Shown piece after piece: positions 1-64,000 of a stretch of 64,000 nt of DNA. The DNA is taken from the IMG/VR virus record IMGVR_UViG_3300046787_000129, positions 45,630 through 109,629 of that record. The stretch is one strand, 5' to 3'. The position numbers and the translations under genes were made by a program. This DNA is from a virus. Below the pieces are notes generated by a model. It did no database searches and had not been told where the DNA came from. It worked only from the letters and a program-made list of their open reading frames with translations. Every line of letters begins with the position of its first letter. Positions within the stretch are counted from its first letter, which is position 1.

Positions 1-2
1 CT

Positions 3-647
3 CTAGGAGAGACAAAGTCTGAGATTGCTGAATACAAGATGTACGAAGTAATTGCTAGATCGATCATAGATACTTTTATTAATGATGGATTCTACAACCA
101 CAAGTCAATCCTACAGGCCCAGGGTAATGGTGCAGACTACATGCCAGTATGGAGAATGGCAAACCGTGTACTAAAGGTATACGAGAACAACGTTCTTATC
201 TACGACATTGATGCTGACCCAGCAGACAACCTATACAACTTTTCTATTACCCTAGATAACTCTGCTATCCAAAAGACGACCAACCTTGAGTACAATAGAA
301 TCTCTCAGACACTGCCAGGTCTAAGCCTTCCTATATCTAGAGGCGACACTATGTACTCATTCGAGAGACCAGATGGCGGAGCCTTTAGAACTGGCTACGA
401 CTATCTATTTGTTTTGGACGAGGGCTTCCGAGCACTCCCACCAGACGTTGTACGTGCTACAACAATTCTTATAAACGACATCAAGTGTGGCAAGCTAGAC
501 TACTTCCAGCGTGGAGTTTCTTCATACGACACAGACCAGTTTAAGCTACAGTTCGACAAGGTAATTTTGAGCGGTACAGGAAACCTACTTGTAGACAAGA
601 TGCTAGAGAAGTACACTAGAGGAATCCTTAAACTAGGAGTCCTATAA
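3..647 (+). CDS. Head-tail adaptor/connector-like virion protein (5' truncated by window)
   Basis: Frame is open from base 3 (LGETKSEIAEYK) into the ORF-track ATG at 39; C-terminal LPPDVVRAT...SGTGNLLVDKMLEKY is adaptor-like; first of four genes before the major tail gene. Confidence 0.55.
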   Translation, partial: LGETKSEIAEYKMYEVIARSIIDTFINDGFYNHKSILQAQGNGADYMPVWRMANRVLKVYENNVLIYDIDADPADNLYNFSITLDNSAIQKTTNLEYNRISQTLPGLSLPISRGDTMYSFERPDGGAFRTGYDYLFVLDEGFRALPPDVVRATTILINDIKCGKLDYFQRGVSSYDTDQFKLQFDKVILSGTGNLLVDKMLEKYTRGILKLGVL

Positions 648-1096
648 TGGCTTATTGCGAAACTACAGACTTCATGTATCCGCTACTAGCTGACGTATAC
701 TACCCATTAGTAGAGCAGTCAGCATATGGTAGTGTCAAGAAGCAGTGGATTCTAGATAGAACAATTGCTGTAGCTCTAAATCCAGCAGGCACTAGATCAA
801 AAGCTCAGGTTCAGACCAATGCAAATATAACCCTAGATAACATGCTGATCGGCAGAACCAGAAAAGACATTCTTGTTTCAACTGAAGAGTCTCCTATTGC
901 TCTAACAAACATAATCTTAACAAACATTAGAGACATTAATGGAGTGCCAATCTACACAGAGTCTTCTGGAATAAGAACTGGCAAGTCAACAATATTCGAG
1001 ATCTCTACCTTTATGCCTATTGTAGGACCCTTTGGATCTACGGAGTATTACAAGATGATCGTTGCTAGATCAGATAACCAGGCGGCTGACCTTTGA
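647..1096 (+). CDS. Putative head-closure/head-tail joining protein
   Basis: 149 aa beta-rich protein, coupled start (TAATG), neck-module position. Confidence 0.45.
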   Translation: MAYCETTDFMYPLLADVYYPLVEQSAYGSVKKQWILDRTIAVALNPAGTRSKAQVQTNANITLDNMLIGRTRKDILVSTEESPIALTNIILTNIRDINGVPIYTESSGIRTGKSTIFEISTFMPIVGPFGSTEYYKMIVARSDNQAADL

Positions 1097-1770
1097 TACT
1101 AGAGCTTGATTCAAAACAGTTTATGCGTGACATGAATAATCTCATGCAGTATTCTGTTGGGTTTCTTAATGGCGTAGAAAAGGGCAAACCTGCTTTTTTG
1201 GACAACCTGGGTAGAACAGCTATCGAAGCACTCAAGGAGTTTGTGGACTCAAACGCCAGGGTAGATCCAGAGATGCTGGCTCACGTGTATGAGTGGTATC
1301 AGGTTGGAAGCCCAGAGGCAAGACTATACGATGTAGCCTATACGGTAAATAATACTTTTGGTTTAAGTCTGCAGTCTACCTTTAGACAGTCTACTACAGT
1401 CAAGAATGGATCTAATGAGCCGTTCTACGACAAGGCAAGAATAATGGAAGATGGTATTCCAGTAACTATTCGTCCAAAGAAGTCTGGAGTCCTAGCTTTT
1501 GAGGATAACGGAGAAATGGTTTTTACAAAGTCTCCAGTCAGGATAGAGAATCCTGGAGGGGCTATGGCACAGGGTGGATACGAAAAGGTATTCAGAATAT
1601 TCTTTGAGAGATACTTCACCCAGTCATTTATGGTGTCTTCTGGAATCTTTTCTCATCTACAGAATCCTGTAGACTATAAGAGCAACCTTCAGGCTGGCAA
1701 GACTGGCGGCAAATCAACAGGTTTCAGAACGGGATATCAATGGATATCTAGAGGAGGACTATTACAATAA
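1093..1770 (+). CDS. Putative neck/tail-completion protein
   Basis: Overlapping start, position in neck module; no diagnostic motif. Confidence 0.4.
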   Translation: MILELDSKQFMRDMNNLMQYSVGFLNGVEKGKPAFLDNLGRTAIEALKEFVDSNARVDPEMLAHVYEWYQVGSPEARLYDVAYTVNNTFGLSLQSTFRQSTTVKNGSNEPFYDKARIMEDGIPVTIRPKKSGVLAFEDNGEMVFTKSPVRIENPGGAMAQGGYEKVFRIFFERYFTQSFMVSSGIFSHLQNPVDYKSNLQAGKTGGKSTGFRTGYQWISRGGLLQ

Positions 1771-2378
1771 TGGCCATATATCACCCACCAAGCTTTATCA
1801 ATGCATACCTACAGGATAAGGTAGCATATTTTCACGGATTCGGAATGCCGTTTTTCCCTACAATGCCAACAGACCTACAGGCAGCCACTGATGGATTCTC
1901 CTACAGCAAGCTAACTGGTAGCGACGTAGAACAGAAGTATTACTTCAACGGTGCAGCAGCAATCTATGACAGAATGTTTAAGATGAGAAGAACTGCCTTC
2001 CCATACATCAAGTGCGAGCAAGTTCTATACTACATGTACTCTATAAACGAGACTGCAGTATCAACCCTGATTGAGGCAACGCAAAGCATTCACGATCTTC
2101 TAGACAGAGGGGATGACTCTGCAAAGGACATCAATGCATGGATTCAGTCTCTCTATATTTCTCAGGGCAGACGTAAGATAGATGTTCCAGACATTGTTAC
2201 TGGAGTTACAGAGAATAAGAAGGTTGTAACCCTTAATGGACAAGACATGCTTCTTCCATACTTCCATGACATCAAGGTCTATCAGCTACAGGAAACAAGA
2301 GACATTATTGACTTTGCTACAGCAAGAACTTATGCTGGGAATAAAATAATTGTCGATTACGACTGGCACAAATCATAA
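1770..2378 (+). CDS. Putative tail terminator
   Basis: Last gene before major tail protein; coupled TAATG. Confidence 0.4.
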   Translation: MAIYHPPSFINAYLQDKVAYFHGFGMPFFPTMPTDLQAATDGFSYSKLTGSDVEQKYYFNGAAAIYDRMFKMRRTAFPYIKCEQVLYYMYSINETAVSTLIEATQSIHDLLDRGDDSAKDINAWIQSLYISQGRRKIDVPDIVTGVTENKKVVTLNGQDMLLPYFHDIKVYQLQETRDIIDFATARTYAGNKIIVDYDWHKS

Positions 2379-2390
2379 ATTCAAAAAGAC

Positions 2391-2399
2391 TGCTATACT
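2391..2399 (+). promoter_or_regulatory. Extended -10 promoter (TGcTATACT) for major tail gene
   Basis: TGn-TATACT in intergenic gap upstream of SD GAGGTG and ATG 2454. Confidence 0.6.
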
Positions 2400-2453
2400 T
2401 ATAACGAGGAAACACCCCCATTTTTTATTATCCTAAGAAAGAGGTGAAAAAAT

Positions 2454-3107
2454 ATGGCATATACACGTGGTAATGATAAGCAGATTATCGTTGGTGCAGC
2501 AGCACTATTCACATATGAGCCAGCAACTGGAGACAGCTTCCTAACCGATGCAGACCTACCAGATCTAGTTGAAGACGTATCTATCAAGGAGACTCTATCA
2601 TCAGACGCTGACTTCCGTAACGTTGGTTACACATCAAATGGTCTTGAGATTCAGTTCCAGCCTGACTTCGGTGAAGTTAAGGTTGACCAGTTGCTTGACG
2701 TTGCAAAGCTTTACAAGCAGGGCATGAAGGTTAACCTAAAGACAACCTTCGCAGAGGCAACTCTAGAGAACCTATTGTTCTCGCTTGCAGGTAAGAGTGC
2801 AGACCTAGATACTCCAGGAACTGGTAAGTATGCAGGCAACGATGTTCTAAACCTATCAGCTGGTGACATTGGAGAATGTCCAGTTGAGCGTGGTCTCGTA
2901 GCAGTTGGTCCAGGTACAGGTGACTGTGCAGCTGGTAACTCTATCGAGCGTATCTACGTTGCATACCGTGCACTCTCAATTGAGAGCGTTAACGTATCAG
3001 CTAAGCGTGACGCAGCAACCGAGTTCGAAGTTTCGTTCCGCTTGCTTCCAAACGGTAACGCTTCATACGGTAAGATTGTAGACCGTACAATCTCACTAGT
3101 TAGCTAA
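2454..3107 (+). CDS. Major tail (tube) protein
   Basis: 217 aa; IIVGAA...NVGYTSNGLEI...TTFAEATLENL tail-tube pattern; strong codon bias; followed by terminator, chaperones and tape measure. Confidence 0.85.
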   Translation: MAYTRGNDKQIIVGAAALFTYEPATGDSFLTDADLPDLVEDVSIKETLSSDADFRNVGYTSNGLEIQFQPDFGEVKVDQLLDVAKLYKQGMKVNLKTTFAEATLENLLFSLAGKSADLDTPGTGKYAGNDVLNLSAGDIGECPVERGLVAVGPGTGDCAAGNSIERIYVAYRALSIESVNVSAKRDAATEFEVSFRLLPNGNASYGKIVDRTISLVS

Positions 3108-3130
3108 TAACTAAATAATAACTGAATAGA

Positions 3131-3170
3131 AGCCGCTCACCTAGTTTTTCTAGGTGGGCGGTTTTGTTTT
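3131..3170 (+). terminator. Intrinsic terminator
   Basis: AGCCGCTCACCTAG-ttttt-CTAGGTGGGCGGTT followed by TTGTTTT. Confidence 0.85.
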
Positions 3171-3186
3171 ACTGTACAATAGAGTG

Positions 3187-3897
3187 ATGGCTACTCAAAT
3201 ATACAAAAGCGGAACCGTGACCACACTAGATGGTCAGAGGCTATATCTAACGCCATTAAAGATAAAGTACCTTAGACAGTTCATGACCGCATATGCAGAA
3301 GTTGGCAAAGCCGAGGGGCAGATAGAAGTTCTTTCAGCACTAGCAGAATGTGCACTGATATCAATGCAACAATATTGCCCAGATATAAGAACCCTAGAAG
3401 ACCTAGAGGACAGAATTAATCTCCCAACCATATACAAGATCATAAACATAGCAGGAGGAGTAAGTGCTGATCCAAATGAGCCAGTAGATACTTCTGAGGC
3501 AAATGATGGAAAATCAGACGAAGCAAAGGGTTCATCTTGGGATGAGTTAGATTTAGCAAAGCTAGAAGCCGAGGTATTTTTGCTGGGCATATGGAAAGAC
3601 TATGAAGAGCTAGAAACCTCGCTATCTATGCCAGAACTAGTAGCAACACTGGAGTCAAAGAGAGAGATAGACTATCAGGAAAAGAAGTTCCTGGCAGCTA
3701 TTCAGGGTGTAGACTTGGATGAGAGCACTGGCCAGAAAGATGCTAACCCTCAAAGCAAGTGGGAAGAGATGAAGGCTAGAGTGTTTAGTGGTGGAGCTGC
3801 CACTAACTCAAATGACATAGTTTCCCTGCAGGGGCCTAGTGCTCAAAAGGCAGGGTTTGGAATAGGCATGGGCCTAGACTACGTAAAACTGGGATAA
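3187..3897 (+). CDS. Tail assembly chaperone, long (GT-like) form, leaderless
   Basis: ATG 3187 lies 6 nt after TACAAT; N-terminal half paralogous to next gene; C-terminal WKDYEELETSLSMPEL T-like domain. Confidence 0.7.
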   Translation: MATQIYKSGTVTTLDGQRLYLTPLKIKYLRQFMTAYAEVGKAEGQIEVLSALAECALISMQQYCPDIRTLEDLEDRINLPTIYKIINIAGGVSADPNEPVDTSEANDGKSDEAKGSSWDELDLAKLEAEVFLLGIWKDYEELETSLSMPELVATLESKREIDYQEKKFLAAIQGVDLDESTGQKDANPQSKWEEMKARVFSGGAATNSNDIVSLQGPSAQKAGFGIGMGLDYVKLG

Positions 3898-3953
3898 AAT
3901 AATTAAGACCTGTGTTATAATTGTATAAACCCGTCGAAAAGAAAGAGAACAAA

Positions 3954-4271
3954 ATGACAACAACAATCAATGAAGAGAAGCAGATAGAGCTTTCAAACGG
4001 AGCCATTCTAACTGTTCGTCCACTAAAACTATCACTACTTAGACTATTTATGAAGAAGTTCGAATCTCTTTCAGCAGTAGCCGAAGATAATGACAAGTCA
4101 CTTGATGTACTCCTAGAGTGCGTAAAGATTGCACTAAAGCAGTACAACCCTGAGCTCGCAGAAGCAAAGGACTTGGAAGACATTCTAGACCTTCCTACAG
4201 TTTACAAGATTGTTGAAGAGGCTTCAGGCATTAAGCTTGGAGATACAGACCTCCTCAACAGTATTGCATAA
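3954..4271 (+). CDS. Tail assembly chaperone, short (G-like) form
   Basis: Between major tail and tape measure; own TGTGTTATAAT promoter at 3911-3921; aligns with N-terminus of previous gene. Confidence 0.7.
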   Translation: MTTTINEEKQIELSNGAILTVRPLKLSLLRLFMKKFESLSAVAEDNDKSLDVLLECVKIALKQYNPELAEAKDLEDILDLPTVYKIVEEASGIKLGDTDLLNSIA

Positions 4272-4295
4272 TAATTAAAAAAGAGGTGTTCCTGG

Positions 4296-7200
4296 ATGGC
4301 TGATATTCAGTCCAATATTAATGTAAACATTGATACTACAAATGCATTAGCAAGTATCAAGGCTTTACAGTCACAGATATCAGCCTTCCATACATCTATG
4401 GCAAGGGGCGGAGCCCAAGCAACATCTTCGCTTGCCCAGCAACAGCAGAAGCTTCTAGATGGCATTAATGCAACTGGAAAGTTTTCGGCACAAGTACAAA
4501 ACATTAAGACTACTACCGAGTCTTTTACCACAGCACTAGAGAAGAACAAGCTCTCTCTAGGACAATACTTTAAATACTCCGTAGCATCTACCAAGTCATT
4601 TGGTAGCATGTTCAAGACAGAGATGAACGTCGTCGAGAAGGTAGCTCGTGAAAGAGTAAAGAGCCTTCAGACTCAATACATCAATCTAGGCCGTGATGCA
4701 AATGGTGCATTAAAGGCTATATCAATTAGACCGCTTCTTCTTGATCTAGATAACATGCAGACTAAGACTGCATTGGCTGCTCAAAAGCAGCAGATCCTCA
4801 ACCAGTTGCTACACCAGGGATCTACAAATCTTCTAAACTTCGGTAAGAACACTCAGTGGGCTGGTCGTCAGCTCATGGTTGGTTTTACTATTCCTCTATC
4901 TATGGCAGGTACAGCAGCAGCTAAAGCCTACATGGACATGGAAAAGGCTGCTATCAAGATCAAGCGTGTCTACGGAGACCTAAATACTAGTGTTAAAGAG
5001 ACCAACCAGGCTGTAGATGCTATCAAGAGCCTAGCTGCAGAGTATACAAAGTATGGCATTGCAGTAGCTGACACCATGGAGATGGCTGCATCTGCAGCTG
5101 CTATGGGTAAGACTGGTGCAGACCTTCTTGCACAGGTAAACCAGGCAACTCGCCTAGCCGCTTTGGGTGGGGTGGAACAAGCTCAGGCCCTAGAGACAAC
5201 AATCTCTCTAACAAGTGCATTTGGACTATCTACAGAGATGCTTGCATCTAAGATTAACTATCTTAACGCTGTTGAAAACCAGACCGTAACATCTATCGAA
5301 GACCTTACCATTGCCATTCCAAAGGCTGGTCCAGTTGTCAAGCAACTTGGTGGAGACGTAGAGGACCTAGCATTCTTCCTAACCGCTATGCGTGAAGGTG
5401 GCATTAATGCATCTGAAGGTGCTAACGCACTAAAGTCTGGTCTTGCAGCACTTATCAATCCAACTGGCAAGGCATCAGAAATGCTTGCTGGATTTGGCAT
5501 TAATATCAAGGCAATCGTTGAGGGTAACAAGGGTGACCTAAAGAAGACTGTTATTGACTTCGCTACAGCCCTAAACACCATTGACCCACTAAACCGTGCA
5601 CGTGCCATTGAGCAAATGTTTGGCAAGTTCCAGTTTGCACGTATCTCTACATTGCTTCAGAACGTAACTGCCAGCGGTAGCCAAGCATCTAAGGCTCTAG
5701 CCCTAGCAAACATGTCTTCAATTCAACTTGCTGCAATGTCACGTAAAGAGTTGGACAGAATTTCTGCATCACCAATGTACAAGTTCCAGAAGGCTATTGC
5801 AGACCTTCAGGTAAAGATTGCTCCAGTTGGAGAAGCCTTCCTAAAGGCAGTAACTCCAATTATTGGATTTGTATCTAAGATGCTGGATGGTTTCAATGGA
5901 ATGAGCGACCAGTTCAAGAACTTCACAGTTATTGGTGTTGCGGTTCTTGGTGGACTTGCTCCAGTACTTCTAATGGTTGTTGGTCTTGTTGCTAATGGTG
6001 CTGCAAACATCCTCAAGTTCCTGACCCAAATAAAGTCATTCTTTAACAAAACTTCTGCAGGACAGAAGGACCTAGGTTCAAGCACAAGCTACCTAACTAC
6101 TGAGCAGATTAAGGCCGAAGCTGTAGCAGCTTCTCTAGACCAGATTCACGGAAAGCTAAAGCAGACATTCACTTCTGAAGCAGGAGCAGTTGACTCGCTT
6201 ACTGGTGCATACCAGAGATACCTAGCCGCTACTGGAAAGTATTCGGCACCAGCAGCAAAGGCTGCCCCAGGACTATTTACGCCAGTTGTCAGCAAGGCAA
6301 AGGGCTTTGCTACTGGAGGAATGGTTCGAGGCCCAGGCAGCGGTACGTCAGACTCAATCCCTGCAAACCTATCTAATGGCGAAGCAGTAATTGATGCAGA
6401 AACAGTAGAAAAGAATCCAGCCATCATCGCAGCACTATTTGCTGGTAAGACAATCAGTATTCCTGGATACTCTAGAAACAACTCTAGAGACATTGCAAGC
6501 TCTAGAGATTATGCAAAATTTAGAACATACACCGATGCAACATCTGGATTATCTAGTGGAGCTAACTCGGCACTAAACACTGGAACGGCATCACCATCAG
6601 ATATAGCAAGAGAGTATACTACATCACCTACTAGAATTCAGGGTCCACTAATTGCCGCAGTTGCATCCGAGCTAACTGGTGCAAACACACAGTCTCAGAT
6701 AGATCAGGCTATTAAGAATAACCCAGAAATACTTTCATATGCAAAAAGCCTAAGCCTCGGTATCGCTAGTGAAGTAAGCAAGATAACTGCAAAGACTATG
6801 GGGGACCCAGAGTATACTGGTGCAGTAGCTAAGGCAAGGGCAGACATAAAGGCATCTCCAGAGATCGCAGCCGCATCTGAAAAGTTCTTTACGGAACCAA
6901 GCACATATGAAGATGACACAATCGAAAGAAAGCGTTCGAGCGGCAGATATGTCGCCGCTGGCCGTGAAAAGCTTCGTGCCATGGGGGCAAGATATACCGC
7001 ACTTTTTAAGAGGGGTATGAGAGTTGCAAAAAACTTAAACGTGGATGAGCCACAGCTAGTAGATCCATCAGCAGCACACATGACATCTCCAAGAGATATG
7101 TCCGTATCTGAAATGGATGAATCTGGAATGATGCTTGGAGAAAATGCCCAAGCAGCCCGTGACCGCAAAGCAAAGAATGAAAAGCTTGTCTACAAGCAGG

Positions 7201-10200
7201 GTCAGTCAAAGACAAAGGTAACTGTTCCAGCATCAGCTAGTCAGGCTCAAAAGGATGATGCTCTATCTGCTGCTGGAGTAGTCATGGCAGACAAGTCTCT
7301 AGAGACTATTGGCTCAGCAGCAAAGTCACGTGCCGCTATCCAGTCTCCATCAAAAGAGATGGCAAAAATTGGTGAGGATCTTGCTGAAGGTGCTATAGAG
7401 GGCATGAAGTCTAAGGCCAAGGAGTCTAAGACCGCTGGGAAAACCATATATGACGCATCAGGCTTAACATCAGTTAAGGCAGCACTTGCTTCAGGACCAA
7501 AGATGCTTGGCCCAGCAGGTGCAGCTCAGGTGGATAGCTATCCGTCTCCAAAGACTCAGTCTGAAAGAGTTGCCGCCGTCAAGTCTCCTAGAGCTGCTTC
7601 ACCATTTATGCAAGACGTACGAGCATCAGCTCAAAATGCAATGCCAAGACTACGTGTTGCTAAGCAAGAGTTCGTAGACGACATGAAGGGTGCCTTTGCC
7701 CAACTAAAGAACTTGTTCCGCAATGGCGGAAAGGATATGGTAGATGCTACTAAGTCTGGACTTATCCAGGAAACTCCTAGACTACGAGTCGCTGGTAAAG
7801 AGGCTGGCTTTGACTATGTAACTGCTCTAAAGGGCGGTAACGGTTCAATCGCTGCTGTAGTAACTGCAGGAAATCAAAAGATCGTATCTGCAGCACTAAA
7901 GGAATACTCTGAGGGTGGATTTAGAATTGCAGGAGCAGTTAGCCTTGGACTAGATAAGGGCATTGCTGGCTCTGTCGCAAAGGGTATTATTGCAGGAGAA
8001 AAGCTAGCAGACTCAGTTACCGACGGAGTAATAAAGAGAAGCAGAAAGCAAAAGAACCTTCCTATGGGCTCACAAGGCCCACTAGAGGAAGGTGGAACTA
8101 GAGGCAATGTATTCCAGCGAGCAAAGGCATCAGCCGCTGAGAAGGCTTCTGCAGCCAAAGCAGGGTATAACAAGCTTAATAGCAAGATCAACATATCATC
8201 CGATGGCTCTGGAACTTTTGCAAAGGTAGGAGCCGCAGCAACGACTGCTGCATTTGCTCTATCTGGAATGCCAGGACCTATTGGTGAAACTGTTAGCAAA
8301 CTTCTTCCTTTTATGGGAATCATGACAGCTGTCTCTGGAATAATGTCAATGTTTAATTTGCAGGTGGTTAATGGAGCAATTGCTCTAGGAGCCTTCTCAC
8401 TTCCAATCATACCTCTGACTGCAGCCATTGCAGGCCTAGCTATAGTCATTGCTGGAGTTATCTGGTGGATGAATGCTGTTAATGATGCAAAGAAGGAAGA
8501 GCTTGCTCAGATAAACAATACTACCACTGCTCAGAAGAACGCTGCTAAGTCAATTGCAGAGCTTGGAAAGCTTGCTGGAATAACTCCAGGACAAAGTCGT
8601 GGGGAAATAGCAAAGACCGCACTTGCCGCAGGTATTGGTACAAAGCAAGCCAGCGATGTAAATATACTTCTAGAGAGCGAAGAGTTCAAAGATCCAGAGT
8701 CAGCCATCAACAAGATGATTAGTGGAATCAAGGGAATGTCTAATGTAGCAGCAAAGGACTTCCTTGCTACATATGCAAACCAGTTAAAGGGATTCGGATT
8801 TGACGATAAGACTATTGAATCAATTCTAAATGCTATTAAAATTAAGGCTAACAAGACAGACTTGAAGCTCGACTTTGCAAGCGTCGATATTAACACAAAG
8901 AAGGGGCAGGCCCAGGTATCAGAGGGAATCAAGAATGCCCTTGCTGGTGTTTCAGACCAAGACGCAAAAGATGTTGCAGCAAAAAAGTCAGTCGCAGCTA
9001 ATCCAGTAATTGGTCAGGATGGAAATGGCAATGACATATATCTATCAGACATTAAAAAGAATAGGGCTAAAAATGCTGCAATAGTTGAGGACCCAACCAA
9101 AAAGGGTACAGCTGAATACGATGCAGCCAAAAAGCAACTTGCTGAGCAAGACAAAACAATAGCGGCTCAAAAAGTCATTGCCGATAACAGCATGAAGGTA
9201 ATAAACAAAGACACGAAAGTTGCTAAAACTAATGCTGCACTAAAAGAAGGTGCTACAGCAGTTACAACAACTATCGATAGTGCACTGTCTCAGTTTAGTG
9301 CCAAGACAATGACAAAGGCAAACTTTGATAAAACTATCAAAGCAACTATTGCTGGACTTAAGTCTGGCAAGGCAGCAGCAGCAACTATGGGTGCAGCACT
9401 CAAGGGCCTTGGCCCTGCCGCAACCGCAGGTGGTAGCAAGATCGCTGGACTTACGGCTAAAACTCTTGCAAATGGAACAGCCTTTGATACTACTAAGGCA
9501 CAGGTAGAGCTTTACGCCATTGTAGCTGGAAACCCAGAAATTGGTGACAAGCTATTACAGGATATTGCAAAGATTGACACCACAGCTGCAGGTGCAGCAC
9601 AGCAGATACAAAATCTTATAAACGTTGCCAAGGGTGGAAGCATTAGCACATCTGCAGGGGTCACAAATCCAGAGATCGTCACCGACACTACAGGCGGAGG
9701 AGACGGAGGCTCTGATCCAGCACAACTCCTAAAGGATACCAAGGCTGCTGTCCAGTCAAACATCATGAGCATCAACCTTATGAAGAAGGGTTACAATGCA
9801 GAGTTCATAGCCTCTATTGCTGGTGCCGATGCTGCAACTCAAAAATACTACACAACTATGAAGAATGGCATTCCAGTTCTAAATGCCCAGGGTCGTGCAC
9901 TTCTAGCTGCATATAACACCAAGGCTATCAGCGACTTCCTAATTGCTCAAAAGCAATTGGTTGCTGGAGCAGCTATGGAGCTTTCTGCGAGAAAGACCCT
10001 GTCTGCAGCAGGACTAGATGAAGAAACTGTTAAGGAGATGGCTGCCCGTGCAGACGTCCAGGCAGCTCTAGCAGCCGCAAAGGCAGCGGTAGGCAAGAAT
10101 GCACAGGCGAAGGCTATCAAGAGCGTAGTTGACGGTCTAAAGGCAGAGAAGGCAGCAGCAGATAGTCTATCAACAACAGTAGCACAAGACAAGTTCCAGA

Positions 10201-11459
10201 AGACGTACGATACTGGAACTAAGTATCTAGACATTCAGTCATCAATCATCAACAACGATTTTGAGAGAAACGAAGCAAACAAGAAGAACGCAGACGCTAT
10301 ACTAAAGGCTAACCAGGAAATTCAGGACCTACAGACTGGTGCTGGAAAGACTACTGGTTTGAACCAGTACACAAGCGGCCTAAGCAAGCTTCAGTTTGCA
10401 GAAGATGCCATTAACAAGAGATACGACGAACGTGCCAAGGCTCTTGACAAGGTTGCTACAATTAATCAAAGAATTAATGAGCAGCAAAAGGGTCAGTTAT
10501 CTCTTGCCCAGGCTTTGGCTTCTGGGGATATAGCTGCAGCTGCCCAAGCAGCAGAAAACATGAATGCTCAAAATGCAACAGCTGCCATGGCAGATCAGAA
10601 GACAAACCTTGATGCAGCTAAGCAAAAAGAGCTTGATAAGCAGGTAGTCAATGTAAACGGCAAGCTTATGACTAGAAAAGAAATTGATGAAGCCTCTAAG
10701 GTAATTCAGGAAAGAATTCTAGACATACAGATTAAGCAGCTAGATCCTGCACAGACTGCTCTAGACCTTGCTACACGTGCAAGAGACAAGAGCCTAAAGG
10801 CACTAACTGACCAGAAGGCAGATTGGGATGCTTGGAAGCTAAGTGTCGAGGCAGCAACTACAAGCTTGGCCAAGTACAACAAGGCTCTCGCAGATGCTGG
10901 GCCACAGGCCAAGAATGCGGAAGCAGAAGCCAAGGGGCTTACGGCTACAAAGGCACCAACAACTGCTCCTGGTCCAGGATCTCCAGCACTGTACAAGAGC
11001 TGGAAGGCCGCAGGATCTCCAGATCCAAAGAGATCACCAGACTCATTCTCTAAGTGGGCAGACTCAACCATAATCTACAAGTCTATGGGTGGAATGATTC
11101 CTAACTACTATGCTGCTGGAGGTTTTGCAAAGGGGACAGACACTGTTCCAGCCATGCTTACTCCAGGCGAGTTTGTTGTTCGCAAGTTTGCGGTAGACAA
11201 CTTCGGTGTAGATAAGCTAAATGCCATTAACTCTGGACAGTCTATCGGCACCGATACAGGTAACATACTGACTGCTGTAACCTCTAACACTGGGGTATCA
11301 ACAAGTTCTTCTGCATACACCGACGCTTCAGTGTATAATTATAATGTCAATGTAAATGTTAAGACAGACTCTAACCCAGACCAGATTGCAAGTGCTGTGG
11401 TTACAAGGATTAACCAGGCATCTGGACAGAATATAAGAGGAAACAGATTCTATGGCTAG
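4296..11459 (+). CDS. Tape measure protein (TP901-type core)
   Basis: 2387 aa Ala/Lys-rich helical protein; AMREGGINASEGANALKS core; hydrophobic segments; FATGG...GTSDSIPA and GTDTVPAMLTPGEFVV motifs. Confidence 0.95.
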   Translation: MADIQSNINVNIDTTNALASIKALQSQISAFHTSMARGGAQATSSLAQQQQKLLDGINATGKFSAQVQNIKTTTESFTTALEKNKLSLGQYFKYSVASTKSFGSMFKTEMNVVEKVARERVKSLQTQYINLGRDANGALKAISIRPLLLDLDNMQTKTALAAQKQQILNQLLHQGSTNLLNFGKNTQWAGRQLMVGFTIPLSMAGTAAAKAYMDMEKAAIKIKRVYGDLNTSVKETNQAVDAIKSLAAEYTKYGIAVADTMEMAASAAAMGKTGADLLAQVNQATRLAALGGVEQAQALETTISLTSAFGLSTEMLASKINYLNAVENQTVTSIEDLTIAIPKAGPVVKQLGGDVEDLAFFLTAMREGGINASEGANALKSGLAALINPTGKASEMLAGFGINIKAIVEGNKGDLKKTVIDFATALNTIDPLNRARAIEQMFGKFQFARISTLLQNVTASGSQASKALALANMSSIQLAAMSRKELDRISASPMYKFQKAIADLQVKIAPVGEAFLKAVTPIIGFVSKMLDGFNGMSDQFKNFTVIGVAVLGGLAPVLLMVVGLVANGAANILKFLTQIKSFFNKTSAGQKDLGSSTSYLTTEQIKAEAVAASLDQIHGKLKQTFTSEAGAVDSLTGAYQRYLAATGKYSAPAAKAAPGLFTPVVSKAKGFATGGMVRGPGSGTSDSIPANLSNGEAVIDAETVEKNPAIIAALFAGKTISIPGYSRNNSRDIASSRDYAKFRTYTDATSGLSSGANSALNTGTASPSDIAREYTTSPTRIQGPLIAAVASELTGANTQSQIDQAIKNNPEILSYAKSLSLGIASEVSKITAKTMGDPEYTGAVAKARADIKASPEIAAASEKFFTEPSTYEDDTIERKRSSGRYVAAGREKLRAMGARYTALFKRGMRVAKNLNVDEPQLVDPSAAHMTSPRDMSVSEMDESGMMLGENAQAARDRKAKNEKLVYKQGQSKTKVTVPASASQAQKDDALSAAGVVMADKSLETIGSAAKSRAAIQSPSKEMAKIGEDLAEGAIEGMKSKAKESKTAGKTIYDASGLTSVKAALASGPKMLGPAGAAQVDSYPSPKTQSERVAAVKSPRAASPFMQDVRASAQNAMPRLRVAKQEFVDDMKGAFAQLKNLFRNGGKDMVDATKSGLIQETPRLRVAGKEAGFDYVTALKGGNGSIAAVVTAGNQKIVSAALKEYSEGGFRIAGAVSLGLDKGIAGSVAKGIIAGEKLADSVTDGVIKRSRKQKNLPMGSQGPLEEGGTRGNVFQRAKASAAEKASAAKAGYNKLNSKINISSDGSGTFAKVGAAATTAAFALSGMPGPIGETVSKLLPFMGIMTAVSGIMSMFNLQVVNGAIALGAFSLPIIPLTAAIAGLAIVIAGVIWWMNAVNDAKKEELAQINNTTTAQKNAAKSIAELGKLAGITPGQSRGEIAKTALAAGIGTKQASDVNILLESEEFKDPESAINKMISGIKGMSNVAAKDFLATYANQLKGFGFDDKTIESILNAIKIKANKTDLKLDFASVDINTKKGQAQVSEGIKNALAGVSDQDAKDVAAKKSVAANPVIGQDGNGNDIYLSDIKKNRAKNAAIVEDPTKKGTAEYDAAKKQLAEQDKTIAAQKVIADNSMKVINKDTKVAKTNAALKEGATAVTTTIDSALSQFSAKTMTKANFDKTIKATIAGLKSGKAAAATMGAALKGLGPAATAGGSKIAGLTAKTLANGTAFDTTKAQVELYAIVAGNPEIGDKLLQDIAKIDTTAAGAAQQIQNLINVAKGGSISTSAGVTNPEIVTDTTGGGDGGSDPAQLLKDTKAAVQSNIMSINLMKKGYNAEFIASIAGADAATQKYYTTMKNGIPVLNAQGRALLAAYNTKAISDFLIAQKQLVAGAAMELSARKTLSAAGLDEETVKEMAARADVQAALAAAKAAVGKNAQAKAIKSVVDGLKAEKAAADSLSTTVAQDKFQKTYDTGTKYLDIQSSIINNDFERNEANKKNADAILKANQEIQDLQTGAGKTTGLNQYTSGLSKLQFAEDAINKRYDERAKALDKVATINQRINEQQKGQLSLAQALASGDIAAAAQAAENMNAQNATAAMADQKTNLDAAKQKELDKQVVNVNGKLMTRKEIDEASKVIQERILDIQIKQLDPAQTALDLATRARDKSLKALTDQKADWDAWKLSVEAATTSLAKYNKALADAGPQAKNAEAEAKGLTATKAPTTAPGPGSPALYKSWKAAGSPDPKRSPDSFSKWADSTIIYKSMGGMIPNYYAAGGFAKGTDTVPAMLTPGEFVVRKFAVDNFGVDKLNAINSGQSIGTDTGNILTAVTSNTGVSTSSSAYTDASVYNYNVNVNVKTDSNPDQIASAVVTRINQASGQNIRGNRFYG

Positions 11460-12111
11460 TAACCAGTATATATCTAATAAGAAGAGATTTCAAAGACCAC
11501 AGGCTATTCTTTGGGCAAACAACCCTGGAACCCTTGTAAATGGAACATACTCTCCAGACGGATATGAGGTTGGAACTAACCTTTCACAATCTGGAGGTAG
11601 CTCACTTGAAAATAGCTTCCTGATTTTATCTGACCATAATAGAGGACCTTTAGAGTTTAAACCAACAAGGATAGATAAGAAAGAGCGTATGATCAATGGC
11701 CGTATGCGTTCATATCACATTGCAGACAAGCTAACCCTGTCAACCTCTTGGACAATGCTTCCTTCAAGGTCATACGCTGAATTCCCAGACTTTGACTCTA
11801 CCACTGGATTATCCCTGCTAGCAGGAAAGTCTGGAAGTTTCACATCTGCTGACTCAGAGTACACTGCAGATGGTGGGGCAGGTGGAGTTGACATTCTTAA
11901 CTGGTATGAAAATCACCAAGGTCCATTCTGGGTATACCTAGCCTACGATAGACTAGATAACTTTGAAGACGCTACAAACCAGTACAACCGACTTAATCAA
12001 TACAATCAGATTGTAGAAATGTACATCTCTGACATCAGCTATAGCGTAGAGAGTCGTTCTAATAATCGTGGAGATCTCTGGAATATTTCGGTTACCCTGG
12101 AAGAGGCATAA
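11452..12111 (+). CDS. Distal tail (Dit-like) protein
   Basis: Directly after tape measure; RMINGRMRSYHIADK...WNISVTLEE. Confidence 0.6.
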   Translation: MASNQYISNKKRFQRPQAILWANNPGTLVNGTYSPDGYEVGTNLSQSGGSSLENSFLILSDHNRGPLEFKPTRIDKKERMINGRMRSYHIADKLTLSTSWTMLPSRSYAEFPDFDSTTGLSLLAGKSGSFTSADSEYTADGGAGGVDILNWYENHQGPFWVYLAYDRLDNFEDATNQYNRLNQYNQIVEMYISDISYSVESRSNNRGDLWNISVTLEEA

Positions 12112-15100
12112 TGTTTTCCAACCTAGAATTAAGACAACACCTATCTTCTTCTTCAACGGTAAAGTCCCAGTCAGTAATCATCTCTGAATGGAACATGAAC
12201 CTACTAGACAACATAGTAGCCATTGGAAATTATAGATACAGGAAGAACACTGCTGGCAAGTATTCATCAATTCCAAACGTATTCGATGCCAACGATTCTG
12301 GAAACTACTATACAGACGCTACATACTCAGACATAACTGTAGATGGCGGACTAGATGATACCGATGATACGCCAGTTTTCTTTGTTAGCAAGAAGCAAAA
12401 AGAAGGCTTGCTATATTCTCTAGAGGATTGCTTTGGTAGAGTAAGGCCAAGATCTGGAATCAATAAGGCCAGGGTAGGAATAACAAAGTACCTGCACCAC
12501 TCTAACATAGACATGTTTAATCGTCCTAGATACTACATGGCTGACAAGACAGATAAGTTTAAGTACTGGACATCGTTCAGAACAGAGTCTGGCAAGGAGT
12601 ATGGAATTGCCAATAAGACCATAAATGGCAAACACTACATTGACGACGCAGCTCCTTTCGTAGTTTATAAAGAGCAAGTTCCAGTAAACAGGGTTGTAGT
12701 GAAGATGCAGACAAGTGTGGGAAACGTAAATCTTGGGCCATTCTCTACTCCTAGCGGTCAGATGGATGACCCATTCTTTGGATATCAAAATCAGACAACC
12801 CCTACCAGATGGAAGATTCAATCTCTAGACAACAAAAATAATTGGGTAGATCTAATTAAGTTTGACGAGACATCTAAGAGAAGAGACGGATCAGAAGTAA
12901 TTGGACCAGATGGATACGTTGAGATCTCTTATGGACTAGTAGTTCCAAACCAGTTTAAAGATACCTTTGTGTTTAATGGAGAGGTAACCTCTGAACTCAT
13001 ATTGCCAACCGATAGCCACGACGGACACGCATACTTGGTCAAGACCAATTCTTCAGAGATCGGGACCATGTACATTTGGTCTTCAGATAGATACCTAAAG
13101 TTTAAGCCAGTTTATAACTGGCAGCTAGAAGACTATGCAACAAGTCCAGCAACTCCATTTGTAACATCTACAACGGTACACGACTCATTCTCCGAGCCAA
13201 CTACAGGAAAGTCTAAGTTTAGAGAGTTTACCTTTATCTCTGGGCTAAGAGTTGTTGTAGATACAATGAACAAGTCAGAGTCAACCTTTGACTTAATCGA
13301 GCTATCTCCAAGACTAGCGGTAGACATGTCTGGAAAGACTCAGAACTTTTCTGTAAAGAAGCCAGCTTCAGATTTGGGTATTACTGGATTGCCAGTTGGA
13401 CAACTTCTCGCAGGTACTGGATCGCTAACTTTGTTTGACTATGACCAATCATTCAATGTTAACAATGCGTACGATGCCACAAGTAATCCAAATGGAAGCA
13501 TCGTAGCCAAGTATACGGCTAGAAACATTCAGACAAAAATCTACGAAGTTATTTGTGACGTGTTTGGCAAAGATGTATTCGTGCCAATTAAGACCATGTA
13601 TTCAGACGGATTCCCAACTATCAATAATACCGATAGAACGGTATCAATTAATCTAAGAGACCTATACTACTACCTAGAGTCTACTACTGCCCCAGAACTT
13701 CTAATCCAGGATGTATCTTTATCTTATGCAGTATCTATTCTTCTAGACTCTATTGGATTTTCAAACTACGTATTTAAGCGAGTAGAAGGAGAGAGCGATC
13801 CAATAATCCCATTCTTCTTTGTAAGTCCTAAGCAGTCTGTTGCCCAGGTTCTGCAGAGCTTGGCGGTATCCACACAGACAGCAATGTTCCTAAATGAAGA
13901 GAACACCTTTGTACTCATGAGCAAGCAGTACCTGATGCCATCAGAAACCGACAGAGACGTTGACATGACTCTATTTGGATCTCAGGATACAGAAACCTAT
14001 GACTACGATGGCGATGATAGATATTCTGTAATAAAGAATAAGAGAGCTGTAGGAAAGACAATAGCCAACATTATAGATATTGCCTCACAGGATAACAATA
14101 TTTACAACGATGGAAAGATTTCTTATACTACCAGATCTATTCAGAAGAGCTACGGGTCTCTAAAGCAGGCGTACCTTCTCGATGAGAACAAGACCTGGAT
14201 ATACAAGCCTGCAGTTCTCTGGGAAGTCTCTGGAAGCGGAAACACCAAGTCTATAAATGAAGAGGTAGGAAACCAGGGTAAGTATAACCTTGCAGCAATA
14301 CCACTAAATACAACACTATCCGATAGCCTACCAGAGGTAGTTAACGGAGTAGTCGTAAACAACATTATTGATCTTGGTGAGGCAGTATACTGGATGCCAA
14401 GATACAATGGATACTTCTATGCAAATGGCGAAATCATCAAGTATGACGCTGTAGAGTATAACGTGGCATCTATTGGAAATGTTTGGATTACAAGCATTCA
14501 GGACTACCAGAAGTACTTCTCAAAAATCTCTTTCAATGGAAAGATCTATCCAACTGGTAGAGTTAGAATCTACTCAGAGCCAAACTACGAGACTTTAAAT
14601 GGCGTAACCACTCTGAAGCTTGGAGCTGTTGCAAAGCACGGAAGAGCTCAATTTGGAACTACTATCACTACTCACAACGCTGGAATAGCTAACAACTGGA
14701 CAAGCTCTGACTATGTAGGTGGAGTTGATATGGAGTCAAAGTATCTAGTTAATCCAGCACTAACAGTCCCATCAACTACACCTGGTGCTGCAGGAGTAAG
14801 CAAGTCCAAGGCTACAGAGGCTGCTCGCTCTGGAATCATCAAGAACTTCTTAAGTGAGTCATATTCTCAGGAGTCAGACATCCTTGAGGATGCAGAAAAA
14901 GATGGTAGAACGGTTCAGTCTTCTGCTCTAGTTATAACTGGACCACAGTTTAAGACAGACGAGTCTCCACAAGACTTTGTCTCATACGTCTACAAGCCAC
15001 TTGCTCCAACCATAGTCATTTCTGCTGTATCTAAGACTGAGACTACGGTTACATACACAACATCCACAATACACGGTATCCGTGTAGGGGAAAAGGTATC

Positions 15101-16706
15101 GATTACTGGAGTAAACCCAACAGCCTACAACCTATCTAATCAGGCTGTAACAGCTGTCACAGCAACAACCTTTACTGTTTCTAAGACCATCACTCCAGCA
15201 TATGTATCTGGTGGTATGGCAAAGGTAACTAGTGCTGGCATATCATACAAGCACTTTGGAACCAGAATGAGAGTTGTCGGTAAGATTGAGAACGACAAGA
15301 ATAAGGTTCAGACAGCTGCTGGTGCCACACCAATGTACACTATTGTTCCAGCAACTGCAGATGCTCCAATCACCATCTCTGGTGGTGGAGGTGGTGTAGC
15401 GGTATTGCTAAACCCATCTACAAACGAGGGGTACTACTTTGAGATCACTGCACTATCAGAAGCCAATATGGAGCAGTACGATAAGGCAGAGAATGTAAAG
15501 AACATCATGTTCTACAAGATTCAGAAGAACGCATCATCTAACAAGGCTGTTCCTCTATTCCTCAACCAGGCTGGAACAAAAGATCCTTGGGTAGGTGGGC
15601 TAACCCAGATACTTGTTGACGACGGTAGATTTACTGGACAGTCAAGAGTTGTATCCACTGAGAAGAATACTGTATATGATATCTCTGTAGAGTATCAGGA
15701 TATTGGATCTATCAGAAGGTTCTTTCTTTATATAAATAACAATCAGGTTGCAACCCTAGACGACCTAAGTCCTCTACCAGTTTATAATAACATGGCACTA
15801 TTCGTTCGTGGTGGGTCTAAGTGTATGTTCGAGAACATCTACGCTTTGGCTGGTAACTATTCTAACAATAGCAACTACGCACTAGAGCCAGTAACCAGCT
15901 CTGCATTCGGTGATCCAAGCCTAAGTGCGAATGAGTCATTCAGAAAGTATGCCGTGAGTGGAATGATTCAGTCAACCTATCTTTCGGGGGTAAGTGCTAC
16001 TGAGCCACCAAAGCATAACCTATACTATGAAGAGTTCGGAACTATCATGAGAGAGGCATCATACTTTAATGTTAAGTACGACAAAGCCTATCCAGCACTT
16101 TATGCAAAGATTGCTCCAACATTCAACAGCATTAGAGGCTATACTGTATCAGGTTTCCACGGTGGATCATACGGGGCAGAGTTCCTAGTGTTCAATGCTA
16201 CAGACTCATCTCTAAACCTAGATGAGACATCTGGAAACTACCTACGCATTTTGGGAATCACCTTTACACAGGCTTCTCAGAATGACTACACTGTTGACGA
16301 CTACTTCTCTAAGAAGAGCGACTTCTCTAATCCAGAAATATCTACTGGGGTAGTTGCTGAGTCACCTCTCAAGGTAAAGAAAGACTTCTATGATGTAAAG
16401 AACTCTAGGTCTATGTATGGTAGAAACGAGTTCTCACTAGATGCAACCTATATTCAGAGCAGAGACTCCGCAACCGAAATGATGTCTTGGATTATTTCTA
16501 AGGTTATGAAGCCACGTAAGTCTATTGGTGTAAAGATATTTGCTAATCCAACCATTCAGCTTGGTGACCTTGTAAAGATCGACTATGTTAAAGATGGCGT
16601 ATCGCAGCTATCAAATCCAGACACTAGGTTTGTAGTGTACAATATTGAGTACAGCAAGTCTAGCAACGGACCAGAGATGACTGTTTATTTGAGTGAGGTA
16701 GTGTAG
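12111..16706 (+). CDS. Large minor tail/baseplate hub protein
   Basis: 1531 aa after Dit; C-terminal NPTIQLGDLVKI...RFVVYNIEYS hub-like; carries ~70-aa beta module at ~15012-15228. Confidence 0.7.
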   Translation: MFSNLELRQHLSSSSTVKSQSVIISEWNMNLLDNIVAIGNYRYRKNTAGKYSSIPNVFDANDSGNYYTDATYSDITVDGGLDDTDDTPVFFVSKKQKEGLLYSLEDCFGRVRPRSGINKARVGITKYLHHSNIDMFNRPRYYMADKTDKFKYWTSFRTESGKEYGIANKTINGKHYIDDAAPFVVYKEQVPVNRVVVKMQTSVGNVNLGPFSTPSGQMDDPFFGYQNQTTPTRWKIQSLDNKNNWVDLIKFDETSKRRDGSEVIGPDGYVEISYGLVVPNQFKDTFVFNGEVTSELILPTDSHDGHAYLVKTNSSEIGTMYIWSSDRYLKFKPVYNWQLEDYATSPATPFVTSTTVHDSFSEPTTGKSKFREFTFISGLRVVVDTMNKSESTFDLIELSPRLAVDMSGKTQNFSVKKPASDLGITGLPVGQLLAGTGSLTLFDYDQSFNVNNAYDATSNPNGSIVAKYTARNIQTKIYEVICDVFGKDVFVPIKTMYSDGFPTINNTDRTVSINLRDLYYYLESTTAPELLIQDVSLSYAVSILLDSIGFSNYVFKRVEGESDPIIPFFFVSPKQSVAQVLQSLAVSTQTAMFLNEENTFVLMSKQYLMPSETDRDVDMTLFGSQDTETYDYDGDDRYSVIKNKRAVGKTIANIIDIASQDNNIYNDGKISYTTRSIQKSYGSLKQAYLLDENKTWIYKPAVLWEVSGSGNTKSINEEVGNQGKYNLAAIPLNTTLSDSLPEVVNGVVVNNIIDLGEAVYWMPRYNGYFYANGEIIKYDAVEYNVASIGNVWITSIQDYQKYFSKISFNGKIYPTGRVRIYSEPNYETLNGVTTLKLGAVAKHGRAQFGTTITTHNAGIANNWTSSDYVGGVDMESKYLVNPALTVPSTTPGAAGVSKSKATEAARSGIIKNFLSESYSQESDILEDAEKDGRTVQSSALVITGPQFKTDESPQDFVSYVYKPLAPTIVISAVSKTETTVTYTTSTIHGIRVGEKVSITGVNPTAYNLSNQAVTAVTATTFTVSKTITPAYVSGGMAKVTSAGISYKHFGTRMRVVGKIENDKNKVQTAAGATPMYTIVPATADAPITISGGGGGVAVLLNPSTNEGYYFEITALSEANMEQYDKAENVKNIMFYKIQKNASSNKAVPLFLNQAGTKDPWVGGLTQILVDDGRFTGQSRVVSTEKNTVYDISVEYQDIGSIRRFFLYINNNQVATLDDLSPLPVYNNMALFVRGGSKCMFENIYALAGNYSNNSNYALEPVTSSAFGDPSLSANESFRKYAVSGMIQSTYLSGVSATEPPKHNLYYEEFGTIMREASYFNVKYDKAYPALYAKIAPTFNSIRGYTVSGFHGGSYGAEFLVFNATDSSLNLDETSGNYLRILGITFTQASQNDYTVDDYFSKKSDFSNPEISTGVVAESPLKVKKDFYDVKNSRSMYGRNEFSLDATYIQSRDSATEMMSWIISKVMKPRKSIGVKIFANPTIQLGDLVKIDYVKDGVSQLSNPDTRFVVYNIEYSKSSNGPEMTVYLSEVV

Positions 16707-16707
16707 C

Positions 16708-17574
16708 ATGGCTAGCAAGGGTATCCCTAATTTTGAAACAGTTGTGTCTGCAGCCTCAAAAGCCCAAGGAGCAGTCAGAGAAGCTGGAATGGCCACCGCT
16801 GGTGCTAAGGCAGCAGCCGCAGCAACTGCAACAGGTGCAACACGTGAAGCAGGTATGGCTGCTGCAGACAAAGCCGCAGCGGCAAGAGCAAAAGCCGCAG
16901 CAGACAAGGCTAGGGCAGATGCTGCAGCAAAAGCAAAAGCGGATCAACTTAAAAAGAACTTGGCTGCAAGAGCAAACGCAGCACCAGTGTTAATGAATGA
17001 TGAGATTCTTTCTAGAAGCAAATTCCTACGGGCTGACACAGAAGCAACTCCGCCAAGCGGCAATCAGGCTGCTAGCGGCGTATCAAACGGTGGAAATGCA
17101 GGAGGCTCAGTATCTGCTGCAAACGTTGGAACGCCAACAAATTCTCCAGCAATCAAGGTAGCAACACCAGACATCATAACCATTGATCAGGAAACGCTCC
17201 CTGCAGAGCTAATGACAAGTATGATCTTTGAGAACATTGGTGGGCAAGAACTCTTAAGCATATCAAGACATGACCTGATTTCGGGTAGTAACATGGACTA
17301 TCAAGCAATTAAAAACTTGAGAGATGTCTATCTAAATAACAATCCGCTAAACATAATCCCAATGCCAGACCTTTCTAATAACTATGCAAAGAACTTCCCA
17401 ATAGTTTGGGAAAGCCACATTATAGAAGAGTTCTCCAGCTTAGACTCAACTCATATTTATCTGGACAATGCTAAGAAGGAACTGAACCTATTGGTTACAA
17501 ACATGAAGCCAGGAGAGCAAGTTGAAGTCGAGATTCTGTCATCTGTTACGGGATATAACGCTACCAAGTTTTAA
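16708..17574 (+). CDS. Minor tail protein with Ala/Lys-rich N-terminal repeats
   Basis: Tail module; GAxREAGMA occurs twice; globular C-terminus. Confidence 0.5.
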   Translation: MASKGIPNFETVVSAASKAQGAVREAGMATAGAKAAAAATATGATREAGMAAADKAAAARAKAAADKARADAAAKAKADQLKKNLAARANAAPVLMNDEILSRSKFLRADTEATPPSGNQAASGVSNGGNAGGSVSAANVGTPTNSPAIKVATPDIITIDQETLPAELMTSMIFENIGGQELLSISRHDLISGSNMDYQAIKNLRDVYLNNNPLNIIPMPDLSNNYAKNFPIVWESHIIEEFSSLDSTHIYLDNAKKELNLLVTNMKPGEQVEVEILSSVTGYNATKF

Positions 17575-17598
17575 TGGTACAATAGACTAGGAGATAAG

Positions 17599-18987
17599 AT
17601 GATTACTAATACTGGCAAGAACATTCTTGCAAAATACTTAATTGGGCAGGCCCCATCATATGCCTCACACATTGCTATTGGGTGTGGAGCAAAGCCTTTA
17701 GCATCCGACTATGTCTTTTCTAGTCCAGAGCTTACAGCATACTCAAACAAAAAGACCCTAGACTTTGAGATGTTTAGAGCACCAATTGTATCTCGTGGAT
17801 ACGTTAACGAAAACGGTACCCCTAAGATTGTTCTCACAGCAGAACTACCAACAACAGAGAGATATGAGATAACCGAGGTAGGGGTTTACTCATCTGGATC
17901 TAATCCATCTGCAGGAACAGCAGACAGCAAGGCAATCTACGTATTCTCTGAGAACGAGAACTGGGAGTACCACGCAAGCTCATCACCAACAGCTATTCCA
18001 GTTATTGCAGAGCCCCTAGCAACAGTTGATGCACCTAGAATTATTGACCAGACTTCCCCAGTTTTTATTACAAACTCTGATAACAAGACCCTGATGGACG
18101 AGACTAGAATACTTAGATATGAATCTCCTAGATACTTTAACAGAGGAATCTTTATTTCGGGGGACAATTCATCTCTTCAGAACGCAACAGCCACAATTAC
18201 TGGAGTTGTTGGAAACGGAACCACTGTCACATACACTACATCTACAAACCATGGAATTAGAGTTGGAGAAGCGGTAACCATATCTGGAGTAGACCCGTCA
18301 GCATATAACTATTCAGGTGCGACCCAAACAGTTACTGCCGTAACTCCAAAGACCTTCTCTCTAGCTAAGACAACAACCACAAGCTATGTTTCTGGCGGTA
18401 CCGTAACTACTCAAAGACTTGCAATACCTACAGGAGCAAACCACATTCACTTAGTAAACTCTAAGCTAAGTCTTTCAAGCAACCTTCCAAAGGATCAGCT
18501 AAAACTTGCATTTGCTGTTGTGAATAAAGATGCGTCTGATAGTGCAATTCCAGCAAAGGTCAGACTGGTAGTGGAGTTTGGACCAACAGATGACTCATCG
18601 TCCAGCACTGACTGGGCTAGATTTGAAGTTGACATAGCACACTCACTGACCCCGACAGGACCATATCAGCAAGACTTGTCTACCAATAGGTACGTCGTGG
18701 TAACGAAAGAGCTACAGGAGCTTTACCAGGGAGACACCTTTACCTGGAACAATGTTAGCGTGGCCAAGATCTATGCATCTGTGCTAGATTCGAACGATGA
18801 ACCTACTGGAGACTTCTATGTAGCACTAGATGCAATAAGACTAGAGAACCTTACATCCGCTAACCCTCTATATGGGCTTACAGGATACACGGTAGTAAAG
18901 AACGTTCAGTCTAAGACAGTGGTAAAACTATCAAACACTACCAACCTAGTAGAGTTTAGGTTTGCTCTTGGCGTAGAGGTGGCCTAA
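17599..18987 (+). CDS. Minor tail/baseplate-collar protein
   Basis: MITNTGKNILAKYL...HIAIGCG...ITEVGVY collar-like N-terminus; internal shared beta module. Confidence 0.65.
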   Translation: MITNTGKNILAKYLIGQAPSYASHIAIGCGAKPLASDYVFSSPELTAYSNKKTLDFEMFRAPIVSRGYVNENGTPKIVLTAELPTTERYEITEVGVYSSGSNPSAGTADSKAIYVFSENENWEYHASSSPTAIPVIAEPLATVDAPRIIDQTSPVFITNSDNKTLMDETRILRYESPRYFNRGIFISGDNSSLQNATATITGVVGNGTTVTYTTSTNHGIRVGEAVTISGVDPSAYNYSGATQTVTAVTPKTFSLAKTTTTSYVSGGTVTTQRLAIPTGANHIHLVNSKLSLSSNLPKDQLKLAFAVVNKDASDSAIPAKVRLVVEFGPTDDSSSSTDWARFEVDIAHSLTPTGPYQQDLSTNRYVVVTKELQELYQGDTFTWNNVSVAKIYASVLDSNDEPTGDFYVALDAIRLENLTSANPLYGLTGYTVVKNVQSKTVVKLSNTTNLVEFRFALGVEVA

Positions 18988-19649
18988 TGGCCAGCAAGAA
19001 GGTAACTATTCCAATAAAGGACTTGCCTGCACCAACTGCAGACAATACTTATTTAGTTAGATATAGAATCATTTCGGATGACCGTAATAGAATTTCTCAG
19101 TGGTCTCCGATATATACTATTCCAGTTCCTTATATAACAAAAGCTATATCTGGAATAACTGGAAGCGGAACTAAGGTTACTTTTACAACCGTTACGCCAC
19201 ATGGATTTGTTGTGGGGGATATAGTAAGCATCTCTGGAACAGACCCTGTAGAATATTCTTATACATCAGTAGCTATAACAGAAGTTGGTTCTACAACACA
19301 GTTCTCAGTTGCAAAAACAGATACTACTACATGGGTTAGTGGAGGAAGAGTTAATGCAGGAAAGCAAATACTCAAGAGCGTTGTCGTAGCATCTAATACA
19401 GCAACAGTTACCTGGTCACTACCAGACACAATAACCAATACATCGTTTGATGTCTACGCAAAAACCCAGACTGGAGATCCAGCAGTATGGGGATCGTTCG
19501 TGCACAAGGCCACGGTAAGCTCAAACTCATTCTCCATGATCGCAGATGACGAGGACCTGAAGGTTCAGTTCTTGGTCCAGGCAGTAACAGATACCAAGGT
19601 AGAGTCTCCAGGGGCAGTAATATTCTATTCGGCAGAATACGCTATCTAG
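18987..19649 (+). CDS. Minor tail protein
   Basis: YLVRYRIIS...SQWSP FN3-like end plus shared beta module. Confidence 0.55.
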   Translation: MASKKVTIPIKDLPAPTADNTYLVRYRIISDDRNRISQWSPIYTIPVPYITKAISGITGSGTKVTFTTVTPHGFVVGDIVSISGTDPVEYSYTSVAITEVGSTTQFSVAKTDTTTWVSGGRVNAGKQILKSVVVASNTATVTWSLPDTITNTSFDVYAKTQTGDPAVWGSFVHKATVSSNSFSMIADDEDLKVQFLVQAVTDTKVESPGAVIFYSAEYAI

Positions 19650-19664
19650 TGCTATAATAGACTT

Positions 19665-20108
19665 ATGTCAAAAATACCTACACCAGATAGAGGACAGCCT
19701 CTAGACGTATCCTATATCTATCAGCTAGCAGAAGCTATCAACGAAGTTGCTGCAACTACAAGTTCGGCAACATATAAGTATGCAGCCATCGATACCTCTA
19801 ACGGTGTTCAAAACTCTTTGATCACAGAGACAAAGCTTGTTGCTGGAGAAAAGGTTATCTATCAGACAGTGACCACAGTAACCGCAGACACTACTGTTCC
19901 ATTCTCATATCAGTTTAAGGGCGAGTTCAAGTACGCTCCGATTGTTACTGCAACTCCAGTTTTGCTAGAGGGCAGCGGTAGTGGACAGAACGTTACTGTA
20001 ACCCTGCAGAGCGTCACCACATCTAGAGTAGACGGAACTGTTAGATTCAACACTGCTGGATCTGTTGCTGTAAAGGTAAACCTCATAGCAGTTGGCGTAC
20101 CAGTATAA
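19665..20108 (+). CDS. Tail fibre/H-type-lectin-like minor tail protein, leaderless
   Basis: FKYAPIVTAT...VTTS...VNLIAVG pattern; TATAAT 6 nt before ATG. Confidence 0.5.
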   Translation: MSKIPTPDRGQPLDVSYIYQLAEAINEVAATTSSATYKYAAIDTSNGVQNSLITETKLVAGEKVIYQTVTTVTADTTVPFSYQFKGEFKYAPIVTATPVLLEGSGSGQNVTVTLQSVTTSRVDGTVRFNTAGSVAVKVNLIAVGVPV

Positions 20109-20120
20109 TAGGAGACTGCA

Positions 20121-20669
20121 ATGTCTGCAAAAAATGCCAGAAAGTCTATGGGCGGCGAAGGCTATAACACATCTGATGTTATTCCTGGAAATAAAAAGGT
20201 TTGGTTTTTAAACGGGGACCTAGTAAGAATTCATCATCTAAATAAGTCTAACGGTATAATGTCCGTATATAACATTATCCAAGATAGAATCGAAAGCTGT
20301 CTGATTGCTGATTTTAAAAAGAATCGTGAGAGAGCCTACACCGTAGGACAGACTGCAGAGCTAGTAAATAGACACAAGAAGTACATGCCATCGCTGATGA
20401 AGCGTGGAGTTATTCCCTTTCCAACAGGCTCTCAAAAAGGTGGAGCAACTGGATGGCAGGTAAGATCTTATTATTCAGAGTCGCAAGTTCGAGAGATTCG
20501 TGATATACTAGCTTCCTACCACATGGGAAGACCTCGTAAAGACAAGCTCATCACAAACAGTATAACTCCTTCATCACAAGAGTTGACAAGGAAGATGGGA
20601 GATGGTATGCTTACATATACGAGAACAGAAGACGGTAGATTCATTCCAATCTGGTCTGAATCAATTTAA
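20121..20669 (+). CDS. MerR-like HTH DNA-binding protein
   Basis: YTVGQTAELVNR...KRGVIP...RSYYSESQV winged-HTH pattern. Confidence 0.65.
   Translation: MSAKNARKSMGGEGYNTSDVIPGNKKVWFLNGDLVRIHHLNKSNGIMSVYNIIQDRIESCLIADFKKNRERAYTVGQTAELVNRHKKYMPSLMKRGVIPFPTGSQKGGATGWQVRSYYSESQVREIRDILASYHMGRPRKDKLITNSITPSSQELTRKMGDGMLTYTRTEDGRFIPIWSESI
20583..20611 (+). promoter_or_regulatory. SigA-type promoter for replication operon
   Basis: TTGACA-17 nt-TATGCT with TG at extended -10 position. Confidence 0.65.
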
Positions 20670-20676
20670 CAAAGGT

Positions 20677-20874
20677 ATGGGTATGGAACAAACTAAGATT
20701 AATGTAATGCTCGGTTATACACTTAACATGGGCAACTTCCAATCGCTACGCATTGACGTAGGAATTGAAGACCACAAGCGTGAGGGTGAGAACACCAACG
20801 AAGCGTTTGAGCGAGTATACTCGTTTGTAGAGCAGAAGCTCACAGAGAAGATTAACGAGAACCAGGAAAAGTAA
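20677..20874 (+). CDS. Hypothetical protein
   Basis: GYTLNMGNFQSLRID; ATG after AAAGG; coupled to next gene. Confidence 0.6.
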   Translation: MGMEQTKINVMLGYTLNMGNFQSLRIDVGIEDHKREGENTNEAFERVYSFVEQKLTEKINENQEK

Positions 20875-21182
20875 TGGCTGAACGCAAAGACCGCATGGCT
20901 TTGCTCAGTCGCTATAGCAAACTACATACTATTCGGTATGAGGAAAAGCCACTTTTAAATTTAAACGTAGAGCAGTGGGCAGCAGATGCCCTTATTGAAT
21001 CCTACGGTATGCCATACTGCTACGATCTACTAGAATACTATTTCGAGGCAGCACAAACCCCAGCATGGAAATACTTTGCCAACTATGCTGATAAGATTAT
21101 CGACGGCAGAGCAGATTATAAACGAGATTTAGAGGAGAGAGCAGAGCGTCGTAGGATGGCTCAGCAGTGGTTAAATGAATAA
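20874..21182 (+). CDS. Hypothetical protein (possible helicase accessory)
   Basis: Overlaps dnaB start; function inferred from position only. Confidence 0.5.
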   Translation: MAERKDRMALLSRYSKLHTIRYEEKPLLNLNVEQWAADALIESYGMPYCYDLLEYYFEAAQTPAWKYFANYADKIIDGRADYKRDLEERAERRRMAQQWLNE

Positions 21183-22395
21183 TACAGAGTCAAAACTAAT
21201 TTCAGCGGTACTTCAGGACAAGCAGATTCACGTATTGCTTCAGGCAAACGTGGAGACGCTTCTGCGTACCCACAATGACATCTGGACATTCATTCGCAAC
21301 TACTCAGAAAACAATGGTTCTACTCCACCAGTAAACCTTGTAGTGGATAAGTTCCGTGACTTCCAGCCAGTAGAGGGTGTTGGGGCAACCAAGCACCACC
21401 TAGAAGAACTCCAGGTGGAGTACATGAACGATAGCTTGAAGGACATCATTCGTGTCGCTGCATCTGAGGTTCAGGCTGGTGAGGGTGTAAAGGCCCTTGA
21501 GGACCTTATCCAAAAGACCTCTGCACTCAAGAAGAACACCTCCACCATTCGTGACATTGATGCCACAGACCTAGAAGATGCAGTCGCATACTATGAGAAC
21601 GTGCAGCGTCAGAAAGAGCTTGGCTCACTAGGTATCAAGACTGGCCTTGGTGGATTTGACAACTATCTCCCTGCTGGAATCATGCCAGGACAGCTAGGCG
21701 TATTCCTAGCCTATCCAGGTATCGGTAAGTCGTGGATGGCCCTATACTTTGCGGTACAGGCATGGAAGCAGGGTAAGTCACCACTAGTAATCTCTCTAGA
21801 AATGAGTGAGACAGAAGTCCGTAACCGTGTATTTACTATTATGGGTGAAGGCCTGTGGTCACACCGTAAGCTTAGCGATGGCCAGATTGATATCGACGAC
21901 CTAAAGCGTTGGCACAAGAAGGACCTAGCTGGCAAGCCAGAGTTCCATATCATCTCAAATGACTCTGGTGGAGAAGTTACTCCATCTGTTATTCGTGGCA
22001 AGATTGACCAGTACAAGCCAGACCTAATCATCGTAGACTACCTACAGCTGATGAGTCCTAACCAGAAGTCAGAGAACGAGACTGTTCGTATGAAGAACCT
22101 TTCTCGTGAGCTAAAGCTTTTGGCTATCGGTGAAGAAATGCCTATCATTGCAATCTCCTCAGCGACCCCAGACGACGTTAACAAATTGGACACTGTTCCT
22201 ACCCTAGGTCAGACTGCATGGTCCCGTCAGATCGCTTATGACGCTGACTGGGTGCTAGCCTTGGGTCGTGCTACCAACAGCGATGTTATCGAGTGCGTGT
22301 TCCGAAAGAACCGTAACGGATTCATGGGTGAGTTCATGGTTCAGGCAGACTTCGATAAGGGCTGGTACAAGTACAAGGACTTTGAGGACAAGTAA
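21175..22395 (+). CDS. dnaB: Replicative DNA helicase, DnaB family
   Basis: Walker A AYPGIGKS, ISLEM, IIVDYLQLM, KNRNG. Confidence 0.95.
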   Translation: MNNTESKLISAVLQDKQIHVLLQANVETLLRTHNDIWTFIRNYSENNGSTPPVNLVVDKFRDFQPVEGVGATKHHLEELQVEYMNDSLKDIIRVAASEVQAGEGVKALEDLIQKTSALKKNTSTIRDIDATDLEDAVAYYENVQRQKELGSLGIKTGLGGFDNYLPAGIMPGQLGVFLAYPGIGKSWMALYFAVQAWKQGKSPLVISLEMSETEVRNRVFTIMGEGLWSHRKLSDGQIDIDDLKRWHKKDLAGKPEFHIISNDSGGEVTPSVIRGKIDQYKPDLIIVDYLQLMSPNQKSENETVRMKNLSRELKLLAIGEEMPIIAISSATPDDVNKLDTVPTLGQTAWSRQIAYDADWVLALGRATNSDVIECVFRKNRNGFMGEFMVQADFDKGWYKYKDFEDK

Positions 22396-23327
22396 TGAAG
22401 AAGTATCCTAAGACTACCTACACTCCAGAGCAGATTAAGCGTATCCTTGTTGGCTCTGGTGTAACGATTGAGTCAGAGATTGACTCAGACTACATCATCT
22501 TTTGTCCATACCACAATAATCACCGCTCACCTGCTGGAGAAGTAGATAAGTTTAATGGAACATTCTTCTGCTTTTCTTGTCAGAAGGTAGCAGACCTGAC
22601 TGAATTTGTTATGCACATGTCTGCAAGAACTTACTTCGAGGCTGTTCGTTTTATTAAGAGCAAAGAGCAAGAAGGCAACTTTGACCAGGATATTGCTAAG
22701 CAGCTAGTTGAAAAGCCAGCATATGTTCAGTATGACCAGCTACTGATCAAGAGATTAAACCAGCAGGCATTAGAATCAGCCAGAGCAATGAGATATTATT
22801 CTGGCAGACTTATTACAGAGGCATCTGTAAAGAAGTTCCAGCTAGGCTTCTCTGAAAAGCAGGACATGGTAACTATCCCAGTACACTCTCCAGATGGAAT
22901 GGAGATTGGGTTTGTGGGTAGATCTATCGAGGGTAAAGAATTTAAGAACACTCCAGGCTTGCCAAAGAGCAAGACCCTGTTCAATCTAAACCGTGTTAAA
23001 ACATCAAGTAGGGTTTATGTGGTAGAATCGTCTTTCGATGCTATTCGCTTAGACCAGTGTGGTTTTCCAGCGGTAGCAACGTTGGGTGCTAACGTATCCA
23101 ACTTTCAAACAGACCTACTACAAAAATACTTCAATAACATTATTGTTATTGCAGACAATGATGAAGCAGGCGGTAACATGAAGGACAAGATTCTAGAACG
23201 TCTTGGCTCACGTGTTAGCGTAGTAAAACTAGATAAGCAGTACAAGGACATCGGAGACATGTCTGACGAAGCAATAAAAAACATTGACGAGTCGTTTGAC
23301 AAATCAATTGCTTCTATGCTAAACTAA
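22395..23327 (+). CDS. dnaG: DNA primase
   Basis: CPYH...CFSC zinc finger; TOPRIM VVESSFD and ADNDEAG. Confidence 0.92.
   Translation: MKKYPKTTYTPEQIKRILVGSGVTIESEIDSDYIIFCPYHNNHRSPAGEVDKFNGTFFCFSCQKVADLTEFVMHMSARTYFEAVRFIKSKEQEGNFDQDIAKQLVEKPAYVQYDQLLIKRLNQQALESARAMRYYSGRLITEASVKKFQLGFSEKQDMVTIPVHSPDGMEIGFVGRSIEGKEFKNTPGLPKSKTLFNLNRVKTSSRVYVVESSFDAIRLDQCGFPAVATLGANVSNFQTDLLQKYFNNIIVIADNDEAGGNMKDKILERLGSRVSVVKLDKQYKDIGDMSDEAIKNIDESFDKSIASMLN
23296..23325 (+). promoter_or_regulatory. SigA-type promoter for SSB
   Basis: TTGACA-18 nt-TAAACT with TGn. Confidence 0.5.
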
Positions 23328-23355
23328 TAAACCAAAGAAAATATAAGGAGAAAAC

Positions 23356-24012
23356 ATGAGTATCATTCGAGGGCTAAAAGATATCAGTGCACTAATGGAT
23401 AAGCCAAAGTACGAAAACACAGGAGCAAAGGTTCGCTGGGTAAAGCTAGACGACGGCCAGTCGGTAAAGATTCGCTTCGTAGAGGAGCTAGACGCAGACT
23501 CAGCAAGCTATGCAGAAGACCGTGGTCTGTCTGTAGTTATTTCAGAGCACACCAATCCAAAGGATTACAAGCGTAAGGCAGCATGTACCATCGACTCAGA
23601 GGGTCGCTGCTTCGGTTGTGACATGGCTCGCAAGGAGCCTAAGTCAGGCTGGCGTTCACGTCTACGCTTCTACTGCAACGTAGTAGTAGACGACGGCCGT
23701 GAAGACCCATATGTAGCCGTATGGTCACAGGGTATTTCAAAGCAGTCTGCATTCAACAACATCCGTGAGTATGCTCTAGACACTGGCTCAATCTCTAACC
23801 TAGAGTGGAAGCTAAAGCGTAATGGACAGGGAACTGAGACCAACTACACCTTGCTACCAAGCAAGCCAGACTCAGAGCCATTTGCATGGAACGGTATTGA
23901 AGCATTCAACCTTGAGAAGGTTGTCCGTGATGTTCCTTATGCAGAGCAGGAAGCCTTCTACCTAGGCTTTGATGGCGGATCATCAATTACCTCAAGTAAC
24001 ACTGACTGGTAA
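23356..24012 (+). CDS. Single-stranded DNA-binding protein (gp32-like)
   Basis: Cys/His zinc site, KRNGQGTETNY, C-terminal DW; strong SD; between primase and polymerase. Confidence 0.8.
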   Translation: MSIIRGLKDISALMDKPKYENTGAKVRWVKLDDGQSVKIRFVEELDADSASYAEDRGLSVVISEHTNPKDYKRKAACTIDSEGRCFGCDMARKEPKSGWRSRLRFYCNVVVDDGREDPYVAVWSQGISKQSAFNNIREYALDTGSISNLEWKLKRNGQGTETNYTLLPSKPDSEPFAWNGIEAFNLEKVVRDVPYAEQEAFYLGFDGGSSITSSNTDW

Positions 24013-24024
24013 TAACTAATGTGG

Positions 24025-24054
24025 GTGGGGATGGCTTATGGCTGTCCCCACTTT
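24025..24054 (+). terminator. Intrinsic terminator
   Basis: GTGGGGATGGC-ttatg-GCTGTCCCCAC then TTT. Confidence 0.75.
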
Positions 24055-24064
24055 CATTTACCTA

Positions 24065-24093
24065 TTGACAACCATGACTTTTCATGTCATACT
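24065..24093 (+). promoter_or_regulatory. SigA-type promoter for dnaE
   Basis: TTGACA-17 nt-CATACT. Confidence 0.6.
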
Positions 24094-24122
24094 TAAACTT
24101 CAAATAAACAAGAAGGATTTCA

Positions 24123-27100
24123 ATGAATTACGCAGGACTCCACGTACACACCCACTATAGTTTGTTCGATGGAATTGCCACTCCACAGGAATATGTGGAC
24201 CGAGCAGTAGCACTAAAGATGCCAGCTATTGCAATCACCGATCACGGTTCGCTATCTGGCCACCGTGAAATGTACCGTGCTGCCAAGGAAGCAGGCATCA
24301 AGCCTATCCTGGGTATCGAGGGGTACATCACCAAGGACCGCTTCGACCACGAAGACAAGAAGGCCAAGAACGACCCACTTGACCTTAACTACAACCACCT
24401 TATTATTCTGGCTAAGAACCAGCAGGGTCTAGAGAACCTTAATAAGCTAAACGAAATTGGCTGGACTGAGGGATACTACAAGAAGCCACGTATTGATTGG
24501 GAGATTCTTGCAAAGTACAAGGATGGCCTAATTGTAACCTCTGGATGTCTATCAGGCTTTCTAGCTAAGGCTATCGAGGCAGAGAACCTTGCTGTTGCCA
24601 AGGAGCATATCGCTTGGGCAAAGAAGACGTTTGGCGAAGACTACTATGTTGAGGTAATGCCTCACAACGGTGCAGAGGTTAATAAGATACTTATTGATCT
24701 TGCAGATGAGTTCGGTATTAAGATTATCACTACTCCAGACTGCCACCACTCTGGTCCAGAGCAGAAGGAGATTCAGGAGTTCAAGCTTCTCCTAAACAGC
24801 CACGGTAACAAGGTTCAGAAGGAATCTACCTACGCTGAGTCTGCAGAGTACACAGACATGATGGAACGCCTAGACTATCTATACGGTGAAGAGCGTCCTA
24901 TGTCATTCAACAAGTTCGACATTCACCTGCTCTCATACGAGGAGATGAAGTCTGCTATGGAGGCACAGGGCATTGATCGTCCAGACATCTACTCAAACAC
25001 CCTTGAGATTGTAGACCGCATTGAAGACTATGACATCAAGGACCACCAGGACCTACTGCCTGTACAGTACAAGGATCCAGATGGAGAGCTTCTAGAGCTT
25101 GCTGTAGCAGGACTCAAAGAGCGTGGAGTGTACAACGATGAATACATGGCACGTCTAGAAGAGGAACTTCAGGTAATCAAGGACAAGAACTTTGGCCCTT
25201 ACTTCCTAGTCGTACGATCTATGATCGCATGGGCTAAGAAAGAAGACATCATGGTAGGGCCAGGACGTGGTTCTGCTGCAGGCTCACTACTCTGCTATGC
25301 CCTAGGCATTACAGACATCGACCCTATTGTTCACGGACTACTGTTCTTCCGTTTCATCAACCCTGAGCGTAATGACTTCCCAGATATCGATACAGATATC
25401 CAGGACTCACGACGTGAAGAAGTAAAGGATTACCTTGTACGCCAATACCGTCATGTTGCTTCTATTGCTACCTTTCTTTCCTTCAAGGACAAGGGCGTTG
25501 TACGTGACGTTGCTCGTGTACTTAACATTCCTCTACCAGATGTAAATAAGGTACTTAAGCTTGTAGATACTTGGGACGAGTACTGCCTATCAAAGTCAAC
25601 CGAATGGTTCCGTGAAAAGTACCCAGAGGTAGAGATTTATGGTGAGCAGCTACGTGGTCGCATCCGTGGTACTGGTATTCACGCTGCAGGTGTTGTTACT
25701 GCTAAGGAGCCTATCTTCCGCTTTGCACCAATGGAGACCCGTTCTGCAACGGGATCTAAGGAACGTATTCCAGTAGTGGCAGTAGATATGACAGAAGCAG
25801 AACGTATTGGTCTTATTAAGATTGACGCACTGGGTCTAAAGACCCTGTCAGTATTGCAAGACACCATGAAGATTATCGAACAGCGTGATGGCAAGAAGAT
25901 TGAGCTTCTTAAGCTTAATATGGAAGATGCTAACGTCTACAAGATGCTATCTGACGGTTATACCAAGGGCGTATTCCAGTGTGAAGCTACTCCTTACACC
26001 AACTTGCTAGTCAAGATGGGTGTTAAGAACTTTGCTGAACTTGCTGCATCTAACGCTCTCGTGCGTCCAGGTGCTGCTAACACCATCGGTAAGGACTACA
26101 TCGCACGTAAGCACGGTAAGCAGAACATCGCATACCACCACCAGGTGATGAAGGCCTTTACCGCAGAGACCTATGGATGCATCTTGTACCAGGAGCAGGT
26201 CATGCAGGCTTGTACCGAACTTGGTGGAATGTCTATGGCAGAAGCTGATAAAGTTCGTAAGATTATTGGTAAGAAGAAGGACGCTCGTGAATTTGACGCA
26301 TACCGTGATCAGTTCGTTAAGGGAGCATCTAGATTCCTATCTCCAAACGTCGCAGAAGAGCTGTGGACGGACTTTGAGGCCCACGCTGGGTACTCTTTTA
26401 ACAAGTCTCACGCAGTGGCTTATTCGACCTTGTCGTACTGGACAGCATGGTTGAAGTATTACTATCCAATCGAGTTCATGTACTCGCTACTTAAGAACGA
26501 GAAGGACAAGGATGCTCGCACAGAGTACTTGATTGAGGCAAAGCGTATGGGTATCTCCATTAAGCTTCCACACATCAATGACTCAGACGCTGACTTCAAG
26601 ATTGAGGGCAAGGGTATTCGCTTTGGACTAACTGCAATCAAGTACATCTCTGACAACATTGCCAGCAAGTACATGGAACAGCGTCCATTCAACTCCTACA
26701 AGGAGCTAGAAGAGTTCACCTTTACCAAGGGTAGCGGAGTCAATAGTCGTGCACTACAGGCATTACGAGTAGTCGGAGCAGCAACGTTCCCAGATAATCC
26801 TCGTAATGATGATGAGATTAAAGAGAATCTATATGAGTATCTAAATCTACCAGAGTTCAACCTATCGGTTCCATCGCACTTCCACGCCTTTATCAACGAG
26901 GTAGAAGAGTTTGAGGAAAAGGGCTCATTTATCCTTATGGGAATGATTAAGGGTATTAAGCGTGGTAACGGTTGGTCTCGTGTAGAGTTGCTAGATAAGA
27001 CTGGTAGTGTTGGTATCTTCGATGAAGAGCAGACCAAGATTGAGGCAGGTAAGACTTACATCCTACTTGCTAGCGATAACCGTATTGTTTCAGCAGTTCC

Positions 27101-27398
27101 TGTAGACGAGATTAAGACCTCGGATGCAGCGTTCCTAAAGTTCCTAAACTATCGTCAGCTACCTTACAAGGAAGACGAGAAGTTCGTGGTATCGTTTAGA
27201 CCACGAGTGACCAAGGCTGGAAAGAAGATGGCATCACTTGTGGTGGCAGACACCGACCGAGACTTGCACTCAGTTACAGTATTTCCTACGTCTTTTGCCA
27301 AGGCGTATATGAAAATTGAAGAGGGTACAGCGTATAACTTTACCTTTGGACAGACAAAAGATGGCACAGTGATTATGGAGGATGTAGAAAGTGTTTGA
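24123..27398 (+). CDS. dnaE: DNA polymerase III alpha subunit
   Basis: PHP HVHTHYS/TDHG, GPGRGSAAGS, PDIDTD, HAAGVV, KIDALGL, YSFNKSHA. Confidence 0.98.
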   Translation: MNYAGLHVHTHYSLFDGIATPQEYVDRAVALKMPAIAITDHGSLSGHREMYRAAKEAGIKPILGIEGYITKDRFDHEDKKAKNDPLDLNYNHLIILAKNQQGLENLNKLNEIGWTEGYYKKPRIDWEILAKYKDGLIVTSGCLSGFLAKAIEAENLAVAKEHIAWAKKTFGEDYYVEVMPHNGAEVNKILIDLADEFGIKIITTPDCHHSGPEQKEIQEFKLLLNSHGNKVQKESTYAESAEYTDMMERLDYLYGEERPMSFNKFDIHLLSYEEMKSAMEAQGIDRPDIYSNTLEIVDRIEDYDIKDHQDLLPVQYKDPDGELLELAVAGLKERGVYNDEYMARLEEELQVIKDKNFGPYFLVVRSMIAWAKKEDIMVGPGRGSAAGSLLCYALGITDIDPIVHGLLFFRFINPERNDFPDIDTDIQDSRREEVKDYLVRQYRHVASIATFLSFKDKGVVRDVARVLNIPLPDVNKVLKLVDTWDEYCLSKSTEWFREKYPEVEIYGEQLRGRIRGTGIHAAGVVTAKEPIFRFAPMETRSATGSKERIPVVAVDMTEAERIGLIKIDALGLKTLSVLQDTMKIIEQRDGKKIELLKLNMEDANVYKMLSDGYTKGVFQCEATPYTNLLVKMGVKNFAELAASNALVRPGAANTIGKDYIARKHGKQNIAYHHQVMKAFTAETYGCILYQEQVMQACTELGGMSMAEADKVRKIIGKKKDAREFDAYRDQFVKGASRFLSPNVAEELWTDFEAHAGYSFNKSHAVAYSTLSYWTAWLKYYYPIEFMYSLLKNEKDKDARTEYLIEAKRMGISIKLPHINDSDADFKIEGKGIRFGLTAIKYISDNIASKYMEQRPFNSYKELEEFTFTKGSGVNSRALQALRVVGAATFPDNPRNDDEIKENLYEYLNLPEFNLSVPSHFHAFINEVEEFEEKGSFILMGMIKGIKRGNGWSRVELLDKTGSVGIFDEEQTKIEAGKTYILLASDNRIVSAVPVDEIKTSDAAFLKFLNYRQLPYKEDEKFVVSFRPRVTKAGKKMASLVVADTDRDLHSVTVFPTSFAKAYMKIEEGTAYNFTFGQTKDGTVIMEDVESV

Positions 27399-27726
27399 TG
27401 AAGTATCAGATCACCTGCACGAAGTTGCAGTAGAAAAGGGTTTCTGGAATGTTCTGGAAGGAGCATCGCAGGAACAAAAGGATATCTTTATGACAAAGCA
27501 GTTGATGATGATTGTATCAGAGGCTGTAGAGGTTATGGAGGCTATCCGTAAGTCAAGAGGTCCAGCAGAGGTTGCCGATGAGATGGCAGACATTCTGATT
27601 CGTACCTTTGACCTATACGCTGGTCTGGTGGAGCATGAGTATACTCACGTATCGCTAGATGAGGCATTTGAAAAGAAGACTGCATTTAATAAGTCACGAC
27701 CAGAGAAGCATGGAGTAAAGTTCTAA
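27391..27726 (+). CDS. MazG-like NTP pyrophosphohydrolase
   Basis: SEAVEVMEA...DEMADILIR ExxE/ExxD motifs. Confidence 0.85.
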   Translation: MFDEVSDHLHEVAVEKGFWNVLEGASQEQKDIFMTKQLMMIVSEAVEVMEAIRKSRGPAEVADEMADILIRTFDLYAGLVEHEYTHVSLDEAFEKKTAFNKSRPEKHGVKF

Positions 27727-27950
27727 TGGCAATTACCGTATATACAAAGCCAGCGTGTGTCCAGTGCGACGCAACAAAGCGTTTGCTTAATAAGCTAGAG
27801 TTAGATTATGACACTGTAGACATCACAGAGGATGCTGCAGCGTTGGAGATGATTCTGTCTAAGGGCTTCCAGGCAGCTCCAGTGGTTAATGCTGGTGACG
27901 ACTGGTGGTCAGGGTTCAACCCAGAGAAGATTAATGGGTTGGTAGGCTAA
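27726..27950 (+). CDS. nrdH: Glutaredoxin-like NrdH
   Basis: TVYTKPACVQC, APVV, WSGFNPEKI. Confidence 0.95.
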   Translation: MAITVYTKPACVQCDATKRLLNKLELDYDTVDITEDAAALEMILSKGFQAAPVVNAGDDWWSGFNPEKINGLVG

Positions 27951-28963
27951 TGACTACTATGGAAGAGGCCCTAGCGGCACTAGACCCACGCATACGCAAG
28001 CGTCTATCAGACGGAACTGGATTCAAGACTGACTTTCAGCCAACACCAAGCTTTGGGCTAAACCGTGCATTGAATGGTGGACTACCTTATGGTCGTCAGA
28101 TTCTTATCTGGGGATCGAAGTCGTCTGCAAAGTCTTCTCTATGCCTTCAGATGATTGCCCTTGCTCAAGAAGAGGGAAAGCTTTGTGCATGGATTGATGC
28201 CGAGATGTCATACTCAGAAGAGTGGGCTCAAAAGCTTGGGGTAGATACTAAGAACCTTATTGTATCTCAAGCACGTACTATCAATGAAATGGTAGACGTT
28301 GGTACCAACCTAATGAACGCTGGAGTTGATCTAATTGTAGTTGACTCTATCACATCTCTACTACCTGCAATCTACTTCGAGAAGGACTCTGATGAACTTA
28401 AGCAACTTGAAAACACAAAGCAAATTGGAGCAGAGTCTAGAGACTTTAGTAACGCATGGAAGATGCTCAACTATGCTAATAACAAAGTTAAGCCTACGCT
28501 TTTTGTTCTTATTAGTCAATCTCGTAACAATATTAGTGCTATGTATACAAGTCAGCAGCCATCGGGTGGCCAAGCGACTAAGTTCTACAGCTCAACTGTT
28601 ATCAAACTTTTCTCGTCTGAGTCAGACAATCAGGCTATTAAAGGCAAGATTGCGGTGGGAGATAAGCTTATTGAAGAGAAGGTAGGCCGTAAGGTCCGCT
28701 GGGAGCTTCAGTTCTCTAAGACATCACCAGGCTTCCAGTCTGGAGAGTACGACTTCTACTTCAGAGGCCCTATGGTTGGCGTAGACAGCGTTGGAGACCT
28801 GGTAGATACAGCAGAGATGATGGGCATTGTAAGCCGTACAGGAGCCTGGTACATCCTACCAGATGGCTCTAAGGTTCAAGGTAGAGATGCATTCGTAAAC
28901 CGTGTAAGAGAAGATGTAGATCTTCAGGATTCAATTAAGGCTCAGGTCAATGGCGAAATATAA
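27950..28963 (+). CDS. recA: RecA/UvsX-like recombinase
   Basis: GGLPYGR, GSKSSAKS, WIDAE, VVDS, GGQATKFYSS, GAWY. Confidence 0.93.
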   Translation: MTTMEEALAALDPRIRKRLSDGTGFKTDFQPTPSFGLNRALNGGLPYGRQILIWGSKSSAKSSLCLQMIALAQEEGKLCAWIDAEMSYSEEWAQKLGVDTKNLIVSQARTINEMVDVGTNLMNAGVDLIVVDSITSLLPAIYFEKDSDELKQLENTKQIGAESRDFSNAWKMLNYANNKVKPTLFVLISQSRNNISAMYTSQQPSGGQATKFYSSTVIKLFSSESDNQAIKGKIAVGDKLIEEKVGRKVRWELQFSKTSPGFQSGEYDFYFRGPMVGVDSVGDLVDTAEMMGIVSRTGAWYILPDGSKVQGRDAFVNRVREDVDLQDSIKAQVNGEI

Positions 28964-29126
28964 CATTTATCCAGGAACATTCAAGTGTCAGGAGTGTGGG
29001 GTAGAGGTAACATCTCTACGCTCATACCCAGATACAAAAGAGCTAACCTGGATGTGTAAGGATAAGCACCTTAGTCAGGTTAACCTGAAGATTAAAAAGA
29101 CCAAGAAAGATTATGTAAGTGAGTGA
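28950..29126 (+). CDS. Small zinc-binding protein (58 aa, not in ORF track)
   Basis: MAKYNIYPGTFKCQECG...WMCKDKH; overlaps both neighbours. Confidence 0.6.
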   Translation: MAKYNIYPGTFKCQECGVEVTSLRSYPDTKELTWMCKDKHLSQVNLKIKKTKKDYVSE

Positions 29127-29403
29127 ACGAGGAGAGTCTAGAAGACTAGGTGCTAAGCAGCACAAAAACTCTGGTCGTGGCACACACAAGGGCGATGCTT
29201 CTTGGGAGGGATTCACCATTGACTTCAAAGAGGTTGGCAAGTCCTTTACACTTAATAAAGAGGTATGGGCTAAGGCTACTACAGATGCTATTCGTAACAA
29301 CAACGATCCAGCAATTGTAGTAGTCCTTGGTGACTCTGGAATTAAAACTAGATTAGCAATTATAGAAATGTCTATATTAGAGCAACTAATTGATGGCGAA
29401 TAG
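29119..29403 (+). CDS. Holliday-junction resolvase-like PD-(D/E)xK nuclease
   Basis: E...SG...GD...IDFKE. Confidence 0.7.
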   Translation: MSERGESRRLGAKQHKNSGRGTHKGDASWEGFTIDFKEVGKSFTLNKEVWAKATTDAIRNNNDPAIVVVLGDSGIKTRLAIIEMSILEQLIDGE

Positions 29404-29449
29404 TCAGCGGTAGTGCTATACTATTAATAGTAAAACAACAGGAGTTCTT

Positions 29450-29755
29450 ATGGAACAACAGCAAACAACACTAGATATGGTCAATGGTCTTACAGAGATC
29501 GCTGACTTTATGAATGATGAAGAGTTAACCGCAGCACTTACCTTTGTTGCTAAACTAATTATTAAACCAGATATTCCCCTACAGGTAGCAACCGTAGAGA
29601 TTGTCCGACTGCAAGCAATTGCAACTAAGATGTCTTTCAAAGCAACCTGGATGGCTAACGTAGATAAAGGAGACAGAGCGAAGAAGAACTTGTACTATAC
29701 TGCTGCAGAATCAATTAATGCACTAGTATCAGCACTCAAGTACATTACTCGCTAG
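29450..29755 (+). CDS. Hypothetical helical protein
   Basis: SD AGGAG and upstream TGCTATACT; 101 aa. Confidence 0.6.
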   Translation: MEQQQTTLDMVNGLTEIADFMNDEELTAALTFVAKLIIKPDIPLQVATVEIVRLQAIATKMSFKATWMANVDKGDRAKKNLYYTAAESINALVSALKYITR

Positions 29756-29762
29756 TGTTAAC

Positions 29763-30566
29763 ATGGCAAAAAGTTTATTGCAGCAGGTAATGCTGAAACC
29801 AGTTCAGAAGAAGATTGACTCTTTTCTTGACGCTGACCAGCTTATTGAAAAGATTCGTTCTGGTTATACGATTAATCGTGTAGCCAAGCACACACAGAAG
29901 AAAACATTTGCACCATCGACAATCGCATTCTCACACGGAGAGTGTGCTCGTTATTGGTACCTAGCCTTTGATGGCGGTATCTTTGAGGACAATGCAGATG
30001 CTTATGGTGGTGCTAACATGAACGCTGGTACTAAGTCTCACGAGCGTATTCAGGAGGCCATGGGCAATGTCCCAGACTTCCTAATCGACTCTGAGTTTAA
30101 GATTACCTATGAGAACCCTCCAATCTTTGGTTACGGTGACGTAATGCTTAATTGGGAGGGACAAGAACTTCTTGGCGAAATTAAAACAATGCCAAGTGAG
30201 GGATTCGAGTATAGAAAGATGCACGGTAAGGCCAAGACTGGTCACCTAGTGCAGCTACTAATCTATATGAAGATTCTAAAGAAGGATAAGGCAGTTCTGA
30301 TCTATGAGAATAAGAACAACCATGAACTACTTATCATACCAGTAGAGTTAAACGACTACTATGCTAGGTGGGTAGACCAGGCATTTGATTGGATGAGCAG
30401 TGTTCGTAAGGCATGGACAGATAGAACCTTGCCAGAGAAGAACTACCGTTCAAATTCAAAAATCTGTAAAACATGTCCTATTTCTAAGATGTGTGCAGAA
30501 GCTGGTATCGGAGACATTAAGATGAAATCTCTGGAGCCAATAGATGAAACACTGTCAATGGTGTGA
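29763..30566 (+). CDS. Cas4-like/PD-(D/E)xK exonuclease
   Basis: CARYWY, GTKSH, GYGD, GEIKT, QLLIY, C-terminal CKTCP...C Fe-S cysteines. Confidence 0.88.
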   Translation: MAKSLLQQVMLKPVQKKIDSFLDADQLIEKIRSGYTINRVAKHTQKKTFAPSTIAFSHGECARYWYLAFDGGIFEDNADAYGGANMNAGTKSHERIQEAMGNVPDFLIDSEFKITYENPPIFGYGDVMLNWEGQELLGEIKTMPSEGFEYRKMHGKAKTGHLVQLLIYMKILKKDKAVLIYENKNNHELLIIPVELNDYYARWVDQAFDWMSSVRKAWTDRTLPEKNYRSNSKICKTCPISKMCAEAGIGDIKMKSLEPIDETLSMV

Positions 30567-30828
30567 CCACACATTCGAAACTAAAATATCTTATCAGATA
30601 TACTGTTCTGCATCTTGTAGAGAATCTGCAACTAAAGAAAAGATATCTGCCAGGTACTTGCTGACACGTAGAAGCAAGCGTACTGGTAAGGATAGAAAGT
30701 GTAAGCATTGTAGTTCACAACTATCAATATACAACGATGACGAGCTTTGCACAAAGTGCGAGGTAAATCCAAAGGATGTATTCAACGTCCTTAAAGATAT
30801 CAAAGGCTTGGCTAATGGTAAGAATTAG
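30544..30828 (+). CDS. Zinc-finger protein
   Basis: CQWC...YCSASC and CKHC...CTKC. Confidence 0.65.
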   Translation: MKHCQWCDHTFETKISYQIYCSASCRESATKEKISARYLLTRRSKRTGKDRKCKHCSSQLSIYNDDELCTKCEVNPKDVFNVLKDIKGLANGKN

Positions 30829-31387
30829 TTCATCAATAAAACCAGACAAGATCTGTGCAATTGACGCTAGTACCAATAGCCTTGCCTTTGCTATTTTCCA
30901 TGGTGGCAAGCTGCATAGCTGCGGTAAGATTAGATTCGATGGCATAAACGCCTATCAGAAGCTAGGAGATGCTGCTAGAAAGTCTCTGCCATTCTTTGAG
31001 CAGCTAGACATAGACGCAATTGTTATTGAGCATACTGTGTTTATAAACTCACCAAAGACTGCTTCAGACCTTGCCCTGATACAGGGAGCACTTCTGGGGG
31101 CAGCAAAACTTGCAGGTATTAGAACAGCAGGATCTATTAATCCTATTACATGGCAGAGCTTCATTGGTAACAATAAGCTCTCTGTAAAGGAAAAGCAGGA
31201 AATGGCTGCTGAGTTCCCAGGCAAGTCTAAGAACTGGTACCAGAACAAGTCTAGAGAAATAAGAAAGCAACGAACAATTAAGTTTGTTAATACTTATTAT
31301 GATAAGAACCTGACAGACGATGATGTTGCAGATGCAGTTGGCATTGGCCACTATGCAATTCACAATTGGGAAAAGATTGACAAATAG
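30815..31387 (+). CDS. ruvC: RuvC-like resolvase
   Basis: CAIDASTNSLAFA, IVIE, DDVADAVGIG; start ATG 30815 preferred. Confidence 0.85.
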   Translation: MVRISSSIKPDKICAIDASTNSLAFAIFHGGKLHSCGKIRFDGINAYQKLGDAARKSLPFFEQLDIDAIVIEHTVFINSPKTASDLALIQGALLGAAKLAGIRTAGSINPITWQSFIGNNKLSVKEKQEMAAEFPGKSKNWYQNKSREIRKQRTIKFVNTYYDKNLTDDDVADAVGIGHYAIHNWEKIDK

Positions 31388-31395
31388 GAGATAGT

Positions 31396-31548
31396 GTGTC
31401 AAAATTATATACTAGCGAAGTTTGGTTAAAGAAACGCTACTGGATGGACAAGAAAACTCCAGAAGAAATTGCAAAAGAATGTGGGACAAGCGTAGAGACT
31501 ATCTATGTTTATCTTGCTAAGTTTAAACTAAGACGATCGAAGCGATGA
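31396..31548 (+). CDS. Small HTH DNA-binding protein (50 aa, not in ORF track)
   Basis: SD AGGAG, GTG start; WLKKRY...KTPEEIAKECGTSVETIYVYLAKFKL. Confidence 0.75.
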   Translation: MSKLYTSEVWLKKRYWMDKKTPEEIAKECGTSVETIYVYLAKFKLRRSKR

Positions 31549-31709
31549 GAATTTTAAAACATTTTAAGAAAAAGCTTGTTGGGTTCTATGTAGGACTAAC
31601 ATGTAAACACGAGGCTCCCAGAGAGTCATCATGTCCCTTTACTGGGATAACCTATATTGTATGTAATAAATGCACTAAGATAATTGGTGGAAGGAAAACA
31701 AATGGCTAA
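31545..31709 (+). CDS. Small Cys/His zinc-binding protein (54 aa)
   Basis: ATGA overlap; CKH...CPFTG...CNKC. Confidence 0.55.
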   Translation: MRILKHFKKKLVGFYVGLTCKHEAPRESSCPFTGITYIVCNKCTKIIGGRKTNG

Positions 31710-31944
31710 AGCAACAGCACTAGAGATCACCGTGGATCAGGTTAATCACCCGTCCCACTACACGGCCCACCCAAGCGGTATTGAGGCCATTCAGATTACT
31801 AGGCACATGAACTTTAACCTTGGTAACGCTATTAAGTATATATGGAGGGCAGGACTTAAGAATGAAGGAAAGCACATCGAAGATCTCAAGAAAGCGATCT
31901 TTTACATTAATGACGAGATTAAACGAATTGAAGGACAAGCCTAA
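31702..31944 (+). CDS. DUF3310-family protein
   Basis: DQVNHPSHY...GIEAI...GNAIKYIWRAGLK...EDLKKA. Confidence 0.9.
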   Translation: MAKATALEITVDQVNHPSHYTAHPSGIEAIQITRHMNFNLGNAIKYIWRAGLKNEGKHIEDLKKAIFYINDEIKRIEGQA

Positions 31945-32195
31945 TGACCCAACTCCTAAAAGAGCCACAGGTAACACTCCCCAGCGGAAAGATCATTGAA
32001 AAGGGAGAAATCTTTAGAGTATCTGGAGAGTATGGACTTAAGTTTAAGTTCGAGAGTTTAACCATCAACCCAGAGACTGGGTCAGAATGGGTAGATTGCT
32101 TTGAAGTATTTCGAGGCAGAGCAGGAGCGTTTAGATCATTCAGAATTGAACGAGTAAAGCGTATCCCTAAGAAGAGAATTAAGAAGGCTAAGTAA
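31944..32195 (+). CDS. Hypothetical SH3-like protein
   Basis: SEWVDC...FRSFRIERVK; coupled start. Confidence 0.55.
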   Translation: MTQLLKEPQVTLPSGKIIEKGEIFRVSGEYGLKFKFESLTINPETGSEWVDCFEVFRGRAGAFRSFRIERVKRIPKKRIKKAK

Positions 32196-32731
32196 TGTCA
32201 TTTGAAGACTTAACAGTTGAGCACCTGGATGAGGTGAACAAGGTTGTAGAGAAGTATCTGCAGGGCAGTGAGCCTACGCAGATATCTAAGGAACTATCCT
32301 TGCCACGTCAAAAGGTAGTTGCTCACATTCAGCAATGGCGTGAGATGGCTTCTGACAACGCAGCTATCCGTGCACGTGCTAAGGAAGCACTTGTGGGGGC
32401 AGACACCCACTACACAAAGCTAATCAGCAAGGCGTATGAGGTCATTGACGAGGCTACGACTACTGCAAATCTAAACGCTAAGACTTCTGGCATCAAGCTA
32501 GTCATGGACCTAGAGTCCAAGCGTATTGATATGCTCCAGAAGGCAGGACTCCTTGAGAACAAGGAACTTGCAGAAGAGATGGTTGAGATTGAGCGTAAGC
32601 AGGATATCCTAGTTAATATACTTAAGGATATTGCTTCAGAGCACCCACAGATTCGTGACGAAATTATGCGTAGACTTTCTTTGGTTGCCAGAGAACGAGA
32701 GGTAATCACAATTGTCAACGATGTTCAATGA
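32195..32731 (+). CDS. terS: Terminase small subunit
   Basis: N-terminal HTH plus coiled coil; overlaps large subunit. Confidence 0.75.
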   Translation: MSFEDLTVEHLDEVNKVVEKYLQGSEPTQISKELSLPRQKVVAHIQQWREMASDNAAIRARAKEALVGADTHYTKLISKAYEVIDEATTTANLNAKTSGIKLVMDLESKRIDMLQKAGLLENKELAEEMVEIERKQDILVNILKDIASEHPQIRDEIMRRLSLVAREREVITIVNDVQ

Positions 32732-34496
32732 TTTCTTTGAGGTTCTCAAGGATAACAACTTTGCTGAAAGACCAGTAGACGCTCGTACATTCGTCGAGGG
32801 CACGGCATATCTAAACCAGCCACCACTGTCACAGATTCAGTATGACATCGTAGAGGCTATGAGTCAAATTTATAAGCTTGAAGATCTTATAGATCTGTTA
32901 GGTGAAGAAGAGGGTAGACGTTATTTTAAAAAGTATACAAAGAATGAAGTCATTCTTCAGCTTGGTAAGGGTAGCGGTAAGGACTTTGTCTCTACAGTGG
33001 CTTGTTCTTACATCGTATATAAGTTACTATGCCTTAAAGACCCTGCTCGCTATTTCGGTAAGCCTTCTGGCGATGCTATTGACATTATTAACGTGGCTAT
33101 CAATGCCCAACAGGCGAAAAACGTTTTCTTTAAGGGATTTAAGACAAAGATCGAAAAATCTGAATGGTTTGCTGGTAAATTCCACGCTAAGGCTGAAAGC
33201 ATTGAGTTTGATCACGCTATCACAGTTTACTCTGGACACTCTGAACGTGAAAGCCATGAGGGGCTTAACCTCATACTCGCTGTTCTTGACGAGATTTCTG
33301 GATTTGCTCAGGAAATTGGAACAGGAAACGACCAAGGCAAGACGGCTGATAATATTTACAAGGCTTTCCGTGCATCAGTTGACTCACGTTTCCCAGACCT
33401 AGGAAAGGTAGCCCTGCTATCCTTCCCACGTTATCCAGGAGACTTTATCTCTCAGAGATACGATGCAGTGATCGCAGAAAAAGAAGTTGTCACAAAGCAT
33501 CATAAGTTTATTATGAATGAGGACCTACCAGAAGATGCAGAGGGCAATACCCTAGACATCGAATGGGATGAAGACACAATCCTCTCATACAAGTTCCCAG
33601 GCATGTTTGCTATCAAGCGTCCAACCTGGGTAGTCAATCCTACAAGAAAGATTGACGATTTCAAGTTAGCGTTCTATACTGATATAGGTGACGCTATGCA
33701 ACGCTTTGCGTGTGTTCCAACTTTCTCATCCGATGCGTTTTTTAAGCAGGTAGAGAAGGTACGTGCATGTATGACTATTCGTAATCCTATTGATGGATAT
33801 AAACGAATTGATGATACATTCACTCCAGATCCAGACAAGACCTACTACGTCCATGCTGACCTTGCACAGAAACATGACAAGTGTGCTGTTGCAATCGCTC
33901 ACGTAGAGAAGTGGGTTAATGTTCAGGTAGTTAAGGATTATCAGCAGGTAATGCCTGTGGTAGTCGTAGACGCTGTAGTTTGGTGGGAGCCAAGAGTTGA
34001 AGGCCCTGTAAACCTATCAGAGGTTAAGCAGTGGATTCAAGGCCTACGCAGAAGTGGATTCAACATTGGCATGGTCTCGTTTGACCGCTGGCAGTCGTTT
34101 GATATCCAGAATGAGCTGAAGCAGGTTGGTATTCGTACTGAGACTGTTTCGGTAGCAAAGAAACACTACGAGGATATGGCAATGCTAATGTACGAAGAGC
34201 GTCTAGTTCTTCCAACAATTGAGCTGCTATTCGAAGAACTTACAGAGCTTAAGATCGTTAAGCAGAACAGGGTAGACCACCCACGTAAGTCTTCTAAGGA
34301 CCTTGCGGATGCTGTCTGTGGTGCCATATTTGGTGCCATTAGCCACACACCGAAAGATACTAACCTTGAAGTAGAGGTTCATACATTCAGAGATAGACCA
34401 AAGAAACAAGTTGACATGGGCAACGACAACGTGATACAATTAAAACCCATGACCGAAGAAGTTCGTGAATACTTACAACGATTTGATTTAATCTAA
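32721..34496 (+). CDS. terL: Terminase large subunit
   Basis: LGKGSGKD Walker A, VLDE Walker B, HADLA and SFDRWQS nuclease motifs, VDHP...SKDLADA. Confidence 0.93.
   Translation: MFNDFFEVLKDNNFAERPVDARTFVEGTAYLNQPPLSQIQYDIVEAMSQIYKLEDLIDLLGEEEGRRYFKKYTKNEVILQLGKGSGKDFVSTVACSYIVYKLLCLKDPARYFGKPSGDAIDIINVAINAQQAKNVFFKGFKTKIEKSEWFAGKFHAKAESIEFDHAITVYSGHSERESHEGLNLILAVLDEISGFAQEIGTGNDQGKTADNIYKAFRASVDSRFPDLGKVALLSFPRYPGDFISQRYDAVIAEKEVVTKHHKFIMNEDLPEDAEGNTLDIEWDEDTILSYKFPGMFAIKRPTWVVNPTRKIDDFKLAFYTDIGDAMQRFACVPTFSSDAFFKQVEKVRACMTIRNPIDGYKRIDDTFTPDPDKTYYVHADLAQKHDKCAVAIAHVEKWVNVQVVKDYQQVMPVVVVDAVVWWEPRVEGPVNLSEVKQWIQGLRRSGFNIGMVSFDRWQSFDIQNELKQVGIRTETVSVAKKHYEDMAMLMYEERLVLPTIELLFEELTELKIVKQNRVDHPRKSSKDLADAVCGAIFGAISHTPKDTNLEVEVHTFRDRPKKQVDMGNDNVIQLKPMTEEVREYLQRFDLI
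34411..34440 (+). promoter_or_regulatory. SigA-type promoter inside terL 3' end
   Basis: TTGACA-18 nt-TACAAT with TGn; upstream of strong SD AAAGGAG of next gene. Confidence 0.55.
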
Positions 34497-34524
34497 TCAA
34501 TATATAAAAGGAGAGAAACAAAAT

Positions 34525-35457
34525 ATGGCTTCATTTAAGAAGACTCTAATCGCTACTGCATCGGCAGTGGCACTTGTAACAACCGCTCTAATCGCAGCAC
34601 CTGCAAACGCTGCAGTGTCAACCGCTCTAACTGTTGCTGGCTCAGCTGCAACTGGCGGAACCACTGAGGCAACCGCAATTGCCCTACCAGTTCCTGCAGA
34701 TAACTCTGTAGACACCGTAGACACTCTAGACGTTGCTCTATCTGGCATCACCGCTGGAGAGGCCGTAGCCGTTGTTGCTACTGACGCAACCCTAGTTGCT
34801 GCTGGCACCACTGGTGCAATTACTGTAACCACTGGAGCATCTACTCTAAACATTGCAACTGGTACTGGTACCACTGCAGGCTTCCGAGTATATACTAAGA
34901 CTACTAAGGTTGGAAAGGTTGTTGTTACCGTTGGTGCTGCAACTCCAGTAACCTACTATGTCAAGGGTACTGCTGGTGCACTTAACGCTATCGCATTGAC
35001 TGCTCCTACTGCTGCTCTAGGAACCACAGCTAAGGTTACTGCTACTGGTACTGACGTATTCGGTAACGTAGTTTCTGGTGCAACTGTTGCCCTTCAGGTA
35101 ATCAGCGGTTCAGCAACCAACACCTACTCACTGACCACCACTGCTGACGGTACTGCCGTTAAGGAGCTAACTGGTCTATCGGTAGACTCATATGACCTAC
35201 TTGCAACTGCTACCGTAGCTGCACAGGTAACTGGTCTTGCAAAGCCAGTTGGCTTTGTTAAGGGTCAGCTAAAGGTTGTAGACCTGTCAGCACTTGCTGC
35301 TGGTAAGGATGCAGAGCTTGCTGTTGCTATCGCAACCATCGCAGACCTAAAGGCACAGATTGTCGCCCTAAAGGCTGCAGAAATCGCCAAGTACAACGCT
35401 CTTGCTACTCGTTGGAACAAGGCACACCCAGCTAAGAAGATTGCTCTACGCAAGTAA
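34525..35457 (+). CDS. Secreted Ala/Thr-rich Ig-like surface (S-layer-like) protein
   Basis: Sec signal ending APANA|A; Ig-like ATGTDVFGNVVSGATV; C-terminal coiled coil and basic KYNALATRWNKAHP tail. Confidence 0.65.
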   Translation: MASFKKTLIATASAVALVTTALIAAPANAAVSTALTVAGSAATGGTTEATAIALPVPADNSVDTVDTLDVALSGITAGEAVAVVATDATLVAAGTTGAITVTTGASTLNIATGTGTTAGFRVYTKTTKVGKVVVTVGAATPVTYYVKGTAGALNAIALTAPTAALGTTAKVTATGTDVFGNVVSGATVALQVISGSATNTYSLTTTADGTAVKELTGLSVDSYDLLATATVAAQVTGLAKPVGFVKGQLKVVDLSALAAGKDAELAVAIATIADLKAQIVALKAAEIAKYNALATRWNKAHPAKKIALRK

Positions 35458-35474
35458 TTAGCTAACAGATTGGC

Positions 35475-35505
35475 TAAGGGGCAGGAGGTAAAACTTCTGC
35501 CCTTA
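35475..35505 (+). terminator. Hairpin terminator
   Basis: GGGCAGGAG-gtaaaa-CTTCTGCCC. Confidence 0.6.
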
Positions 35506-35541
35506 AGTCTCTCTGGACTATTAAAAACGGAGGTAGAATAG

Positions 35542-35926
35542 ATGTCTATCCAAATCATATACTTCTCAAATTATTCAGGGAATACCAAGAGATTTGTAGA
35601 AAAGCTAACGGACACAGCCGTTAGAATCCCCATAAAGGGAGACAGCCCTAGGGCCAGCAGTGAGTACATCCTCTGCGTTCCTACCTATGGTGGTGGCAGT
35701 ATCAAGTCAGCCATCCCCAGGCAGGTAAAAGAGTTTTTGAATATCCCTGAGAACAGGGACCTCCTTCGTGGAGTTATAGGTTTAGGCAACACAAATTTTG
35801 GAGAAGACTTCTGCAAGGCTGCAGAGCTAATCTCACAAAAAGCTGGGGTACCAGTAATAGCCAGAGTGGAAATCTTTGGTACAGACGACGATGTAATTAA
35901 AGTAAAAGAAAGGTTAAGGTTACTGT

Positions 35927-35937
<11 letters not shown>
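35542..35937 (+). CDS. nrdI: Class Ib RNR flavodoxin NrdI
   Basis: [30 protein letters not shown]. Confidence 0.96.
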
Positions 35938-39012
<3,075 letters not shown>

Positions 39013-39029
39013 CCTAGATACATCGGCTT

Positions 39030-39060
39030 GGGGTCTACCTTTCGGGGTAGGCCCCTTTTT
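39030..39060 (+). terminator. Intrinsic terminator
   Basis: GGGGTCTACCT-TTCG-GGGTAGGCCCC-TTTTT. Confidence 0.92.
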
Positions 39061-39119
39061 GACGCCTAACAATATAGTATAATAGTATTACTAGACATCC
39101 AAAACCCAAGGAGGATGAC

Positions 39120-41108
39120 ATTAATAAATTATTTAGGTTCAACCTGGCAGTATCAATAGCCTTCGGATCATTATTTTTTGCTACTCCAGCCATAGCCGTA
39201 GAGTCAACTTTAGAAGAGGCCCAGGCAGCCTTAGTCGTCGCAGAGCAGTCAGCATCAGACGCAACAGCTGCATTCTATACAGCAGCAGACAGTGCCACTG
39301 CAGCTGCCACAGCCAGAGACAATGCTGTAACTGCGTATGATCAGGCGGTAGCGGCCTGGGAGGCAACAAAAGTCACTCACCCAGGAACAACTTCAACTAG
39401 TACTCAGAACGTTGTTCAGAATGGCACCTTTGATAGTGCTTCTAACTGGACAAACGTCGTGGCAAGCAACACAGTTTATACTGGTGGTGCCAACCCTATC
39501 ATTTACAATGGAGCCCTAAAGGGATCATACACTGCTGGATACTATATTCAACAGACTGGGGTCTTCCCAAGTCCAACTAGACAAGTAACCTTTTCTGTAG
39601 ACGTTTGGAATTACGATACAAACGAGGGGAATCGAATAAACAACCCAGACTACTATCGCATTGAGTTCCGCACCTATAATGCTGCAGGTGCAAGACTAAA
39701 CTATTACAACATTGAGTGGTCTCAGTGGCATGATCTGATGACCAGATCTGCATCCTATACACTATCTGACGATGCTGTAAGGTGGGACATAGGCTTTAGA
39801 ATGGCTGACGCTGGATACTGGGCTGGAGCATTTGGTCCAGTAATCGACAACGTTCGTCTGATTGCAACGATGGGAACCACAACCCCAGAAACATATACTT
39901 ATGGTGAACCAGAAACAGCTGCAAAGGATTCAGCATATCAAGACTTCATTTCTGCACAGTCAGCATCAAGCTTAGCAGACTTAGCAAGAAGTTCGGCACA
40001 GACCGCTTTGGACACTGCAACAGCAGAAGTTTCTAGACTTACTCAGCTAGTCTACAGCCTTACCCCTGTTCCAGTAATCACTCCACCAGCCGCAGGGGAT
40101 TATTCTGCAGGTGAAGGTGGAACTATAGAGCTAACTGCTCCAGCAGGAAAGAAATTTTCTACCGTAACAGCCTGGTATGGATCACCTACAGACGTAGCTT
40201 GTGGAGGTGACGTATCTGCTCAGGTTAGCCAGATAATAAACGGGGCAACCTCTGTAATAGTTAATGCAGACAACTCTCTAGGAGATACTTGTGGAGGAGT
40301 CGTAAAGGTATTAACCCTAAGTAACCTAACATATACAGACATCCCTGCAACATCGGTTGACACTACTGATCCAGTCGTTCCACCAGTAGTCACCCCACCA
40401 GTAATTGAGCCCCAGCCCCAACCACAGCCAATTCCACTTCCAGTAGTTCCGTCACCACCAGCAGAAACTCCTGTTATAATAGAACCAACACCTACCCCTA
40501 CAGAGGAGCCAACAGTTGAGCCAACACCAGCCCCAACAGTGGATCCCACCCCAACCCCTACACCTACAGAAGAGCCAGCACCTGCACCTACGCAGAGCCA
40601 GGAACCTACTGAAGAGCCAACAGAGAATGTCGTACAGCCGTTACCAGAACCAGAGCCGTCAGCAACCACAGAAGTACAACCAGAACCTGAGCTATCTGTA
40701 GAAGAAGCGGTAGCTGAAATAGCTATCTTATCAGAGATAGTTCCAGAGAAGTTGACAGACGCACAAGCAGAAGAGCTAAAGGATGCGGCCATTACCGTAT
40801 TGGACACAGCGGTTCAAGGATCAGCAGAGTATAACCAAGCACTAGAGGCCCTTGCTATTGTTGCTGAGGCAGACGACGTCGAGCTACCAGAAGAGCTAGC
40901 AGCTATTCCAGGTGCGGCAGCAGTCCTAGATGCCTTAAATAATCTAGGTAACATCGGTGCTGACATGAGCCCAAAGCAGCGTGAAGAGTCTGAAAAAATT
41001 GTTGTATCTGCCATTGTTGTTGGACAAGTTGCTCAGATGGCAACAGCGGCAGCTGCTTCGGCAGCGGTAAGTTCAAGTGGTTCATCAGGACCAAGAAGGA
41101 GAAACTAA
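39120..41108 (+). CDS. Exported multidomain protein (signal peptide, coiled coil, CBM-like, SUEL-lectin-like, Pro/Thr/Glu stalk, C-terminal anchor); probable ATT start
   Basis: Frame open from 39078 with no ATG/GTG/TTG until 39459; AAGGAGG 5 nt before ATT 39120; NKLFRFNLAVSIAFGSLFFATPAIA signal peptide. Confidence 0.7.
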   Translation: MNKLFRFNLAVSIAFGSLFFATPAIAVESTLEEAQAALVVAEQSASDATAAFYTAADSATAAATARDNAVTAYDQAVAAWEATKVTHPGTTSTSTQNVVQNGTFDSASNWTNVVASNTVYTGGANPIIYNGALKGSYTAGYYIQQTGVFPSPTRQVTFSVDVWNYDTNEGNRINNPDYYRIEFRTYNAAGARLNYYNIEWSQWHDLMTRSASYTLSDDAVRWDIGFRMADAGYWAGAFGPVIDNVRLIATMGTTTPETYTYGEPETAAKDSAYQDFISAQSASSLADLARSSAQTALDTATAEVSRLTQLVYSLTPVPVITPPAAGDYSAGEGGTIELTAPAGKKFSTVTAWYGSPTDVACGGDVSAQVSQIINGATSVIVNADNSLGDTCGGVVKVLTLSNLTYTDIPATSVDTTDPVVPPVVTPPVIEPQPQPQPIPLPVVPSPPAETPVIIEPTPTPTEEPTVEPTPAPTVDPTPTPTPTEEPAPAPTQSQEPTEEPTENVVQPLPEPEPSATTEVQPEPELSVEEAVAEIAILSEIVPEKLTDAQAEELKDAAITVLDTAVQGSAEYNQALEALAIVAEADDVELPEELAAIPGAAAVLDALNNLGNIGADMSPKQREESEKIVVSAIVVGQVAQMATAAAASAAVSSSGSSGPRRRN

Positions 41109-41296
41109 TGAAGAAAATTCTAGACGGAGTTACTAATCTAGTTAGAGATATACTCGACCAGGCCTGGACCCTTGTTGGTCTTGCAATTGGTTGGCTAGTT
41201 TTGGAGGGCAGTGCAAAGACTGTAACCGCAAACCTAGTTATAGGAACTCTACTAATATGGATAGTAACCTATCGTATTCGTAATCCAAAAGAGTAG
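41108..41296 (+). CDS. Small two-TM membrane protein
   Basis: Two hydrophobic helices; coupled TAATG. Confidence 0.65.
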   Translation: MKKILDGVTNLVRDILDQAWTLVGLAIGWLVLEGSAKTVTANLVIGTLLIWIVTYRIRNPKE

Positions 41297-41309
41297 TTAT
41301 AATAGTAAC

Positions 41310-41585
41310 ATGAAAAAAACCCTAATTTCATCAGTTCTACTTGTCGCAACCTTGTCACTATCTGGTTGCGGATGGAGCGGTTATTACCGTTATCCATGCC
41401 AAGATCCAGTGAACTGGAATGCAACAGAGTGTAAGCCACCTATCTGCACGGCCAATGGATGGTGTTCACCAGACCTTCTAGGGTTTGATCCAAATGCACC
41501 TGTAGAGACCGTAGCTCCTACAGACCCTACAGTCGTTGATGAGACAGTTGTAGATACTACCACAGGAGAAGAAACCAATGGCTAA
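41310..41585 (+). CDS. Lipoprotein, leaderless
   Basis: MKK + hydrophobic core + LSGC lipobox; YRYPCQDP...C...C...C. Confidence 0.75.
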   Translation: MKKTLISSVLLVATLSLSGCGWSGYYRYPCQDPVNWNATECKPPICTANGWCSPDLLGFDPNAPVETVAPTDPTVVDETVVDTTTGEETNG

Positions 41586-41859
41586 GGAAAAATATACGCC
41601 ACAAGACCTAGATGCTAGACTGAAGTTTACCATTGGTATTACTTTAGGAGCAGTTCTATTTGTAACTGTTATAGCAATCCTTTATGGTCTTATCTTTGTC
41701 ACACAGCCTATTGGTGCTCAGGCAGAGAACGATAAGATGTTCTTCAACGTTCTATCAAGCATTGCTACGTTCATCACTGGTGCACTTGCAGGACTAATGG
41801 TTGGTGCCAAGGGCCAAGACGGAGCATCGGCAGTTACAGAAGAGCCAACAGAGTTCTAA
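41578..41859 (+). CDS. Two-TM membrane protein
   Basis: Two long hydrophobic segments; overlaps lipoprotein gene. Confidence 0.7.
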   Translation: MAKEKYTPQDLDARLKFTIGITLGAVLFVTVIAILYGLIFVTQPIGAQAENDKMFFNVLSSIATFITGALAGLMVGAKGQDGASAVTEEPTEF

Positions 41860-41876
41860 AAACTTTTTAAAAACAC

Positions 41877-41905
41877 TTGACAACCCTTTCTAGGAACCGT
41901 ATACT
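41877..41905 (+). promoter_or_regulatory. SigA-type promoter embedded in inverted repeat
   Basis: TTGACA-17 nt-TATACT. Confidence 0.75.
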
Positions 41906-41934
41906 TGATATACAACCTAGAGAGGGTTTTCAAA

Positions 41935-42126
41935 TTGAGTGAAGATATTATTATTCTAGACAAAGAAGAAGTCTGGAAGTGGCTAGATATCGGTATTGCC
42001 AATGGCTGGATATCAGAGCCTTTCTGCTATACGCATGATGGCGATCCATACATGACAGAAGAAGAAGAAAAAGAATGGGAAGACGGCGGAGATCCGTGTG
42101 CCCCAGTAATCAAAGTTTTAGTATAG
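41935..42126 (+). CDS. Hypothetical protein
   Basis: Probable TTG start after GAGAGGG; WLDIGIANGWISEPFCYTHDG...GGDPC. Confidence 0.6.
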   Translation: MSEDIIILDKEEVWKWLDIGIANGWISEPFCYTHDGDPYMTEEEEKEWEDGGDPCAPVIKVLV

Positions 42127-42127
42127 G

Positions 42128-43006
42128 ATGGGTATGAAGAAGAGTCTTGCAATTGCCACTGGTATCGTACTGCTATCAGCAATCACAGCCCCAGTACAGG
42201 CTGCAGAAAAGCCAACGGTAGCAATTATCGATAGCGGATTCAATACATCACTAATCAATAACGTAGTTGCAGAGGTATGTATTGTAAAGCTTACATATGG
42301 ATGTAACAACGGAAAGCTATTTGATGATTCAGTAGGCTCTACTGGAACCAGCATTCCAATTCTAAAGAACTGGAAGTCAGAATGGGACCATGGAACCAAG
42401 ATGGCTGGTGTAGTTAACCAAGTAAATCCAGATGCAAATGTATTGCTGATTCGAAATGCACTTGTGTTAAAGTCTGGTGCAGTTAATATGGGTGGGGAAA
42501 TTGAATTTGGCCTTGCTCTTGACTGGGTAATTGCAAACAAGCAGAAGTACAACATTCAGGCTGTTTCATTTTCTCGTGGATCAAACGTTAAGACAAAGAC
42601 TGGCGTATGTCCAATTGAAAAGGGGTTGCAGTCTAAGATTGTAAGCCTACAGTCTGCAGGAGTTCCAACGATTATTGCTGCAGGAAATGACAGGGACAAG
42701 GTTAACGTTAGTTATCCTGCTTGTATTCCAGAGGCAGTAGCTATTGGTGGCATCTTCTCTGCTAGCTACACTCCAAAGGTGTGGTCATCATATTATAAGA
42801 CGCTAGGAACAAACGACGGTGTTGCTCTAGACTTCTTTGCCTATGGTAACTTCAAGACCCCTGCTGGTCCTGTAGCAGAGTCTACATCATCTTCAGCAGC
42901 TGCATTTGCAGGGTACTGGAGTAAGGTCTCAAATGGAAATTACTTTGAAACTTATGAAAAACTTTCAAAAAGTACTAGTAATAAATTCATCAATGTGCTA
43001 AACTAG
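42128..43006 (+). CDS. Secreted S8 (subtilisin-like) protease
   Basis: Signal peptide; VAIIDSG (Asp), HGTKM (His), AAGND, SYPAC, STSSSA (Ser, atypical for GTSxA). Confidence 0.8.
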   Translation: MGMKKSLAIATGIVLLSAITAPVQAAEKPTVAIIDSGFNTSLINNVVAEVCIVKLTYGCNNGKLFDDSVGSTGTSIPILKNWKSEWDHGTKMAGVVNQVNPDANVLLIRNALVLKSGAVNMGGEIEFGLALDWVIANKQKYNIQAVSFSRGSNVKTKTGVCPIEKGLQSKIVSLQSAGVPTIIAAGNDRDKVNVSYPACIPEAVAIGGIFSASYTPKVWSSYYKTLGTNDGVALDFFAYGNFKTPAGPVAESTSSSAAAFAGYWSKVSNGNYFETYEKLSKSTSNKFINVLN

Positions 43007-43031
43007 ATTAACAGTATGATATACTGTTAAT

Positions 43032-43463
43032 ATGAAAATATGCGTTAGATGTAATCAGGAAAAAGAATTAGAGCTTTTTGCCAAAGGTAAAAACTATAAA
43101 GATGGAAGACGTGGCACTTGTAAGCAATGTCATTCTAACTATATGGTGGAGTATTACAATAATAACGATGAACAAAGAAAAATTAAAAATAAGATAAACT
43201 CTGGCAAAGATTTTAATTGGAAAAGGCATCGTATTTCTAAAGAATTATTTGAAGAGATGGTTGCAAAATTTGATGGCAAGTGTTATACTTGTAATATAAA
43301 TAAGGCTACAAATATAGACCACGATCATTCTTGTTGTTCTGGACAAAGAAGTTGTGGTAAATGTATTCGTGGCATACTTTGTAGTCAGTGCAATACGGCT
43401 TTGGGATTAGTTAAAGATTCCAAAGAAGTATTACAAAATTTAATACAATATTTAAGCAATTAA
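43032..43463 (+). CDS. Endonuclease VII-type HNH nuclease, probable free-standing homing endonuclease
   Basis: N-terminal CxxC/CxxC; CYTC...IDHDH...IRGILCSQCNTALG; visibly more AT-rich than neighbours. Confidence 0.85.
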   Translation: MKICVRCNQEKELELFAKGKNYKDGRRGTCKQCHSNYMVEYYNNNDEQRKIKNKINSGKDFNWKRHRISKELFEEMVAKFDGKCYTCNINKATNIDHDHSCCSGQRSCGKCIRGILCSQCNTALGLVKDSKEVLQNLIQYLSN

Positions 43464-43467
43464 ATAT

Positions 43468-43538
43468 TGCCCTATAGTTAAAAGGCATAACGAGCGGCTG
43501 TTAACCGCTGATTCTTGGTTCGAGTCCAGGTGGGGCAG
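43468..43538 (+). tRNA. tRNA-Asn(GTT)
   Basis: TGCCCTA/TGGGGCA acceptor; AGCGG-CTGTTAA-CCGCT; TTCGAGT T loop. Confidence 0.92.
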
Positions 43539-43560
43539 CTAATAACTAAATAGAGATCTT

Positions 43561-43634
43561 ATCAGAGTAGAGCAGTTAGGAAGCTCGCCAGGCTCATAAC
43601 CTGGAGGTCGTAGGTTCAAATCCTACCTCTGAAA
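43561..43634 (+). tRNA. tRNA-Met(CAT), initiator-like
   Basis: CCAGG-CTCATAA-CCTGG; 1:72 A/A mismatch; A11-U24; TTCAAAT T loop. Confidence 0.85.
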
Positions 43635-43645
43635 CTAATGGTTCC

Positions 43646-43682
43646 GCTTGCACCACTTCCAGGGTATGGGATAAAAGCAAGC
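43646..43682 (+). ncRNA. Compact pseudoknot-forming spacer element
   Basis: GCTTGC/GCAAGC, ACC/GGT, loop TTCCA pairing with TGGGA. Confidence 0.4.
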
Positions 43683-43685
43683 AAT

Positions 43686-43756
43686 GCGAATGTTGCATAG
43701 TGGTAGTGCCCCATCCTTCCAAGTTGGTGGTGCGAGTTCGATTCTCGCCATTCGCT
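43686..43756 (+). tRNA. tRNA-Gly(TCC)
   Basis: GCGAATG/CATTCGC acceptor; CTTCCAA loop; U73. Confidence 0.92.
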
Positions 43757-43916
43757 CTATAGGCTAATCACCTATACGCATGAGGAAGTTGTTAAATTTC
43801 TCGGTTCTAAGTGACTTTATACTTAGCGTGTAGGTAATCTCACGATATAGGTTCGGGGCTGGTCACCTGTCTTACGGAACGACTCAGGGATATAGATCTG
43901 ATTAATCTGATATCCC
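43757..43916 (+). ncRNA. Unassigned structured RNA
   Basis: ACCTATACGC/GCGTGTAGGT stem enclosing two hairpins; GGGATAT/ATATCCC hairpin; no credible ORF. Confidence 0.45.
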
Positions 43917-43920
43917 ACCT

Positions 43921-43987
43921 GGATAGATGGTGTAATGGCAACACAGCATTGATCAGCAAGTTGGGAGTTCGACTCTCCCTCTGTCCA
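43921..43987 (+). ncRNA. tRNA-like RNA with truncated anticodon arm
   Basis: GGATAGA/TCTGTCC acceptor, GTGT/ACAC D stem, GGGAG-TTCGACT-CTCCC T arm; only 18 nt between D and T arms. Confidence 0.75.
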
Positions 43988-43990
43988 CGA

Positions 43991-44083
43991 CTTATGTCTG
44001 CGGTTCGTAATTGTTCAGCACCTCGAAAGAGATTAAGCCATAAGCCATCAAGGCTCGCCAGAGCCCGTGTATGCGAATCTGGC
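43991..44083 (+). ncRNA. Unassigned structured RNA (three-way junction plus pseudoknot)
   Basis: CTTATG/CATAAG, CTC-GAAA-GAG, GGCTC/GAGCC with GCCAGA/TCTGGC. Confidence 0.4.
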
Positions 44084-44087
44084 ACTA

Positions 44088-44161
44088 GGCTTCATAGCTC
44101 AATTGGTTAGAGCACCGCCCTGTCACGGCGGAGGTTGACGGTTCAAGTCCGTTTGGAGTCG
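44088..44161 (+). tRNA. tRNA-Asp(GTC)
   Basis: GGCTTCA/TGGAGTC; CCGCC-CTGTCAC-GGCGG; G73. Confidence 0.93.
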
Positions 44162-44329
44162 CTCGAAGCATAGGTCTGAACAACTTATGTGTAGATCGTA
44201 TATCTGAAGATTACACTGTTCCAGCCGTGGAGTGAAGGCGTTCAGGCCCACAGACTTTGTGTTGAAGCGAGAACTAGGATATACAGCCAGTAGGAATGAA
44301 CCCTTAACCAAAAGGTGACCATGACTGGC
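44162..44329 (+). ncRNA. Unassigned structured RNA
   Basis: GCATAGGT/ACTTATGT hairpin whose loop CTGAAC pairs with GTTCAG; GCCAGT/ACTGGC stem. Confidence 0.45.
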
Positions 44330-44333
44330 AAAC

Positions 44334-44405
44334 GCCTCCTTAGCTCAGTGGTAGAGCAGCTCACTTGTAATGAGCAGGTCGTCAGTTCAATCCTGACAGG
44401 TGGCT
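44334..44405 (+). tRNA. tRNA-Thr(TGT)
   Basis: GCCTCCT/AGGTGGC; GCTCA-CTTGTAA-TGAGC. Confidence 0.92.
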
Positions 44406-44434
44406 CTGAAACAATTAAATAGAAGGAGGAAATC

Positions 44435-45310
44435 ATGGCCAAGGCACAATTTCCAATTGACGGCAAACTCGGAAAAGATTTTAAAGTCACCTCACTAATG
44501 GGTTATAGAATTCACCCAGTTAAAAAAGTAAAGAAGCACCACAACGGTACAGACATCTGGTCTCCACATGAGCCATGCTGGATCGAAGCTCCATATGACT
44601 GTGTAGTCTTGGAGGCAAAGAAGTCAACTGCACCTGGCGGTGGCTTTGGTAACTATGTAGTTATCCTAATGAAGATCAATGGCAAGTTCTATACTTCGCT
44701 ATTTGCACACATGCAGGATGGCTCTATCAAGGTTAAGAAGGGTCAGAAGATCCCTGCAGGAACTCCACTTGGTAAGATGGGCACTACTGGTATGTCTACT
44801 GGTAAGCACCTCCACTGGGAGCTTCGTCTTGGAAAGGTTCACACCTGGAACGACACTGGCAAGGACTACATTGAGCCTATTGGCTTCTTCAAGGCTCTGA
44901 TTGCTATGGAGGCTTCTATTGCCTCTGCTCCAGTCCTTGGAAACGATACCGTAGTTGCACCAGCACCTACCCACAATGCAGCAACAGCTGCAAAGGTAGA
45001 GGCTGAACGCAAGGGTATTGCTCCAGCAGCTAAGCCTGCTGCTAAGCCTGTGGTTAAGCCAGTTGCAAAACCAGCAGCTGTAGCAAAGCCAGTAGCTGTT
45101 GCCTCTGCAAAGCCTGCCCTAAAGGGAGAGCTTAAGCTAGGAACAAAGAATGGTCTTGTAACTTACCTACAGAAGTCTCTAAAGGTGACTGGAGATGTTG
45201 CTGGAACCTTTGGGCCAAATACAGCGAAGGCAGTGTCAGCACTACAGAAGGCTAATGGGCTGAAGGCTGATGGAGTTGTTGGTCCACTAACTTGGAGTAA
45301 GATTAAATAA
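44435..45310 (+). CDS. Endolysin: M23 peptidase plus peptidoglycan-binding domain
   Basis: HNGTD, GFGNYV, GTTGMSTGKHLHWE; AKP linker; FGPNTAKAV...DGVVGPLTW. Confidence 0.93.
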   Translation: MAKAQFPIDGKLGKDFKVTSLMGYRIHPVKKVKKHHNGTDIWSPHEPCWIEAPYDCVVLEAKKSTAPGGGFGNYVVILMKINGKFYTSLFAHMQDGSIKVKKGQKIPAGTPLGKMGTTGMSTGKHLHWELRLGKVHTWNDTGKDYIEPIGFFKALIAMEASIASAPVLGNDTVVAPAPTHNAATAAKVEAERKGIAPAAKPAAKPVVKPVAKPAAVAKPVAVASAKPALKGELKLGTKNGLVTYLQKSLKVTGDVAGTFGPNTAKAVSALQKANGLKADGVVGPLTWSKIK

Positions 45311-45487
45311 ATGGCAACATATGAATACCAGTGTGTAGAATGTGAAACTAAATTAGTAGTGAGCAGAAGCATATCAGAATCAGATCCTGGATATTTTTGT
45401 GAGACTTGCGGAAATAGAATGAATAGGGTATACTCAATGAGTAACCCTGTTTTCAAGGGTAGTGGATTCTATAGAACGGATAAGTAG
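45311..45487 (+). CDS. FmdB-family zinc-ribbon protein (58 aa, not in ORF track)
   Basis: MATYEYQCVEC...CETCG...FKGSGFYRTD. Confidence 0.88.
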   Translation: MATYEYQCVECETKLVVSRSISESDPGYFCETCGNRMNRVYSMSNPVFKGSGFYRTDK

Positions 45488-45720
45488 TGTCAGAGACAGT
45501 AGAGTGGGTACTTACTGCTAACGATCGTTGCGACAGTTGCGGAGCACAGGCGTACGTCCAGGTAACAGGAGTTACTGGAGACCTTGTGTTCTGCAACCAT
45601 CACTATAACAAGATTATGGACAGTACCACTGGGTACGAGAAGATGATGAATTTTGCTTATAATATTCTTGACGAGAGAGAAAGACTTGTTGAGAATAGAC
45701 TAGTAGGAAGTGACAGATAA
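45487..45720 (+). CDS. Actinobacterial-type small zinc-binding protein
   Basis: LTANDRCDSCGAQAYVQV...FCNHH. Confidence 0.7.
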   Translation: MSETVEWVLTANDRCDSCGAQAYVQVTGVTGDLVFCNHHYNKIMDSTTGYEKMMNFAYNILDERERLVENRLVGSDR

Positions 45721-46124
45721 TGTTTGAATATTTTGTCAAAGAAGTAACCAACGTAGTAGATGGAGATACCATTGACGTTGTAATCGATCTAGGATTCGAT
45801 ATTAGTTTTAGCTCACGTGTACGCCTAGCAGGCATTGATACTCCAGAGTCACGCACTACTGATAAGGTAGAGAAGGCCCTAGGCCTTGAGTCCAAGGAAT
45901 ATCTAAAAAAGACTATTAAGGCTGCAAAGACTGTTGTTATTAAGACTGAGAAGATGGACTCATCTGAGAAGTATGGTCGTATCCTTGGTTGGGTATATCT
46001 AGATGGTTCTGGTAACTCGATCAACAACGAAATGATTGAGAAGGGCTACGCCTGGGGGTACCTAGGAGACACCAAGGTTAAGGACTTTGAAGCACTTGCC
46101 AAAGCACGTGCACTCCACAAGTAG
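45720..46124 (+). CDS. Thermonuclease (SNase-like)
   Basis: VVDGDTID, RVRLAGIDTPE, KYGRILG. Confidence 0.92.
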   Translation: MFEYFVKEVTNVVDGDTIDVVIDLGFDISFSSRVRLAGIDTPESRTTDKVEKALGLESKEYLKKTIKAAKTVVIKTEKMDSSEKYGRILGWVYLDGSGNSINNEMIEKGYAWGYLGDTKVKDFEALAKARALHK

Positions 46125-46135
46125 TATAATTAATC

Positions 46136-46561
46136 ATGGAATATTTACTGGGATCACTTGTAACAGTAGCATTATTCTTTATCACTAGAAGAATCTTTAA
46201 TAGTACAGATAGCAAAGACCGTGACTTTAAGATAGTACATAGTCAGAGTTATGTGTATAGTCTAGTCAAACCACTCCTAAACCTTCAGTATATTGTAAGC
46301 AACAAGACCACTCAGGCATCTAAGTATTTAGATAGCCTATATGTCAGGGTAGTTATTGCAGAAAATAAAGCATACTGGATAACAGGAAATACATTCTTCG
46401 TAGCAGATGAAGAAGATGGTTTCGTTGACAAGGACACTGCAAAACCTGTAGACGTAATGTCTATGGATGATGTACAATTAAAGAAGATGATGTTTATTGT
46501 AGAAACACTCACGGAAGGAGCAGAAGATGAAGATCGCAATTCAGGGAACAAAAAGTTTTAA
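46136..46561 (+). CDS. Hypothetical membrane-anchored protein, leaderless
   Basis: N-terminal TM; TATAAT 5 nt before ATG. Confidence 0.6.
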   Translation: MEYLLGSLVTVALFFITRRIFNSTDSKDRDFKIVHSQSYVYSLVKPLLNLQYIVSNKTTQASKYLDSLYVRVVIAENKAYWITGNTFFVADEEDGFVDKDTAKPVDVMSMDDVQLKKMMFIVETLTEGAEDEDRNSGNKKF

Positions 46562-46877
46562 CGACTACACTATTTTTCTAAGAGCCATGGGCACAGCGAT
46601 GTCCTCTATGACTCCAGAAGATAGAGAGTTAACCATATTTTCTGCAGGACCAATGCAGATTAACTCATTCGGCATGGAGTTTTCTAACATATCTGAGCGT
46701 AGCCTAAAGGCTCGTGGTATCAGAATTAAGTTAGTTAAAGTTCCACCTAGCTGGATAAAGACAAACATTCACGATATAGATTACCTAGCATACTTCAGTA
46801 AGCCAAAGGAGCCACTGTCTGATCTAGTAGATTATGCAGAGGCCAAGGATATTGAAGTCGGAGTCTATAGATATTAA
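46527..46877 (+). CDS. SLOG/DUF2493-like protein
   Basis: MKIAIQGTKSFNDY resembles the GSRxFxDY SLOG start. Confidence 0.45.
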   Translation: MKIAIQGTKSFNDYTIFLRAMGTAMSSMTPEDRELTIFSAGPMQINSFGMEFSNISERSLKARGIRIKLVKVPPSWIKTNIHDIDYLAYFSKPKEPLSDLVDYAEAKDIEVGVYRY

Positions 46878-46928
46878 ACTTAGCAAATAAAGTGTTTGCT
46901 ATATTCAAATAACGAATCAAAAGGAGCT

Positions 46929-47141
46929 ATGATGTTAATCAAGTCTCTAGAACAAATGGAACAGATTGTAAAGAAGAATAAGTCTTTGATCTGGGATGGC
47001 TGGACAGTAGTAAGCCTACAGCCAACACACAATGGCGTCATGTCTAAGGACGGCGTAAAGATAAACGGTCGTTGGTATCTACAGAAGCGTTACGATGCCG
47101 ATACTAATGGATGGAATATACCAGACAATATAGTAGGCTAG
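46929..47141 (+). CDS. Hypothetical protein
   Basis: SD AAGGAG; WDGWTVV. Confidence 0.6.
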   Translation: MMLIKSLEQMEQIVKKNKSLIWDGWTVVSLQPTHNGVMSKDGVKINGRWYLQKRYDADTNGWNIPDNIVG

Positions 47142-47142
47142 T

Positions 47143-47430
47143 ATGGATAAACATGAGTGGAAAGAAAACGCAGCATGTTTAGACCTTGATAGAGACCTAT
47201 TCTTTGATAAGTATGAGGAAGACCTAGAGCTTAGGCCTAAGATAGATGCCCTGTGCTCTAACTGTCCAGTACTTAGACAGTGTTTCGCTGTTGGAATCTC
47301 CCAGAAGGAATGGGGAGTCTGGGGCGGAATCTATGTAGAGAACGGTAAGATCTCTAGAGAATTTAATAGACACAGGACAAAGCAAGATTGGGCTGAAACA
47401 TGGCAAAATCTTACAATGGATTCGGAGTAA
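47143..47430 (+). CDS. whiB: WhiB-family transcription regulator
   Basis: AAC...LFF...CSNCPVLRQC...GVWGG. Confidence 0.93.
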   Translation: MDKHEWKENAACLDLDRDLFFDKYEEDLELRPKIDALCSNCPVLRQCFAVGISQKEWGVWGGIYVENGKISREFNRHRTKQDWAETWQNLTMDSE

Positions 47431-47434
47431 CAGA

Positions 47435-48448
47435 ATGCAAACTACCCAGGTAAACTTAGGGCCAGTAGATACATATAAGTTCTTTGAAGATACTCAGCAA
47501 ATTAGATTGCCAGGTGCAGGCTCATACATAGAGCTTGCTGAATGGAATGCTGCAAACCGTACAACCATAGGTAGCGAAGATAAGGTTCTAAGCCTGATCT
47601 CTGATAACAAAAAACTGGTTGCTACGATGCATGTTTCATTTTATCACTTCTATCTAGATTTTGTTGGAAGAATCATTGAGCAGATAAACAAGCATCCAGA
47701 TACGGAAATCATTATTCATAGGCCACCTAGTGTAAATGAGCCTACTTCTGGAGCCTATGTCTTTGATTCATTCTTGCAGACGCTAGACTCGAAGGGCATC
47801 AAGTATTCTGTTTATAATCTAAGTGACTATAATGTACTAGAGATTAACAATGTATACTTGTTCTCTCACAGTAACGTCCCTAAAAATTATCCATCGGCCA
47901 TCTTTGACTTCTTCTCAGACTATGTTAGAAATCCTGGAATTACTCCGCATAGAGATATATTTCTATCTAGAAGACACATGGGGAACAGGCATTTCGGCAA
48001 TGCCCCAGAGTGGGCATGGGCTAACAATGATAACAGGATAGACAATCATGACAAGATAGAAGAGTACTTTAGTTCAATTGGGTATGAAGTAATCGTTCCA
48101 GAAACCTTAAATAGTTTTGAAGAGCAAATGAATACCTTTTACGAAGCAAGAACTATAGTGTCTACTACTAGCTCTGGACTTACAAACGCTGTATTTATGC
48201 AGCCAGGACAGACTATGATAGAGCTAGTAACACCACTGATGATCCACGTTCCAAAAGAGGGTGAGCCAGCCGAGAATGAGTTTGATCGCTGGACCATCCA
48301 GGAAGAGCTTCACCATTTTTATTCTGTAATAGCACTTCACAAGAAGCACAAGTTTCTAATGCTTGGAAACAAGTATAGAAGCTCTCAGGAAGTTATAGAG
48401 CAAATAGAAAGCGATGAATTCTTGAAACGCTTTATAGTCAGAAAGTAA
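47435..48448 (+). CDS. Glycosyltransferase family 61 (DUF563)-like
   Basis: FYHFYLD, IFLSR, PETLNSFEEQMNTFYEARTIV...SGLTNAVFMQPG..IEL. Confidence 0.8.
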   Translation: MQTTQVNLGPVDTYKFFEDTQQIRLPGAGSYIELAEWNAANRTTIGSEDKVLSLISDNKKLVATMHVSFYHFYLDFVGRIIEQINKHPDTEIIIHRPPSVNEPTSGAYVFDSFLQTLDSKGIKYSVYNLSDYNVLEINNVYLFSHSNVPKNYPSAIFDFFSDYVRNPGITPHRDIFLSRRHMGNRHFGNAPEWAWANNDNRIDNHDKIEEYFSSIGYEVIVPETLNSFEEQMNTFYEARTIVSTTSSGLTNAVFMQPGQTMIELVTPLMIHVPKEGEPAENEFDRWTIQEELHHFYSVIALHKKHKFLMLGNKYRSSQEVIEQIESDEFLKRFIVRK

Positions 48449-49077
48449 TGATGAATAAGTTAATTATTTTTGATCTAGATGGCGTACTCATAGATAGTAA
48501 AGAGATACATTTTAATGCACTAAACCTTGCACTAAAGGAATTTGGAAACGAGTTCATAATTAGCAGGGATGAGCAGAACAGCACGTTTGAAGGGTTGACA
48601 ACCAAGTCAAAGTTAAATATATTAACTAAGACTAAGAATCTTCCAGAAAGCCTGCATTATTATGTGTGGAAGCTAAAGCAGTCATATTCGTCTGCACTAT
48701 TTATGAGCGTATCTGTAGACCAGGAACTAATTAATTTATTTAAGTTTATAAGGTCAAGCGGTATAAAGATTGCAGTAGCAAGTAATAGCATTAGAGAAAC
48801 GCTAGACACTTGCCTGAAATCTCTAGGACTTCTTGACCTTATAGACTATTCATTAAGCAATGAAGATGTAGACTTGCCAAAACCTAGTCCAGAGATGTAT
48901 AATAAAGTTATAGAGCATTTCAATACAACACCAGACAAGGTTGTTATCTTTGAAGATAGTCCTATTGGTCTTATGGCAGCCCAGGCAAGTGGTGCCATGG
49001 TAGAGCCAGTGAGAAATAGATCGGACATATGGTTCGATAGAATACTTAGAGTAGTTGAGGAATTAAATGAAGCCTAA
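48448..49077 (+). CDS. HAD-family phosphatase
   Basis: FDLDGVLIDS, ASNS, KPSPE, FEDSPIG. Confidence 0.92.
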   Translation: MMNKLIIFDLDGVLIDSKEIHFNALNLALKEFGNEFIISRDEQNSTFEGLTTKSKLNILTKTKNLPESLHYYVWKLKQSYSSALFMSVSVDQELINLFKFIRSSGIKIAVASNSIRETLDTCLKSLGLLDLIDYSLSNEDVDLPKPSPEMYNKVIEHFNTTPDKVVIFEDSPIGLMAAQASGAMVEPVRNRSDIWFDRILRVVEELNEA

Positions 49078-49777
49078 CGTAGTGATACCAATGGCAGGTC
49101 TTGGGAGCAGGTTCGCTGAAAGTGGATATGCCCTACCAAAGCCATTGATAAAGATATTTGGCAAGCCAATGATTAAGTTGGTAGTCGATAGTCTGCAGCT
49201 AGATGCTAACTATATATTTATTGTTCAGAAGGAACACAGAGTAAAGTTTCATCTAGACGACGTTCTTGACGAGATTGCTCCAGGATGTAAGATTGTAGAA
49301 GTTGATGGAGTCACCGATGGTGCTGCAAGAACAGTTCTTCTTGCTAAAGATCTTATCGATAATGACACCCCACTCATAATATCAAATTCAGACCAGGTTG
49401 TAGTATGGTCGAGTTTTACTTTCGAGTCTGTACTGGCCTCACACAGCGTTGTAGCCCTATTCCGTGCAGACGATTCCAAGTGGTCATATGCTAAGATTGA
49501 TGAGCTTGGATTAATTTGCGAGGTAGCAGAGAAGAAAGTCATTAGCAACAATGCTAGTGTTGGTATTTATGGATGGAAGACTGGCTCTGACTATGTGAAG
49601 TATGCAGAGCAGATGATATCTAAGGATATCAGGACTAACAATGAGTTCTACATCGCTCCAGTCTACAATGAGGCAATCGCTGACGGAGAGAAAATCATTC
49701 CATACTTTGTAGATGAGATGCACGGACTTGGAACTCCAGAAGACATGAATAATTTTATTAAGGATAAAGTAAAGTGA
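49067..49777 (+). CDS. Sugar-phosphate nucleotidyltransferase-like protein
   Basis: IPMAGLGSRF...LPKPLI, NSDQ, EKKVIS, NNEFYIAPVYN, GTPED. Confidence 0.85.
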   Translation: MKPNVVIPMAGLGSRFAESGYALPKPLIKIFGKPMIKLVVDSLQLDANYIFIVQKEHRVKFHLDDVLDEIAPGCKIVEVDGVTDGAARTVLLAKDLIDNDTPLIISNSDQVVVWSSFTFESVLASHSVVALFRADDSKWSYAKIDELGLICEVAEKKVISNNASVGIYGWKTGSDYVKYAEQMISKDIRTNNEFYIAPVYNEAIADGEKIIPYFVDEMHGLGTPEDMNNFIKDKVK

Positions 49778-50211
49778 TTAAGATAGCACATAGGGGAAAC
49801 CAGAATGGCCCAGCACAGAATGAGAATGAGCCAACGCAGCTTGTAGCAACTCTTTCAGGCGGTTTTGATATTGAGGTAGATGTCTGGAAGGTTGAGGGAG
49901 AGTTCTTCCTAGGACACGATGCCCCACAGTATCCAGTAGACGAGCAGTTCTTGAGAGACATCGGAGACAGTGCCTGGTATCACTGTAAGAACCTCGATGC
50001 ACTGGAGCACTTCAACAAGCACCTGTCAGACCTGAGATATTTCTGGCACCAGGAAGATGCCTATACACTAACTAGCAATGGCTACATCTGGACTTATCCT
50101 GGACAACAGGTTACAGATAGATCTATCCTTGTTCATCTTGGTAAGCCAGATCTATCTACATTTGACGTTATGCCATACGCTATCTGTTCAGACTACGTAA
50201 GAGAGTTCTAG
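49774..50211 (+). CDS. Small GDPD/PLC-like phosphodiesterase
   Basis: IAHRGN, EN, EVDVW, LGHD, HCKN, ICSD. Confidence 0.75.
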   Translation: MIKIAHRGNQNGPAQNENEPTQLVATLSGGFDIEVDVWKVEGEFFLGHDAPQYPVDEQFLRDIGDSAWYHCKNLDALEHFNKHLSDLRYFWHQEDAYTLTSNGYIWTYPGQQVTDRSILVHLGKPDLSTFDVMPYAICSDYVREF

Positions 50212-50212
50212 C

Positions 50213-50449
50213 ATGTATACAGACGCAATGAAGAGAGCCTTTCACTCGGTAACACCACCAAAGAATTTTGCGGTACAGATAATTGACGAGGACAACTTCC
50301 TTACAGTTCGTGCTAGCGAAAGAATGTTCATGAAACTACTTGACGAAGACAAGCGTAGTGCGATAGAATATATGGTAAGAGTAAAAAAGGCACTGGAAGA
50401 TAATGGTGCAATCGTACTATTAACACGTGAAGGTGGAAAAGAAGATTAA
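50213..50449 (+). CDS. Hypothetical protein
   Basis: 78 aa ORF in operon. Confidence 0.6.
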   Translation: MYTDAMKRAFHSVTPPKNFAVQIIDEDNFLTVRASERMFMKLLDEDKRSAIEYMVRVKKALEDNGAIVLLTREGGKED

Positions 50450-50862
50450 TGTTAGATCTAATATCGAACATCGTACTATCTAGCATAGCTGCTTTATTGG
50501 CAGGGTATGCATTTAAGTTGCGTAGAGACAAGAAGAGACTTCTCAACTCTATAACCTCTCTCACCCTAGATAACTTTATCCTAAGAGGTGAGCTAGACAA
50601 GGCAAGAGACGAAGCACAGAACAGCAGCATAGAGCAGAGCGATGGCTTTCTAAAGTTCATCTCTGAGTCTCGTGACTGGGCATTTAAGTACATTGAAGAG
50701 GTCCAGGAAGGCCTCAAGAAGTTCTCAGACAAGGTTGGGCCAACGATTAAGTACCTAGATACCTACGGTACAACTGTTGAGACTCCACATGATAACTCAA
50801 TTAAAATAGTTTCACAGGCATATAAAGAGCTTGAAAAGCTTTTGCCACAAGATGAAAAATAA
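50449..50862 (+). CDS. Membrane-anchored coiled-coil protein
   Basis: N-terminal TM; FLKFISESRDWAFKYIE. Confidence 0.6.
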   Translation: MLDLISNIVLSSIAALLAGYAFKLRRDKKRLLNSITSLTLDNFILRGELDKARDEAQNSSIEQSDGFLKFISESRDWAFKYIEEVQEGLKKFSDKVGPTIKYLDTYGTTVETPHDNSIKIVSQAYKELEKLLPQDEK

Positions 50863-50906
50863 AGTGTGGTAAACTTTTAATGGGTTTGAGCCCATAGGAG
50901 GAAACC

Positions 50907-51068
50907 ATGCTTGCACTAAAAGATACAAGTGAACTAGATGAATATACCTATAAGGTGTGTGAGATATCTGCATGTGAGAATGAAGCCACAGATTTCTATG
51001 AGGAAGAATCCTTAGATTTGTGCTATAACCACTACAAATATATGCTACACCAGGAACATTTATTTTAG
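50907..51068 (+). CDS. Small Cys/His protein (53 aa, not in ORF track)
   Basis: SD AGGAGG; CEISAC...LCYNH. Confidence 0.55.
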   Translation: MLALKDTSELDEYTYKVCEISACENEATDFYEEESLDLCYNHYKYMLHQEHLF

Positions 51069-51089
51069 TTTTTTAAATAGGAGAAAACA

Positions 51090-51356
51090 ATGAATGAACA
51101 ACTAAAGGCACTACTCGCATCATACGGACGATCAGTTCTTGGTGCTGCACTAGCTCTATACATGGCAGGAACACCTCTAGAGGACCTTCTGTACTCGCTA
51201 GTCGCTGCATTGGTACCAGTAGCAGTGCGTTACCTTAATCCAAAGGATGCAGCCTTCGGCAAGAAGCTCCCTCCAGTAGAGGAGATTGCTGAGGCACTCA
51301 CCAACGTTAAGGTAGTTAAGGCTCCTGCAAAGAAGAAGCCAGCTGCAAAGAAGTAA
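51090..51356 (+). CDS. Putative holin
   Basis: Two TM helices, RYLNPKD, basic C-terminus; strong SD. Confidence 0.6.
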   Translation: MNEQLKALLASYGRSVLGAALALYMAGTPLEDLLYSLVAALVPVAVRYLNPKDAAFGKKLPPVEEIAEALTNVKVVKAPAKKKPAAKK

Positions 51357-51372
51357 CATTCTTAATAAGTTA

Positions 51373-51401
51373 GACGGGTTGTCGATTGACAGCCCGTTTT
51401 T
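51373..51401 (+). terminator. Intrinsic terminator overlapping hsp20 -35
   Basis: GACGGGTTGTC-gatt-GACAGCCCGTT-TTT. Confidence 0.8.
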
Positions 51402-51414
51402 CTTATGCTATAAT
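51386..51414 (+). promoter_or_regulatory. Consensus SigA promoter of hsp20
   Basis: TTGACA-17 nt-TATAAT with TGn. Confidence 0.88.
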
Positions 51415-51419
51415 ATATA

Positions 51420-51468
51420 TGCCTGCCGATTGGGGGCAATTAACTCGCTGAAAAGGAGAAATAAAATG
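51420..51468 (+). promoter_or_regulatory. ROSE-like RNA thermometer in hsp20 5' UTR
   Basis: CUC(G)CU-GAAA-AGGAG pairs the UCGCU motif with the SD; preceded by a GC hairpin. Confidence 0.65.
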
Positions 51469-51873
51469 GTTACTACATTTACCCTGGATCCCTTCAAGGA
51501 TCCATTTTTTGCTGACTGGAACAAAATGTTCGGTACAGCTGCATCTGCACCAGTAAAGACATACCCACCATATAACATTGTTAAGATCAATGAAGATAAG
51601 GTTGTTATGGAATTTGCGGTAGCAGGATTTAGCCGTAAGGATATTGACATCACTACTGAAAAGAGTGTCCTTACAATCAAGGGTGAGAAGCCAGAGACTG
51701 AGGAGAAGGATTACCTACACAAGGGTATTGCTGCTCGTAAGTTTACTCGCTCATTCACACTACCAGAATTCTACGAGGTAGAGTCTGCTGGGTATGAAGA
51801 CGGTATCTTGTATATTGATCTAATTAAGAATGTTCCAGAGGAAAAGAAACCAAAGAGCATTAAGATTAAGTAA
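51466..51873 (+). CDS. Small heat-shock protein (Hsp20/IbpA-like)
   Basis: YPPYNI, AVAGF, YLHKGIAARKFTRSF, DGILYI, PEEKKPKSIKI. Confidence 0.95.
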   Translation: MVTTFTLDPFKDPFFADWNKMFGTAASAPVKTYPPYNIVKINEDKVVMEFAVAGFSRKDIDITTEKSVLTIKGEKPETEEKDYLHKGIAARKFTRSFTLPEFYEVESAGYEDGILYIDLIKNVPEEKKPKSIKIK

Positions 51874-51936
51874 TTAATCAAAGTCCTGACCATGACTTTA
51901 AACTGGTCTTTTCTAATATCTGCGGTATAATTAACT

Positions 51937-52215
51937 ATGGCCACTTCACATAATCTATACACGCTTAGCAACGCCACTGCGACTAGGCTTACCCCTGCTG
52001 GAATTCACTCTGGTATGGATATTACCCTTCAGAACGTAAACGATAATGGATACGTTTACATTGGATCTGAGGGCGTAACAATGACAAATTACGGATATAG
52101 GCTAGCACCCAACACAGCCGTCTCCTGGGAGCTACCAGAGCGTGATTCTATATATGCAATAGCTCAAACTAATGGAATGAATCTTGCAGTTATAAAGACT
52201 GGCTTGGAGAAGTAA
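51937..52215 (+). CDS. Small beta-rich hypothetical protein, leaderless
   Basis: TATAAT 5 nt before ATG; LQN...VYIG...GYRLAP. Confidence 0.6.
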   Translation: MATSHNLYTLSNATATRLTPAGIHSGMDITLQNVNDNGYVYIGSEGVTMTNYGYRLAPNTAVSWELPERDSIYAIAQTNGMNLAVIKTGLEK

Positions 52216-52216
52216 A

Positions 52217-52882
52217 ATGGCTAAATTTGGGGGAATACATCAAGACGGCTTTCAGCATATATCAAATCTAGACTATGCACAGTTTGATACAACTAATACT
52301 ACGCCTCCTGCAACAGAGGGCAGAATGGCATGGAATGGTTCTGATGGCACTATGGACATTAAGCTTCAAAACGGTGTAACGCTGCAGGTGGGTCAGGAGT
52401 TTGTTGCCAAGGTTGCTAACTATACTGGATCACTTATTCCAGAGGGTGCGGCTGTTCGGGTAGAAGGTGCACAAGGACAGCGTTTGAGCGTTGCCTTAGC
52501 AGCAGCTACCAACGATATTGCTTCTGCTACAACTCTTGGAGTGGTAACACACACTGGTGGAATAGCTCATGGATCTTCTGGATATATAACTATCTTAGGT
52601 CTTGTTCGTGAGATAGATACCTCAGACTTTGAGGACGGGGATGTTCTTTATCTTACAGCAACCCCTGGCGTTTGGTCTAACGTAAAGCCAGCTGCTCCAA
52701 CTCACACTATTCAGATAGGTTACGTTGTTAACGCTGCTAATGGCAATGCTGGCAGTATCTACGTTCACGTGCAAAATGGGTACGAGTTAGATGAACTTCA
52801 TAACGTTAAGATAACTACACCACAAGATGGTCAGACATTAAAGTATCAGGCATCTACAGGCCTATGGGTTAATTCATTCTAG
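52217..52882 (+). CDS. Fibre/decoration-like structural protein
   Basis: GDVLYL..TPG, IGYVV, ELDELHNVKI..PQDGQTLKY...LWVN fibre-type repeat. Confidence 0.55.
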   Translation: MAKFGGIHQDGFQHISNLDYAQFDTTNTTPPATEGRMAWNGSDGTMDIKLQNGVTLQVGQEFVAKVANYTGSLIPEGAAVRVEGAQGQRLSVALAAATNDIASATTLGVVTHTGGIAHGSSGYITILGLVREIDTSDFEDGDVLYLTATPGVWSNVKPAAPTHTIQIGYVVNAANGNAGSIYVHVQNGYELDELHNVKITTPQDGQTLKYQASTGLWVNSF

Positions 52883-52901
52883 TCTGTGATATACTTTTAC
52901 T

Positions 52902-53351
52902 ATGGATGAATTAATTAATACACTAAAAAAGCTACTTGCAGACAATATTGCTCTCAAGTTTAAGTCTCATGGATACCACTGGAATGTTGAAGGCGATGAC
53001 TTCAAGCAGTTCCACGAATTCTTTGGAGAGATCTATGAGAACTATGATGCCGCTACAGATAACTATGCGGAGTGGATCCGTATATTTAAGGCATACTCAC
53101 CTTACCGTTTGGTTGACTTCTTTGACACATCTAGTGTTGGAGAGCCAACAATTGTAGGAGATGCTCAGCCAATGCTGGCAGACCTATACATGTCTATTGA
53201 AAAGCACATTGAAGACCTTGTGGTCGCATCTGATGTTGCTAACGCTGCTAAGCAATATGGCCTAGCAAACTTCTTTGCAGACCGCCAGACGGCTTCTCAG
53301 AAGTTCTGCTGGCAGATTCGTGCAAGCATGGAACTAGAGGAGATGGACTAA
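52902..53351 (+). CDS. dps: Dps ferritin-like protein, leaderless
   Basis: HGYHWNVEGDDFKQFHEFFGEIYE...DNYAEWIR. Confidence 0.9.
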   Translation: MDELINTLKKLLADNIALKFKSHGYHWNVEGDDFKQFHEFFGEIYENYDAATDNYAEWIRIFKAYSPYRLVDFFDTSSVGEPTIVGDAQPMLADLYMSIEKHIEDLVVASDVANAAKQYGLANFFADRQTASQKFCWQIRASMELEEMD

Positions 53352-54295
53352 TGCCAGAAGATAAAGGTCGTTACACTATAGGTGCTAAAGGCACTCACGG
53401 TTGTAAGGGGTATCCAGTAGTTGGTGGAGAAGGAACTGTTCATGGTTGCCACGCAACAGAAGCAGAGGCTCAGGCACAACAATCAGCAATCTATGCCTCT
53501 CAGTCTTCTGAAAAGTCTATGGGCTCTATAGATAAGGCATGTTGGGAAGGCTACACTCAGCGAGGCATGAAGCCTGGCAAGGGTGGAAGAATGGTTCCTA
53601 ACTGCGTACCAGTAAGCAAGGCAAACCGTCCAATCGCTGAAGGCGACTATGTAATGGGTGGAACATCCGAGGGCATCGTTGTTGGCCAGGTAGAGCACAT
53701 TATGACTGAGGGTGGAACCTATGGAACCCCAGGTACTGAATATGCCATTGAATCTACTCCAGAAAATCCTGCCATGGCTGTAAGAATGTTTGAGCAAGAA
53801 GAGGATGGAAAGTTCTGTCCAACTCCATACTCAATTGGTATGCTTTACAATAACGCAATCCCTGTAGAGATTGAGATCGCTGAGGAAGATGATGAAGACA
53901 ATATGGAGAAGGCCGATGGCTATTCTCCTCCTGCTGGTGCCAGGTCTGCTGCTCGTCGTGCTATTAAGTTTAAGGAAGACGGAAAAGCAACAGGGGCTGG
54001 AACCGCAGTTGGATGGACCAGAGCTAGACAGCTGGCTAATGGAGAGACACTCTCGCTTAGTACAGTAAAGCGTATGTACTCTTACTTCTCACGTCATGAG
54101 GTAGACAAGAAGGGCAAGGACTGGGGCAACCAGGCTAATCCATCTAATGGCTACATCATGTGGCTAGCGTGGGGTGGAGATGCAGGCTTCTCCTGGTCAC
54201 GATCAATCGTTAACCGTGAAATGGACAAGGCAATCTTTGCTGATTTTGGTAAAGATTACACAAGATCGCAAAAGTCAACTCACACAGCTGAATAA
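53351..54295 (+). CDS. Mosaic protein of small modules (putative internal head protein)
   Basis: GCH module, CWEGY...VPNC module, Tudor-like module, GWTRARQLA...WGGDAG module. Confidence 0.55.
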   Translation: MPEDKGRYTIGAKGTHGCKGYPVVGGEGTVHGCHATEAEAQAQQSAIYASQSSEKSMGSIDKACWEGYTQRGMKPGKGGRMVPNCVPVSKANRPIAEGDYVMGGTSEGIVVGQVEHIMTEGGTYGTPGTEYAIESTPENPAMAVRMFEQEEDGKFCPTPYSIGMLYNNAIPVEIEIAEEDDEDNMEKADGYSPPAGARSAARRAIKFKEDGKATGAGTAVGWTRARQLANGETLSLSTVKRMYSYFSRHEVDKKGKDWGNQANPSNGYIMWLAWGGDAGFSWSRSIVNREMDKAIFADFGKDYTRSQKSTHTAE

Positions 54296-54308
54296 AAGAT
54301 AAAGAAAT

Positions 54309-54333
54309 AGCCCTGGGATAACCAGGGCTTTTC
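54309..54333. terminator. Bidirectional terminator between convergent genes
   Basis: AGCCCTGG-gataa-CCAGGGCT with T run downstream and A-rich run upstream. Confidence 0.8.
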
Positions 54334-54335
54334 TC

Positions 54336-56246
54336 TTACTTGTGGTGGAATGCTAATGAGTCATAAAGTATATAGACATTGCCATGTCCCAGCTCATGGA
54401 ACTTCTGGCATAGAACAACCATCTCACAATCAAACTCATTGGTAGCAGCATTGATCCAGTGATGTCTAGCACCCTTCTTAAAGGCCTCAGCACGGTATAG
54501 GCAGAGTCCATTAGATGTAGAGTAGTATTTACCGTGGCTCTTCTTCCTGTAGTCACGCTCAAGCTCTGAATGCGTTGTGACATATTCGGCGGTAGTTCTA
54601 GTAGCCCACCAATCGTAATGCAAGCCATTCTCTCTAATAGATACAGAAGACACAACATCAAAGTCGGGCTCTTTGTTGCCGAACTTAAGAAGCTTCTTCA
54701 CAGAAGATATCTCATAGGTAACGTCACCTTCGATCATGAGAACATAATCCATCTTATTTAGGAACCCACCAGCCTCAATGGCTTTGTTCCTGGCATGAGA
54801 AAGGTTCTCAACTCTTGTAGCATCCTTTACAGGGCCAAAGAACTGAGTGTTAATGTTCTCTGTAATGATTGATACACCTGAGAAGAATGACCAGTCGTGC
54901 GTGTATAACTTCTTCTTTGTATCGTCGTCGGAGTCATTCTCATAAATAGATAAATAGAAATCGTACTCTGGGCATTGCTCTACAATACTCTTTAGTTGAG
55001 AGTAGTACTGCTCAAATCGCTTACCAGTATTTCTGATAATAGAATAGATCAATACCTTTTCCTTACCAAAACTATTAGACTTAGTGTCCTTAGCGGTATC
55101 CTCTAGCAATGACTCTACAAACTGGGCATACTCAGTCTTGATTGCTTCCCAGTCATAACGCTTACTAAGGGCATAACCATTATCCGATAGTCTCTTGTAT
55201 ACCCCTGGATTTGTTAAGTCCTCTATGGCCCCCACAGCCTCGCTATCGCTACCAATAATGAACATAGTATTGGCAATCTCTTCATCAGTAAAGCCTCTAG
55301 CTCCTACTGGAGAAGATATGATAGGAATTCCATAGCTCAAAGCTCTCATAACCTTTAGGTGGGTTCCAGACCCAGAGTCCATAGGATTAATGAATGCAAA
55401 AGAATCTTTAAATAGTTCATGAAGTTTCTCATCAGAGACCTGGCCTAGAACTTGCACATTCTTTGGCAATTTGGTTTCTGCAAGGTATCCGCTGGCTCTG
55501 CCACAGATAATAAAGTTATAGTCTGGTGTAAGCTTGGCGATCTCTACGACTCTACGTGCAGCAACTCCATTTGGTGGATGTCCACTTCCTACAAAGATAA
55601 TATTATTAGACTTAATCCTTGCCTCTGGACTTGTCTGTATTTGCATAACAGTTCCATTTGGGGCATACAGAGTTTTACCTGGAACACGATATGTTTCCTT
55701 CATCTCTGCAATATCTTTTGTAGAGCAGTAGGTGATGGCGTCTGCCTTTTCAACAGCAGAGCGTTCCATCTTCTCTACAATGTTTAGCAAGAACTTGTCT
55801 TCTGGGTATAGCTGCTTGCCCATCGTCAACTCAGAGTTGTGAGAATTGTATACAATAGGAATTGATCCATAAAGATCCTCAACTAATGGAGATACCGAGA
55901 AGTGGTCTAGGATAAGGATGTCATTCTTTGCAGCCAGCTCCCTTACCTTGTTTCTAAATCCACCAAGAAATGACTTCAGGATGTGGCTGGTAGCGTCGTA
56001 GTTCTTTTTGCAGTCCTGTCTAATCAGGCTACGGTGCTTTCTAATTGCTCGCTCATCTATCCCAACACGAATGAATCTGATGTTGTCTCCAACAATTGTT
56101 GACTCACTAGAGCTGTCCCAGGAGAAGCATAGGAATGTAACGTTGTGGCCAGGGAACGCCTCAGCCAGCGTTGCAGTTCTCTCTACCCCACCACTGTTCT
56201 TGTCCCAGTTCTTTAGGTTGCCACTAACGATTAGTATGTTTGCCAT
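54336..56246 (-). CDS. Two-domain glycosyltransferase (GT4/GT-B plus GT-A)
   Basis: SGGVER, HNSE, FVGS..PN, GSGTHLKVMRALSYGIP; then YENDSDD, RVENLSHARN, IEGD. Confidence 0.88.
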   Translation of the reverse strand: MANILIVSGNLKNWDKNSGGVERTATLAEAFPGHNVTFLCFSWDSSSESTIVGDNIRFIRVGIDERAIRKHRSLIRQDCKKNYDATSHILKSFLGGFRNKVRELAAKNDILILDHFSVSPLVEDLYGSIPIVYNSHNSELTMGKQLYPEDKFLLNIVEKMERSAVEKADAITYCSTKDIAEMKETYRVPGKTLYAPNGTVMQIQTSPEARIKSNNIIFVGSGHPPNGVAARRVVEIAKLTPDYNFIICGRASGYLAETKLPKNVQVLGQVSDEKLHELFKDSFAFINPMDSGSGTHLKVMRALSYGIPIISSPVGARGFTDEEIANTMFIIGSDSEAVGAIEDLTNPGVYKRLSDNGYALSKRYDWEAIKTEYAQFVESLLEDTAKDTKSNSFGKEKVLIYSIIRNTGKRFEQYYSQLKSIVEQCPEYDFYLSIYENDSDDDTKKKLYTHDWSFFSGVSIITENINTQFFGPVKDATRVENLSHARNKAIEAGGFLNKMDYVLMIEGDVTYEISSVKKLLKFGNKEPDFDVVSSVSIRENGLHYDWWATRTTAEYVTTHSELERDYRKKSHGKYYSTSNGLCLYRAEAFKKGARHHWINAATNEFDCEMVVLCQKFHELGHGNVYILYDSLAFHHK

Positions 56247-56268
56247 AGTCTTTCCTTATTTCTAATTT

Positions 56269-56292
56269 AGTATAACACAGCTCTGCTATACT
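56269..56292. promoter_or_regulatory. Back-to-back extended -10 promoters
   Basis: Minus: TGTGTTATACT (56269-56279); plus: TGCTATACT (56284-56292) 6 nt before ATG 56299. Confidence 0.65.
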
Positions 56293-56298
56293 AAAAGT

Positions 56299-56991
56299 AT
56301 GGATTGCGTATATATTTGTAGGTCTGGAGATAACGAGGAGCTTCGTTACTCAATAAGATCTATTGTGAAGAACTTGCCTCACTCTAAGGTTTGGATCGTT
56401 GGCTATAAGCCAGACTGGTACACTGGAGGTTTTATTCCAGTGGAGGATATTAGCAGCAAGTTCAAGAACATTACCAATGCCCTGAGAGTCGTGTGTGACA
56501 CCGAAGACATCTCAGATGACTTTATCCTAATGAATGATGACTTCTTTGTTCTAAAACCATTAGATGCCATGCCTAATTTTGTTGGCGGTACACTTAGTGA
56601 GAAGATCGATGAGTATCGTAATATAGATCCTAGATCAAGATATGCAAACATACTAGATGATACAAACATATATCTTGTGAAGAAGGGCATAGAGACTCCT
56701 ATGGATTACGACCTGCACGTGCCAATGATTATGAATAGAAATAATTTAAAGAGTGTTATTACCGATGAAGCATTTCCAAGGTCAACGTATGGCAACTTCT
56801 TTATTTCTGGTGGGGAAAAGATTACGGATGTAAAAGCATATTCTGGATCCAGCTCTCTAAGACAACGATCTGTTAGTCTAAAGAATAGAGACCTACCTTT
56901 TATTTCTACAGAGGATGGATCATTTGATTACATTCGAAAAACTTTTCTTGTGGGTAAGTTCCCTGAGCCATCTCAGTATGAAACTATATAG
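56299..56991 (+). CDS. Stealth-like glycosyl/phosphotransferase
   Basis: DNEELRYSIRSI, KPDW, ISDDFILMNDDFF, LHVP. Confidence 0.7.
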   Translation: MDCVYICRSGDNEELRYSIRSIVKNLPHSKVWIVGYKPDWYTGGFIPVEDISSKFKNITNALRVVCDTEDISDDFILMNDDFFVLKPLDAMPNFVGGTLSEKIDEYRNIDPRSRYANILDDTNIYLVKKGIETPMDYDLHVPMIMNRNNLKSVITDEAFPRSTYGNFFISGGEKITDVKAYSGSSSLRQRSVSLKNRDLPFISTEDGSFDYIRKTFLVGKFPEPSQYETI

Positions 56992-57626
56992 TTTGGATTG
57001 ATCCAGATTTGATCCTGGATGCCTTCGCCCCACTGGTACTGAACATCACATAGCAAGAACCCAGAGTTAATCATAAAGTTAATAATGTGATTGTTTGTCT
57101 TGTGTTGGTGGTGGCGATAGAATGTCTCGGTTTCTAAATGAAATAGTTTTACATTCTTAATGTATTCCCCAAGGCCTTCCAAGAATTCGTGGGTATATCC
57201 TTCAATATCAACCTTAACAACATCAATGATCGTATCAGACAGACCGTTGTCCCTAATAAAGGTGTCCATTCTGGTTACAGGAACCTCTATGGTATTATAC
57301 TCAGCGTCCTTGAAGAACGAGTAGTTCTCTATTGAAGAAGATCCAGCATGATCCTTGTCCTCAGAAACTATCTGAATAAACTTAGTTGTTCCGTCATAGT
57401 TTGATATGGCTGTCTCAAAGACATTAAAGTTAGGATACTTAGCCTTTGCGTCTATGACAGCTAATGGGTTTGCATCAATGGCATAAACGTTTTCTGCAGA
57501 TAGGTGTTCACGTAAGAACTCTGCATCGTCACCATCTCTGGTACCAACATCAATAATAGTATTAGCAGTATCTCCAAAGTACTTCTTGTACTTCTCTACT
57601 ACTGGTTCCATCCATACATTTTCCAT
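56973..57626 (-). CDS. FkbM-family methyltransferase
   Basis: IIDVGTRDG, AIDANP, AISNYDG, TRMD, KVDIEG. Confidence 0.9.
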   Translation of the reverse strand: MENVWMEPVVEKYKKYFGDTANTIIDVGTRDGDDAEFLREHLSAENVYAIDANPLAVIDAKAKYPNFNVFETAISNYDGTTKFIQIVSEDKDHAGSSSIENYSFFKDAEYNTIEVPVTRMDTFIRDNGLSDTIIDVVKVDIEGYTHEFLEGLGEYIKNVKLFHLETETFYRHHQHKTNNHIINFMINSGFLLCDVQYQWGEGIQDQIWINPNYIVSY

Positions 57627-57639
57627 TTATTCTCCTTTG

Positions 57640-57713
57640 TCCCCCCAGTTGGAATCGAACCAACGACCTTAGAATTAGAAGTTCTCTGCTCTAGTCCCCT
57701 GAGCTATGGAGGG
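57640..57713 (-). tRNA. tRNA-Arg(TCT)
   Basis: CCCTCCA/TGGGGGG; loop CTTCTAA; TTCGATT. Confidence 0.9.
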
Positions 57714-57718
57714 TTGTG

Positions 57719-57804
57719 TCGGGCAAGTGGGGATCGAACCCACGATGTTTCTTATGTGTCAGATTTTAAGTCTGATGCGTTTCAACCAGCTTCGCCATTA
57801 CCCG
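57719..57804 (-). tRNA. tRNA-Leu(TAA)
   Basis: CGGGTAA/TTGCCCG; TCAGA-CTTAAAA-TCTGA; long variable region. Confidence 0.9.
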
Positions 57805-57826
57805 TTATCAATATTTAATTATATAG

Positions 57827-57903
57827 TCTTCCAGCTGGGGATCGAACCCAGATGTCACCAATTACTCTTTCTACACCTTATAAGAGTGAGGAGATACTGG
57901 AAG
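57827..57903 (-). ncRNA. Rearranged tRNA-like RNA with UAU anticodon-like loop
   Basis: CTTCCAG/CTGGAAG acceptor and CTGGG-TTCGATC-CCCAG T arm perfect; no D arm in normal position; CACT-CTTATAA-GGTG arm followed by AATTGGT. Confidence 0.75.
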
Positions 57904-57908
57904 TAAAG

Positions 57909-57982
57909 TAGGGTGTGTGGGATTTGAACCCACGACCGTCTCGTTATGAGCGAGTTGCGCTAACCAGCTGCGCCAACACCCC
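57909..57982 (-). tRNA. tRNA-CAT (elongator Met or lysidine Ile2)
   Basis: GGGGTGT/ACACCCT; CTCG-CTCATAA-CGAG. Confidence 0.88.
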
Positions 57983-57988
57983 ATACAT

Positions 57989-58687
57989 CTATAGACCAGC
58001 TATAAATGCATTTACTGTCTTAGGAAACGCTGTCTCCGTAAGACTCTGGACTGCCTTAGCATAGTCCTGGATCTCGACCTGGGCGTCATGGCCTAGGCGT
58101 TGCTCTAGAAATGTGATAGCACCCTGTAGCGAGGTAGTCCAACGCCAACGAACATACATACCATAGGCAGGTAGGAATAGACGTGCCAACTCTGGGGCAA
58201 CGTTATCTTCCATAGCCTCGTGGTAAAGCTTTACGCCATCAATGATAGACTCACGAAGCTTGTTAGTATAGTGAGCACCATTACTAAAATGAATAGGCTC
58301 TCCGCTGCCCTGTTTGCTATTCTCTGGCTTACTACGCCAAGCAGATGCGCTAGGGATATAGAACTCTTCGTCCTCCGTGATATAGCGACGTGATGACTCA
58401 TTCCAGCCATTCTGATCATCTACATGTGTAGAACCTACAGCATACTTCCACCACTGACGTGCTACGAAGAGTGGTGCATAGACCTCAAACGTGAGCGCAG
58501 CGTGACGAAATGGTGACGTGTGACCCTCACGGATGAGGAAGTCAATGAGTTTTGCATCTCTGGCGGTAAACTCAGTAGACTCCTTATCGTACGATACACG
58601 TGCAGCATTGACAATAGATAGGTCAGTGCCAAGAGTGTCAACAAGACGTACATATCCCTTATCCAATACATTAATCTTCGATTCCAT
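57989..58687 (-). CDS. thyX: Flavin-dependent thymidylate synthase
   Basis: IVNAARVSY, HTSPF, ARQW, NESSRRY, ELARLFLP, HDAQVEI. Confidence 0.95.
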   Translation of the reverse strand: MESKINVLDKGYVRLVDTLGTDLSIVNAARVSYDKESTEFTARDAKLIDFLIREGHTSPFRHAALTFEVYAPLFVARQWWKYAVGSTHVDDQNGWNESSRRYITEDEEFYIPSASAWRSKPENSKQGSGEPIHFSNGAHYTNKLRESIIDGVKLYHEAMEDNVAPELARLFLPAYGMYVRWRWTTSLQGAITFLEQRLGHDAQVEIQDYAKAVQSLTETAFPKTVNAFIAGL

Positions 58688-58830
58688 ATGTTTCCTTAAT
58701 AGTTTTAATAGCGGTAGAGTTTACTTCTGCATCTAGGCCAAGTAATTCTACAATATCTTTTGCCCTATCCCTTGCGGCATAACGCTTAAAGTCTTCTAAC
58801 AGTGCACGAGACATTGTTAGTTGTTCTGAA

Positions 58831-59133
58831 TCATGACTTACTGACAAGGTCTTTTACCTCTGGGTATTCAAGATACTCTTGAACATCATCAATATTAGCT
58901 TTCATATCTCTGCCGATCTGAGCCCATAGGTCAAGCATTTGATTCCAAACACCTTCTGGTACAAATGTGGTCCATGCATCATTCATAAAGATCATTGGCT
59001 GGCCTTCAGTTGGCTTAAGGGTATATCCCCACTTAGCACCATCCTCATCTTCATAGGTGCGGAATAGTAATCCCTGTGGGTCTGGTCGTAGACCAATGCC
59101 ACGTAGCTGTCCTGGCTGTGGTTGTCCTGTCAT
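58831..59133 (-). CDS. Hypothetical protein
   Basis: 100 aa, coupled start. Confidence 0.55.
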   Translation of the reverse strand: MTGQPQPGQLRGIGLRPDPQGLLFRTYEDEDGAKWGYTLKPTEGQPMIFMNDAWTTFVPEGVWNQMLDLWAQIGRDMKANIDDVQEYLEYPEVKDLVSKS

Positions 59134-59285
59134 TAGTATTCCTTTTCTGCATGGGTAACACCATGCTTATCATCAATGTACTTATGAATCTTTCTTAATG
59201 CCTTAGCCTTAGAGATTCCAAGACCTACTACTAAAAAGATTCCATTCCAAAAGAATTCTGCAATGATATGGTCAAGACCAAACAT
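59133..59285 (-). CDS. Small membrane protein (start uncertain)
   Basis: One TM followed by KIHKYIDDKHG. Confidence 0.5.
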   Translation of the reverse strand: MFGLDHIIAEFFWNGIFLVVGLGISKAKALRKIHKYIDDKHGVTHAEKEY

Positions 59286-59304
59286 TACTTCAAGAATTTC
59301 TTCA

Positions 59305-59733
59305 CTACTGGACAATTGCAACCACACTTTCAATACATTCGTTTACGATTCGGTGCCATGTAATGGCAGGTAGCCATGCAACATTAGAAGTAATGCCACG
59401 GCCTGAGTGCTTGTACCAAGAGATTTCAATACCAGTTTTCTTGTGTACAAAGTTTGGAGGGCAGTCTGGATCATGCCCAATGCGATTTCCATCACACCAG
59501 CAGTAACTGCACATAGCAAATACGCTATTGTCATAACCCTCTTCACCATCATTGGCTGTTAGTAAAGGTCCGTTACTATGCTTGCCCGATGGATAACCAC
59601 GATGCTCTCGGATTATCTCCGCTATGGCGTCTAGCCCAGCAGTAGCCCAGTCAGCCTCATGCTCATATGTAGGACCATTAGTCAGTACAATCTGACCAAT
59701 CTCAGTGTATGCTGGTCCGTGTTTTGATAGCAT
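59305..59733 (-). CDS. Hypothetical protein
   Basis: SD GGGAG; YCWC...CPPNF...ISWYKH. Confidence 0.6.
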   Translation of the reverse strand: MLSKHGPAYTEIGQIVLTNGPTYEHEADWATAGLDAIAEIIREHRGYPSGKHSNGPLLTANDGEEGYDNSVFAMCSYCWCDGNRIGHDPDCPPNFVHKKTGIEISWYKHSGRGITSNVAWLPAITWHRIVNECIESVVAIVQ

Positions 59734-59852
59734 CAATAGTCTCCCTAATCTTTGCTTTCAATTTTGGTTTAGTAAAGTAGTTCCAGCTATTTAGGAACCA
59801 GTGTTTGTAGATATGCAAGGGATACTTAATCATCCCTTCACGCTTCTTGTGC

Positions 59853-60143
59853 TTAGCCAATTACGGCAAAGATATCACGATATGGAAGAATGACAAGGTC
59901 CTTGCCATCATGCTTAATCTCAGTGCCAGAGTACTTGGAATAGATAACCTTGTCGCCTACTGCAACATCCATACTCATCTTAGTGCCATCTGCAAAGGTT
60001 GCTCCTGCACCAACTGCAATAACAATGCCCTCGGTTGGCTTCTCTTCTGCTGAACCTGCAATGATAAGGCCTGATGAAGTTACCTTCTCAGTCTCAACAA
60101 TAGGCTCGATAACAATCTTATCTTCTAGTGGCTTCAAACTCAT
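59853..60143 (-). CDS. groES: Co-chaperonin GroES
   Basis: LKPLEDKIVI, SGLII, EKPTEG.VIAVG, VGDKVIYSKYSGTEI. Confidence 0.95.
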   Translation of the reverse strand: MSLKPLEDKIVIEPIVETEKVTSSGLIIAGSAEEKPTEGIVIAVGAGATFADGTKMSMDVAVGDKVIYSKYSGTEIKHDGKDLVILPYRDIFAVIG

Positions 60144-60352
60144 TTGTGCTCCTTAATTAACTGAATCGCTCTTTCGATTCCATCTGAATAATCAATGTTA
60201 CCATTGCGCAACTCTTTTTGCAATACCTTTACGAAAACTTTTTTAGCTTCTGTTAGAGCAGCGTCTGCTCCAACCTCGTAGCCACTATTCCAACCATCGT
60301 TAAATAGAGCTTCGATCTTTTGTTCACGTCTCTTCTTTATCCTGTTTATCAT
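60140..60352 (-). CDS. Hypothetical protein
   Basis: ATG 60352 after AAGGAGAG; longer ORF-track start overlaps tRNA-Gln. Confidence 0.55.
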   Translation of the reverse strand: MINRIKKRREQKIEALFNDGWNSGYEVGADAALTEAKKVFVKVLQKELRNGNIDYSDGIERAIQLIKEHK

Positions 60353-60364
60353 TATCTCTCCTTG

Positions 60365-60436
60365 CTCTCCCCCAAGGACTCGAACCTCGATAGCCAGGAC
60401 CAAAACCTGGAGTCTTGCCAATTAGACGAAGGGAGA
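60365..60436 (-). tRNA. tRNA-Gln(TTG)
   Basis: TCTCCCT/GGGGAGA; CCAGG-TTTTGGT-CCTGG. Confidence 0.92.
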
Positions 60437-60464
60437 ATGCGGCAAAGCAGATCATTACTTTACC

Positions 60465-60556
60465 TAGTTACAGTGGGATTCGAACCCACGCCTCCCCTAG
60501 TCATCTGCTGCATACAGTTTATAGACTATGGCGTACTGCCCCTATACTATGTAACT
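60465..60556 (-). ncRNA. tRNA-like RNA with expanded anticodon domain
   Basis: AGTTACA/TGTAACT acceptor, GTAT/GTAC D stem, GTGGG-TTCGAAT-CCCAC T arm; 43 nt between D and T arms without a canonical 7-nt loop. Confidence 0.72.
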
Positions 60557-60558
60557 TG

Positions 60559-60635
60559 TGGCATGTCAGGGAATCGAACCCTTCTAACCTATGGTACAGG
60601 ATTTACAGTCCCGTGTCTGTCCCAGCAGCCATGCC
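60559..60635 (-). tRNA. tRNA-Tyr(GTA), non-canonical core
   Basis: CGGGA-CTGTAAA-TCCTG; ACC-ATA-GGT variable arm; short D arm; mismatches at acceptor/T junction. Confidence 0.7.
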
Positions 60636-60746
60636 TTGTGCACCTTAGCCTAACCCAGATAGGTGCCACATCTGTAATAGTTTTTACTAGTATTACTATT
60701 AAGGAGTCATAATGCTTTCGCAACATAGGACTATTCCTGGTGTTCG

Positions 60747-60817
60747 CACCACCTCAAGGAGTCGAACCTTGGCTCTCAGTTTTGGAGACTGATGTGCTAC
60801 CGTAACACTTAGGTGAT
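60747..60817 (-). tRNA. tRNA-Trp(CCA)
   Basis: ATCACCT/AGGTGGT; TCAGT-CTCCAAA-ACTGA; G73. Confidence 0.92.
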
Positions 60818-60822
60818 ATGTG

Positions 60823-60894
60823 TGACCCCACGGAGAATTGAACTCCGATTGCCAGGTTGAAAACCTGGAGTCCTAACCATTAAACGATGGGGCC
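60823..60894 (-). tRNA. tRNA-Glu(TTC)
   Basis: GGCCCCA/TGGGGTC; CCAGG-TTTTCAA-CCTGG. Confidence 0.92.
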
Positions 60895-60900
60895 GAAAGA

Positions 60901-61038
60901 CTATTTTAGCAGAGACTTTAGCTTTTCGCAATAGCAATTTGAAGATTCATTTAGATCCATAAGGTCTTTGTAGATATACCAGGGTATTTGATACCAGGCA
61001 CCGCAAGGGCAATTATAATACATAGGTTGTTTTGCCAT
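60901..61038 (-). CDS. Small Cys-rich protein (45 aa, leaderless, not in ORF track)
   Basis: TATAAT 5 nt before ATG; CPCG...CYC. Confidence 0.55.
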   Translation of the reverse strand: MAKQPMYYNCPCGAWYQIPWYIYKDLMDLNESSNCYCEKLKSLLK

Positions 61039-61071
61039 ACTCAATTATACTACTTATGATAGAATTGTTAT

Positions 61072-61293
61072 ATGAATAATTGTCCAAACTGTAATCACGA
61101 CCTCGTGAACATAATTTATGGTATGCCCTCACAGAAGGCTATCGATCTTGCAAGACAAGAAGACATTGCTTTAGGGGGTTGCCTCTATGAGCCAGACCTT
61201 CCTACCCACTACTGCTATGGATGCCATGAGGCATATCCAACCATAGAGGACAAGGGTAACTATGAAGAAGTTTTGCCACTCTTCGCTGAGTGA
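61072..61293 (+). CDS. Zinc-ribbon protein, leaderless
   Basis: CPNC...IIYGMP...LGGC...CYGC; TAGAAT 6 nt before ATG. Confidence 0.7.
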   Translation: MNNCPNCNHDLVNIIYGMPSQKAIDLARQEDIALGGCLYEPDLPTHYCYGCHEAYPTIEDKGNYEEVLPLFAE

Positions 61294-61384
61294 CATTCGC
61301 ATTCACATACAACATCAAAGCTTAGTAGCTTGCCTATGCATTCAGAATGATAATTCTTGCCAATGCACCAACCAAAGATAGCCA

Positions 61385-61642
61385 TTAGAACGGTGGCTCT
61401 TCATTCTCACCCAGGAACATATCGTTAAAGTCACTAATCTCATATCGCTTTGGCGTAATGATTTCAATGGCCCACTCTGAGCAGGCTGAATCAGCTTCCT
61501 TAAGCAACTGAATATTCTTTAAATTATTTACATCAGCACCAATGAGCTTTGCTACCTCTATATAGATGCCAAACTCTGGGAATATCTTCCAGGCAAGCTG
61601 TTCACGAAAGTTTTCGGTAACATTCTTAATCCAATTGATCAT
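61385..61642 (-). CDS. Hypothetical protein
   Basis: 85 aa ending EEPPF; SD AAGGAG. Confidence 0.5.
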   Translation of the reverse strand: MINWIKNVTENFREQLAWKIFPEFGIYIEVAKLIGADVNNLKNIQLLKEADSACSEWAIEIITPKRYEISDFNDMFLGENEEPPF

Positions 61643-61793
61643 CTTCTAACTCCTTTAAGTCTCTCTCAAGATTGGCACTACGTCTAAAGTAAGCCACAAT
61701 CTCTTCTCCACTAACCTTATATGTAAAATTGTCATATGTCAAGGTATATATTCTGTCTGGAAAAATCGGGTAGTTAAACTTATCGCTGCTCAT
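61626..61793 (-). CDS. Hypothetical protein (55 aa, leaderless)
   Basis: TACACT 6 nt before ATG; overlaps next gene. Confidence 0.5.
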   Translation of the reverse strand: MSSDKFNYPIFPDRIYTLTYDNFTYKVSGEEIVAYFRRSANLERDLKELEDDQLD

Positions 61794-61814
61794 AGAAATA
61801 GTGTACCAGAAGTA

Positions 61815-61843
61815 TTGACATAGTCATAACAATACTCTATACT
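61815..61843 (+). promoter_or_regulatory. SigA-type promoter of the operon leading to rtcB
   Basis: TTGACA-17 nt-TATACT. Confidence 0.8.
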
Positions 61844-61868
61844 AAATGTACAAACAAAAGGAGAAATC

Positions 61869-62093
61869 ATGGATTTCAGCAACATGGCAAACATGAAGCT
61901 GTCTGACTTTGAGAACATCGGTCAGACCAAGTATAACGAAGGCTTCAAGGCTGCACTACAAACAGTAACTAAACTACTACAGGGTCGCATCTGTGAAGAC
62001 TATAATGCAGATGGCTCATGCGAGCATGACCTATGTTCACAGAACCAGCAGTTGGTTGAAGGCCTTGATGGGGCCATTCGTAATCTCGGGTAA
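61869..62093 (+). CDS. Hypothetical protein
   Basis: SD AGGAG; 74 aa. Confidence 0.6.
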   Translation: MDFSNMANMKLSDFENIGQTKYNEGFKAALQTVTKLLQGRICEDYNADGSCEHDLCSQNQQLVEGLDGAIRNLG

Positions 62094-62101
62094 GGAATAA
62101 G

Positions 62102-62248
62102 ATGAGTAAGAAATCACTATACGAACTACAGTATGAGAACGCCAAGATTGAGAACGATGTAAACACTGGGTGTGCAATCATTGGCTTGGTGGGTTTTGGA
62201 ATCATTGCATTATTCATAATTGTTGCATTCTCTCTAGCGTTAGGCTAA
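62102..62248 (+). CDS. Small membrane protein (48 aa)
   Basis: SD AAGGA; C-terminal TM. Confidence 0.5.
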   Translation: MSKKSLYELQYENAKIENDVNTGCAIIGLVGFGIIALFIIVAFSLALG

Positions 62249-62250
62249 TT

Positions 62251-62505
62251 ATGGCACAGCTACTCAAGGCAAACAAGCCTACGAGTCTTACCTGTATGCA
62301 CAACCTAGACTACGAGATGGACTGGGATGGCGATGAGTATCTATATAAAGTAGATCTGGATAAGCGTTACATTGACCACCTCGAACGATCGGGGTATCGT
62401 ATGCACAGGCTGGTACCAGAAATCCTAGTATGGAATAAGTCACTAGACTTCCAAACTATATATATTGCACGTGCAGAAGACTTTGATGAAGTGGAGATGT
62501 TTTAA
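62251..62505 (+). CDS. Hypothetical protein
   Basis: ATG 62251; coupled to next gene. Confidence 0.5.
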   Translation: MAQLLKANKPTSLTCMHNLDYEMDWDGDEYLYKVDLDKRYIDHLERSGYRMHRLVPEILVWNKSLDFQTIYIARAEDFDEVEMF

Positions 62506-62990
62506 TGACTGTATTCTTAATTAGCGATACTCACTTTGGCCACGCTAATATTGTTAAGTATGCAGAGCGTCCATTCGATACCGTTGAAGAAATGAACGAG
62601 GTAATGGTTGATAACTGGAATAGTGTTGTTAAGCAAGGTGACAAGGTATATCACCTTGGAGATGTCACTATGAACTCTAAGTCATTAGATATCCTATCAC
62701 GACTAAATGGTCGTAAGGTATTGATCAAAGGCAACCACGATATTCAGAAGCTAAAGTTTTATACTCCACACTTCTACGATATTCGTGGTAGTCACGAACT
62801 AGATAACTTTATCTTAACTCACATTCCTGTTAGCGATACCCAGAAGTTGCGGTATAGGGGAAACATTCACGGACACACTCACGAGAAGAACCTACAAGAT
62901 CCTTGGTACTTTAACGTAAGTGTAGAACAAATCAATTACACACCAACAGCATTTGATGAAATAATTAAGGATATACGATGGAACAAATAA
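62505..62990 (+). CDS. Calcineurin-like metallophosphoesterase
   Basis: SDTHFGH, HLGD, GNHD, THIP, HGHTH. Confidence 0.92.
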   Translation: MTVFLISDTHFGHANIVKYAERPFDTVEEMNEVMVDNWNSVVKQGDKVYHLGDVTMNSKSLDILSRLNGRKVLIKGNHDIQKLKFYTPHFYDIRGSHELDNFILTHIPVSDTQKLRYRGNIHGHTHEKNLQDPWYFNVSVEQINYTPTAFDEIIKDIRWNK

Positions 62991-64000
62991 CCAATAAACT
63001 ATTTAACTGGGCATCTATTCTAGATGAGAAAACACTTGAGCAGGCTAAGACTACTTCGTCAATGCCGTTCATTTTCCCACACCTAGCACTGATGCCAGAT
63101 GCACACCTTGGTAAGGGGTCTACTGTTGGGTCAGTAATTCCTACACAGGGAGCCATTATGCCTGCTGCAATTGGGGTAGACATTGGCTGTGGAATGATGG
63201 CTATTAAGACTAACAAGAATGTACACGACATAGAGGGTGTAAACCTTAAGGAATTGCGTGAGTCAATTGAGTCTGCTATTCCACTATCAGCTTTTAAGCA
63301 TAATCAGACAGTTAAGCCAGATGCACTTGATGCAGCAGAGGAACTGCTTGACGCTGCCCTAGACGCTGGGTTTAATCCATCAGACTATGCGAGTAACTGG
63401 ACGCACCAGCTTGGATCTCTTGGTTCTGGCAATCACTTTATTGAGATTACAGTGGATGAGGAAAACTCTATCTGGCTATTCTTGCACTCAGGCTCTCGTG
63501 GAATTGGTAACAAGATTGCTACACATCACATTGCTGTTGCACAGGAATATGCAAAGAAGAACTTCATTACCCTGGTAGATCCAGACCTAGCGTACCTTGT
63601 AGAAGGCACTGTAGAGTTCGATCGCTACATCGCTGAGATGACTTGGGCACAAAAGTTTGCTTTTAAGAATCGTGAAGTAATGATGAGTCGTGTCAAGAAG
63701 GCATTTAAGCATCACGTTGGTGATTTCGAAATCATTGAAGAGATTAACTGTCACCACAACTTTACTCAGCCTGAGAATCATTGGGGCAAGAATCTGTGGA
63801 TAACTCGTAAGGGTGCTATCTCTGCTAATGAAGGACAGATGGGTCTTATTCCAGGTTCAATGGGTACTGCATCGTATGTAGTTGAAGGACTTGGTAATAA
63901 GCTTTCGTTCTGCACTGCACCACATGGTGCTGGGCGTGAATACTCTCGTAATGAAGCACGAAAGGTCTTTACAAAAGAGTCCTTAGATGATATGATGAGA
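62978..64000 (+). CDS. rtcB: RtcB RNA ligase (3' truncated by window, absent from ORF track)
   Basis: Translated by hand: MEQITNKL...LMPDAHLGKG...GVDIGCGM...LGSLGSGNHFIE...HSGSRGIG...CHHN...RKGA...IPGSMG...APHGAGR. Confidence 0.96.
   Translation, partial: MEQITNKLFNWASILDEKTLEQAKTTSSMPFIFPHLALMPDAHLGKGSTVGSVIPTQGAIMPAAIGVDIGCGMMAIKTNKNVHDIEGVNLKELRESIESAIPLSAFKHNQTVKPDALDAAEELLDAALDAGFNPSDYASNWTHQLGSLGSGNHFIEITVDEENSIWLFLHSGSRGIGNKIATHHIAVAQEYAKKNFITLVDPDLAYLVEGTVEFDRYIAEMTWAQKFAFKNREVMMSRVKKAFKHHVGDFEIIEEINCHHNFTQPENHWGKNLWITRKGAISANEGQMGLIPGSMGTASYVVEGLGNKLSFCTAPHGAGREYSRNEARKVFTKESLDDMMR

Follow-up and report, generated by a model that had tools for sequence, protein, structure and literature searches.

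The tRNA-rich part of the phage genome that we analysed is a mosaic accessory region, in which three tRNA operons are accompanied by a separate, optional RNA-repair cassette, and it is not a single integrated system. It also carries a tRNA-shaped gene, m2, that has taken the place of a canonical tRNA-Ile(UAU) gene and most likely encodes a tRNA-Ile without a D arm that decodes AUA; as far as sequence comparison can tell, it is probably a working tRNA, not a decoy. The window is a stretch of 64,000 nt (positions 45,630-109,629 of record IMGVR_UViG_3300046787_000129) from a genome of about 110 kb, and the first and last 1002 bp of the record are 96.5% identical, which represents a terminal redundancy. 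Both a WhiB-like gene at 47143-47430 and the fact that the nearest RtcB relatives are found in mycobacteriophages were counted toward an actinobacterial host. The explanation taken as a whole, that is a lytic phage of about 110 kb infecting freshwater (lake) actinobacteria, with a mosaic region and independent cassettes, appears to us somewhat probable.

Twelve standard tRNAs were found in three clusters, as the original prediction had it. ARAGORN called 11 of them, in clusters of 5, 3 and 3. Cluster 1, on the plus strand, consists of tRNA-Asn(GUU) (43468-43539), tRNA-Met(CAU) (43561-43635) and tRNA-Gly(UCC) (43686-43757) in its first part, which score 56-62 bits against the Rfam tRNA model, and tRNA-Asp(GUC) (44088-44162) and tRNA-Thr(UGU) (44334-44406) in its second part, which score 66-67 bits. 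The members of the other two clusters are on the minus strand and were identified with ARAGORN and Rfam: tRNA-Arg(UCU) (57639-57713), tRNA-Leu(UAA) (57718-57804) and a tRNA-Met(CAU) of unassigned initiator, elongator or Ile2 type (57908-57982) in cluster 2, and tRNA-Gln(UUG) (60364-60436), tRNA-Trp(CCA) (60746-60817) and tRNA-Glu(UUC) (60822-60894) in cluster 3. The twelfth tRNA, a weak and slightly irregular type-II tRNA-Tyr(GUA) in cluster 3 (60558-60635, minus strand), was called by ARAGORN at a relaxed threshold only; it was also matched by the Rfam tRNA-Sec model, at a below-threshold 28.5 bits, and is kept in contigs L002, L004 and L020. These 12 genes are an ordinary supplementary set. 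Their main targets are A-ending codons, which the phage uses heavily (AGA, GGA, ACA, GAA, CAA), and they would serve in codon compensation and possibly also in replacing host tRNAs lost to defence. The tRNA clusters of these phages are highly mosaic between relatives. Either of the two tRNAs with a CAU anticodon could be a tRNA-Ile2 of the lysidine type, in which case m2 would be dispensable for AUA.

Interspersed with the standard genes are three odd tRNA-shaped genes, m1, m2 and m3, starting at 43921, 57827 and 60465, respectively. They had been described as keeping the acceptor stem and T arm and having a truncated, a transposed and an expanded anticodon domain, which is a fair account. In all three families a 7-bp acceptor stem, a 5-bp T stem with G53-C61, a UUCRA T-loop and the U8/A14/R15-Y48 contacts are found, with covariation, and none of the three has a 5-bp anticodon stem with a 7-nt loop in the standard cloverleaf position. 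The acceptor stem, T arm and tertiary core are kept through compensatory changes in each of them, so the earlier view that the alterations are selected and do not reflect random decay holds. Judging from these alignments, m1, m2 and m3 appear to be real, selected RNAs that belong to three unrelated families, and their distributions are independent of each other. The term anticodon-variant mimics, which was also applied to them, does not suit m2, whose anticodon arm is that of a canonical tRNA-Ile(UAU) which it replaces allele for allele.

The 77-nt m2 (57827-57903, minus strand) is a rewired tRNA-Ile(UAU) that lacks a D arm. Its elements follow each other in the order 7-bp acceptor stem, UAU, 9-bp extended anticodon helix with the loop CUUAUAA, 13-nt connector, T arm and A73; there is no D stem-loop, and a connector and an extended anticodon stem are present together with the T arm. 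In the window copy the acceptor stem is perfect over 7 bp and the T arm is canonical. The anticodon stem-loop is correct but nested between the D-stem strands, and the 13-nt connector resembles a D-loop (A14, R15, G18G19). Both ARAGORN and the Rfam tRNA model missed m2 in the window. At the RF00005 gathering threshold of 29 bits m1 and m3 pass and m2 fails, the copy in the complete genome G002 scoring 28.5 bits.

The fold of m2 was established from 27 viral contigs (26 IMG/VR contigs and the window), which contain 21 distinct sequences. These are 99.7% paired with compensatory changes at 13 of the 19 pairs, a result matched by none of 500 shuffles, and RNAalifold recovered the fold independently, with bulges in the 9-bp anticodon helix and a 3-nt first connector. 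In 20 of the 21 sequences the second base of the D-loop-like connector covaries with the base preceding the T stem, and the Levitt-type 15-48 pair is A-U in 13, G-C in seven and A-C in one. U8, A14, G53-C61 and A73 are invariant throughout the family. So are the loop CUUAUAA and the discriminator A, which agree with the CU-NNN-AA pattern for UAU with A37, A38 and A73, although in the 27-contig set the search pattern, which required exact matches, partly imposed the invariance of the anticodon arm. A covariance-model search found no anticodon-arm variants among 90 loci.

The relationship of m2 to the canonical gene is one of allelic replacement. Canonical tRNA-Ile(UAU) genes (Rfam RF00005; L001-L004, L051 and others) have an identical anticodon arm (UCACU CUUAUAA GGUG-), the same A73 and T arm, and the same slot after tRNA-Met and before tRNA-Leu/Arg. 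They differ from m2 in that the latter has no D stem-loop: in m2 the anticodon arm is flanked on both sides by the D-stem strands and is followed, on its 3' side, by the D-loop sequence. Among 75 thyX loci, m2 is present in 12 and the canonical gene in 29, but no locus has both (P = 0.0015 on the assumption of independence), and the canonical gene is likewise absent from 23 further m2 loci. The closest relatives of the window, L001-L004 (clade support 99%), have the canonical gene in the slot of m2, and the complete genomes G000 and G002 contain no other Ile(UAU) gene. AUA accounts for 21% of the Ile codons of the phage. Hence, as m2 occupies the slot of a canonical tRNA-Ile(UAU) and never occurs together with it, it is most likely an AUA decoder. 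The function must be optional, however, because neither gene is found in 34 of the 75 thyX loci.

In this structure, the two D-stem strands clasp the anticodon arm to form one 9-bp helix, and the D-loop sequence has moved to the connector before the T arm, where the U8-A14, R15-Y48 and G18G19-T-loop contacts can still be made. Such an RNA may be processed, charged by the host IleRS and used to decode AUA. IleRS normally touches the D arm of its tRNA (U12-A23 in E. coli), and the lack of a normal D arm in m2 counts against charging by IleRS. A similar arrangement of acceptor stem, short connector, extended anticodon stem and T arm is known from mitochondrial tRNA-Ser(AGY) and the engineered mini HisT, the latter of which demonstrates that a D-arm-less fold is usable by bacterial translation (PMC7609411, PMC11551756); a D-arm-less tRNA is accepted by E. 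coli EF-Tu and ribosomes (PMC11551756). Unlike these mitochondrial type III and mini HisT molecules, m2 is natural, phage-encoded and destined for a bacterial cytoplasm, and its second connector is 12-13 nt long, D-loop-like and endowed with a covarying 15-48 pair, so the elbow of the L shape is probably kept. We found no paper in the literature describing this design.

Alternatively, m2 could have a regulatory or decoy function, presenting the anticodon arm of tRNA-Ile(UAU) on a body that is not a tRNA so as to bind, for example, IleRS, a nuclease or a modification enzyme. In line with such a role, a block of 24 nt covering the anticodon arm is invariant and the rest of the sequence varies, and no D-arm-less bacterial tRNA is known to function in translation (PMC11551756). 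However, one would expect a decoy to accompany the genuine tRNA, whereas m2 has taken over the slot of the canonical gene beside tRNA-Arg(UCU) and never shares it. Moreover, A73, G53-C61, the T-loop and the 15-48 covariation are all kept, none of which is needed for the display of an anticodon arm. We therefore regard this alternative as unlikely, if worth bearing in mind, and prefer a translating tRNA-Ile.

The other two odd RNAs are unable to decode, the anticodon arm being too short in m1 and too long and branched in m3. The 67-nt m1 (43921-43987, plus strand; Rfam tRNA 44.2 bits) has a canonical acceptor stem, D arm, T arm and A15-U48 pair. Its anticodon arm, in contrast, is reduced to 12 nt, with a 2-bp stem and a loop of 7-8 nt containing UGAUCA. 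The 15 distinct variants are 100% paired in the acceptor, D and T stems, 10 of the 16 pairs show compensation, and A15-U48 is invariant. The gene is always located between tRNA-Gly(UCC) and tRNA-Asp(GUC).

The 92-nt m3 (60465-60556, minus strand; Rfam tRNA 46.1 bits) was reported by ARAGORN as 'tRNA-???' with a 2-nt anticodon. It has a canonical acceptor stem and canonical D and T arms. In place of the anticodon domain there is a stem of 5-8 layers with a UAGUC/GACUA core, followed by an asymmetric internal loop (UAUAAA / AU) and capped by a 4-bp hairpin. The arm of m3 is read either with a 6-nt loop or as branched, and the window copy has no 7-nt anticodon loop. Only six contigs carry m3, with two really distinct sequences, which are too few for statistics, and the length of the loop varies among the copies. 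The minimum-energy fold is nevertheless the same for the window copy and the divergent L001 copy, the 15-48 pair covaries (G15-C48 becomes A15-U48 in L001), and the copies of m3 share 92-97% identity between phages in which the neighbouring tRNAs share only 60-70%. Directly 3' of m3 lies a conserved 9-bp spacer hairpin (60441-60464, minus strand), predicted with RNAfold in the window and L001 copies, which accompanies m3 in all six contigs and shows a U.G to U-A change between these two copies. We also considered m3 as an allo-tRNA or tRNA-Sec-like molecule, defined by a 12-bp acceptor domain split 8/4 or 9/3 and a long variable arm (PMC7609411), and rejected this assignment, since its acceptor/T split is 7/5.

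The roles that we propose for m1 and m3 are guesses. They may be released by RNase P and RNase Z and given CCA like tRNAs, and would then be non-decoding mimics of the tRNA body, either units for processing or stabilising the operon or ligands that occupy a factor binding tRNA bodies, between which we make no choice. YrlA and other bacterial Y RNAs are tRNA mimics often encoded beside rsr and rtcB; they too are non-decoding, have tRNA-like D, T and acceptor modules and are associated with RtcB in some bacteria and phages (PMC4201824). However, m1 and m3 show no permutation, their acceptor ends being open and their anticodon side closed, and they have no Ro-binding stem, the phage genome contains no TROVE/Ro gene, and Rfam gave no YrlA match at E<1, so we rejected them as Y RNAs. 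They share with the tRNA-like domain of tmRNA an acceptor/T module without a decoding anticodon arm, but they keep a full D arm and lack G3-U70, an mRNA-like part and a tag, and ARAGORN called no tmRNA in the window.

A bolder combination of these ideas, in which m2 is adaptive and m1 and m3 are decoys of the tRNA body, seems to us distinctly improbable as a whole, the putative decoy roles of m1 and m3 being possible. If it were true, RNAs of the m2 type would be the first tRNAs of natural origin and non-cloverleaf shape to serve in bacterial translation, and the rewired body would be an adaptation that preserves AUA decoding under host attack on L-shaped tRNAs. The anticodon-disabled m1 and m3 would be harmless to translation and would titrate defence effectors that recognise the acceptor/elbow half of tRNA. 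Toxins modifying the 3' end of tRNA are common in actinobacteria, and they would be one candidate class of such effectors.

The RNA-repair genes are arranged as had been predicted. A calcineurin-type metallophosphoesterase of 161 aa (62505-62990, plus strand; Pfam Metallophos_2 37 bits, phrog_547 175 bits) starts 1.6 kb from cluster 3 and overlaps by 13 nt an rtcB RNA ligase gene (62978-64000, plus strand; Pfam RtcB 345 bits), which is cut by the end of the window and record and resumes at the record start; the full-length match to Pfam PF01139 is 387 bits over model positions 1-426 (G000:43-1140). It had been proposed that these genes, the tRNA set and the three odd RNAs form one layered anti-defence system, in which tRNAs lost to cleavage are made good by the phage's spares, the mimics titrate host anticodon nucleases and RtcB rejoins the cut tRNAs. 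Every component does lie within a 20-kb stretch of this genome, and m1 is present in all three RtcB-positive records (G000, G002, G020). There is also published precedent for phage tRNAs and RNA repair as counter-defence, namely T4 Pnk/Rnl against PrrC, T5 tRNAs against PARIS and anticodon-loop escape variants (PMC10264068, PMC10802454). A tRNA set and an RNA ligase are what this phage has in common with T4 and T5, and mycobacteriophage LilPharaoh has a healing-enzyme/RtcB (Pnk-RtcB) gene pair.

The distribution of the components, however, does not support such a system. RtcB was found in only three of 47 related records and in two of the seven complete ones, and each odd RNA occurs without it: m3 in the complete genome G008, m1 in G052 (95% complete) and G054 (with terminal repeats), and m2 in G057 (85% complete). 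Conversely, neither m2 nor m3 is found beside rtcB in the RtcB contigs L129-L135. The co-occurrence with rtcB that the original prediction had named as its own check thus turned out to be independence, and the three RNAs are independent of one another as well. The phosphoesterase adjoins RtcB in three of 10 contigs (the window, L129 and L131) and is absent from that position in L128, L130 and L132-L136, so there is no conserved healing-enzyme/ligase adjacency of the kind that makes a two-enzyme heal-and-seal cassette. Furthermore, m1 and m3 lack the normal anticodon stem-loop that anticodon nucleases recognise, and m2, with its unchanged anticodon loop, acts as an allele of a real tRNA. We consider the layered system very unlikely. 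In contrast to T4 and T5, the ligase here is RtcB with a calcineurin-type phosphoesterase, rare in relatives and unlinked to the odd RNAs, and RtcB, with or without the phosphoesterase, would be a sporadic RNA-repair gene that was acquired independently.

Finally, that m1, m2 and m3 are decaying, functionless pseudogenes left by the turnover of tRNA clusters is hardly credible: phage tRNA clusters are highly mosaic, m3 is rare and varies in loop length, and an L085-type allele of m1 has lost the UGAUCA loop, but the complete (m1) or almost complete (m2) pairing and many compensatory changes contradict decay for both m1 and m2, arm lengths are conserved, m3 is better conserved than the bona fide tRNAs that flank it, and G002, with only about six tRNAs left, has kept both m1 and m2.

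The three tRNA-shaped genes on which the original prediction was built are all present in the window, as are the 12 tRNAs and the overlapping phosphoesterase-rtcB gene pair. One of the three, m2 (57827-57903, minus strand), lies in the second tRNA cluster (57639-57982). Its 7-bp acceptor stem is perfectly paired and its T arm canonical, and in the window the gene is undetected by both ARAGORN and the Rfam tRNA model. Its anticodon arm, with the loop CUUAUAA, is the same as in canonical tRNA-Ile(UAU) genes of phages. Scanning IMG/VR for the exact core returned an m2 family of 26 contigs and 21 distinct sequences, in which 99.7% of the stem cells are paired and 13 of 19 pairs show compensatory change; none of the shuffled and slid controls came near these values. 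RNAalifold independently predicted a fold in which the 7-bp acceptor stem leads through a 3-nt connector (UAU) into a 9-bp anticodon helix, composed of the former D-stem strands and the anticodon stem, and then through a 12-13-nt connector into a normal T arm.

The second connector reads A-R-Y-N-G-G-U...A, which is the D-loop sequence. Connector base 2 and the base immediately preceding the T stem covary (A-U in 13 cases, G-C in seven, one exception), the pattern expected from the R15-Y48 Levitt pair, and U8, A14, G53-C61 and A73 are invariant throughout the family. The displaced D-loop, the Levitt-type covariation and the invariant core bases suggest that the tertiary core of an L-shaped tRNA, despite the altered strand order, is preserved.

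For a comparison of the position of m2, 80 ThyX-centred loci were fetched. The cluster order in the closest relatives is Met-Ile(UAU)-Leu(UAA)-Arg(UCU), and m2 fills the Ile slot in the window. Among the 75 ThyX loci of known state, m2 is found in 12, the canonical tRNA-Ile(UAU) in 29 and both in none (P = 0.0015 if the two were independent, uncorrected for kinship). The canonical gene is likewise found in none of 23 further m2 loci, two of which carry Ile(GAU). On the ThyX tree m2 is scattered, and within a clade of 99% support whose other members have the canonical gene, the window alone carries m2; the two genes thus behave as exchangeable alleles. No other Ile(UAU) gene was found in the complete genomes G000 (the window's own record) and G002 (a relative), and AUA accounts for 21% of the phage Ile codons.

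In our reading, m2 would be a working, rewired tRNA-Ile(UAU). Its fold and its replacement of the canonical gene are borne out by the comparisons of sequences and loci; that it is charged and decodes, we infer. According to PMC11551756, no tRNA with a missing arm is known to work in bacteria; the paper also demonstrates that a D-arm-less tRNA is accepted by E. coli EF-Tu and ribosomes. We found no description in the literature of a natural tRNA with a rewired D arm, whether from phages or from bacteria, or of an anticodon-stub mimic of the m1 type described below, and neither is among those listed in PMC7609411 and PMC11551756. Should m2 prove to be charged and to read AUA, the statement that all known tRNAs of bacterial systems are cloverleaves (PMC11551756) would no longer hold, and m2 would offer a natural template for orthogonal tRNA design. 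As m2 escapes ARAGORN everywhere, and Rfam at the Rfam threshold, the tRNA repertoires of phages are undercounted. An m2-type gene also occurs in an apparently much larger, unrelated phage (L214, IMGVR_UViG_3300042868_007803, 43 kb, estimated 13% complete), where it adjoins Ile(GAU) and Phe tRNAs in a tRNA array; the design is thus not restricted to this phage group. In the closest relatives, the canonical tRNA-Ile(UAU) shows a peculiarity of its own, a U1-U72 mismatch topping the acceptor stem (L001:5534-5608; alleles in L002-L004 and L007); this mismatch (UCUGCGA...UCGCAGU) is conserved in several phages.

The second tRNA-shaped gene, m1 (43921-43987, plus strand), is matched by the Rfam tRNA model. 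Pattern and covariance-model searches recovered about 18 contigs with this gene, in 15 distinct sequences; it always lies between tRNA-Gly(UCC) and tRNA-Asp(GUC), with the single exception of a paralogue-like copy that another phage has in its cluster 3 (L062:3537-3604). Pairing in its acceptor, D and T stems is complete (100%), compensatory changes affect 10 of the 16 pairs, and A15-U48 is invariant. The anticodon arm is 11-12 nt throughout and consists of GC, a 7-8-nt loop and GC. The loop is (R)YUGAUCA in most alleles and resembles an anticodon loop (U33, GAU, C37, A38) on a 2-bp stub; four contigs, G002 among them, share an allele with AAGGAACG in its place. Judged from this geometry, m1 cannot be a decoder, its arm being about 3 bp short of the decoding centre. 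Derivation from tRNA-Ile(GAU) was rejected: the Ile(GAU) genes of relatives have a different body, and m1 has a C at position 37. A special meaning of GATC or UGAUCA was also discarded, the genome-wide observed/expected ratios being an unremarkable 0.71 for GATC and 0.86 for TGATCA. Conserved hairpins occur in the long spacers (50-170 nt) of cluster 1 (43635-44333). Ahead of m1, the leader GGGAUAU...AUAUCCC followed by ACCU recurs in many m1-bearing contigs, and the leaders and trailers around m1 are of three alternative types.

The third gene, m3 (60465-60556, minus strand), is matched by the Rfam tRNA model as well, and it was found in only six contigs; pattern scans of IMG/VR and metagenomes for further copies returned known contigs and chance coding matches only. 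Four copies are 92-100% identical to that of the window, whereas the neighbouring Gln and Trp tRNAs are merely 60-71% identical; a divergent copy is present in L001. In the minimum-energy fold of the window and L001 sequences, the anticodon arm gives way to a stem whose UAGUC/GACUA core can be lengthened to 7-8 layers, together with an internal loop (UAUAAA(A) / AU) and a hairpin of 4 bp. The alternative given by ARAGORN, a 5-bp stem with a 6-nt loop, fits L001 less well. The core pair G15-C48 of the window becomes A15-U48 in L001, and a 9-bp hairpin is conserved 3' of m3 in all copies. By these comparisons m3 is real and conserved, its structure being derived from few sequences. An archaeal-type intron spliced by RtcB was rejected because the internal loops of 6-7 and 2 nt, instead of 3 and 3, form by eye no bulge-helix-bulge motif, and an allo-tRNA was rejected because the stem lengths are wrong.

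Both m1 and m3 retain the features read by RNase P, RNase Z, the CCA enzyme and T-loop modifiers, and have discarded the part read by the ribosome. They may be structural or processing units of tRNA operons or, about equally likely, serve some tRNA-body-binding factor as ligands or decoys. A role as decoys for anticodon nucleases is less likely because the anticodon stem-loop is removed or remodelled in both. Decay of the odd tRNA genes into pseudogenes is contradicted by the covariation. A YrlA/Ro reading of m1 and m3 fails, with no TROVE gene in the phage and no Rfam match, and ARAGORN finds no tmRNA. Distinct from both Y RNAs and tmRNA, m1 makes up a well-defined new family of tRNA mimics that lack an anticodon. 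Neither the m1 nor the m2 core turned up in 185,579 prokaryote species genomes; they are therefore phage inventions and not copies of host RNAs.

The phosphoesterase gene (62505-62990) overlaps rtcB (62978 onward) by 13 nt. A PDB search with the phosphoesterase gave one match only, a hypothetical protein. The rtcB gene is cut at the window end and resumes at the record start, where it is full length (387 bits). RtcB is carried by three of 47 related records and by two of the seven complete ones. G000 (100% complete) has m1, m2, m3, RtcB and the phosphoesterase; G002 (99% complete) has m1, m2 and RtcB, and lacks m3 and the phosphoesterase; the fragment G020 has m1, RtcB and the canonical Ile gene, and lacks m2 and m3. 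Conversely, G008 (100% complete) carries m3 and the canonical Ile gene without m1, m2 or RtcB, G052 (95% complete) and G054 (terminal repeats) carry m1 without m2 or RtcB, and G057 (85% complete) carries m2 without RtcB. G001, G005, G006, G007 and G010 (88-100% complete) lack all three RNAs and RtcB. Nine further RtcB contigs (protein identity 88-98%) include the phosphoesterase in only two cases, and neither m2 nor m3 is present in their flanks. A perfect co-occurrence of m1 and RtcB (3/3 vs 0/9) was lost once more m1 contigs and genomes were examined. These distributions indicate that m1, m2, m3, RtcB and the phosphoesterase are inherited independently. The original prediction had joined them in one layered tRNA-protection system and had named independent distribution as refuting it; the single system is not supported. 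The phosphoesterase-RtcB pair may nonetheless form a small, separate repair cassette, given the precedent of a healing enzyme beside RtcB in mycobacteriophage LilPharaoh (Pnk-RtcB). The proximity of tRNA-like genes to rtcB in one genome is no evidence of a functional module.

ARAGORN reports 11 standard tRNAs and one 'tRNA-???' in the window. The twelfth tRNA, called at a relaxed threshold only, is a weak type-II tRNA-Tyr(GUA) (60558-60635, minus strand). This gene is irregular too, with two mismatches (G7-A66, and A-G at the foot of the T stem), a D stem of 3 bp and 14 unpaired nucleotides in the variable region; it is nevertheless conserved in L002, L004 and L020. The canonical tRNAs of G002 (the L020 contig) are only five (Asn, Asp, Thr, Glu and Gln), next to a Tyr-like gene; m1 and m2 are both retained in this minimal set. 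Bacterial tRNA-Leu normally has a long variable arm. Three relatives carry a tRNA-Leu(UAA) of 73-75 nt without one (L002:4894-4967, L004:6856-6929, L032:4629-4703), another non-canonical tRNA design in this phage group. A 74-nt tRNA with the anticodon UCA in cluster 3 of a relative (L045:4572-4645), labelled 'SeC' by ARAGORN, is possibly an opal suppressor. A related phage has a match to the Rfam manA RNA (L097:1-178) immediately ahead of an array of 20 tRNAs; it scores 55.1 bits, 0.1 bit under the gathering score. Promoter and terminator scans gave matches at a frequency not above chance; one plausible promoter lies ahead of cluster 3 (60931-60903, minus strand). The tRNA clusters are separated by accessory genes for an M23 peptidase, glycosyltransferases, a HAD hydrolase, Hsp20, a ferritin-like protein, GroES, ThyX and an FkbM methyltransferase.

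The source record in IMG/VR is 109,629 bp long, the window being its bases 45630-109629, and is labelled 'linear'. A 1002-bp repeat at the record ends (window 62999-64000 and G000:1-1002, 96.5% identity) implies that the genome is circularly permuted or terminally redundant. At this identity, two slightly different rtcB alleles have been assembled end to end, an indication of population variants in a circularly permuted genome. Megablast found no close cultured relative among GenBank phages. A WhiB-like gene (47143-47430) and an RtcB whose nearest relatives are those of mycobacteriophages would fit an actinobacterial host. Some GC-rich palindromes are extremely avoided in G000, that is, in the window and the preceding 45.6 kb (CCGG 0 vs about 78 expected, CGCG 1 vs 55, GCGC 11 vs 100), and GATC, CTAG and TGCA are close to their expected counts. 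This avoidance suggests escape from restriction or modification-dependent systems.

Follow-up and report, generated by a model that had tools for sequence, protein, structure and literature searches.

A conserved tRNA-like RNA with a truncated anticodon arm in a phage tRNA array, a candidate processing mark between folded RNAs

A 67-nt tRNA-like gene, referred to as element X, was found in the tRNA array of a phage; judged by comparison with related sequences, it is clearly a real, conserved RNA gene held by purifying selection, and it is probably a remodelled copy of a phage tRNA-Gly(UCC). In the reading that we favour, and for which we regard the chances as roughly even, X would be a functional, non-decoding cutting mark derived from a tRNA, by which the folded RNAs flanking it receive exact ends. 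Phage tRNA genes are usually read only as spare parts for codon usage or anti-defence. Here a tRNA gene appears to have turned into a non-decoding RNA and then to have stayed almost unchanged while the adjacent neutral sites became saturated, and it is located exactly at the borders of conserved folded RNAs, manA included. The window, that is, the whole stretch of DNA analysed, comprises the last 64 kb (64,000 nucleotides) of a 109,629-bp IMG/VR record (42.9% G+C, estimated complete). The parts of X in the window are as follows.

43921..43987 (+), element X, from the 5′ strand of the acceptor stem through the discriminator A73; Rfam tRNA score 44.2 bits, nine homologous variants
43921-43927 and 43980-43986 (+), acceptor stem GGATAGA/TCTGTCC, 7 bp with one U-G included
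43930-43944 (+), D arm GTGT-AATGGCA-ACAC, 4 bp, loop AAUGGCA with G18 and G19
43945-43962 (+), stretch between D and T arms, 18 nt, AGCATTGATCAGCAAGTT
43946..43957 (+), anticodon-arm stub, G27-C43 and C28-G42 (both invariant) enclosing the 8-nt loop AUUGAUCA
43963-43979 (+), T arm GGGAG-TTCGACT-CTCCC (GGGAG-UUCGACU-CUCCC as RNA)

Read directly from the sequence, X is a cloverleaf in which the acceptor stem, D arm and T arm are intact, as the first-pass annotation had stated. The linker between the acceptor stem and the D arm is U8 G9, the discriminator A at 43987 is followed by C74 at 43988, and CCA is not encoded. The Rfam tRNA model RF00005 (gathering score 29) matches X over the full model (positions 1-71) with 44.2 bits and an E value of 4e-6 for the 64-kb window, which places X among canonical tRNAs by score. 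In this alignment the 13 central positions of the anticodon arm are represented by 8 nt between two G-C pairs; the D and T arms are separated by 18 nt where 22-23 nt are normal, leaving a stub of 2-3 bp with an 8-nt loop, flanked in the window by A26 (43945) and A44 (43958). The thermodynamic fold is the same cloverleaf with a 2-bp stub, so that sequence, alignment and fold all agree with the earlier description of an 18-nt interval and a stem of about 2 bp. A search of X on the + strand at E values up to 10 returned no Rfam family besides tRNA, and ARAGORN called five neighbouring tRNAs and left X uncalled.

The 7-bp acceptor, the D arm with G18G19 and the 5-bp T stem with a UUCRA loop are present in X and in all nine variants. 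The nucleotides of the tRNA core are kept in the variants as well (U8-A14, A15-U48, G18G19 with the UUCGA T loop, and U54-A58); their roles in tRNA are established, A15-U48, for example, being a Levitt-type pair. What X lacks is the canonical anticodon arm with its 5-bp stem and its 7-nt loop carrying U33, the anticodon and a purine at position 37. The earlier claim that X is unable to decode can be inferred with good support from the 2-3 bp and 8 nt found in 9/9 variants, with no conserved register of U33 or anticodon. It is extremely improbable that X is a working decoder with an unusually short anticodon arm: the cloverleaf shape alone speaks for it, and, besides the dimensions of stem and loop, the would-be anticodon positions differ by lineage, whereas the true orthologous tRNAs of the arrays keep their anticodons.

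Relatives of the locus were gathered via the neighbouring peptidase, three DNA patterns in the viral collection, one metagenome pattern and one species-genome pattern. X was recovered with the same stub from 17 other contigs of several metagenome datasets, and the alignment comprises nine distinct sequences, in all of which the stub reads GC-N8-GC. The pair 26-44 is G26-C44 in four variants and U26-A44 in three, giving a 3-bp stub, which is also seen in the fold of the L059-type X; the exceptions are A26.A44 in the window and G26.A44 in L057. A purine-purine combination at 26-44 is the usual one in tRNAs. All stem cells are paired across the nine variants (162/162), against 43-64% in slid controls. 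The changes in the stems are compensatory, with U-G, U-A or C-G at acceptor pair 4, A-U or G-U at acceptor pair 7, and G-C or U-A at pair 12-23 of the D stem. The T arm is identical in all variants save loop position 59. In the stub loop the first positions vary and the palindromic UGAUCA is retained in four of the five loop types, and in the L006 lineage the loop has been changed to AAGGAACG with nothing else altered. A coding reading is ruled out by two 1-nt indels among the variants, one in the D loop and one in the variable loop. When the window is compared with its relatives, X is 84-88% identical, whereas the peptidase gene next to it has only 38-48% identity, near saturation, at its four-fold degenerate sites; it follows that X is under purifying selection.

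A covariance model of X, run against 42 other sources and five whole relative records, yielded no more truncated members, the next-best matches being ordinary tRNAs. With 4-24 nt permitted between the GC clamps, a gapped pattern returned the 8-nt form only, together with two unrelated matches, and a pattern of the T arm and 3′ acceptor with the stub unconstrained returned only the stub variants of X, plus an unrelated full tRNA (L061) and a stretch in L060. The similarity of the X acceptor to that of the L061 tRNA was considered as a sign of kinship and dismissed, being forced by the search pattern. No cellular copy was found in 185,579 species genomes with a pattern spanning the stub, and DNA and protein searches of the phage collection for cultured relatives gave only generic tRNA matches or distant endolysins.

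These data bear on the possibility that X is a decaying pseudogene, an assembly artefact or a recent deletion without function, which we consider very unlikely. In its favour are the missing ARAGORN call and the real tRNA-Gly that occupies the same slot in L019. Against it, assemblies made independently from several metagenomes show the same stub, the nine variants contain no stem-breaking substitution, and X is far more conserved than the adjacent neutral sites. The four-fold-site identity of 38-48% shows that the contigs do not belong to one clonal population. A full arm in close relatives, which the first-pass annotation had named as the outcome that would overturn its view, was looked for and found in none of the relatives that carry X; the real tRNA-Gly sits in the X slot only in a more distant phage without X, and this speaks for ancestry rather than error. 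On recurrence, intact stems and selection, we reject recent deletion, assembly error and a dead pseudogene alike.

The array in which X lies, with its two bordering genes, is laid out as follows.

43032-43463, endonuclease VII-like gene, bordering the array before tRNA-Asn
43468..44406 (+), one-strand array: Asn, Met, 50-nt hairpin module, Gly, A1, X, spacer, Asp, module C, Thr
43636-43685, 50-nt hairpin module D (also L006:3843-3891 and L056:3299-3346)
43686..43757 (+), genuine tRNA-Gly(UCC), likely the parent type of X
43758..43920 (+), upstream spacer RNA, module A1, 163 nt, conserved in L042, L062, L063 and the X-less L019
43988-44087 (+), spacer between X and tRNA-Asp, 100 nt
43991..44044 (+), folded element in that spacer, 54 nt, with a homolog in L062 (84% over 58 nt)
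44088..44162 (+), tRNA-Asp(GUC), the next tRNA unit after X
44163-44333, module C, 171 nt, between tRNA-Asp and tRNA-Thr, no Rfam family match
44435-45310, M23 peptidase/PG-binding (endolysin-like) gene, bordering the array after tRNA-Thr

The origin of X is indicated by its slot. In the window, L042 and L062, X comes after module A1, whose counterpart in L019, a locus in a complete, X-less relative with terminal repeats, is 76-78% identical; there A1 and the same 4-nt leader are followed by a genuine tRNA-Gly(UCC). The alignment of A1 between the window and L019 continues into X and tRNA-Gly, respectively. The tRNA-Gly(UCC) genes of the clade (L019:1739-1810, L018:1680-1751 and L020:3659-3730) occupy the slot after A1 as X does, and share with X a near-identical D arm (UAGUUUAAUGG[C/U]AAAACU) and T arm (GGGAGUUCGA[C/U]UCUCCC). 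The inner G-C and C-G pairs of the Gly anticodon stem align with the GC clamps of X, the Gly arm being UCUGC-CUUCCAA-GCAGA and that of X GC-N8-GC, and within the clade tRNA-Gly(UCC) is the best non-self match of the X model. Given nearly identical D and T arms in the same slot, X probably derives from tRNA-Gly. Both X and a working tRNA-Gly are present in the window and in L056. The acceptor stem, in contrast, is wholly different, with discriminator A in X and U in Gly, and no close match to it was found among the tRNAs of the clade.

In bacteria, the identity set of GlyRS consists of C2:G71, G3:C70, U73, C35 and C36. X carries none of these elements, having G2:C71, A3:U70 and A73 and no anticodon. 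That X might instead receive an amino acid from a synthetase indifferent to the anticodon, and donate it off the ribosome, is a reading to which we attach very little probability. X does keep an intact acceptor stem with A73, an A15-U48 pair and a G18G19 elbow, and a minimal tRNA-Leu without an anticodon arm is reportedly chargeable by E. coli LeuRS, a point that we count in favour of charging. On the other side, X shows neither G3:U70 (Ala), nor a long variable arm (Ser), nor G-1 (His), and its neighbours are the endonuclease VII-like gene and the M23 peptidase/endolysin gene, no transferase gene being identified beside it.

The flanks of X match those of the real tRNAs in the array, with a hairpin and 4 nt before and C74 without CCA after. 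Upstream, the terminal hairpin of A1 (43887-43916), which has four compensatory pairs, ends 4 nt 5′ of X, and a hairpin ending 4 nt before the X slot was seen in each upstream module type examined (in the window, L042, L006, L057, L019 and L063). Downstream, the closing stem of the 54-nt element reads CUUAUG/CAUAAG in the window and CUUACA/UGUAAG in L062. The structured RNAs that the earlier reading had placed on both sides of X are present as conserved folded RNAs. On the + strand, no promoter-like site was detected inside the array, and the only terminator-like site, none being convincing, was the anticodon arm of tRNA-Asn.

The arrays of the clade are mosaics of tRNAs and of modules A1, A2, D (50 nt), C (171 nt), E (178 nt) and manA RNA (RF01745). 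These modules shuffle among phages, normally with a tRNA unit on each side and a closing hairpin ~4 nt before the next unit. X always adjoins non-tRNA modules: it is followed by manA, 6-7 nt downstream, in L041, L042, L048, L049, L055, L057, L059 and L064, by module E in L006 and L038, by module D in L054 and L056, and by the 54-nt element in the window and L062. X itself is not a manA RNA and does not match RF01745, and a search of window positions 43400-44450 at E values up to 10 gave no RF01745 match.

Several of the modules show features of their own. Module C is 79-84% identical in L002, L056 and L057 and ~74% identical in a partial match in L049, and its compensatory pairs were seen in three aligned rows. 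Module D covaries in its stem (GCUUGC/GCAAGC vs UCCAUGC/GCAUGGA), keeps the loop ACCACU..GGGUAU..GAUAAA, and always stands directly between two tRNA or tRNA-like units. The manA RNAs at L042:5585-5766(-), L057:226-407, L018:1497-1678 and L063:2800-2980 are discrete units of phage tRNA arrays; manA starts 6-7 nt past a tRNA or tRNA-like unit and, in four cases delimited by Rfam, ends 0-19 nt before the next tRNA. In these arrays manA thus looks like an excised RNA rather than the 5′-UTR element of its original description.

How X could act as a cutting mark follows from its anatomy. RNase P and RNase Z read the tRNA elbow and measure the distance to the cleavage site (PMC11693755). X has kept the determinants of processing, namely the 7+5 bp acceptor/T stack, the elbow of D loop and T loop, and A73 followed by C74, and has lost the anticodon arm and the Gly identity elements; its elbow, its 12-bp stack and its C74 match those of the array's real tRNAs, so that it combines elbow and stack with the lack of a decoding arm. 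It also lies directly at the ends of other RNAs, with the A1 hairpin 4 nt before it and the 54-nt element or manA 3-7 nt after it. We propose that the array is transcribed as a single precursor, in which a cut by RNase P at the 5′ end of X would leave the upstream folded RNA with a 3′ end made of the hairpin and 4 nt, and a cut by RNase Z or an equivalent after A73 would give the downstream folded RNA, the 54-nt element in the window or manA in many relatives, a free 5′ end. X would thereby serve as punctuation where two non-tRNA modules have no real tRNA between them, and the excised 67-nt RNA would be a by-product or perhaps have a second role. The first-pass annotation had suggested a processing tag used by RNase P and RNase Z; its fit to anatomy and context has held up, and cleavage by the two enzymes is the part that we infer.

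A second element is found in the same type of slot. In L063, a minihelix termed X′ (L063:2735-2793) fills the junction between A1 and manA, X lying elsewhere in that array, and a longer version (L062:2136-2213) lies inside the spacer between X and tRNA-Asp. X′ consists of a 6-bp acceptor-like stem, GGACUN/NAGUCC, with a following A, and of a T-like arm with the loop UGCAAYU (UGCAACU in L063), and it is followed by CAAACAG. No Rfam match was obtained for X′. The occurrence of two unrelated tRNA-like elements in one type of slot is the strongest contextual argument for punctuation.

Three considerations weigh against this reading. First, the near-invariant T arm, the GC...GC clamp and the UGAUCA loop seem, from the alignment, to exceed what a structural tag alone would need, for which reason a trans-acting role as mimic or decoy is kept in view; the two roles are not mutually exclusive. 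Second, the X of L064 does not separate two modules. In this locus X (5179-5247, minus strand) is the first gene after a TATAAT-like site ~60 nt upstream, and the apparent self-contained unit made up of this site, X, manA and an A/U-flanked terminator-like hairpin runs through ~350 nt downstream, after which come a TTGACA-like site and tRNA-Asp. Third, real tRNAs already punctuate elsewhere in the arrays, and the keeping of a crippled tRNA lacks an explanation. A stricter rule, that every module is bounded by a tRNA-like unit, was also considered; it is true of most arrays, X′ filling the junctions in L063 and L062, and is in doubt for L064, in which manA is followed by a 156-nt stretch with no evident tRNA-like unit.

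A possible, though tentative, alternative is that the phage produces X for a role of its own, either that of a stable tRNA mimic acting in trans, which would bind or titrate a factor recognising the acceptor end or the elbow, or that of a partner of manA. Its target might be, for example, a host anti-phage tRNA toxin, and the array would be the place where the phage keeps its RNA genes. Conservation beyond the need for pairing (T arm, GC clamp and, in four lineages, the palindromic UGAUCA loop) speaks for this reading, and so do the L064 unit in which X and manA lie between a promoter-like site and a terminator-like hairpin, the further conserved non-canonical tRNA-like genes of the same genome, and an RtcB RNA ligase encoded beside a phosphoesterase.

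62505-62990 (+), calcineurin-like metallophosphoesterase gene, overlapping the RtcB gene
62978-64000 (+), RtcB RNA ligase gene, cut by the window end

Together the two resemble an RNA-repair pair. Both near-complete genomes that bear X (that of the window and G001) have RtcB, which the complete, X-less G004 lacks (n = 3); this distribution is compatible with tRNA damage as a pressure, although three genomes prove nothing and the co-occurrence may reflect relatedness only. Also against a mimic, it has no known target, anticodon nucleases read the loop that is absent from X, and the L006 lineage exchanged the stub loop without any other change. More doubtful still is the specific form in which X would be a purpose-built, anticodon-less L-shaped RNA that titrates an anti-phage factor alongside RtcB, or acts together with a co-transcribed, cage-forming manA; the palindromic UGAUCA loop could allow loop-loop pairing of X. 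Pairing of the stub loop with neighbouring modules was rejected, since the loop type (UGAUCA vs AAGGAACG) is independent of upstream A1 or A2 and of downstream manA, E or D. Both loop types could pair, through 5-nt complementarities, with adjacent pieces of the 3′ tail of 16S rRNA, and both contain codons of the array's tRNA-Gly and tRNA-Asp. Being short and post hoc, neither feature is counted as evidence.

Among known systems, the closest functional analogues of X, by analogy of form and position, would be mascRNA/menRNA and the t-elements. The tRNA-like mascRNA and menRNA, from the 3′ ends of vertebrate MALAT1 and NEAT1, are RNase P and RNase Z substrates that do not become aminoacylated (PMC11693755). 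Like X, they have an acceptor/T stack and a GG-T-loop elbow and no usable anticodon loop, and their cleavage defines the end of a neighbouring functional RNA, as that of X would do. They are eukaryotic and have no sequence kinship to X, and mascRNA has a reduced D arm and lacks linker residues, whereas X has the full tRNA core and is truncated in the anticodon arm alone. The t-elements of plant mitochondria (PMC1920247) are tRNA-like processing signals for the ends of neighbouring RNAs in polycistronic transcripts, as we propose for X; they flank organellar mRNAs, whereas the RNAs on either side of X are folded non-coding RNAs of a phage tRNA array, and X is much nearer to a canonical tRNA.

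The closest phage precedent for a mixed cluster of tRNAs and non-coding RNAs is that of T4 with RNAC and RNAD, small stable RNAs within the T4 tRNA region whose roles are still not known (PMC3014915, PMC9697503). X is likewise an RNA gene in a same-strand phage tRNA cluster, and the two arrays are the same kind of mixed operon, but RNAC and RNAD seem better matched by the spacer modules A1, C and manA than by X. The manA motif (Rfam RF01745; PMC2864571) stands immediately 3′ of X in many relatives; within these arrays it is immediately preceded by a tRNA or tRNA-like unit, and most of the arrays have a further such unit close behind it. Since manA RNAs are reported to assemble into closed RNA-only cages (preprint 10.64898/2026.07.01.735769), the tRNA machinery could provide exact manA ends if ends matter for cage assembly, which the preprint does not state. 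A full-text literature search found no description of a selected tRNA-like gene with a truncated anticodon arm in phage arrays. If the punctuation reading is true, it would account for the way in which bacteria cut out such RNAs with exact ends, X would be a bacterial or phage counterpart of mascRNA and of the plant t-elements, and the ‘pseudo-tRNAs’ of phage annotations would merit a second look. X also offers a simple handle on mixed tRNA/ncRNA operons, which have been unexplained since RNAC and RNAD of T4.

Some further features of the phage concern its tRNAs. Most tRNA units of these arrays, X included, end in the discriminator, a C and a non-C base; CCA is encoded in few, in relatives, and no phage CCA-adding enzyme (PF01743) was found. 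The 3′ ends without encoded CCA point to a host that matures its tRNAs by endonucleolytic 3′ cleavage and CCA addition. Three more tRNA-like genes lie on the minus strand of the window. A 77-nt tRNA-like RNA at 57827-57903 has perfect acceptor and T arms and a rearranged middle, and it is 95% conserved in the relative L047 (13420-13494). The 92-nt tRNA-like gene at 60465-60556, whose anticodon/variable region is expanded, scores 46 bits with Rfam and is reported by ARAGORN as tRNA-??? with a 2-nt ‘anticodon’; it had no homologs in the fetched loci. At 60560-60636 lies a probable tRNA-Tyr(GUA) of class II whose D stem has 3 bp; in the window ARAGORN missed it and it stayed below Rfam's threshold. 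It is 95-99% conserved in L038, L042, L047 and L058, and in L059 a tRNA-Tyr(GUA) that ARAGORN does call occupies the same place in the array, behind tRNA-Glu.

Follow-up and report, generated by a model that had tools for sequence, protein, structure and literature searches.

A conserved family of phage tRNA-like genes with part of the D arm encoded behind the anticodon arm

Results and Discussion

A tRNA array with an uncalled gene

The window analyzed here is a 64,000-nt stretch of DNA, to which all coordinates refer, from the 109.6-kb genome (42.9% GC) of a tailed phage that encodes a 2387-aa tape measure protein, PolA, RNR, and ThyX. The phage is not crAss-like, although the first blastn match of the gene described below was to a crAss-like virus. 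An array of tRNA genes is bracketed by thyX and an FkbM-type methyltransferase gene, and it appears to lie within a minus-strand unit between these two genes. A scan for promoters and terminators found nothing that exceeded shuffled sequences. The genome also encodes RtcB (345 bits) adjoining a metallophosphoesterase gene, 5 kb from the gene described below. A nearby tRNA (60465-60556) has an insertion in its anticodon region.

Within the array, and flanked on both sides by tRNAs that ARAGORN calls, is a 77-nt gene on the minus strand (57903-57827; Table 1) for which ARAGORN makes no call. A model that saw only the letters and a list of open reading frames (the sequence-only reading) had described it as a rearranged tRNA, of tRNA-like length and set between ordinary tRNAs, that tRNA finders were expected to miss or to call as a pseudogene. 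Its reading of the gene is exact, letter for letter, and these claims held. The fully paired acceptor stem and perfect T arm that it described are both present, and there is, as claimed, no D arm ahead of the anticodon arm, as only UCUCC separates A9 from the anticodon stem. The anticodon, UAU, is at 57882-57880.

Table 1. Features of the rewired gene and of the neighboring tRNA genes in the window
Feature	Position	Strand	Remarks
tRNA(CAU), canonical, upstream	57908..57982	-	5-nt spacer; ARAGORN; Rfam tRNA 65.6 bits
Acceptor stem 5' strand CUUCCAG (positions 1-7)	57897..57903	-	7/7 pairs with 57828-57834
U8 A9 connector	57895..57896	-	invariant in 79/79
UCUCC, equivalent to canonical 22-26 (U22, D-stem strand C23 U24 C25, C26)	57890..57894	-	57891-57893 pair with 57865-57867
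Anticodon arm: U.U closing mismatch, CACU/GGUG (4 Watson-Crick/GU pairs), loop CUUAUAA	57873..57889	-	
AGAAA linker (N44 G45 A A A)	57868..57872	-	variable-loop-like; between anticodon arm and transposed D segment
GAG, equivalent to canonical 10-12 (second D-stem strand)	57865..57867	-	3' of anticodon arm; covaries with 57891-57893
UAAUUGGUGA, D-loop equivalent: U13 A14 A15 U16 U17 G18 G19 U20 N A21	57855..57864	-	
CAU connector leading into T stem	57852..57854	-	same in 79/79, but demanded by search patterns and regex
T arm CUGGG UUCGAUC CCCAG	57835..57851	-	5/5 pairs
Acceptor stem 3' strand CUGGAAG (57834-57828) and discriminator A73 (57827)	57827..57834	-	
tRNA-Leu(UAA), canonical	57718..57804	-	22 nt downstream of rewired gene; ARAGORN; Rfam tRNA
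tRNA-Leu(UAA) and tRNA-Arg(UCU), downstream	57639..57804	-	ARAGORN; Rfam tRNA 56.1 and 60.6 bits

The Rfam tRNA model (RF00005) has no minus-strand match at the gene at E<=10, and a permissive Rfam scan of 57400-61200 assigned it no family, mimic families included, on its own strand. The only Rfam match at the gene is weak, on the plus strand, and to a plastid model resembling an antisense tRNA. Held against RF00005, the gene has the acceptor stem, the T arm, and an anticodon loop with U33 and a purine at position 37. It lacks the D hairpin between positions 9 and 26, and it fails on family score and finder call.

A family that crosses phage groups

Blastn against GenBank phages returned one homolog, in Kehishuvirus 'tikkala' (Crassvirales; host Bacteroides cellulosilyticus), where it falls in a 90-nt stretch of a tRNA array that bears no annotation (OQ198717.1:95577-95653). 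Relative to the window gene, its acceptor and anticodon stems have compensating changes, and its anticodon is GAU instead of UAU. We scanned IMG/VR for the invariant 15-mer and variants of it, with helix variants chosen on the 3' triplet alone. The layout that defines the family is acc(7) UA N-NNN-C [5-7-5 anticodon arm] N GAAA NNN UAAUUGGUNR CAU T arm acc(7) A, the two NNN triplets being complementary. Viral contigs ranging from a few kb to >400 kb yielded 116 instances and 79 distinct sequences, all in one gap-free 77-nt layout. The window sequence meets every element of the definition and is row 1 of the 79-sequence alignment.

Further GenBank carriers are cr130_1, bajarodcaudo virus 1, and a 462-kb uncultured phage. 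Overall, the hosts of the family include a crAss-like virus, the window's 110-kb tailed phage, and contigs of 200-400 kb. The family crosses major phage groups, given that the window's phage, unlike tikkala, is not crAss-like. ARAGORN calls none of the 79 sequences in isolation and three of the 116 instances in native context, each time with the 5' end displaced. None of the three annotated GenBank phage records with the gene marks it, and the fourth record, LR756500, is without any annotation. If these genes are working tRNAs, phage tRNA repertoires would thus be systematically incomplete through a blind spot of the tRNA finders, as would analyses of codon supply.

Members keep the company of tRNA genes: for 87 of the 116, ARAGORN calls a tRNA no more than 300 nt away, in every case in the same orientation, and the median spacing is 7 nt. 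Their anticodons are UAU (62 of the 79 distinct sequences), GAU (10), CAU (6), and UAC (1). The anticodon loop follows the pattern C U N A U A N, in which U33, A35, U36, and A37 are conserved and position 34 is U, G, or C. The U.U closing position of the anticodon stem is also conserved across the family.

A motif search of 185,579 species-representative bacterial and archaeal genomes matched 46 contigs. Thirteen of these are true members, all in metagenome-assembled bins, and several adjoin other tRNA genes. No true member was found in an isolate bacterial genome in this set, nor did the scan find evidence for a cellular gene. All three matches in isolates (Clostridium sp. N3C, Chitinophaga niastensis, and Collinsella aerofaciens), like the many Collinsella matches, have neither acceptor nor T arms and arise by chance or from coding sequence.

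Covariation supports four helices

The structure tested on the 79 distinct sequences consists of the acceptor stem, columns 11-13 paired with columns 37-39 (hereafter the D-like helix), the anticodon stem, and the T stem. Overall, 97.1% of cells are paired, versus 64.4% in column shuffles (0 of 500 reach the observed value), and the covariation score is 0.843, versus 0.208 for shuffles and 0.12-0.17 for slid registers. Double-sided changes occur at 18 of 19 pairs (14.5 in column shuffles, none of which reaches 18 in 500). By helix, they are found at 7/7 pairs of the acceptor stem, 4/4 pairs of the anticodon stem (97.5% of cells paired), and 4/5 pairs of the T stem (98.7% of cells paired), whose loop fits UUCRANY. 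RNAalifold, given the alignment as its sole input, predicts the same four helices. It also offers an invariant 2-bp UG/CA mini-helix that would make different use of G18.

The sequence-only reading had proposed that CUC before the anticodon arm pairs with GAG after it in place of the D stem. Across the 79 sequences, this D-like helix has 100% of its cells paired and shows compensatory changes at 3/3 pairs. The 5' pentamer was left unconstrained while variants were selected by their 3' triplet, and the 5' strand compensates in every 3'-triplet variant. The combinations are UCUCC/GAG (52 instances), UCCCC/GGG (49), UCGCC/GCG (4), UCACC/GUG (4), UCUCC/GGG (3, with a U.G intermediate), UCUGC/CAG (2), and one instance each of ACGUC/GCG, UAUCC/GAU, and UUCCC/GGA, the last in a metagenome bin.

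These data bear on whether the gene is merely a decaying tRNA pseudogene or a chance resemblance, a reading to which we give essentially no credence. In its favor, the gene is missed by tRNA finders, and the folding-energy z-score of the window sequence is only -1.2. Against it, 79 distinct sequences show compensation in each of the helices and keep their loops invariant (much of this invariance being demanded by the search), and the family occurs in very different phages. The covariation refutes it, and the earlier claim that the gene is not a product of simple decay is upheld by 116 copies (79 distinct) in which all four helices covary.

Single-sequence energies tell a different story from the alignment. 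For the window RNA, the covariation-supported fold has an energy of -16.5 kcal/mol, versus -20.9 for the minimum free energy (MFE) fold, and the D-like helix is present in only 4 of the 79 MFE structures. The D-like helix probably needs tertiary contacts or modifications, because single-sequence energies disfavor it. We rejected the window RNA's MFE fold, which is built on ACUCUU/AAGAGU and UC.CC/GG.GA helices, as the family alignment does not support it. Its pair 11-48 is broken in 67 of 79 sequences, its helix 17-22/35-40 is 71.7% paired with three pairs mostly broken, and its helix 10-14/45-49 shows no double changes.

The transposed D segment

In canonical numbering, the RNA runs 1-7, U8 A9, U22 C23 U24 C25 C26, 27-43 (with U27.U43), and N44 G A A A, followed by G10 A11 G12 U13 A14 A15 U16 U17 G18 G19 U20 N A21, C A U48, 49-65, 66-72, and A73. 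This order places a 13-nt segment equivalent to canonical 10-21 in the variable region, a reading that a direct in-silico test supports. When the segment is un-transposed in silico (columns 37-49 put before columns 10-14), ARAGORN calls all 79 sequences, versus none in their natural order. The calls are Ile-UAU (62, including the window gene), Ile-GAU (10), CAU (6), and Val-UAC (1). With the segment deleted, or pasted back in a wrong order, ARAGORN calls none of the 79.

We propose that the segment with one D-stem strand and the D loop (A14, R15, G18, G19, and A21) is transposed behind the anticodon arm. The two D-stem strands would then flank this arm, C23 U24 C25 on its 5' side and G10 A11 G12 on its 3' side, and the D stem could stack on the anticodon stem as usual. 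The chain would be joined anew at three places: from 9 to 22, from 43 via NGAAA to 10, and from 21 via CAU to 49. Inferred from established tRNA structure, each of these connections would link residues that are close together in a normal L-shaped tRNA, those from 9 to 22 and from 21 to 49 at the elbow-side end of the D stem and that from 43 to 10 at its anticodon-side end. Because the new connections join L-shape neighbors, the displaced D loop should still be able to reach the T loop.

The residues for U8-A14, A15-U48, and G18G19 with U55C56 are all present. We infer that U8 is the canonical partner of A14, that the U of the CAU connector is a candidate 48 partner for A15 (a Levitt pair) and so has a tertiary role, and that the GG docks on the T loop. 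The linker may take part in base triples, and its GAAA bulge may take over the groove-filling role of residues 9, 45, and 46. Covariation cannot speak to these tertiary contacts (U8-A14, A15-U48, G18G19/T loop, and GAAA triples), because the bases involved are invariant. Nor is their constancy independent evidence, as A14, A15, G18, G19, and U48 were fixed by the search patterns. The displaced AAUUGGU noted in the sequence-only reading does match A14 R15 Y16 Y17 G18 G19, but its invariance (79/79) was demanded by the search. Likewise, UAAUUGGU is the same in 79/79 and fits the canonical D-loop consensus, and both the search patterns and the collecting regex demanded it. The linker GAAA is identical in 79/79, but it too was demanded by the regex, so this is not proof of conservation; the first base of the linker varies (A 53, U 22, C 3, and G 1). 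A73 is invariant in 79/79.

If borne out, a conserved, widespread class that keeps every core nucleotide while joining the strands differently would mean that more than one topology can give the L-shape. Nature would thereby have provided an experiment on which features of the tRNA core are really required by synthetases, RNase P, the CCA enzyme, EF-Tu, modification enzymes, and the ribosome.

Comparison with known tRNAs and tRNA-like RNAs

A canonical tRNA-Ile(UAU) (RF00005; the allele of the nearest relative, L239) shares with the rewired gene a 7-bp acceptor stem, A73, a 5-bp T stem with a UUCRANY loop, the anticodon loop CUUAUAA on a near-identical stem, and the genomic slot and neighbors. 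Also shared are the D-loop consensus A14 R15 Y Y G18 G19 .. A21 and a G10-C25-type pair. The two differ in that the rewired gene has segment 10-21 behind the anticodon arm and a D stem that encloses this arm, and its secondary structure is a three-way junction instead of a four-way cloverleaf. The rewired RNA works like a class I elongator tRNA, insofar as charging and decoding can be inferred, yet is not a canonical member; we do not file it as one because it fails the cloverleaf order and the RF00005 score.

D-armless mitochondrial tRNAs are known, for example metazoan mt-tRNA-Ser(AGY) and Ascaris mt-tRNA-Ser(UCU) (PMC7609411). Like the rewired family, these have no hairpin between the acceptor and anticodon stems and form a three-way junction. 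However, the D stem and GG motif are gone from these shortened, flexible molecules, whereas the rewired RNAs retain both parts, relocated, at the normal length of 77 nt. A D-armless mitochondrial-type identity is ruled out by the covarying 3-bp D-like helix, UAAUUGGU, and the 77-nt length.

Circularly permuted and split tRNA genes occur in Cyanidioschyzon merolae and Nanoarchaeum. Permuted genes are rearranged at the acceptor termini, and their processing yields a normal cloverleaf. These genes resemble the rewired gene in the non-canonical order of their tRNA segments. The rewired gene, in contrast, has normal termini and a changed internal order, presumably in the mature RNA as well. It is not circularly permuted, as the acceptor strands are at its two ends and 7/7 paired. 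A related possibility, that a precursor is cut and rejoined at the RNA level into normal cloverleaf order, could draw on the RtcB ligase encoded 5 kb away and on the nearby tRNA with the anticodon-region insertion. We regard it as highly improbable: a 13-nt piece would have to be cut twice and ligated twice, no bulge-helix-bulge or other recognizable splice motif is seen, and the acceptor ends are already terminal. Moreover, the D-like helix covaries in the encoded order, and relatives with the same neighboring genes have a canonical allele.

The allo-tRNAs have 8/4 or 9/3 acceptor/T branches (PMC5389517). Along with tRNA-Sec and tRNA-Pyl, they share with the rewired family unusual arm dimensions, discovery in metagenomes or phages, and a tendency to be missed by standard finders. 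All three keep the cloverleaf arm order, whereas the rewired family changes it, and this rules out an allo-tRNA identity. Among tRNA-like mimics are the bacterial Y-RNA-like YrlA, viral 3' tRNA-like structures, and mascRNA. Like the rewired gene, they combine acceptor- and T-arm-like modules with a rearranged remainder. We know of no mimic that has a constrained sense anticodon loop or that is an allele of a real tRNA gene in a tRNA array. Identity with a known mimic is ruled out, as no Rfam mimic family matches and the sense anticodon is constrained.

To our knowledge, the cloverleaf arm order is treated as universal for cytoplasmic-type tRNAs, and the exceptions of which we are aware have arms that are shortened, lost, or changed in length, or genes that are permuted with the normal RNA restored. 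We found no description of the rewired layout in the full-text literature searched, including a 2020 review of non-canonical tRNAs, although this absence is not proof of novelty.

Rewired tRNAs with other anticodons

A finder that un-transposes acceptor-plus-T-arm candidates missed by ARAGORN recovered the main family. At phage loci reached via other family members, it also identified 12 distinct rewired tRNAs with unrelated core sequences. These are predicted to be Arg-UCU (loci L158, L160, L168, L182, and L183), Arg-ACG (L143), Arg-UCG (L168), Ile-GAU (L132, L137, which has the main core with a one-base variant, and L215), and Ile-UAU (L136 and L168). In the shuffled-interior control, ARAGORN made no call among 2409 rearranged test sequences. 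Together with the 116 instances and the excess of paired cells over shuffles, this puts the architecture far beyond chance. Given rewired tRNAs with unrelated cores and silent shuffled controls, the layout is, as far as predicted identities can tell, a scaffold serving several isoacceptors. Rewired tRNAs could supply compact orthogonal scaffolds for genetic-code engineering.

A canonical tRNA-Ile(UAU) in the same slot of relatives

We gathered 80 relatives of the window's phage via ThyX (75-98% identity). In the nearest, L239 (ThyX 98% identical), the slot of the window gene is occupied by a canonical tRNA-Ile(UAU) (L239:3782-3856). The four closest relatives (L239-L242) have the order tRNA(CAU), canonical tRNA-Ile(UAU), tRNA-Leu(UAA), and tRNA-Arg(UCU), and the same flanking sequences bracket their canonical Ile gene and the rewired gene of the window. 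With an ordinary tRNA-Ile(UAU) in the slot of its closest relative, the rewired gene behaves like an allelic form of an ordinary AUA-decoding gene. This allelic replacement is the most telling functional evidence.

Among the 80 relatives, 27 have the canonical Ile(UAU) gene, six have the rewired gene, and none has both. About two co-occurrences would be expected, so the exclusivity is not statistically significant; the distribution is consistent with equivalence of the two forms. The sequence-only reading had stated that UAU tRNAs are rare, which is not the case in this lineage. It had also named a normal D arm in related phages as grounds for refutation. Such an arm does occur at the locus, but only in a different, non-homologous allele, and the finding stands.

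The canonical alleles of L239-L242 have anticodon arms nearly identical to that of the window gene, but their acceptor and T stems differ from it throughout. We therefore infer that the slot was replaced as a cassette, and reject an origin by in-situ rearrangement in the window's lineage. Across the lineage more broadly, acceptor stems are alike, with NCUCCAG (L260) and CUUCCAG (the window) in rewired genes and GCUCCAG (L299) in a canonical one.

Codon demand provides additional context. AUA is used 381 times in 87 long ORFs, which is 21% of Ile codons and 14.2 per 1000 codons, and no other tRNA-Ile was found in the 109.6-kb genome. The other tRNAs of the genome mostly have U34 anticodons for A-ending codons (UCU, UAA, UUG, UUC, UGU, and UCC). 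Two have CAU, and their identity (Met or lysidine-Ile2) is unresolved, so AUA decoding might be redundant.

Function of the rewired gene

What is observed is a real and conserved gene with four helices, a constrained anticodon, and a place in a co-oriented tRNA array, in the Ile(UAU) slot. Taken together, the anticodon loop, the genomic context, the allelic replacement, and the demand for AUA decoding make a tRNA-Ile(UAU) that reads AUA during infection the best explanation. We consider it likely that the gene is such a working tRNA, with processing, charging, and decoding inferred. It would be a functional elongator tRNA-Ile, processed by RNase P and CCA addition, charged by the host IleRS, and used by the ribosome, all of which we infer, as we do an L-shape with contact between G18G19 and the T loop. 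The AUA-decoder suggestion of the sequence-only reading is thus favored, with anticodons limited to UAU, GAU, CAU, and a single UAC and an ordinary tRNA-Ile(UAU) in the slot of relatives.

Alternatively, the RNA could act outside translation, as a mimic or decoy that draws a tRNA-targeting host enzyme (such as an anticodon nuclease, TilS, or some other modifier) into binding or cutting it. Retention of the acceptor, T, and anticodon arms would then serve to spare real tRNAs or to titrate the enzyme. The non-canonical invariant core (GAAA, UAAUUGGU, and CAU) resembles a specific binding surface, although this is weak support, as these motifs were demanded by the search, and RtcB beside a metallophosphoesterase in the genome suggests pressure from tRNA cleavage. 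We think this role unlikely. A decoy has no need of one-box sense anticodons, A37, A73, or a freely covarying acceptor stem, and the gene fills the ordinary tRNA-Ile(UAU) slot of relatives, with a co-occurrence of zero (not significant). In addition, Arg and Val anticodons on the same layout in other phages fit a general decoding scaffold better.

The RNA might instead be a tRNA of changed identity, charged by another synthetase so that AUA is recoded, or used for non-ribosomal aminoacyl transfer. The E. coli IleRS identity elements C29-G41 and U12-A23 are absent from the family, and their relevance to the host is unclear. The absence of some E. coli elements from the D stem and anticodon stem, and six members with CAU that are ambiguous between Met and Ile2, leave some room for this explanation. 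Nevertheless, we judge it very unlikely: A35, U36, A37, and A73 are retained, the lineage's acceptor stem resembles those of canonical Ile(UAU) alleles in relatives, and long ORFs are normal under the standard code.

If the gene is a working AUA-reading tRNA-Ile, its rewired core may have an adaptive role. We raise, only as a tentative and rather doubtful suggestion, that it is an escape device, which leaves the Ile decoder (and the Arg and Val decoders of other phages) usable by the synthetase and ribosome but hidden from, or resistant to, an enzyme that recognizes the canonical core of D arm and variable loop. That enzyme could be a host defense nuclease that cleaves tRNAs, or one of phage origin that degrades the tRNAs of the host. 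If true, this would explain the spread of one invariant scaffold over unrelated phage groups beside tRNA-repair genes (RtcB), and it would be a new move in the conflict between phages and hosts over tRNAs.

The 3' end of the gene has one further feature. CCA is not encoded in the window gene, and the base that follows the discriminator is C. The same base is found at this position in all twelve of the commonest family contexts listed, and in the three neighboring tRNAs of the window.

Rewired tRNAs with other cores

Rewired tRNAs, in which the D segment lies 3' of the anticodon arm, also occur with differing core sequences, and these carry anticodons for Arg (UCU, ACG, UCG) or Ile (GAU, UAU). 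ARAGORN recognises each of them only with the D segment returned to its usual place. One phage contig (L168) encodes four rewired genes. For one sequence of the rewired 77-nt family, ARAGORN reports an 87-nt 'tRNA-Ile(tat)' in the native context, at three loci, by borrowing 9 upstream bases; therefore, some 'class II Ile' calls for phages in databases may be mis-modelled rewired tRNAs.

An unannotated gene of Kehishuvirus 'tikkala', flanked by tRNA-Lys and tRNA-Phe, looks like this rewiring in class II (long-variable-arm) form, the variable arm holding the D segment. Pairing is possible between ACAUC, 5' of the anticodon arm, and GAUGU, 3' of it; AAUGGAC follows GAUGU, and this segment is enclosed by CUCC and GGAG. 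An identical sequence was found at a second locus (L021).

Coordinates of tRNA, tRNA-like and associated features (L-numbers, retrieved loci)
Feature	Location	Strand	Basis
Rewired tRNA, differing core	L143:634-709
Rewired tRNA, differing core	L158:8491-8565
Rewired tRNA, differing core	L160:2867-2941
Rewired tRNAs, differing cores	L168:2248-2327, 2524-2602, 3144-3223
Rewired tRNA, differing core	L182:2534-2608
Rewired tRNA, differing core	L183:4159-4238
Rewired tRNA, differing core	L132:2248-2324
Rewired tRNA, differing core	L136:3193-3274
Rewired tRNA, differing core	L215:4553-4629
87-nt call on rewired gene	L122:1328-1414; L144:1822-1908; L173:2567-2653		ARAGORN
95-nt tRNA-like gene, 'tikkala'	L001:2058-2152 = OQ198717.1:96140-96234	+	Anticodon loop CUGUAAA (Tyr)
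tRNA-like gene, GUA (Tyr)	window 60561-60641	-	Weak tRNA-Sec match
70-nt tRNA-like gene, GUA	L108:3307-3376	-	Perfect acceptor stem
tRNA with anticodon-region insertion	window 60465-60556	-	Rfam tRNA, 46.1 bits
Hairpin and tRNA-like body	window 43888-43987	+	Acceptor stem, D arm, T arm
Short tRNA-Leu(UAA)	L239:3874-3948
Metallophosphoesterase and RtcB RNA ligase	window 62505-64000	+	Pfam Metallophos_2; RtcB, 345 bits

Other unusual tRNA-like genes

Two tRNA-like genes with the anticodon loop CUGUAAA were not called by ARAGORN. The window gene, whose sole match (tRNA-Sec, 28.5 bits) is under threshold, is probably an unusual tRNA-Tyr; its D arm is very short, and its variable stem is short. The 70-nt gene, with an atypical D region, adjoins two rewired Ile genes on one contig and was found also at L056 and L086.

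In another window tRNA, the acceptor stem, D arm and T arm are normal and a 34-nt insertion spans the anticodon region. ARAGORN reads its 'anticodon' either as two bases (at) or as Gln(CUG), in the latter case with an intron of 20 nt. Relatives (L240 and L299-L301) encode the same insertion-bearing tRNA.

Between tRNA-Gly and tRNA-Asp, an 11-bp hairpin with loop CUGAUUA directly precedes a tRNA-like body (43921-43987) consisting of an acceptor (GGAUAGA/UCUGUCC), D arm (GUGU..ACAC), T arm (GGGAG..CUCCC) and a 17-nt anticodon region in which no stem is possible.

Array neighbors

In L239 and relatives L240-L242, the tRNA-Leu(UAA) adjoining the Ile slot measures only ~75 nt, without the long variable arm; in the same place, the window encodes a normal 87-nt class II form. 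A metallophosphoesterase gene overlaps the start of RtcB, which extends past the end of the window. The two genes, a candidate pair for tRNA repair, lie some 5 kb away from the tRNA array.

Follow-up and report, generated by a model that had tools for sequence, protein, structure and literature searches.

The window analysed here is a stretch of DNA of 64,000 nt, the final 64 kb of a 109,629-bp IMG/VR virus record (G000), and positions below refer to it unless stated otherwise. In this uncultured lake phage, a gene for a tRNA-shaped RNA of 92 nt lies at 60465-60556 on the minus strand. It belongs to a same-strand array whose order is tRNA-Glu, tRNA-Trp, a 105-nt spacer, an aberrant tRNA-Tyr-like gene, the tRNA-shaped gene (hereafter the element), a hairpin and tRNA-Gln; a small ORF and GroES come after the array. 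Array genes are separated by just 1-4 nt. The 9-bp hairpin stands directly 3′ of residue A73 of the element (1 nt after it), tRNA-Gln follows 4 nt beyond the hairpin, and a promoter-like site ends 9 nt ahead of tRNA-Glu, the first gene of the array.

60903..60931, minus strand: promoter-like site, TTGCGA-17-(TG)TAAAAT, a consensus match only
60557..60640, minus strand: aberrant tRNA-Tyr(GUA)-like gene immediately upstream of the element (fold, sub-threshold tRNA-Sec match)
60465..60556, minus strand: tRNA-shaped RNA gene, the element (ARAGORN, Rfam tRNA model, conserved in six other viral records)
60550-60556 with 60466-60472, minus strand: acceptor stem, with the discriminator A at 60465
60533..60547, minus strand: D arm, stem GUAU/GUAC and loop AGGGGCA, which includes the G18G19 equivalents
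60495..60531, minus strand: elongated arm, 37 nt (RNAfold, RNAalifold, pair counts)
60518-60523 (UAUAAA) opposite 60503-60504 (AU), minus strand: asymmetric internal loop of the arm
60505-60517, minus strand: inner hairpin of the arm, CUGU-AUGCA-GCAG, with a 4-bp stem CUGU/GCAG and loop AUGCA
60473..60489, minus strand: T arm, GUGGG-UUCGAAU-CCCAC
60441..60464, minus strand: 3′ hairpin, 9-bp stem GGUAAAGUA/UGCUUUGCC and loop AUGAUC
60364..60436, minus strand: tRNA-Gln(UUG), the next gene of the array (ARAGORN, Rfam)

The record contains whiB and its relatives carry class II tRNA-Tyr genes of 82-85 nt, which together point to a bacterial host; judged by these genes, the host is probably actinobacterial. 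The last ~1 kb of the record (108607-109629, equivalent to window 62978-64000, in rtcB) recurs at record positions 1-1002 with 99.4% amino-acid identity. The ends of the record therefore overlap, through circular permutation or terminal redundancy, though IMG/VR classes it as linear.

The body of the element is that of a tRNA. ARAGORN labelled 60465-60556 on the minus strand 'tRNA-???', and the Rfam tRNA model scored it at 46.1 bits (E 1e-6, against a gathering score of 29), in an alignment that spans acceptor, D arm and T arm but passes over 34 nt within the anticodon arm. Read on the minus strand, the layout is AGUUACA-UA-GUAU-AGGGGCA-GUAC-G-[37-nt arm]-GAGGC-GUGGG-UUCGAAU-CCCAC-UGUAACU-A. 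All seven pairs of the acceptor AGUUACA/UGUAACU are Watson-Crick, and A73 is the discriminator. The features of a canonical tRNA body are thus present: a 7-bp acceptor, a D arm with G18G19, a UUCRA T loop and the tertiary 15-48 pair. The original prediction had described a perfect acceptor and T arm and a plausible D arm, a description that was confirmed.

The element departs from a tRNA in the middle, where a 37-nt arm stands in place of a 17-nt anticodon stem-loop. Its outer stem, CC-A-UAGUC/GACUA-G-GG, consists of eight layers (C-G, C-G, A·G, U-A, A-U, G-C, U-A, C-G). RNAfold gave the elongated arm for five of the six known sequence variants, and RNAalifold returned the same arm from their alignment with the arm not supplied beforehand. 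Across variants the arm has about eight stacked pairs, an internal loop UCUAYAAA(A)C / GAUG, a 4-bp stem and an (A)UGCA cap. The fold first drawn for this region (60490-60532, minus strand), in which CC-A-TAGTC/GACTA-G-GG encloses an asymmetric loop and a CTGT/GCAG hairpin, was reproduced by both programs. The accompanying claim that no 5-bp/7-nt anticodon arm fits was borne out as well: the sole alternative offered by ARAGORN in the window has a 5-bp stem, a 6-nt loop and a two-base 'anticodon'.

This alternative stem (AUAGU/ACUGU) was 93% paired in the alignment, with zero double changes and one pair broken in two sequences. It leaves 3-5 unpaired bases past the D stem and an unstructured 'variable arm' of 24-27 nt, and four sequences have a 6-nt loop (CUAUAA) and the other two a 7-nt loop, with differing triplets (AUA, ACA). 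For its loop sizes, triplets, broken pairs and unstructured remainder it was rejected as a working anticodon arm; it may be a minor conformer. None of the models for the six variants contained a 5-bp stem and 7-nt loop with U33 and a shared anticodon. A canonical decoding tRNA was likewise rejected, the anticodon arm being replaced by the 37-nt arm. On these fold models the element is almost certainly unable to decode: the elongated arm cannot put an anticodon into the decoding site of the ribosome, so the RNA would play no part in translation.

Other tRNA-like genes of the phage are also irregular. The Tyr-like gene at 60557-60640, 2 nt from the element, combines a long variable region and a perfect anticodon loop, CUGUAAA, with a D arm cut down to a 3-bp stem and 3-nt loop and with mismatches at 7-66 and 49-65. 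It was missed by ARAGORN and the Rfam tRNA model, and the tRNA-Sec model scored it at 28.5 bits, below its gathering score of 47. Relatives have a normal tRNA-Tyr of 82-85 nt, in one case (L011) at the position of the Tyr-like gene. The 105-nt spacer (60641-60745, minus strand), which runs from tRNA-Trp to the Tyr-like gene, is nearly identical in another relative (L008), where tRNA-Gln comes directly next. It ends in a hairpin, GCACCU...AGGUGC, 2-4 nt ahead of the next tRNA, and its folding energy is no better than that of shuffles. Farther along, a tRNA-shaped gene at about 57827-57905 (minus strand), between tRNA-Met and tRNA-Leu(UAA), has an intact acceptor (CUUCCAG/CUGGAAG) and T arm. An anticodon stem-loop of Ile(UAU) type (CACUCUUAUAAGGUG) comes immediately behind its acceptor strand, and its D region lies out of place; in relatives this cluster has a normal tRNA-Ile(UAU).

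Distribution of the unit among related phages

IMG/VR was searched with exact and degenerate patterns, and a protein query with GroES brought in 49 related loci. A covariance model was then applied to the GroES-linked loci and to the entire records from which they came. The unit of tRNA-like gene plus hairpin was found in six other IMG/VR phage records, seven including the window, which together hold six distinct sequences. In L003/L007 the element is identical to that of the window, and the middle section 60490-60532 is repeated exactly in two other viral contigs. The RNAs of L002, L004 and L006 (112-kb record G047) are 92-97% identical to that of the window, and L009/L056 and L057 are more divergent variants.

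Beyond these records the unit was absent wherever the searches reached. With the covariance model it was absent from about 45 other related IMG/VR records, among them two complete relatives of ~116 kb and the two closest by GroES (L008 and L010, 94-95% identical), in which tRNA-Gln stands directly after the spacer. GenBank phages yielded no unit, only matches to the Glu and Trp tRNAs of the region, and scans of metagenome contigs with a D-arm/arm pattern and with a hairpin pattern were both empty. A loose arm pattern gave 84 matches in bacterial genome contigs, which we ascribe to chance: the covariance model supported none, one having an ordinary tRNA-level score. Four extra viral matches to the arm outside a tRNA body all lacked the flanking stem. 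No similar tRNA that might be the parent of the element was found in ~60 related loci: scores reached 15 at most, and the element homologues found there scored 43-58. Derivation of the arm from the anticodon loop of tRNA-Tyr or tRNA-Ile(UAU), a resemblance seen by eye, was unsupported.

The neighbours of the unit vary: upstream lies an odd tRNA(CAA) or the Tyr-like gene, and downstream Gln(UUG), Gln(CUG), Ser(UGA) or Ser(GCU). The hairpin accompanies the tRNA-like gene in every carrier, whichever tRNA comes next (Gln, Ser). Because gene and hairpin always occur together while the flanking tRNAs differ, they behave as a two-part accessory cassette, inherited as one in a small group of uncultured, probably actinobacterial, phages.

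The gene just upstream in other carriers (L002 2794-2867, L004 2131-2204, L006 7805-7878, L057 292-365) is a 74-nt 'tRNA-Leu(CAA)' with a short variable loop. It has a C·C mismatch at 31-39 or a 9-nt loop, and its identity is a candidate one; bacterial tRNA-Leu is class II. The tRNA genes of G000, G047, G038, G041 and the partial loci form a mosaic in which the same isoacceptor is 55-99% identical: Gln(UUG) of G000, for example, is 99% identical to that of G038 and 68% to that of G047. On sequence identity, this suggests exchange of single tRNA cassettes between phages.

Few genes track the presence of the element. One is a 111-aa ORF (62170-62505, plus strand) that has no family match and no known domain; it is shared with L003/L007 (79%) and with L004 and G047 (63%), and has no match in G038 or G041. 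Genes present in G000 and G047 but not in G038 or G041 were a glycosyltransferase and small ORFs, of which those scanned matched no family. This comparison yielded no gene of known RNA function that co-occurs with the element, and the neighbouring ORFs contained no RNA-related domains.

Covariation in the element and its hairpin

The six distinct sequences, from about three independent lineages, were aligned to give 210 pair cells. Standard pairs filled 99% of these cells and seven pairs changed on both sides; none of 500 shuffles reached the observed values for pairing and double changes, and slid-partner controls were 31-56% paired. Covariation in homologs, named beforehand as a check on the element, was thus found. 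It is real but thin as sequence evidence, coming from six distinct sequences and about three lineages. Since the element is conserved with pair-preserving changes in six other records, the observation is more than chance.

Changes that preserve pairing fell in several parts of the unit. Three of the five T-stem pairs changed on both sides among variants (GUGGG/CCCAC, AUGGG/CCCAU, GCAGG/CCUGU). Within the arm, columns 34-63 were A-U, G-U or G-C, columns 36-61 were U-A or U-G (a change that arose independently in two sequences), and the closing pair of the inner stem, columns 48-54, went from U-G to C-G. The outer stem was 2 bp longer in L009 and L057 through insertions on both strands (UAUGGUC/GACUAUA; UAUGGUC/GGCCAUA). 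The tertiary 15-48 pair (columns 15 and 75) was G-C in four sequences and A-U in two, U13-G22 of the D arm became U-A in L057, and the hairpin stem showed an A-U to G-C double change in L004 and L006. As the G·U pairs correspond to A·C mismatches on the opposite strand, selection acts on the RNA of the minus strand.

While the stems changed, the loops did not: UCUAYAAA(A)C, (A)UGCA, GAUG and the AUGAUC loop of the hairpin were unvarying. U8, A14, the GG of the D loop and the T loop UUCGA(A/G)U were also invariant. GroES of the carrier phages is 64-66% identical to that of the window, yet the RNA is 92-97% identical. Part of this high identity may reflect recent transfer, because tRNA genes are swapped as cassettes between these phages.

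The reading that we favour, at slightly better than even chances, is that the element is a conserved gene for a non-decoding tRNA-shaped RNA: a natural 'tRNA scaffold' that displays a conserved helix, is processed like a tRNA and serves as a mimic or platform. The original prediction had offered a tRNA scaffold displaying another RNA domain as one of two readings, and this one fits all the evidence: the tRNA body, the elbow, the 15-48 pair, the conservation of the elongated arm and the compensatory changes.

The main rival holds that the tRNA shape is a handle for processing. It would attract RNase P and RNase Z and thereby free or stabilise the adjacent hairpin RNA of 24-28 nt, or punctuate the array, as mascRNA does on MALAT1 and the tRNA-miRNA units do in murid herpesvirus 68. 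The hairpin suits such a role, lying directly after A73, always present, very stable (-11 kcal/mol, z -4.3), with an invariant loop and a compensatory change in its stem. However, this explanation leaves the conserved arm unaccounted for: an elongated, covarying arm with invariant loops is needless for a mere handle, and targets complementary to the hairpin loop in the phage genome did not exceed chance. We regard it as rather unlikely.

Decay of a tRNA gene would explain the element as a former tRNA with an insertion in its anticodon arm, spread as a cassette, functionless and not yet eroded. The phage does have other odd tRNA-like genes (the Tyr-like gene and the rearranged Ile-like gene), its tRNA cassettes move between phages, and four of the six sequences are nearly identical. 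Yet every change among the three lineages keeps pairing: the arm, T stem, hairpin and 15-48 pair all show pairs altered on both sides, and the insertions into the arm come in matched form, on one strand and on the other. The loops stayed invariant although the carrier phages are divergent. These observations make decay improbable.

The splicing question and comparison with known RNAs

The second reading of the original prediction, a precursor whose short insert is excised and sealed by the phage RtcB, was not sustained. In its full form it proposes an intron-bearing pre-tRNA from which ~20 nt are excised and whose halves are joined by the phage or host RtcB into a working tRNA. In its favour, ARAGORN in intron mode called Gln(CUG) with a 20-nt intron in the window, and also in L002 and L006, and RtcB and a phosphoesterase are encoded nearby. 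The intron option, itself a proposed check, was inconsistent across variants: L009 was called Phe(AAA) with a 6-nt intron, L004 had no intron call, and L057 had no call whatever. Such conflicting calls mean that no single mature anticodon arm is shared by the variants. In L009 and L057 the presumed anticodon stem is also weak, and position 33 would not be U.

The folds give no better support for splicing. Inspected by eye, they contained no bulge-helix-bulge at the proposed splice sites and no staggered 3-nt bulges; the helix is continuous across the supposed junctions, and the helix of the insert is itself conserved by compensatory change. No tRNA-intron endonuclease (PF01974) was found in the phage genome. 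A group I intron was also rejected, since the insert of ~20 nt is far too short and the Rfam scan found no intron family; group I introns in bacterial or phage tRNA are some hundreds of nt long with a P1-P9 core.

The link to RtcB fared no better. On the plus strand at 62505-64000, a metallophosphoesterase gene (phrog_547) overlaps the start of rtcB, 2.4 kb from the element, and both genes are missing from the complete relatives G047, G038 and G041. The complete 112-kb G047 thus has the RNA and lacks RtcB and the phosphoesterase. RtcB occurs in the genome of the window, and a fragment of it lies in L013, in whose record the element was not seen; a phosphoesterase fragment at the end of L003/L007 suggests that the RtcB cassette is also present there. 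With the RNA found apart from RtcB in G047 and an RtcB fragment apart from the element in L013, the link is unsupported, and RtcB and the phosphoesterase are better read as an accessory RNA-repair cassette independent of the element. Taken together, these results make a spliced precursor very improbable. An intron call by a tRNA finder beside a phage RtcB gene is not evidence for bacterial tRNA splicing.

An extremely improbable alternative is a Y-RNA-like RNA whose arm binds host Ro60/Rsr and whose tRNA-like body brings in other factors, in the manner of YrlA: YrlA combines a tRNA-like domain with a protein-binding stem and occurs in actinobacteria and mycobacteriophages, often near rtcB (PMC4201824, PMC7790460), and the (G)GUC/GAC(U) of the arm recalls the vertebrate GGUCCGA helix, but the bacterial motif GNCGAAN0-1G (PMC4201824) is absent from the element, its ends sit in the acceptor stem rather than in the protein-binding stem, a TROVE gene (PF05731) is missing from the phage, and no Rfam Y RNA or YrlA matched even at E<=10.

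Several other families were considered and rejected. The hallmarks of tmRNA are the G3-U70 alanine identity, a tag reading frame and pseudoknots. The element has U3-A70 instead of G3-U70 and drew no tmRNA call from ARAGORN; a possible tag frame, GCA GCA GAU GAC UAG, occurs only in window-type sequences and is lost in L009 and L057. By eye, there are no tandem G-A pairs as in a K-turn, and for a hammerhead the element has CAGAUGA rather than CUGAUGA and no GAAA. It is too small for an HDV-like ribozyme.

Likenesses to known systems were partial. RNAC and RNAD (species 1 and 2) of phage T4 are matured like tRNAs. They too are small stable non-tRNA RNAs encoded among phage tRNA genes, and their function is still not known (PMC9697503); likened here by description, they differ from the element in being longer, in lacking a cloverleaf with one elongated arm and in having a proteobacterial host. 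YrlA and bacterial Y RNAs (PMC4201824) also join a true tRNA-like module to a second helical module; they occur in actinobacteria and their phages and are associated with RNA-repair operons. Compared with YrlA, the element has a permuted topology, no Ro60-binding motif, no TROVE gene and no Rfam match. The mascRNA, menRNA and herpesvirus tRNA-miRNA units are non-decoding tRNA look-alikes in which cleavage sites for RNase P and RNase Z set where neighbouring RNAs begin or end. The element resembles them in the hairpin directly 3′ of its discriminator and has the structural features that such tRNA-like processing needs, so that its own processing is predicted from structure. Those units, however, are eukaryotic or from eukaryotic viruses and have shortened anticodon arms, whereas the arm of the element is lengthened and itself conserved. 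Mycobacteriophages with anticodon-loop variant tRNAs, by which they escape host defences that cleave tRNA (PMC10264068), are actinobacterial phages that likewise alter the anticodon region of their own tRNAs; those tRNAs still decode and have 7-nt loops, whereas the element has no anticodon loop.

The closest analogue by design is the laboratory tRNA scaffold (Ponchon and Dardel; PMC3753655), which likewise keeps the acceptor, D and T arms and has a hairpin in place of the anticodon stem-loop. Unlike these man-made RNAs, the element is natural and conserved in phages, and it has both a specific internal loop that does not vary and a hairpin attached on its 3′ side. Among natural RNAs, T4 RNAC/RNAD and the tRNA-like modules of YrlA and mascRNA come nearest. 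Judged by defining features, the element belongs neither to the decoding tRNAs nor to any other named family tested. It is new as a variant of the non-decoding tRNA-like RNAs, so far restricted to seven uncultured phage records.

Possible role of the element

If the element is a natural scaffold, its path from transcript to mature RNA would follow that of a tRNA. The promoter-like site ahead of tRNA-Glu would drive its transcription together with that of the adjacent tRNAs, and RNase P, as in established tRNA biology, would cut its 5′ end and in doing so free the upstream tRNA. The 3′ end would be made by an RNase Z cut after A73 and addition of CCA, or the hairpin would be retained as protection. 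The tRNA body would confer tRNA-like processing and stability: engineered scaffolds with the anticodon arm swapped for a hairpin are processed and stable in bacteria (PMC3753655). The long arm would make use by the ribosome implausible.

As to function, the likeliest role, though a tentative one, is that of a tRNA mimic that occupies or recruits a factor reading the tRNA body, the invariant loops of the arm, or both. Such a factor might be a host tRNA-targeting toxin or nuclease of a kind that actinobacteria commonly carry, for example acceptor-end modifiers of the MenT/AbiEii type, VapC-type toxins or anticodon nucleases. Given the probable host group, tRNA-directed toxins are natural candidate partners: the acceptor ends of tRNAs are targets of actinobacterial toxins (PMC7450476, PMC10435456), and phages deploy tRNAs of their own to counter defences aimed at tRNA (PMC10264068). 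Pairing with another RNA was not indicated: when G000 and G047 were searched for targets, the internal loop, apical region and hairpin loop each matched nothing but themselves and 9-10-mers at the level of chance. The 3′ strand of the arm (GCAGAU) is complementary over 6 nt to the hairpin (AUCUGC), which was judged to be chance, the match lying mostly inside the hairpin stem.

A more specific version of the mimic, which we consider doubtful, is a decoy excluded from the ribosome. Its long arm would bar it from the decoding centre, and its acceptor end, elbow and arm loops would soak up or recruit a host tRNA-targeting defence protein. Decoys usually keep the feature that their target recognises, and here the target is a candidate one. 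If true, the decoy would amount to an anti-defence device made of RNA alone, with a natural tRNA scaffold as its base.

The tRNA arrays of phages are commonly taken to be decoding sets. The element indicates that they can also hold a conserved tRNA-shaped RNA that is unable to decode. Should the partner be a toxin or nuclease with which the host attacks tRNA, the element would represent a new RNA-based counter-defence in actinobacterial phages; if the partner is a phage protein, the arm would be a compact natural RNA tag.
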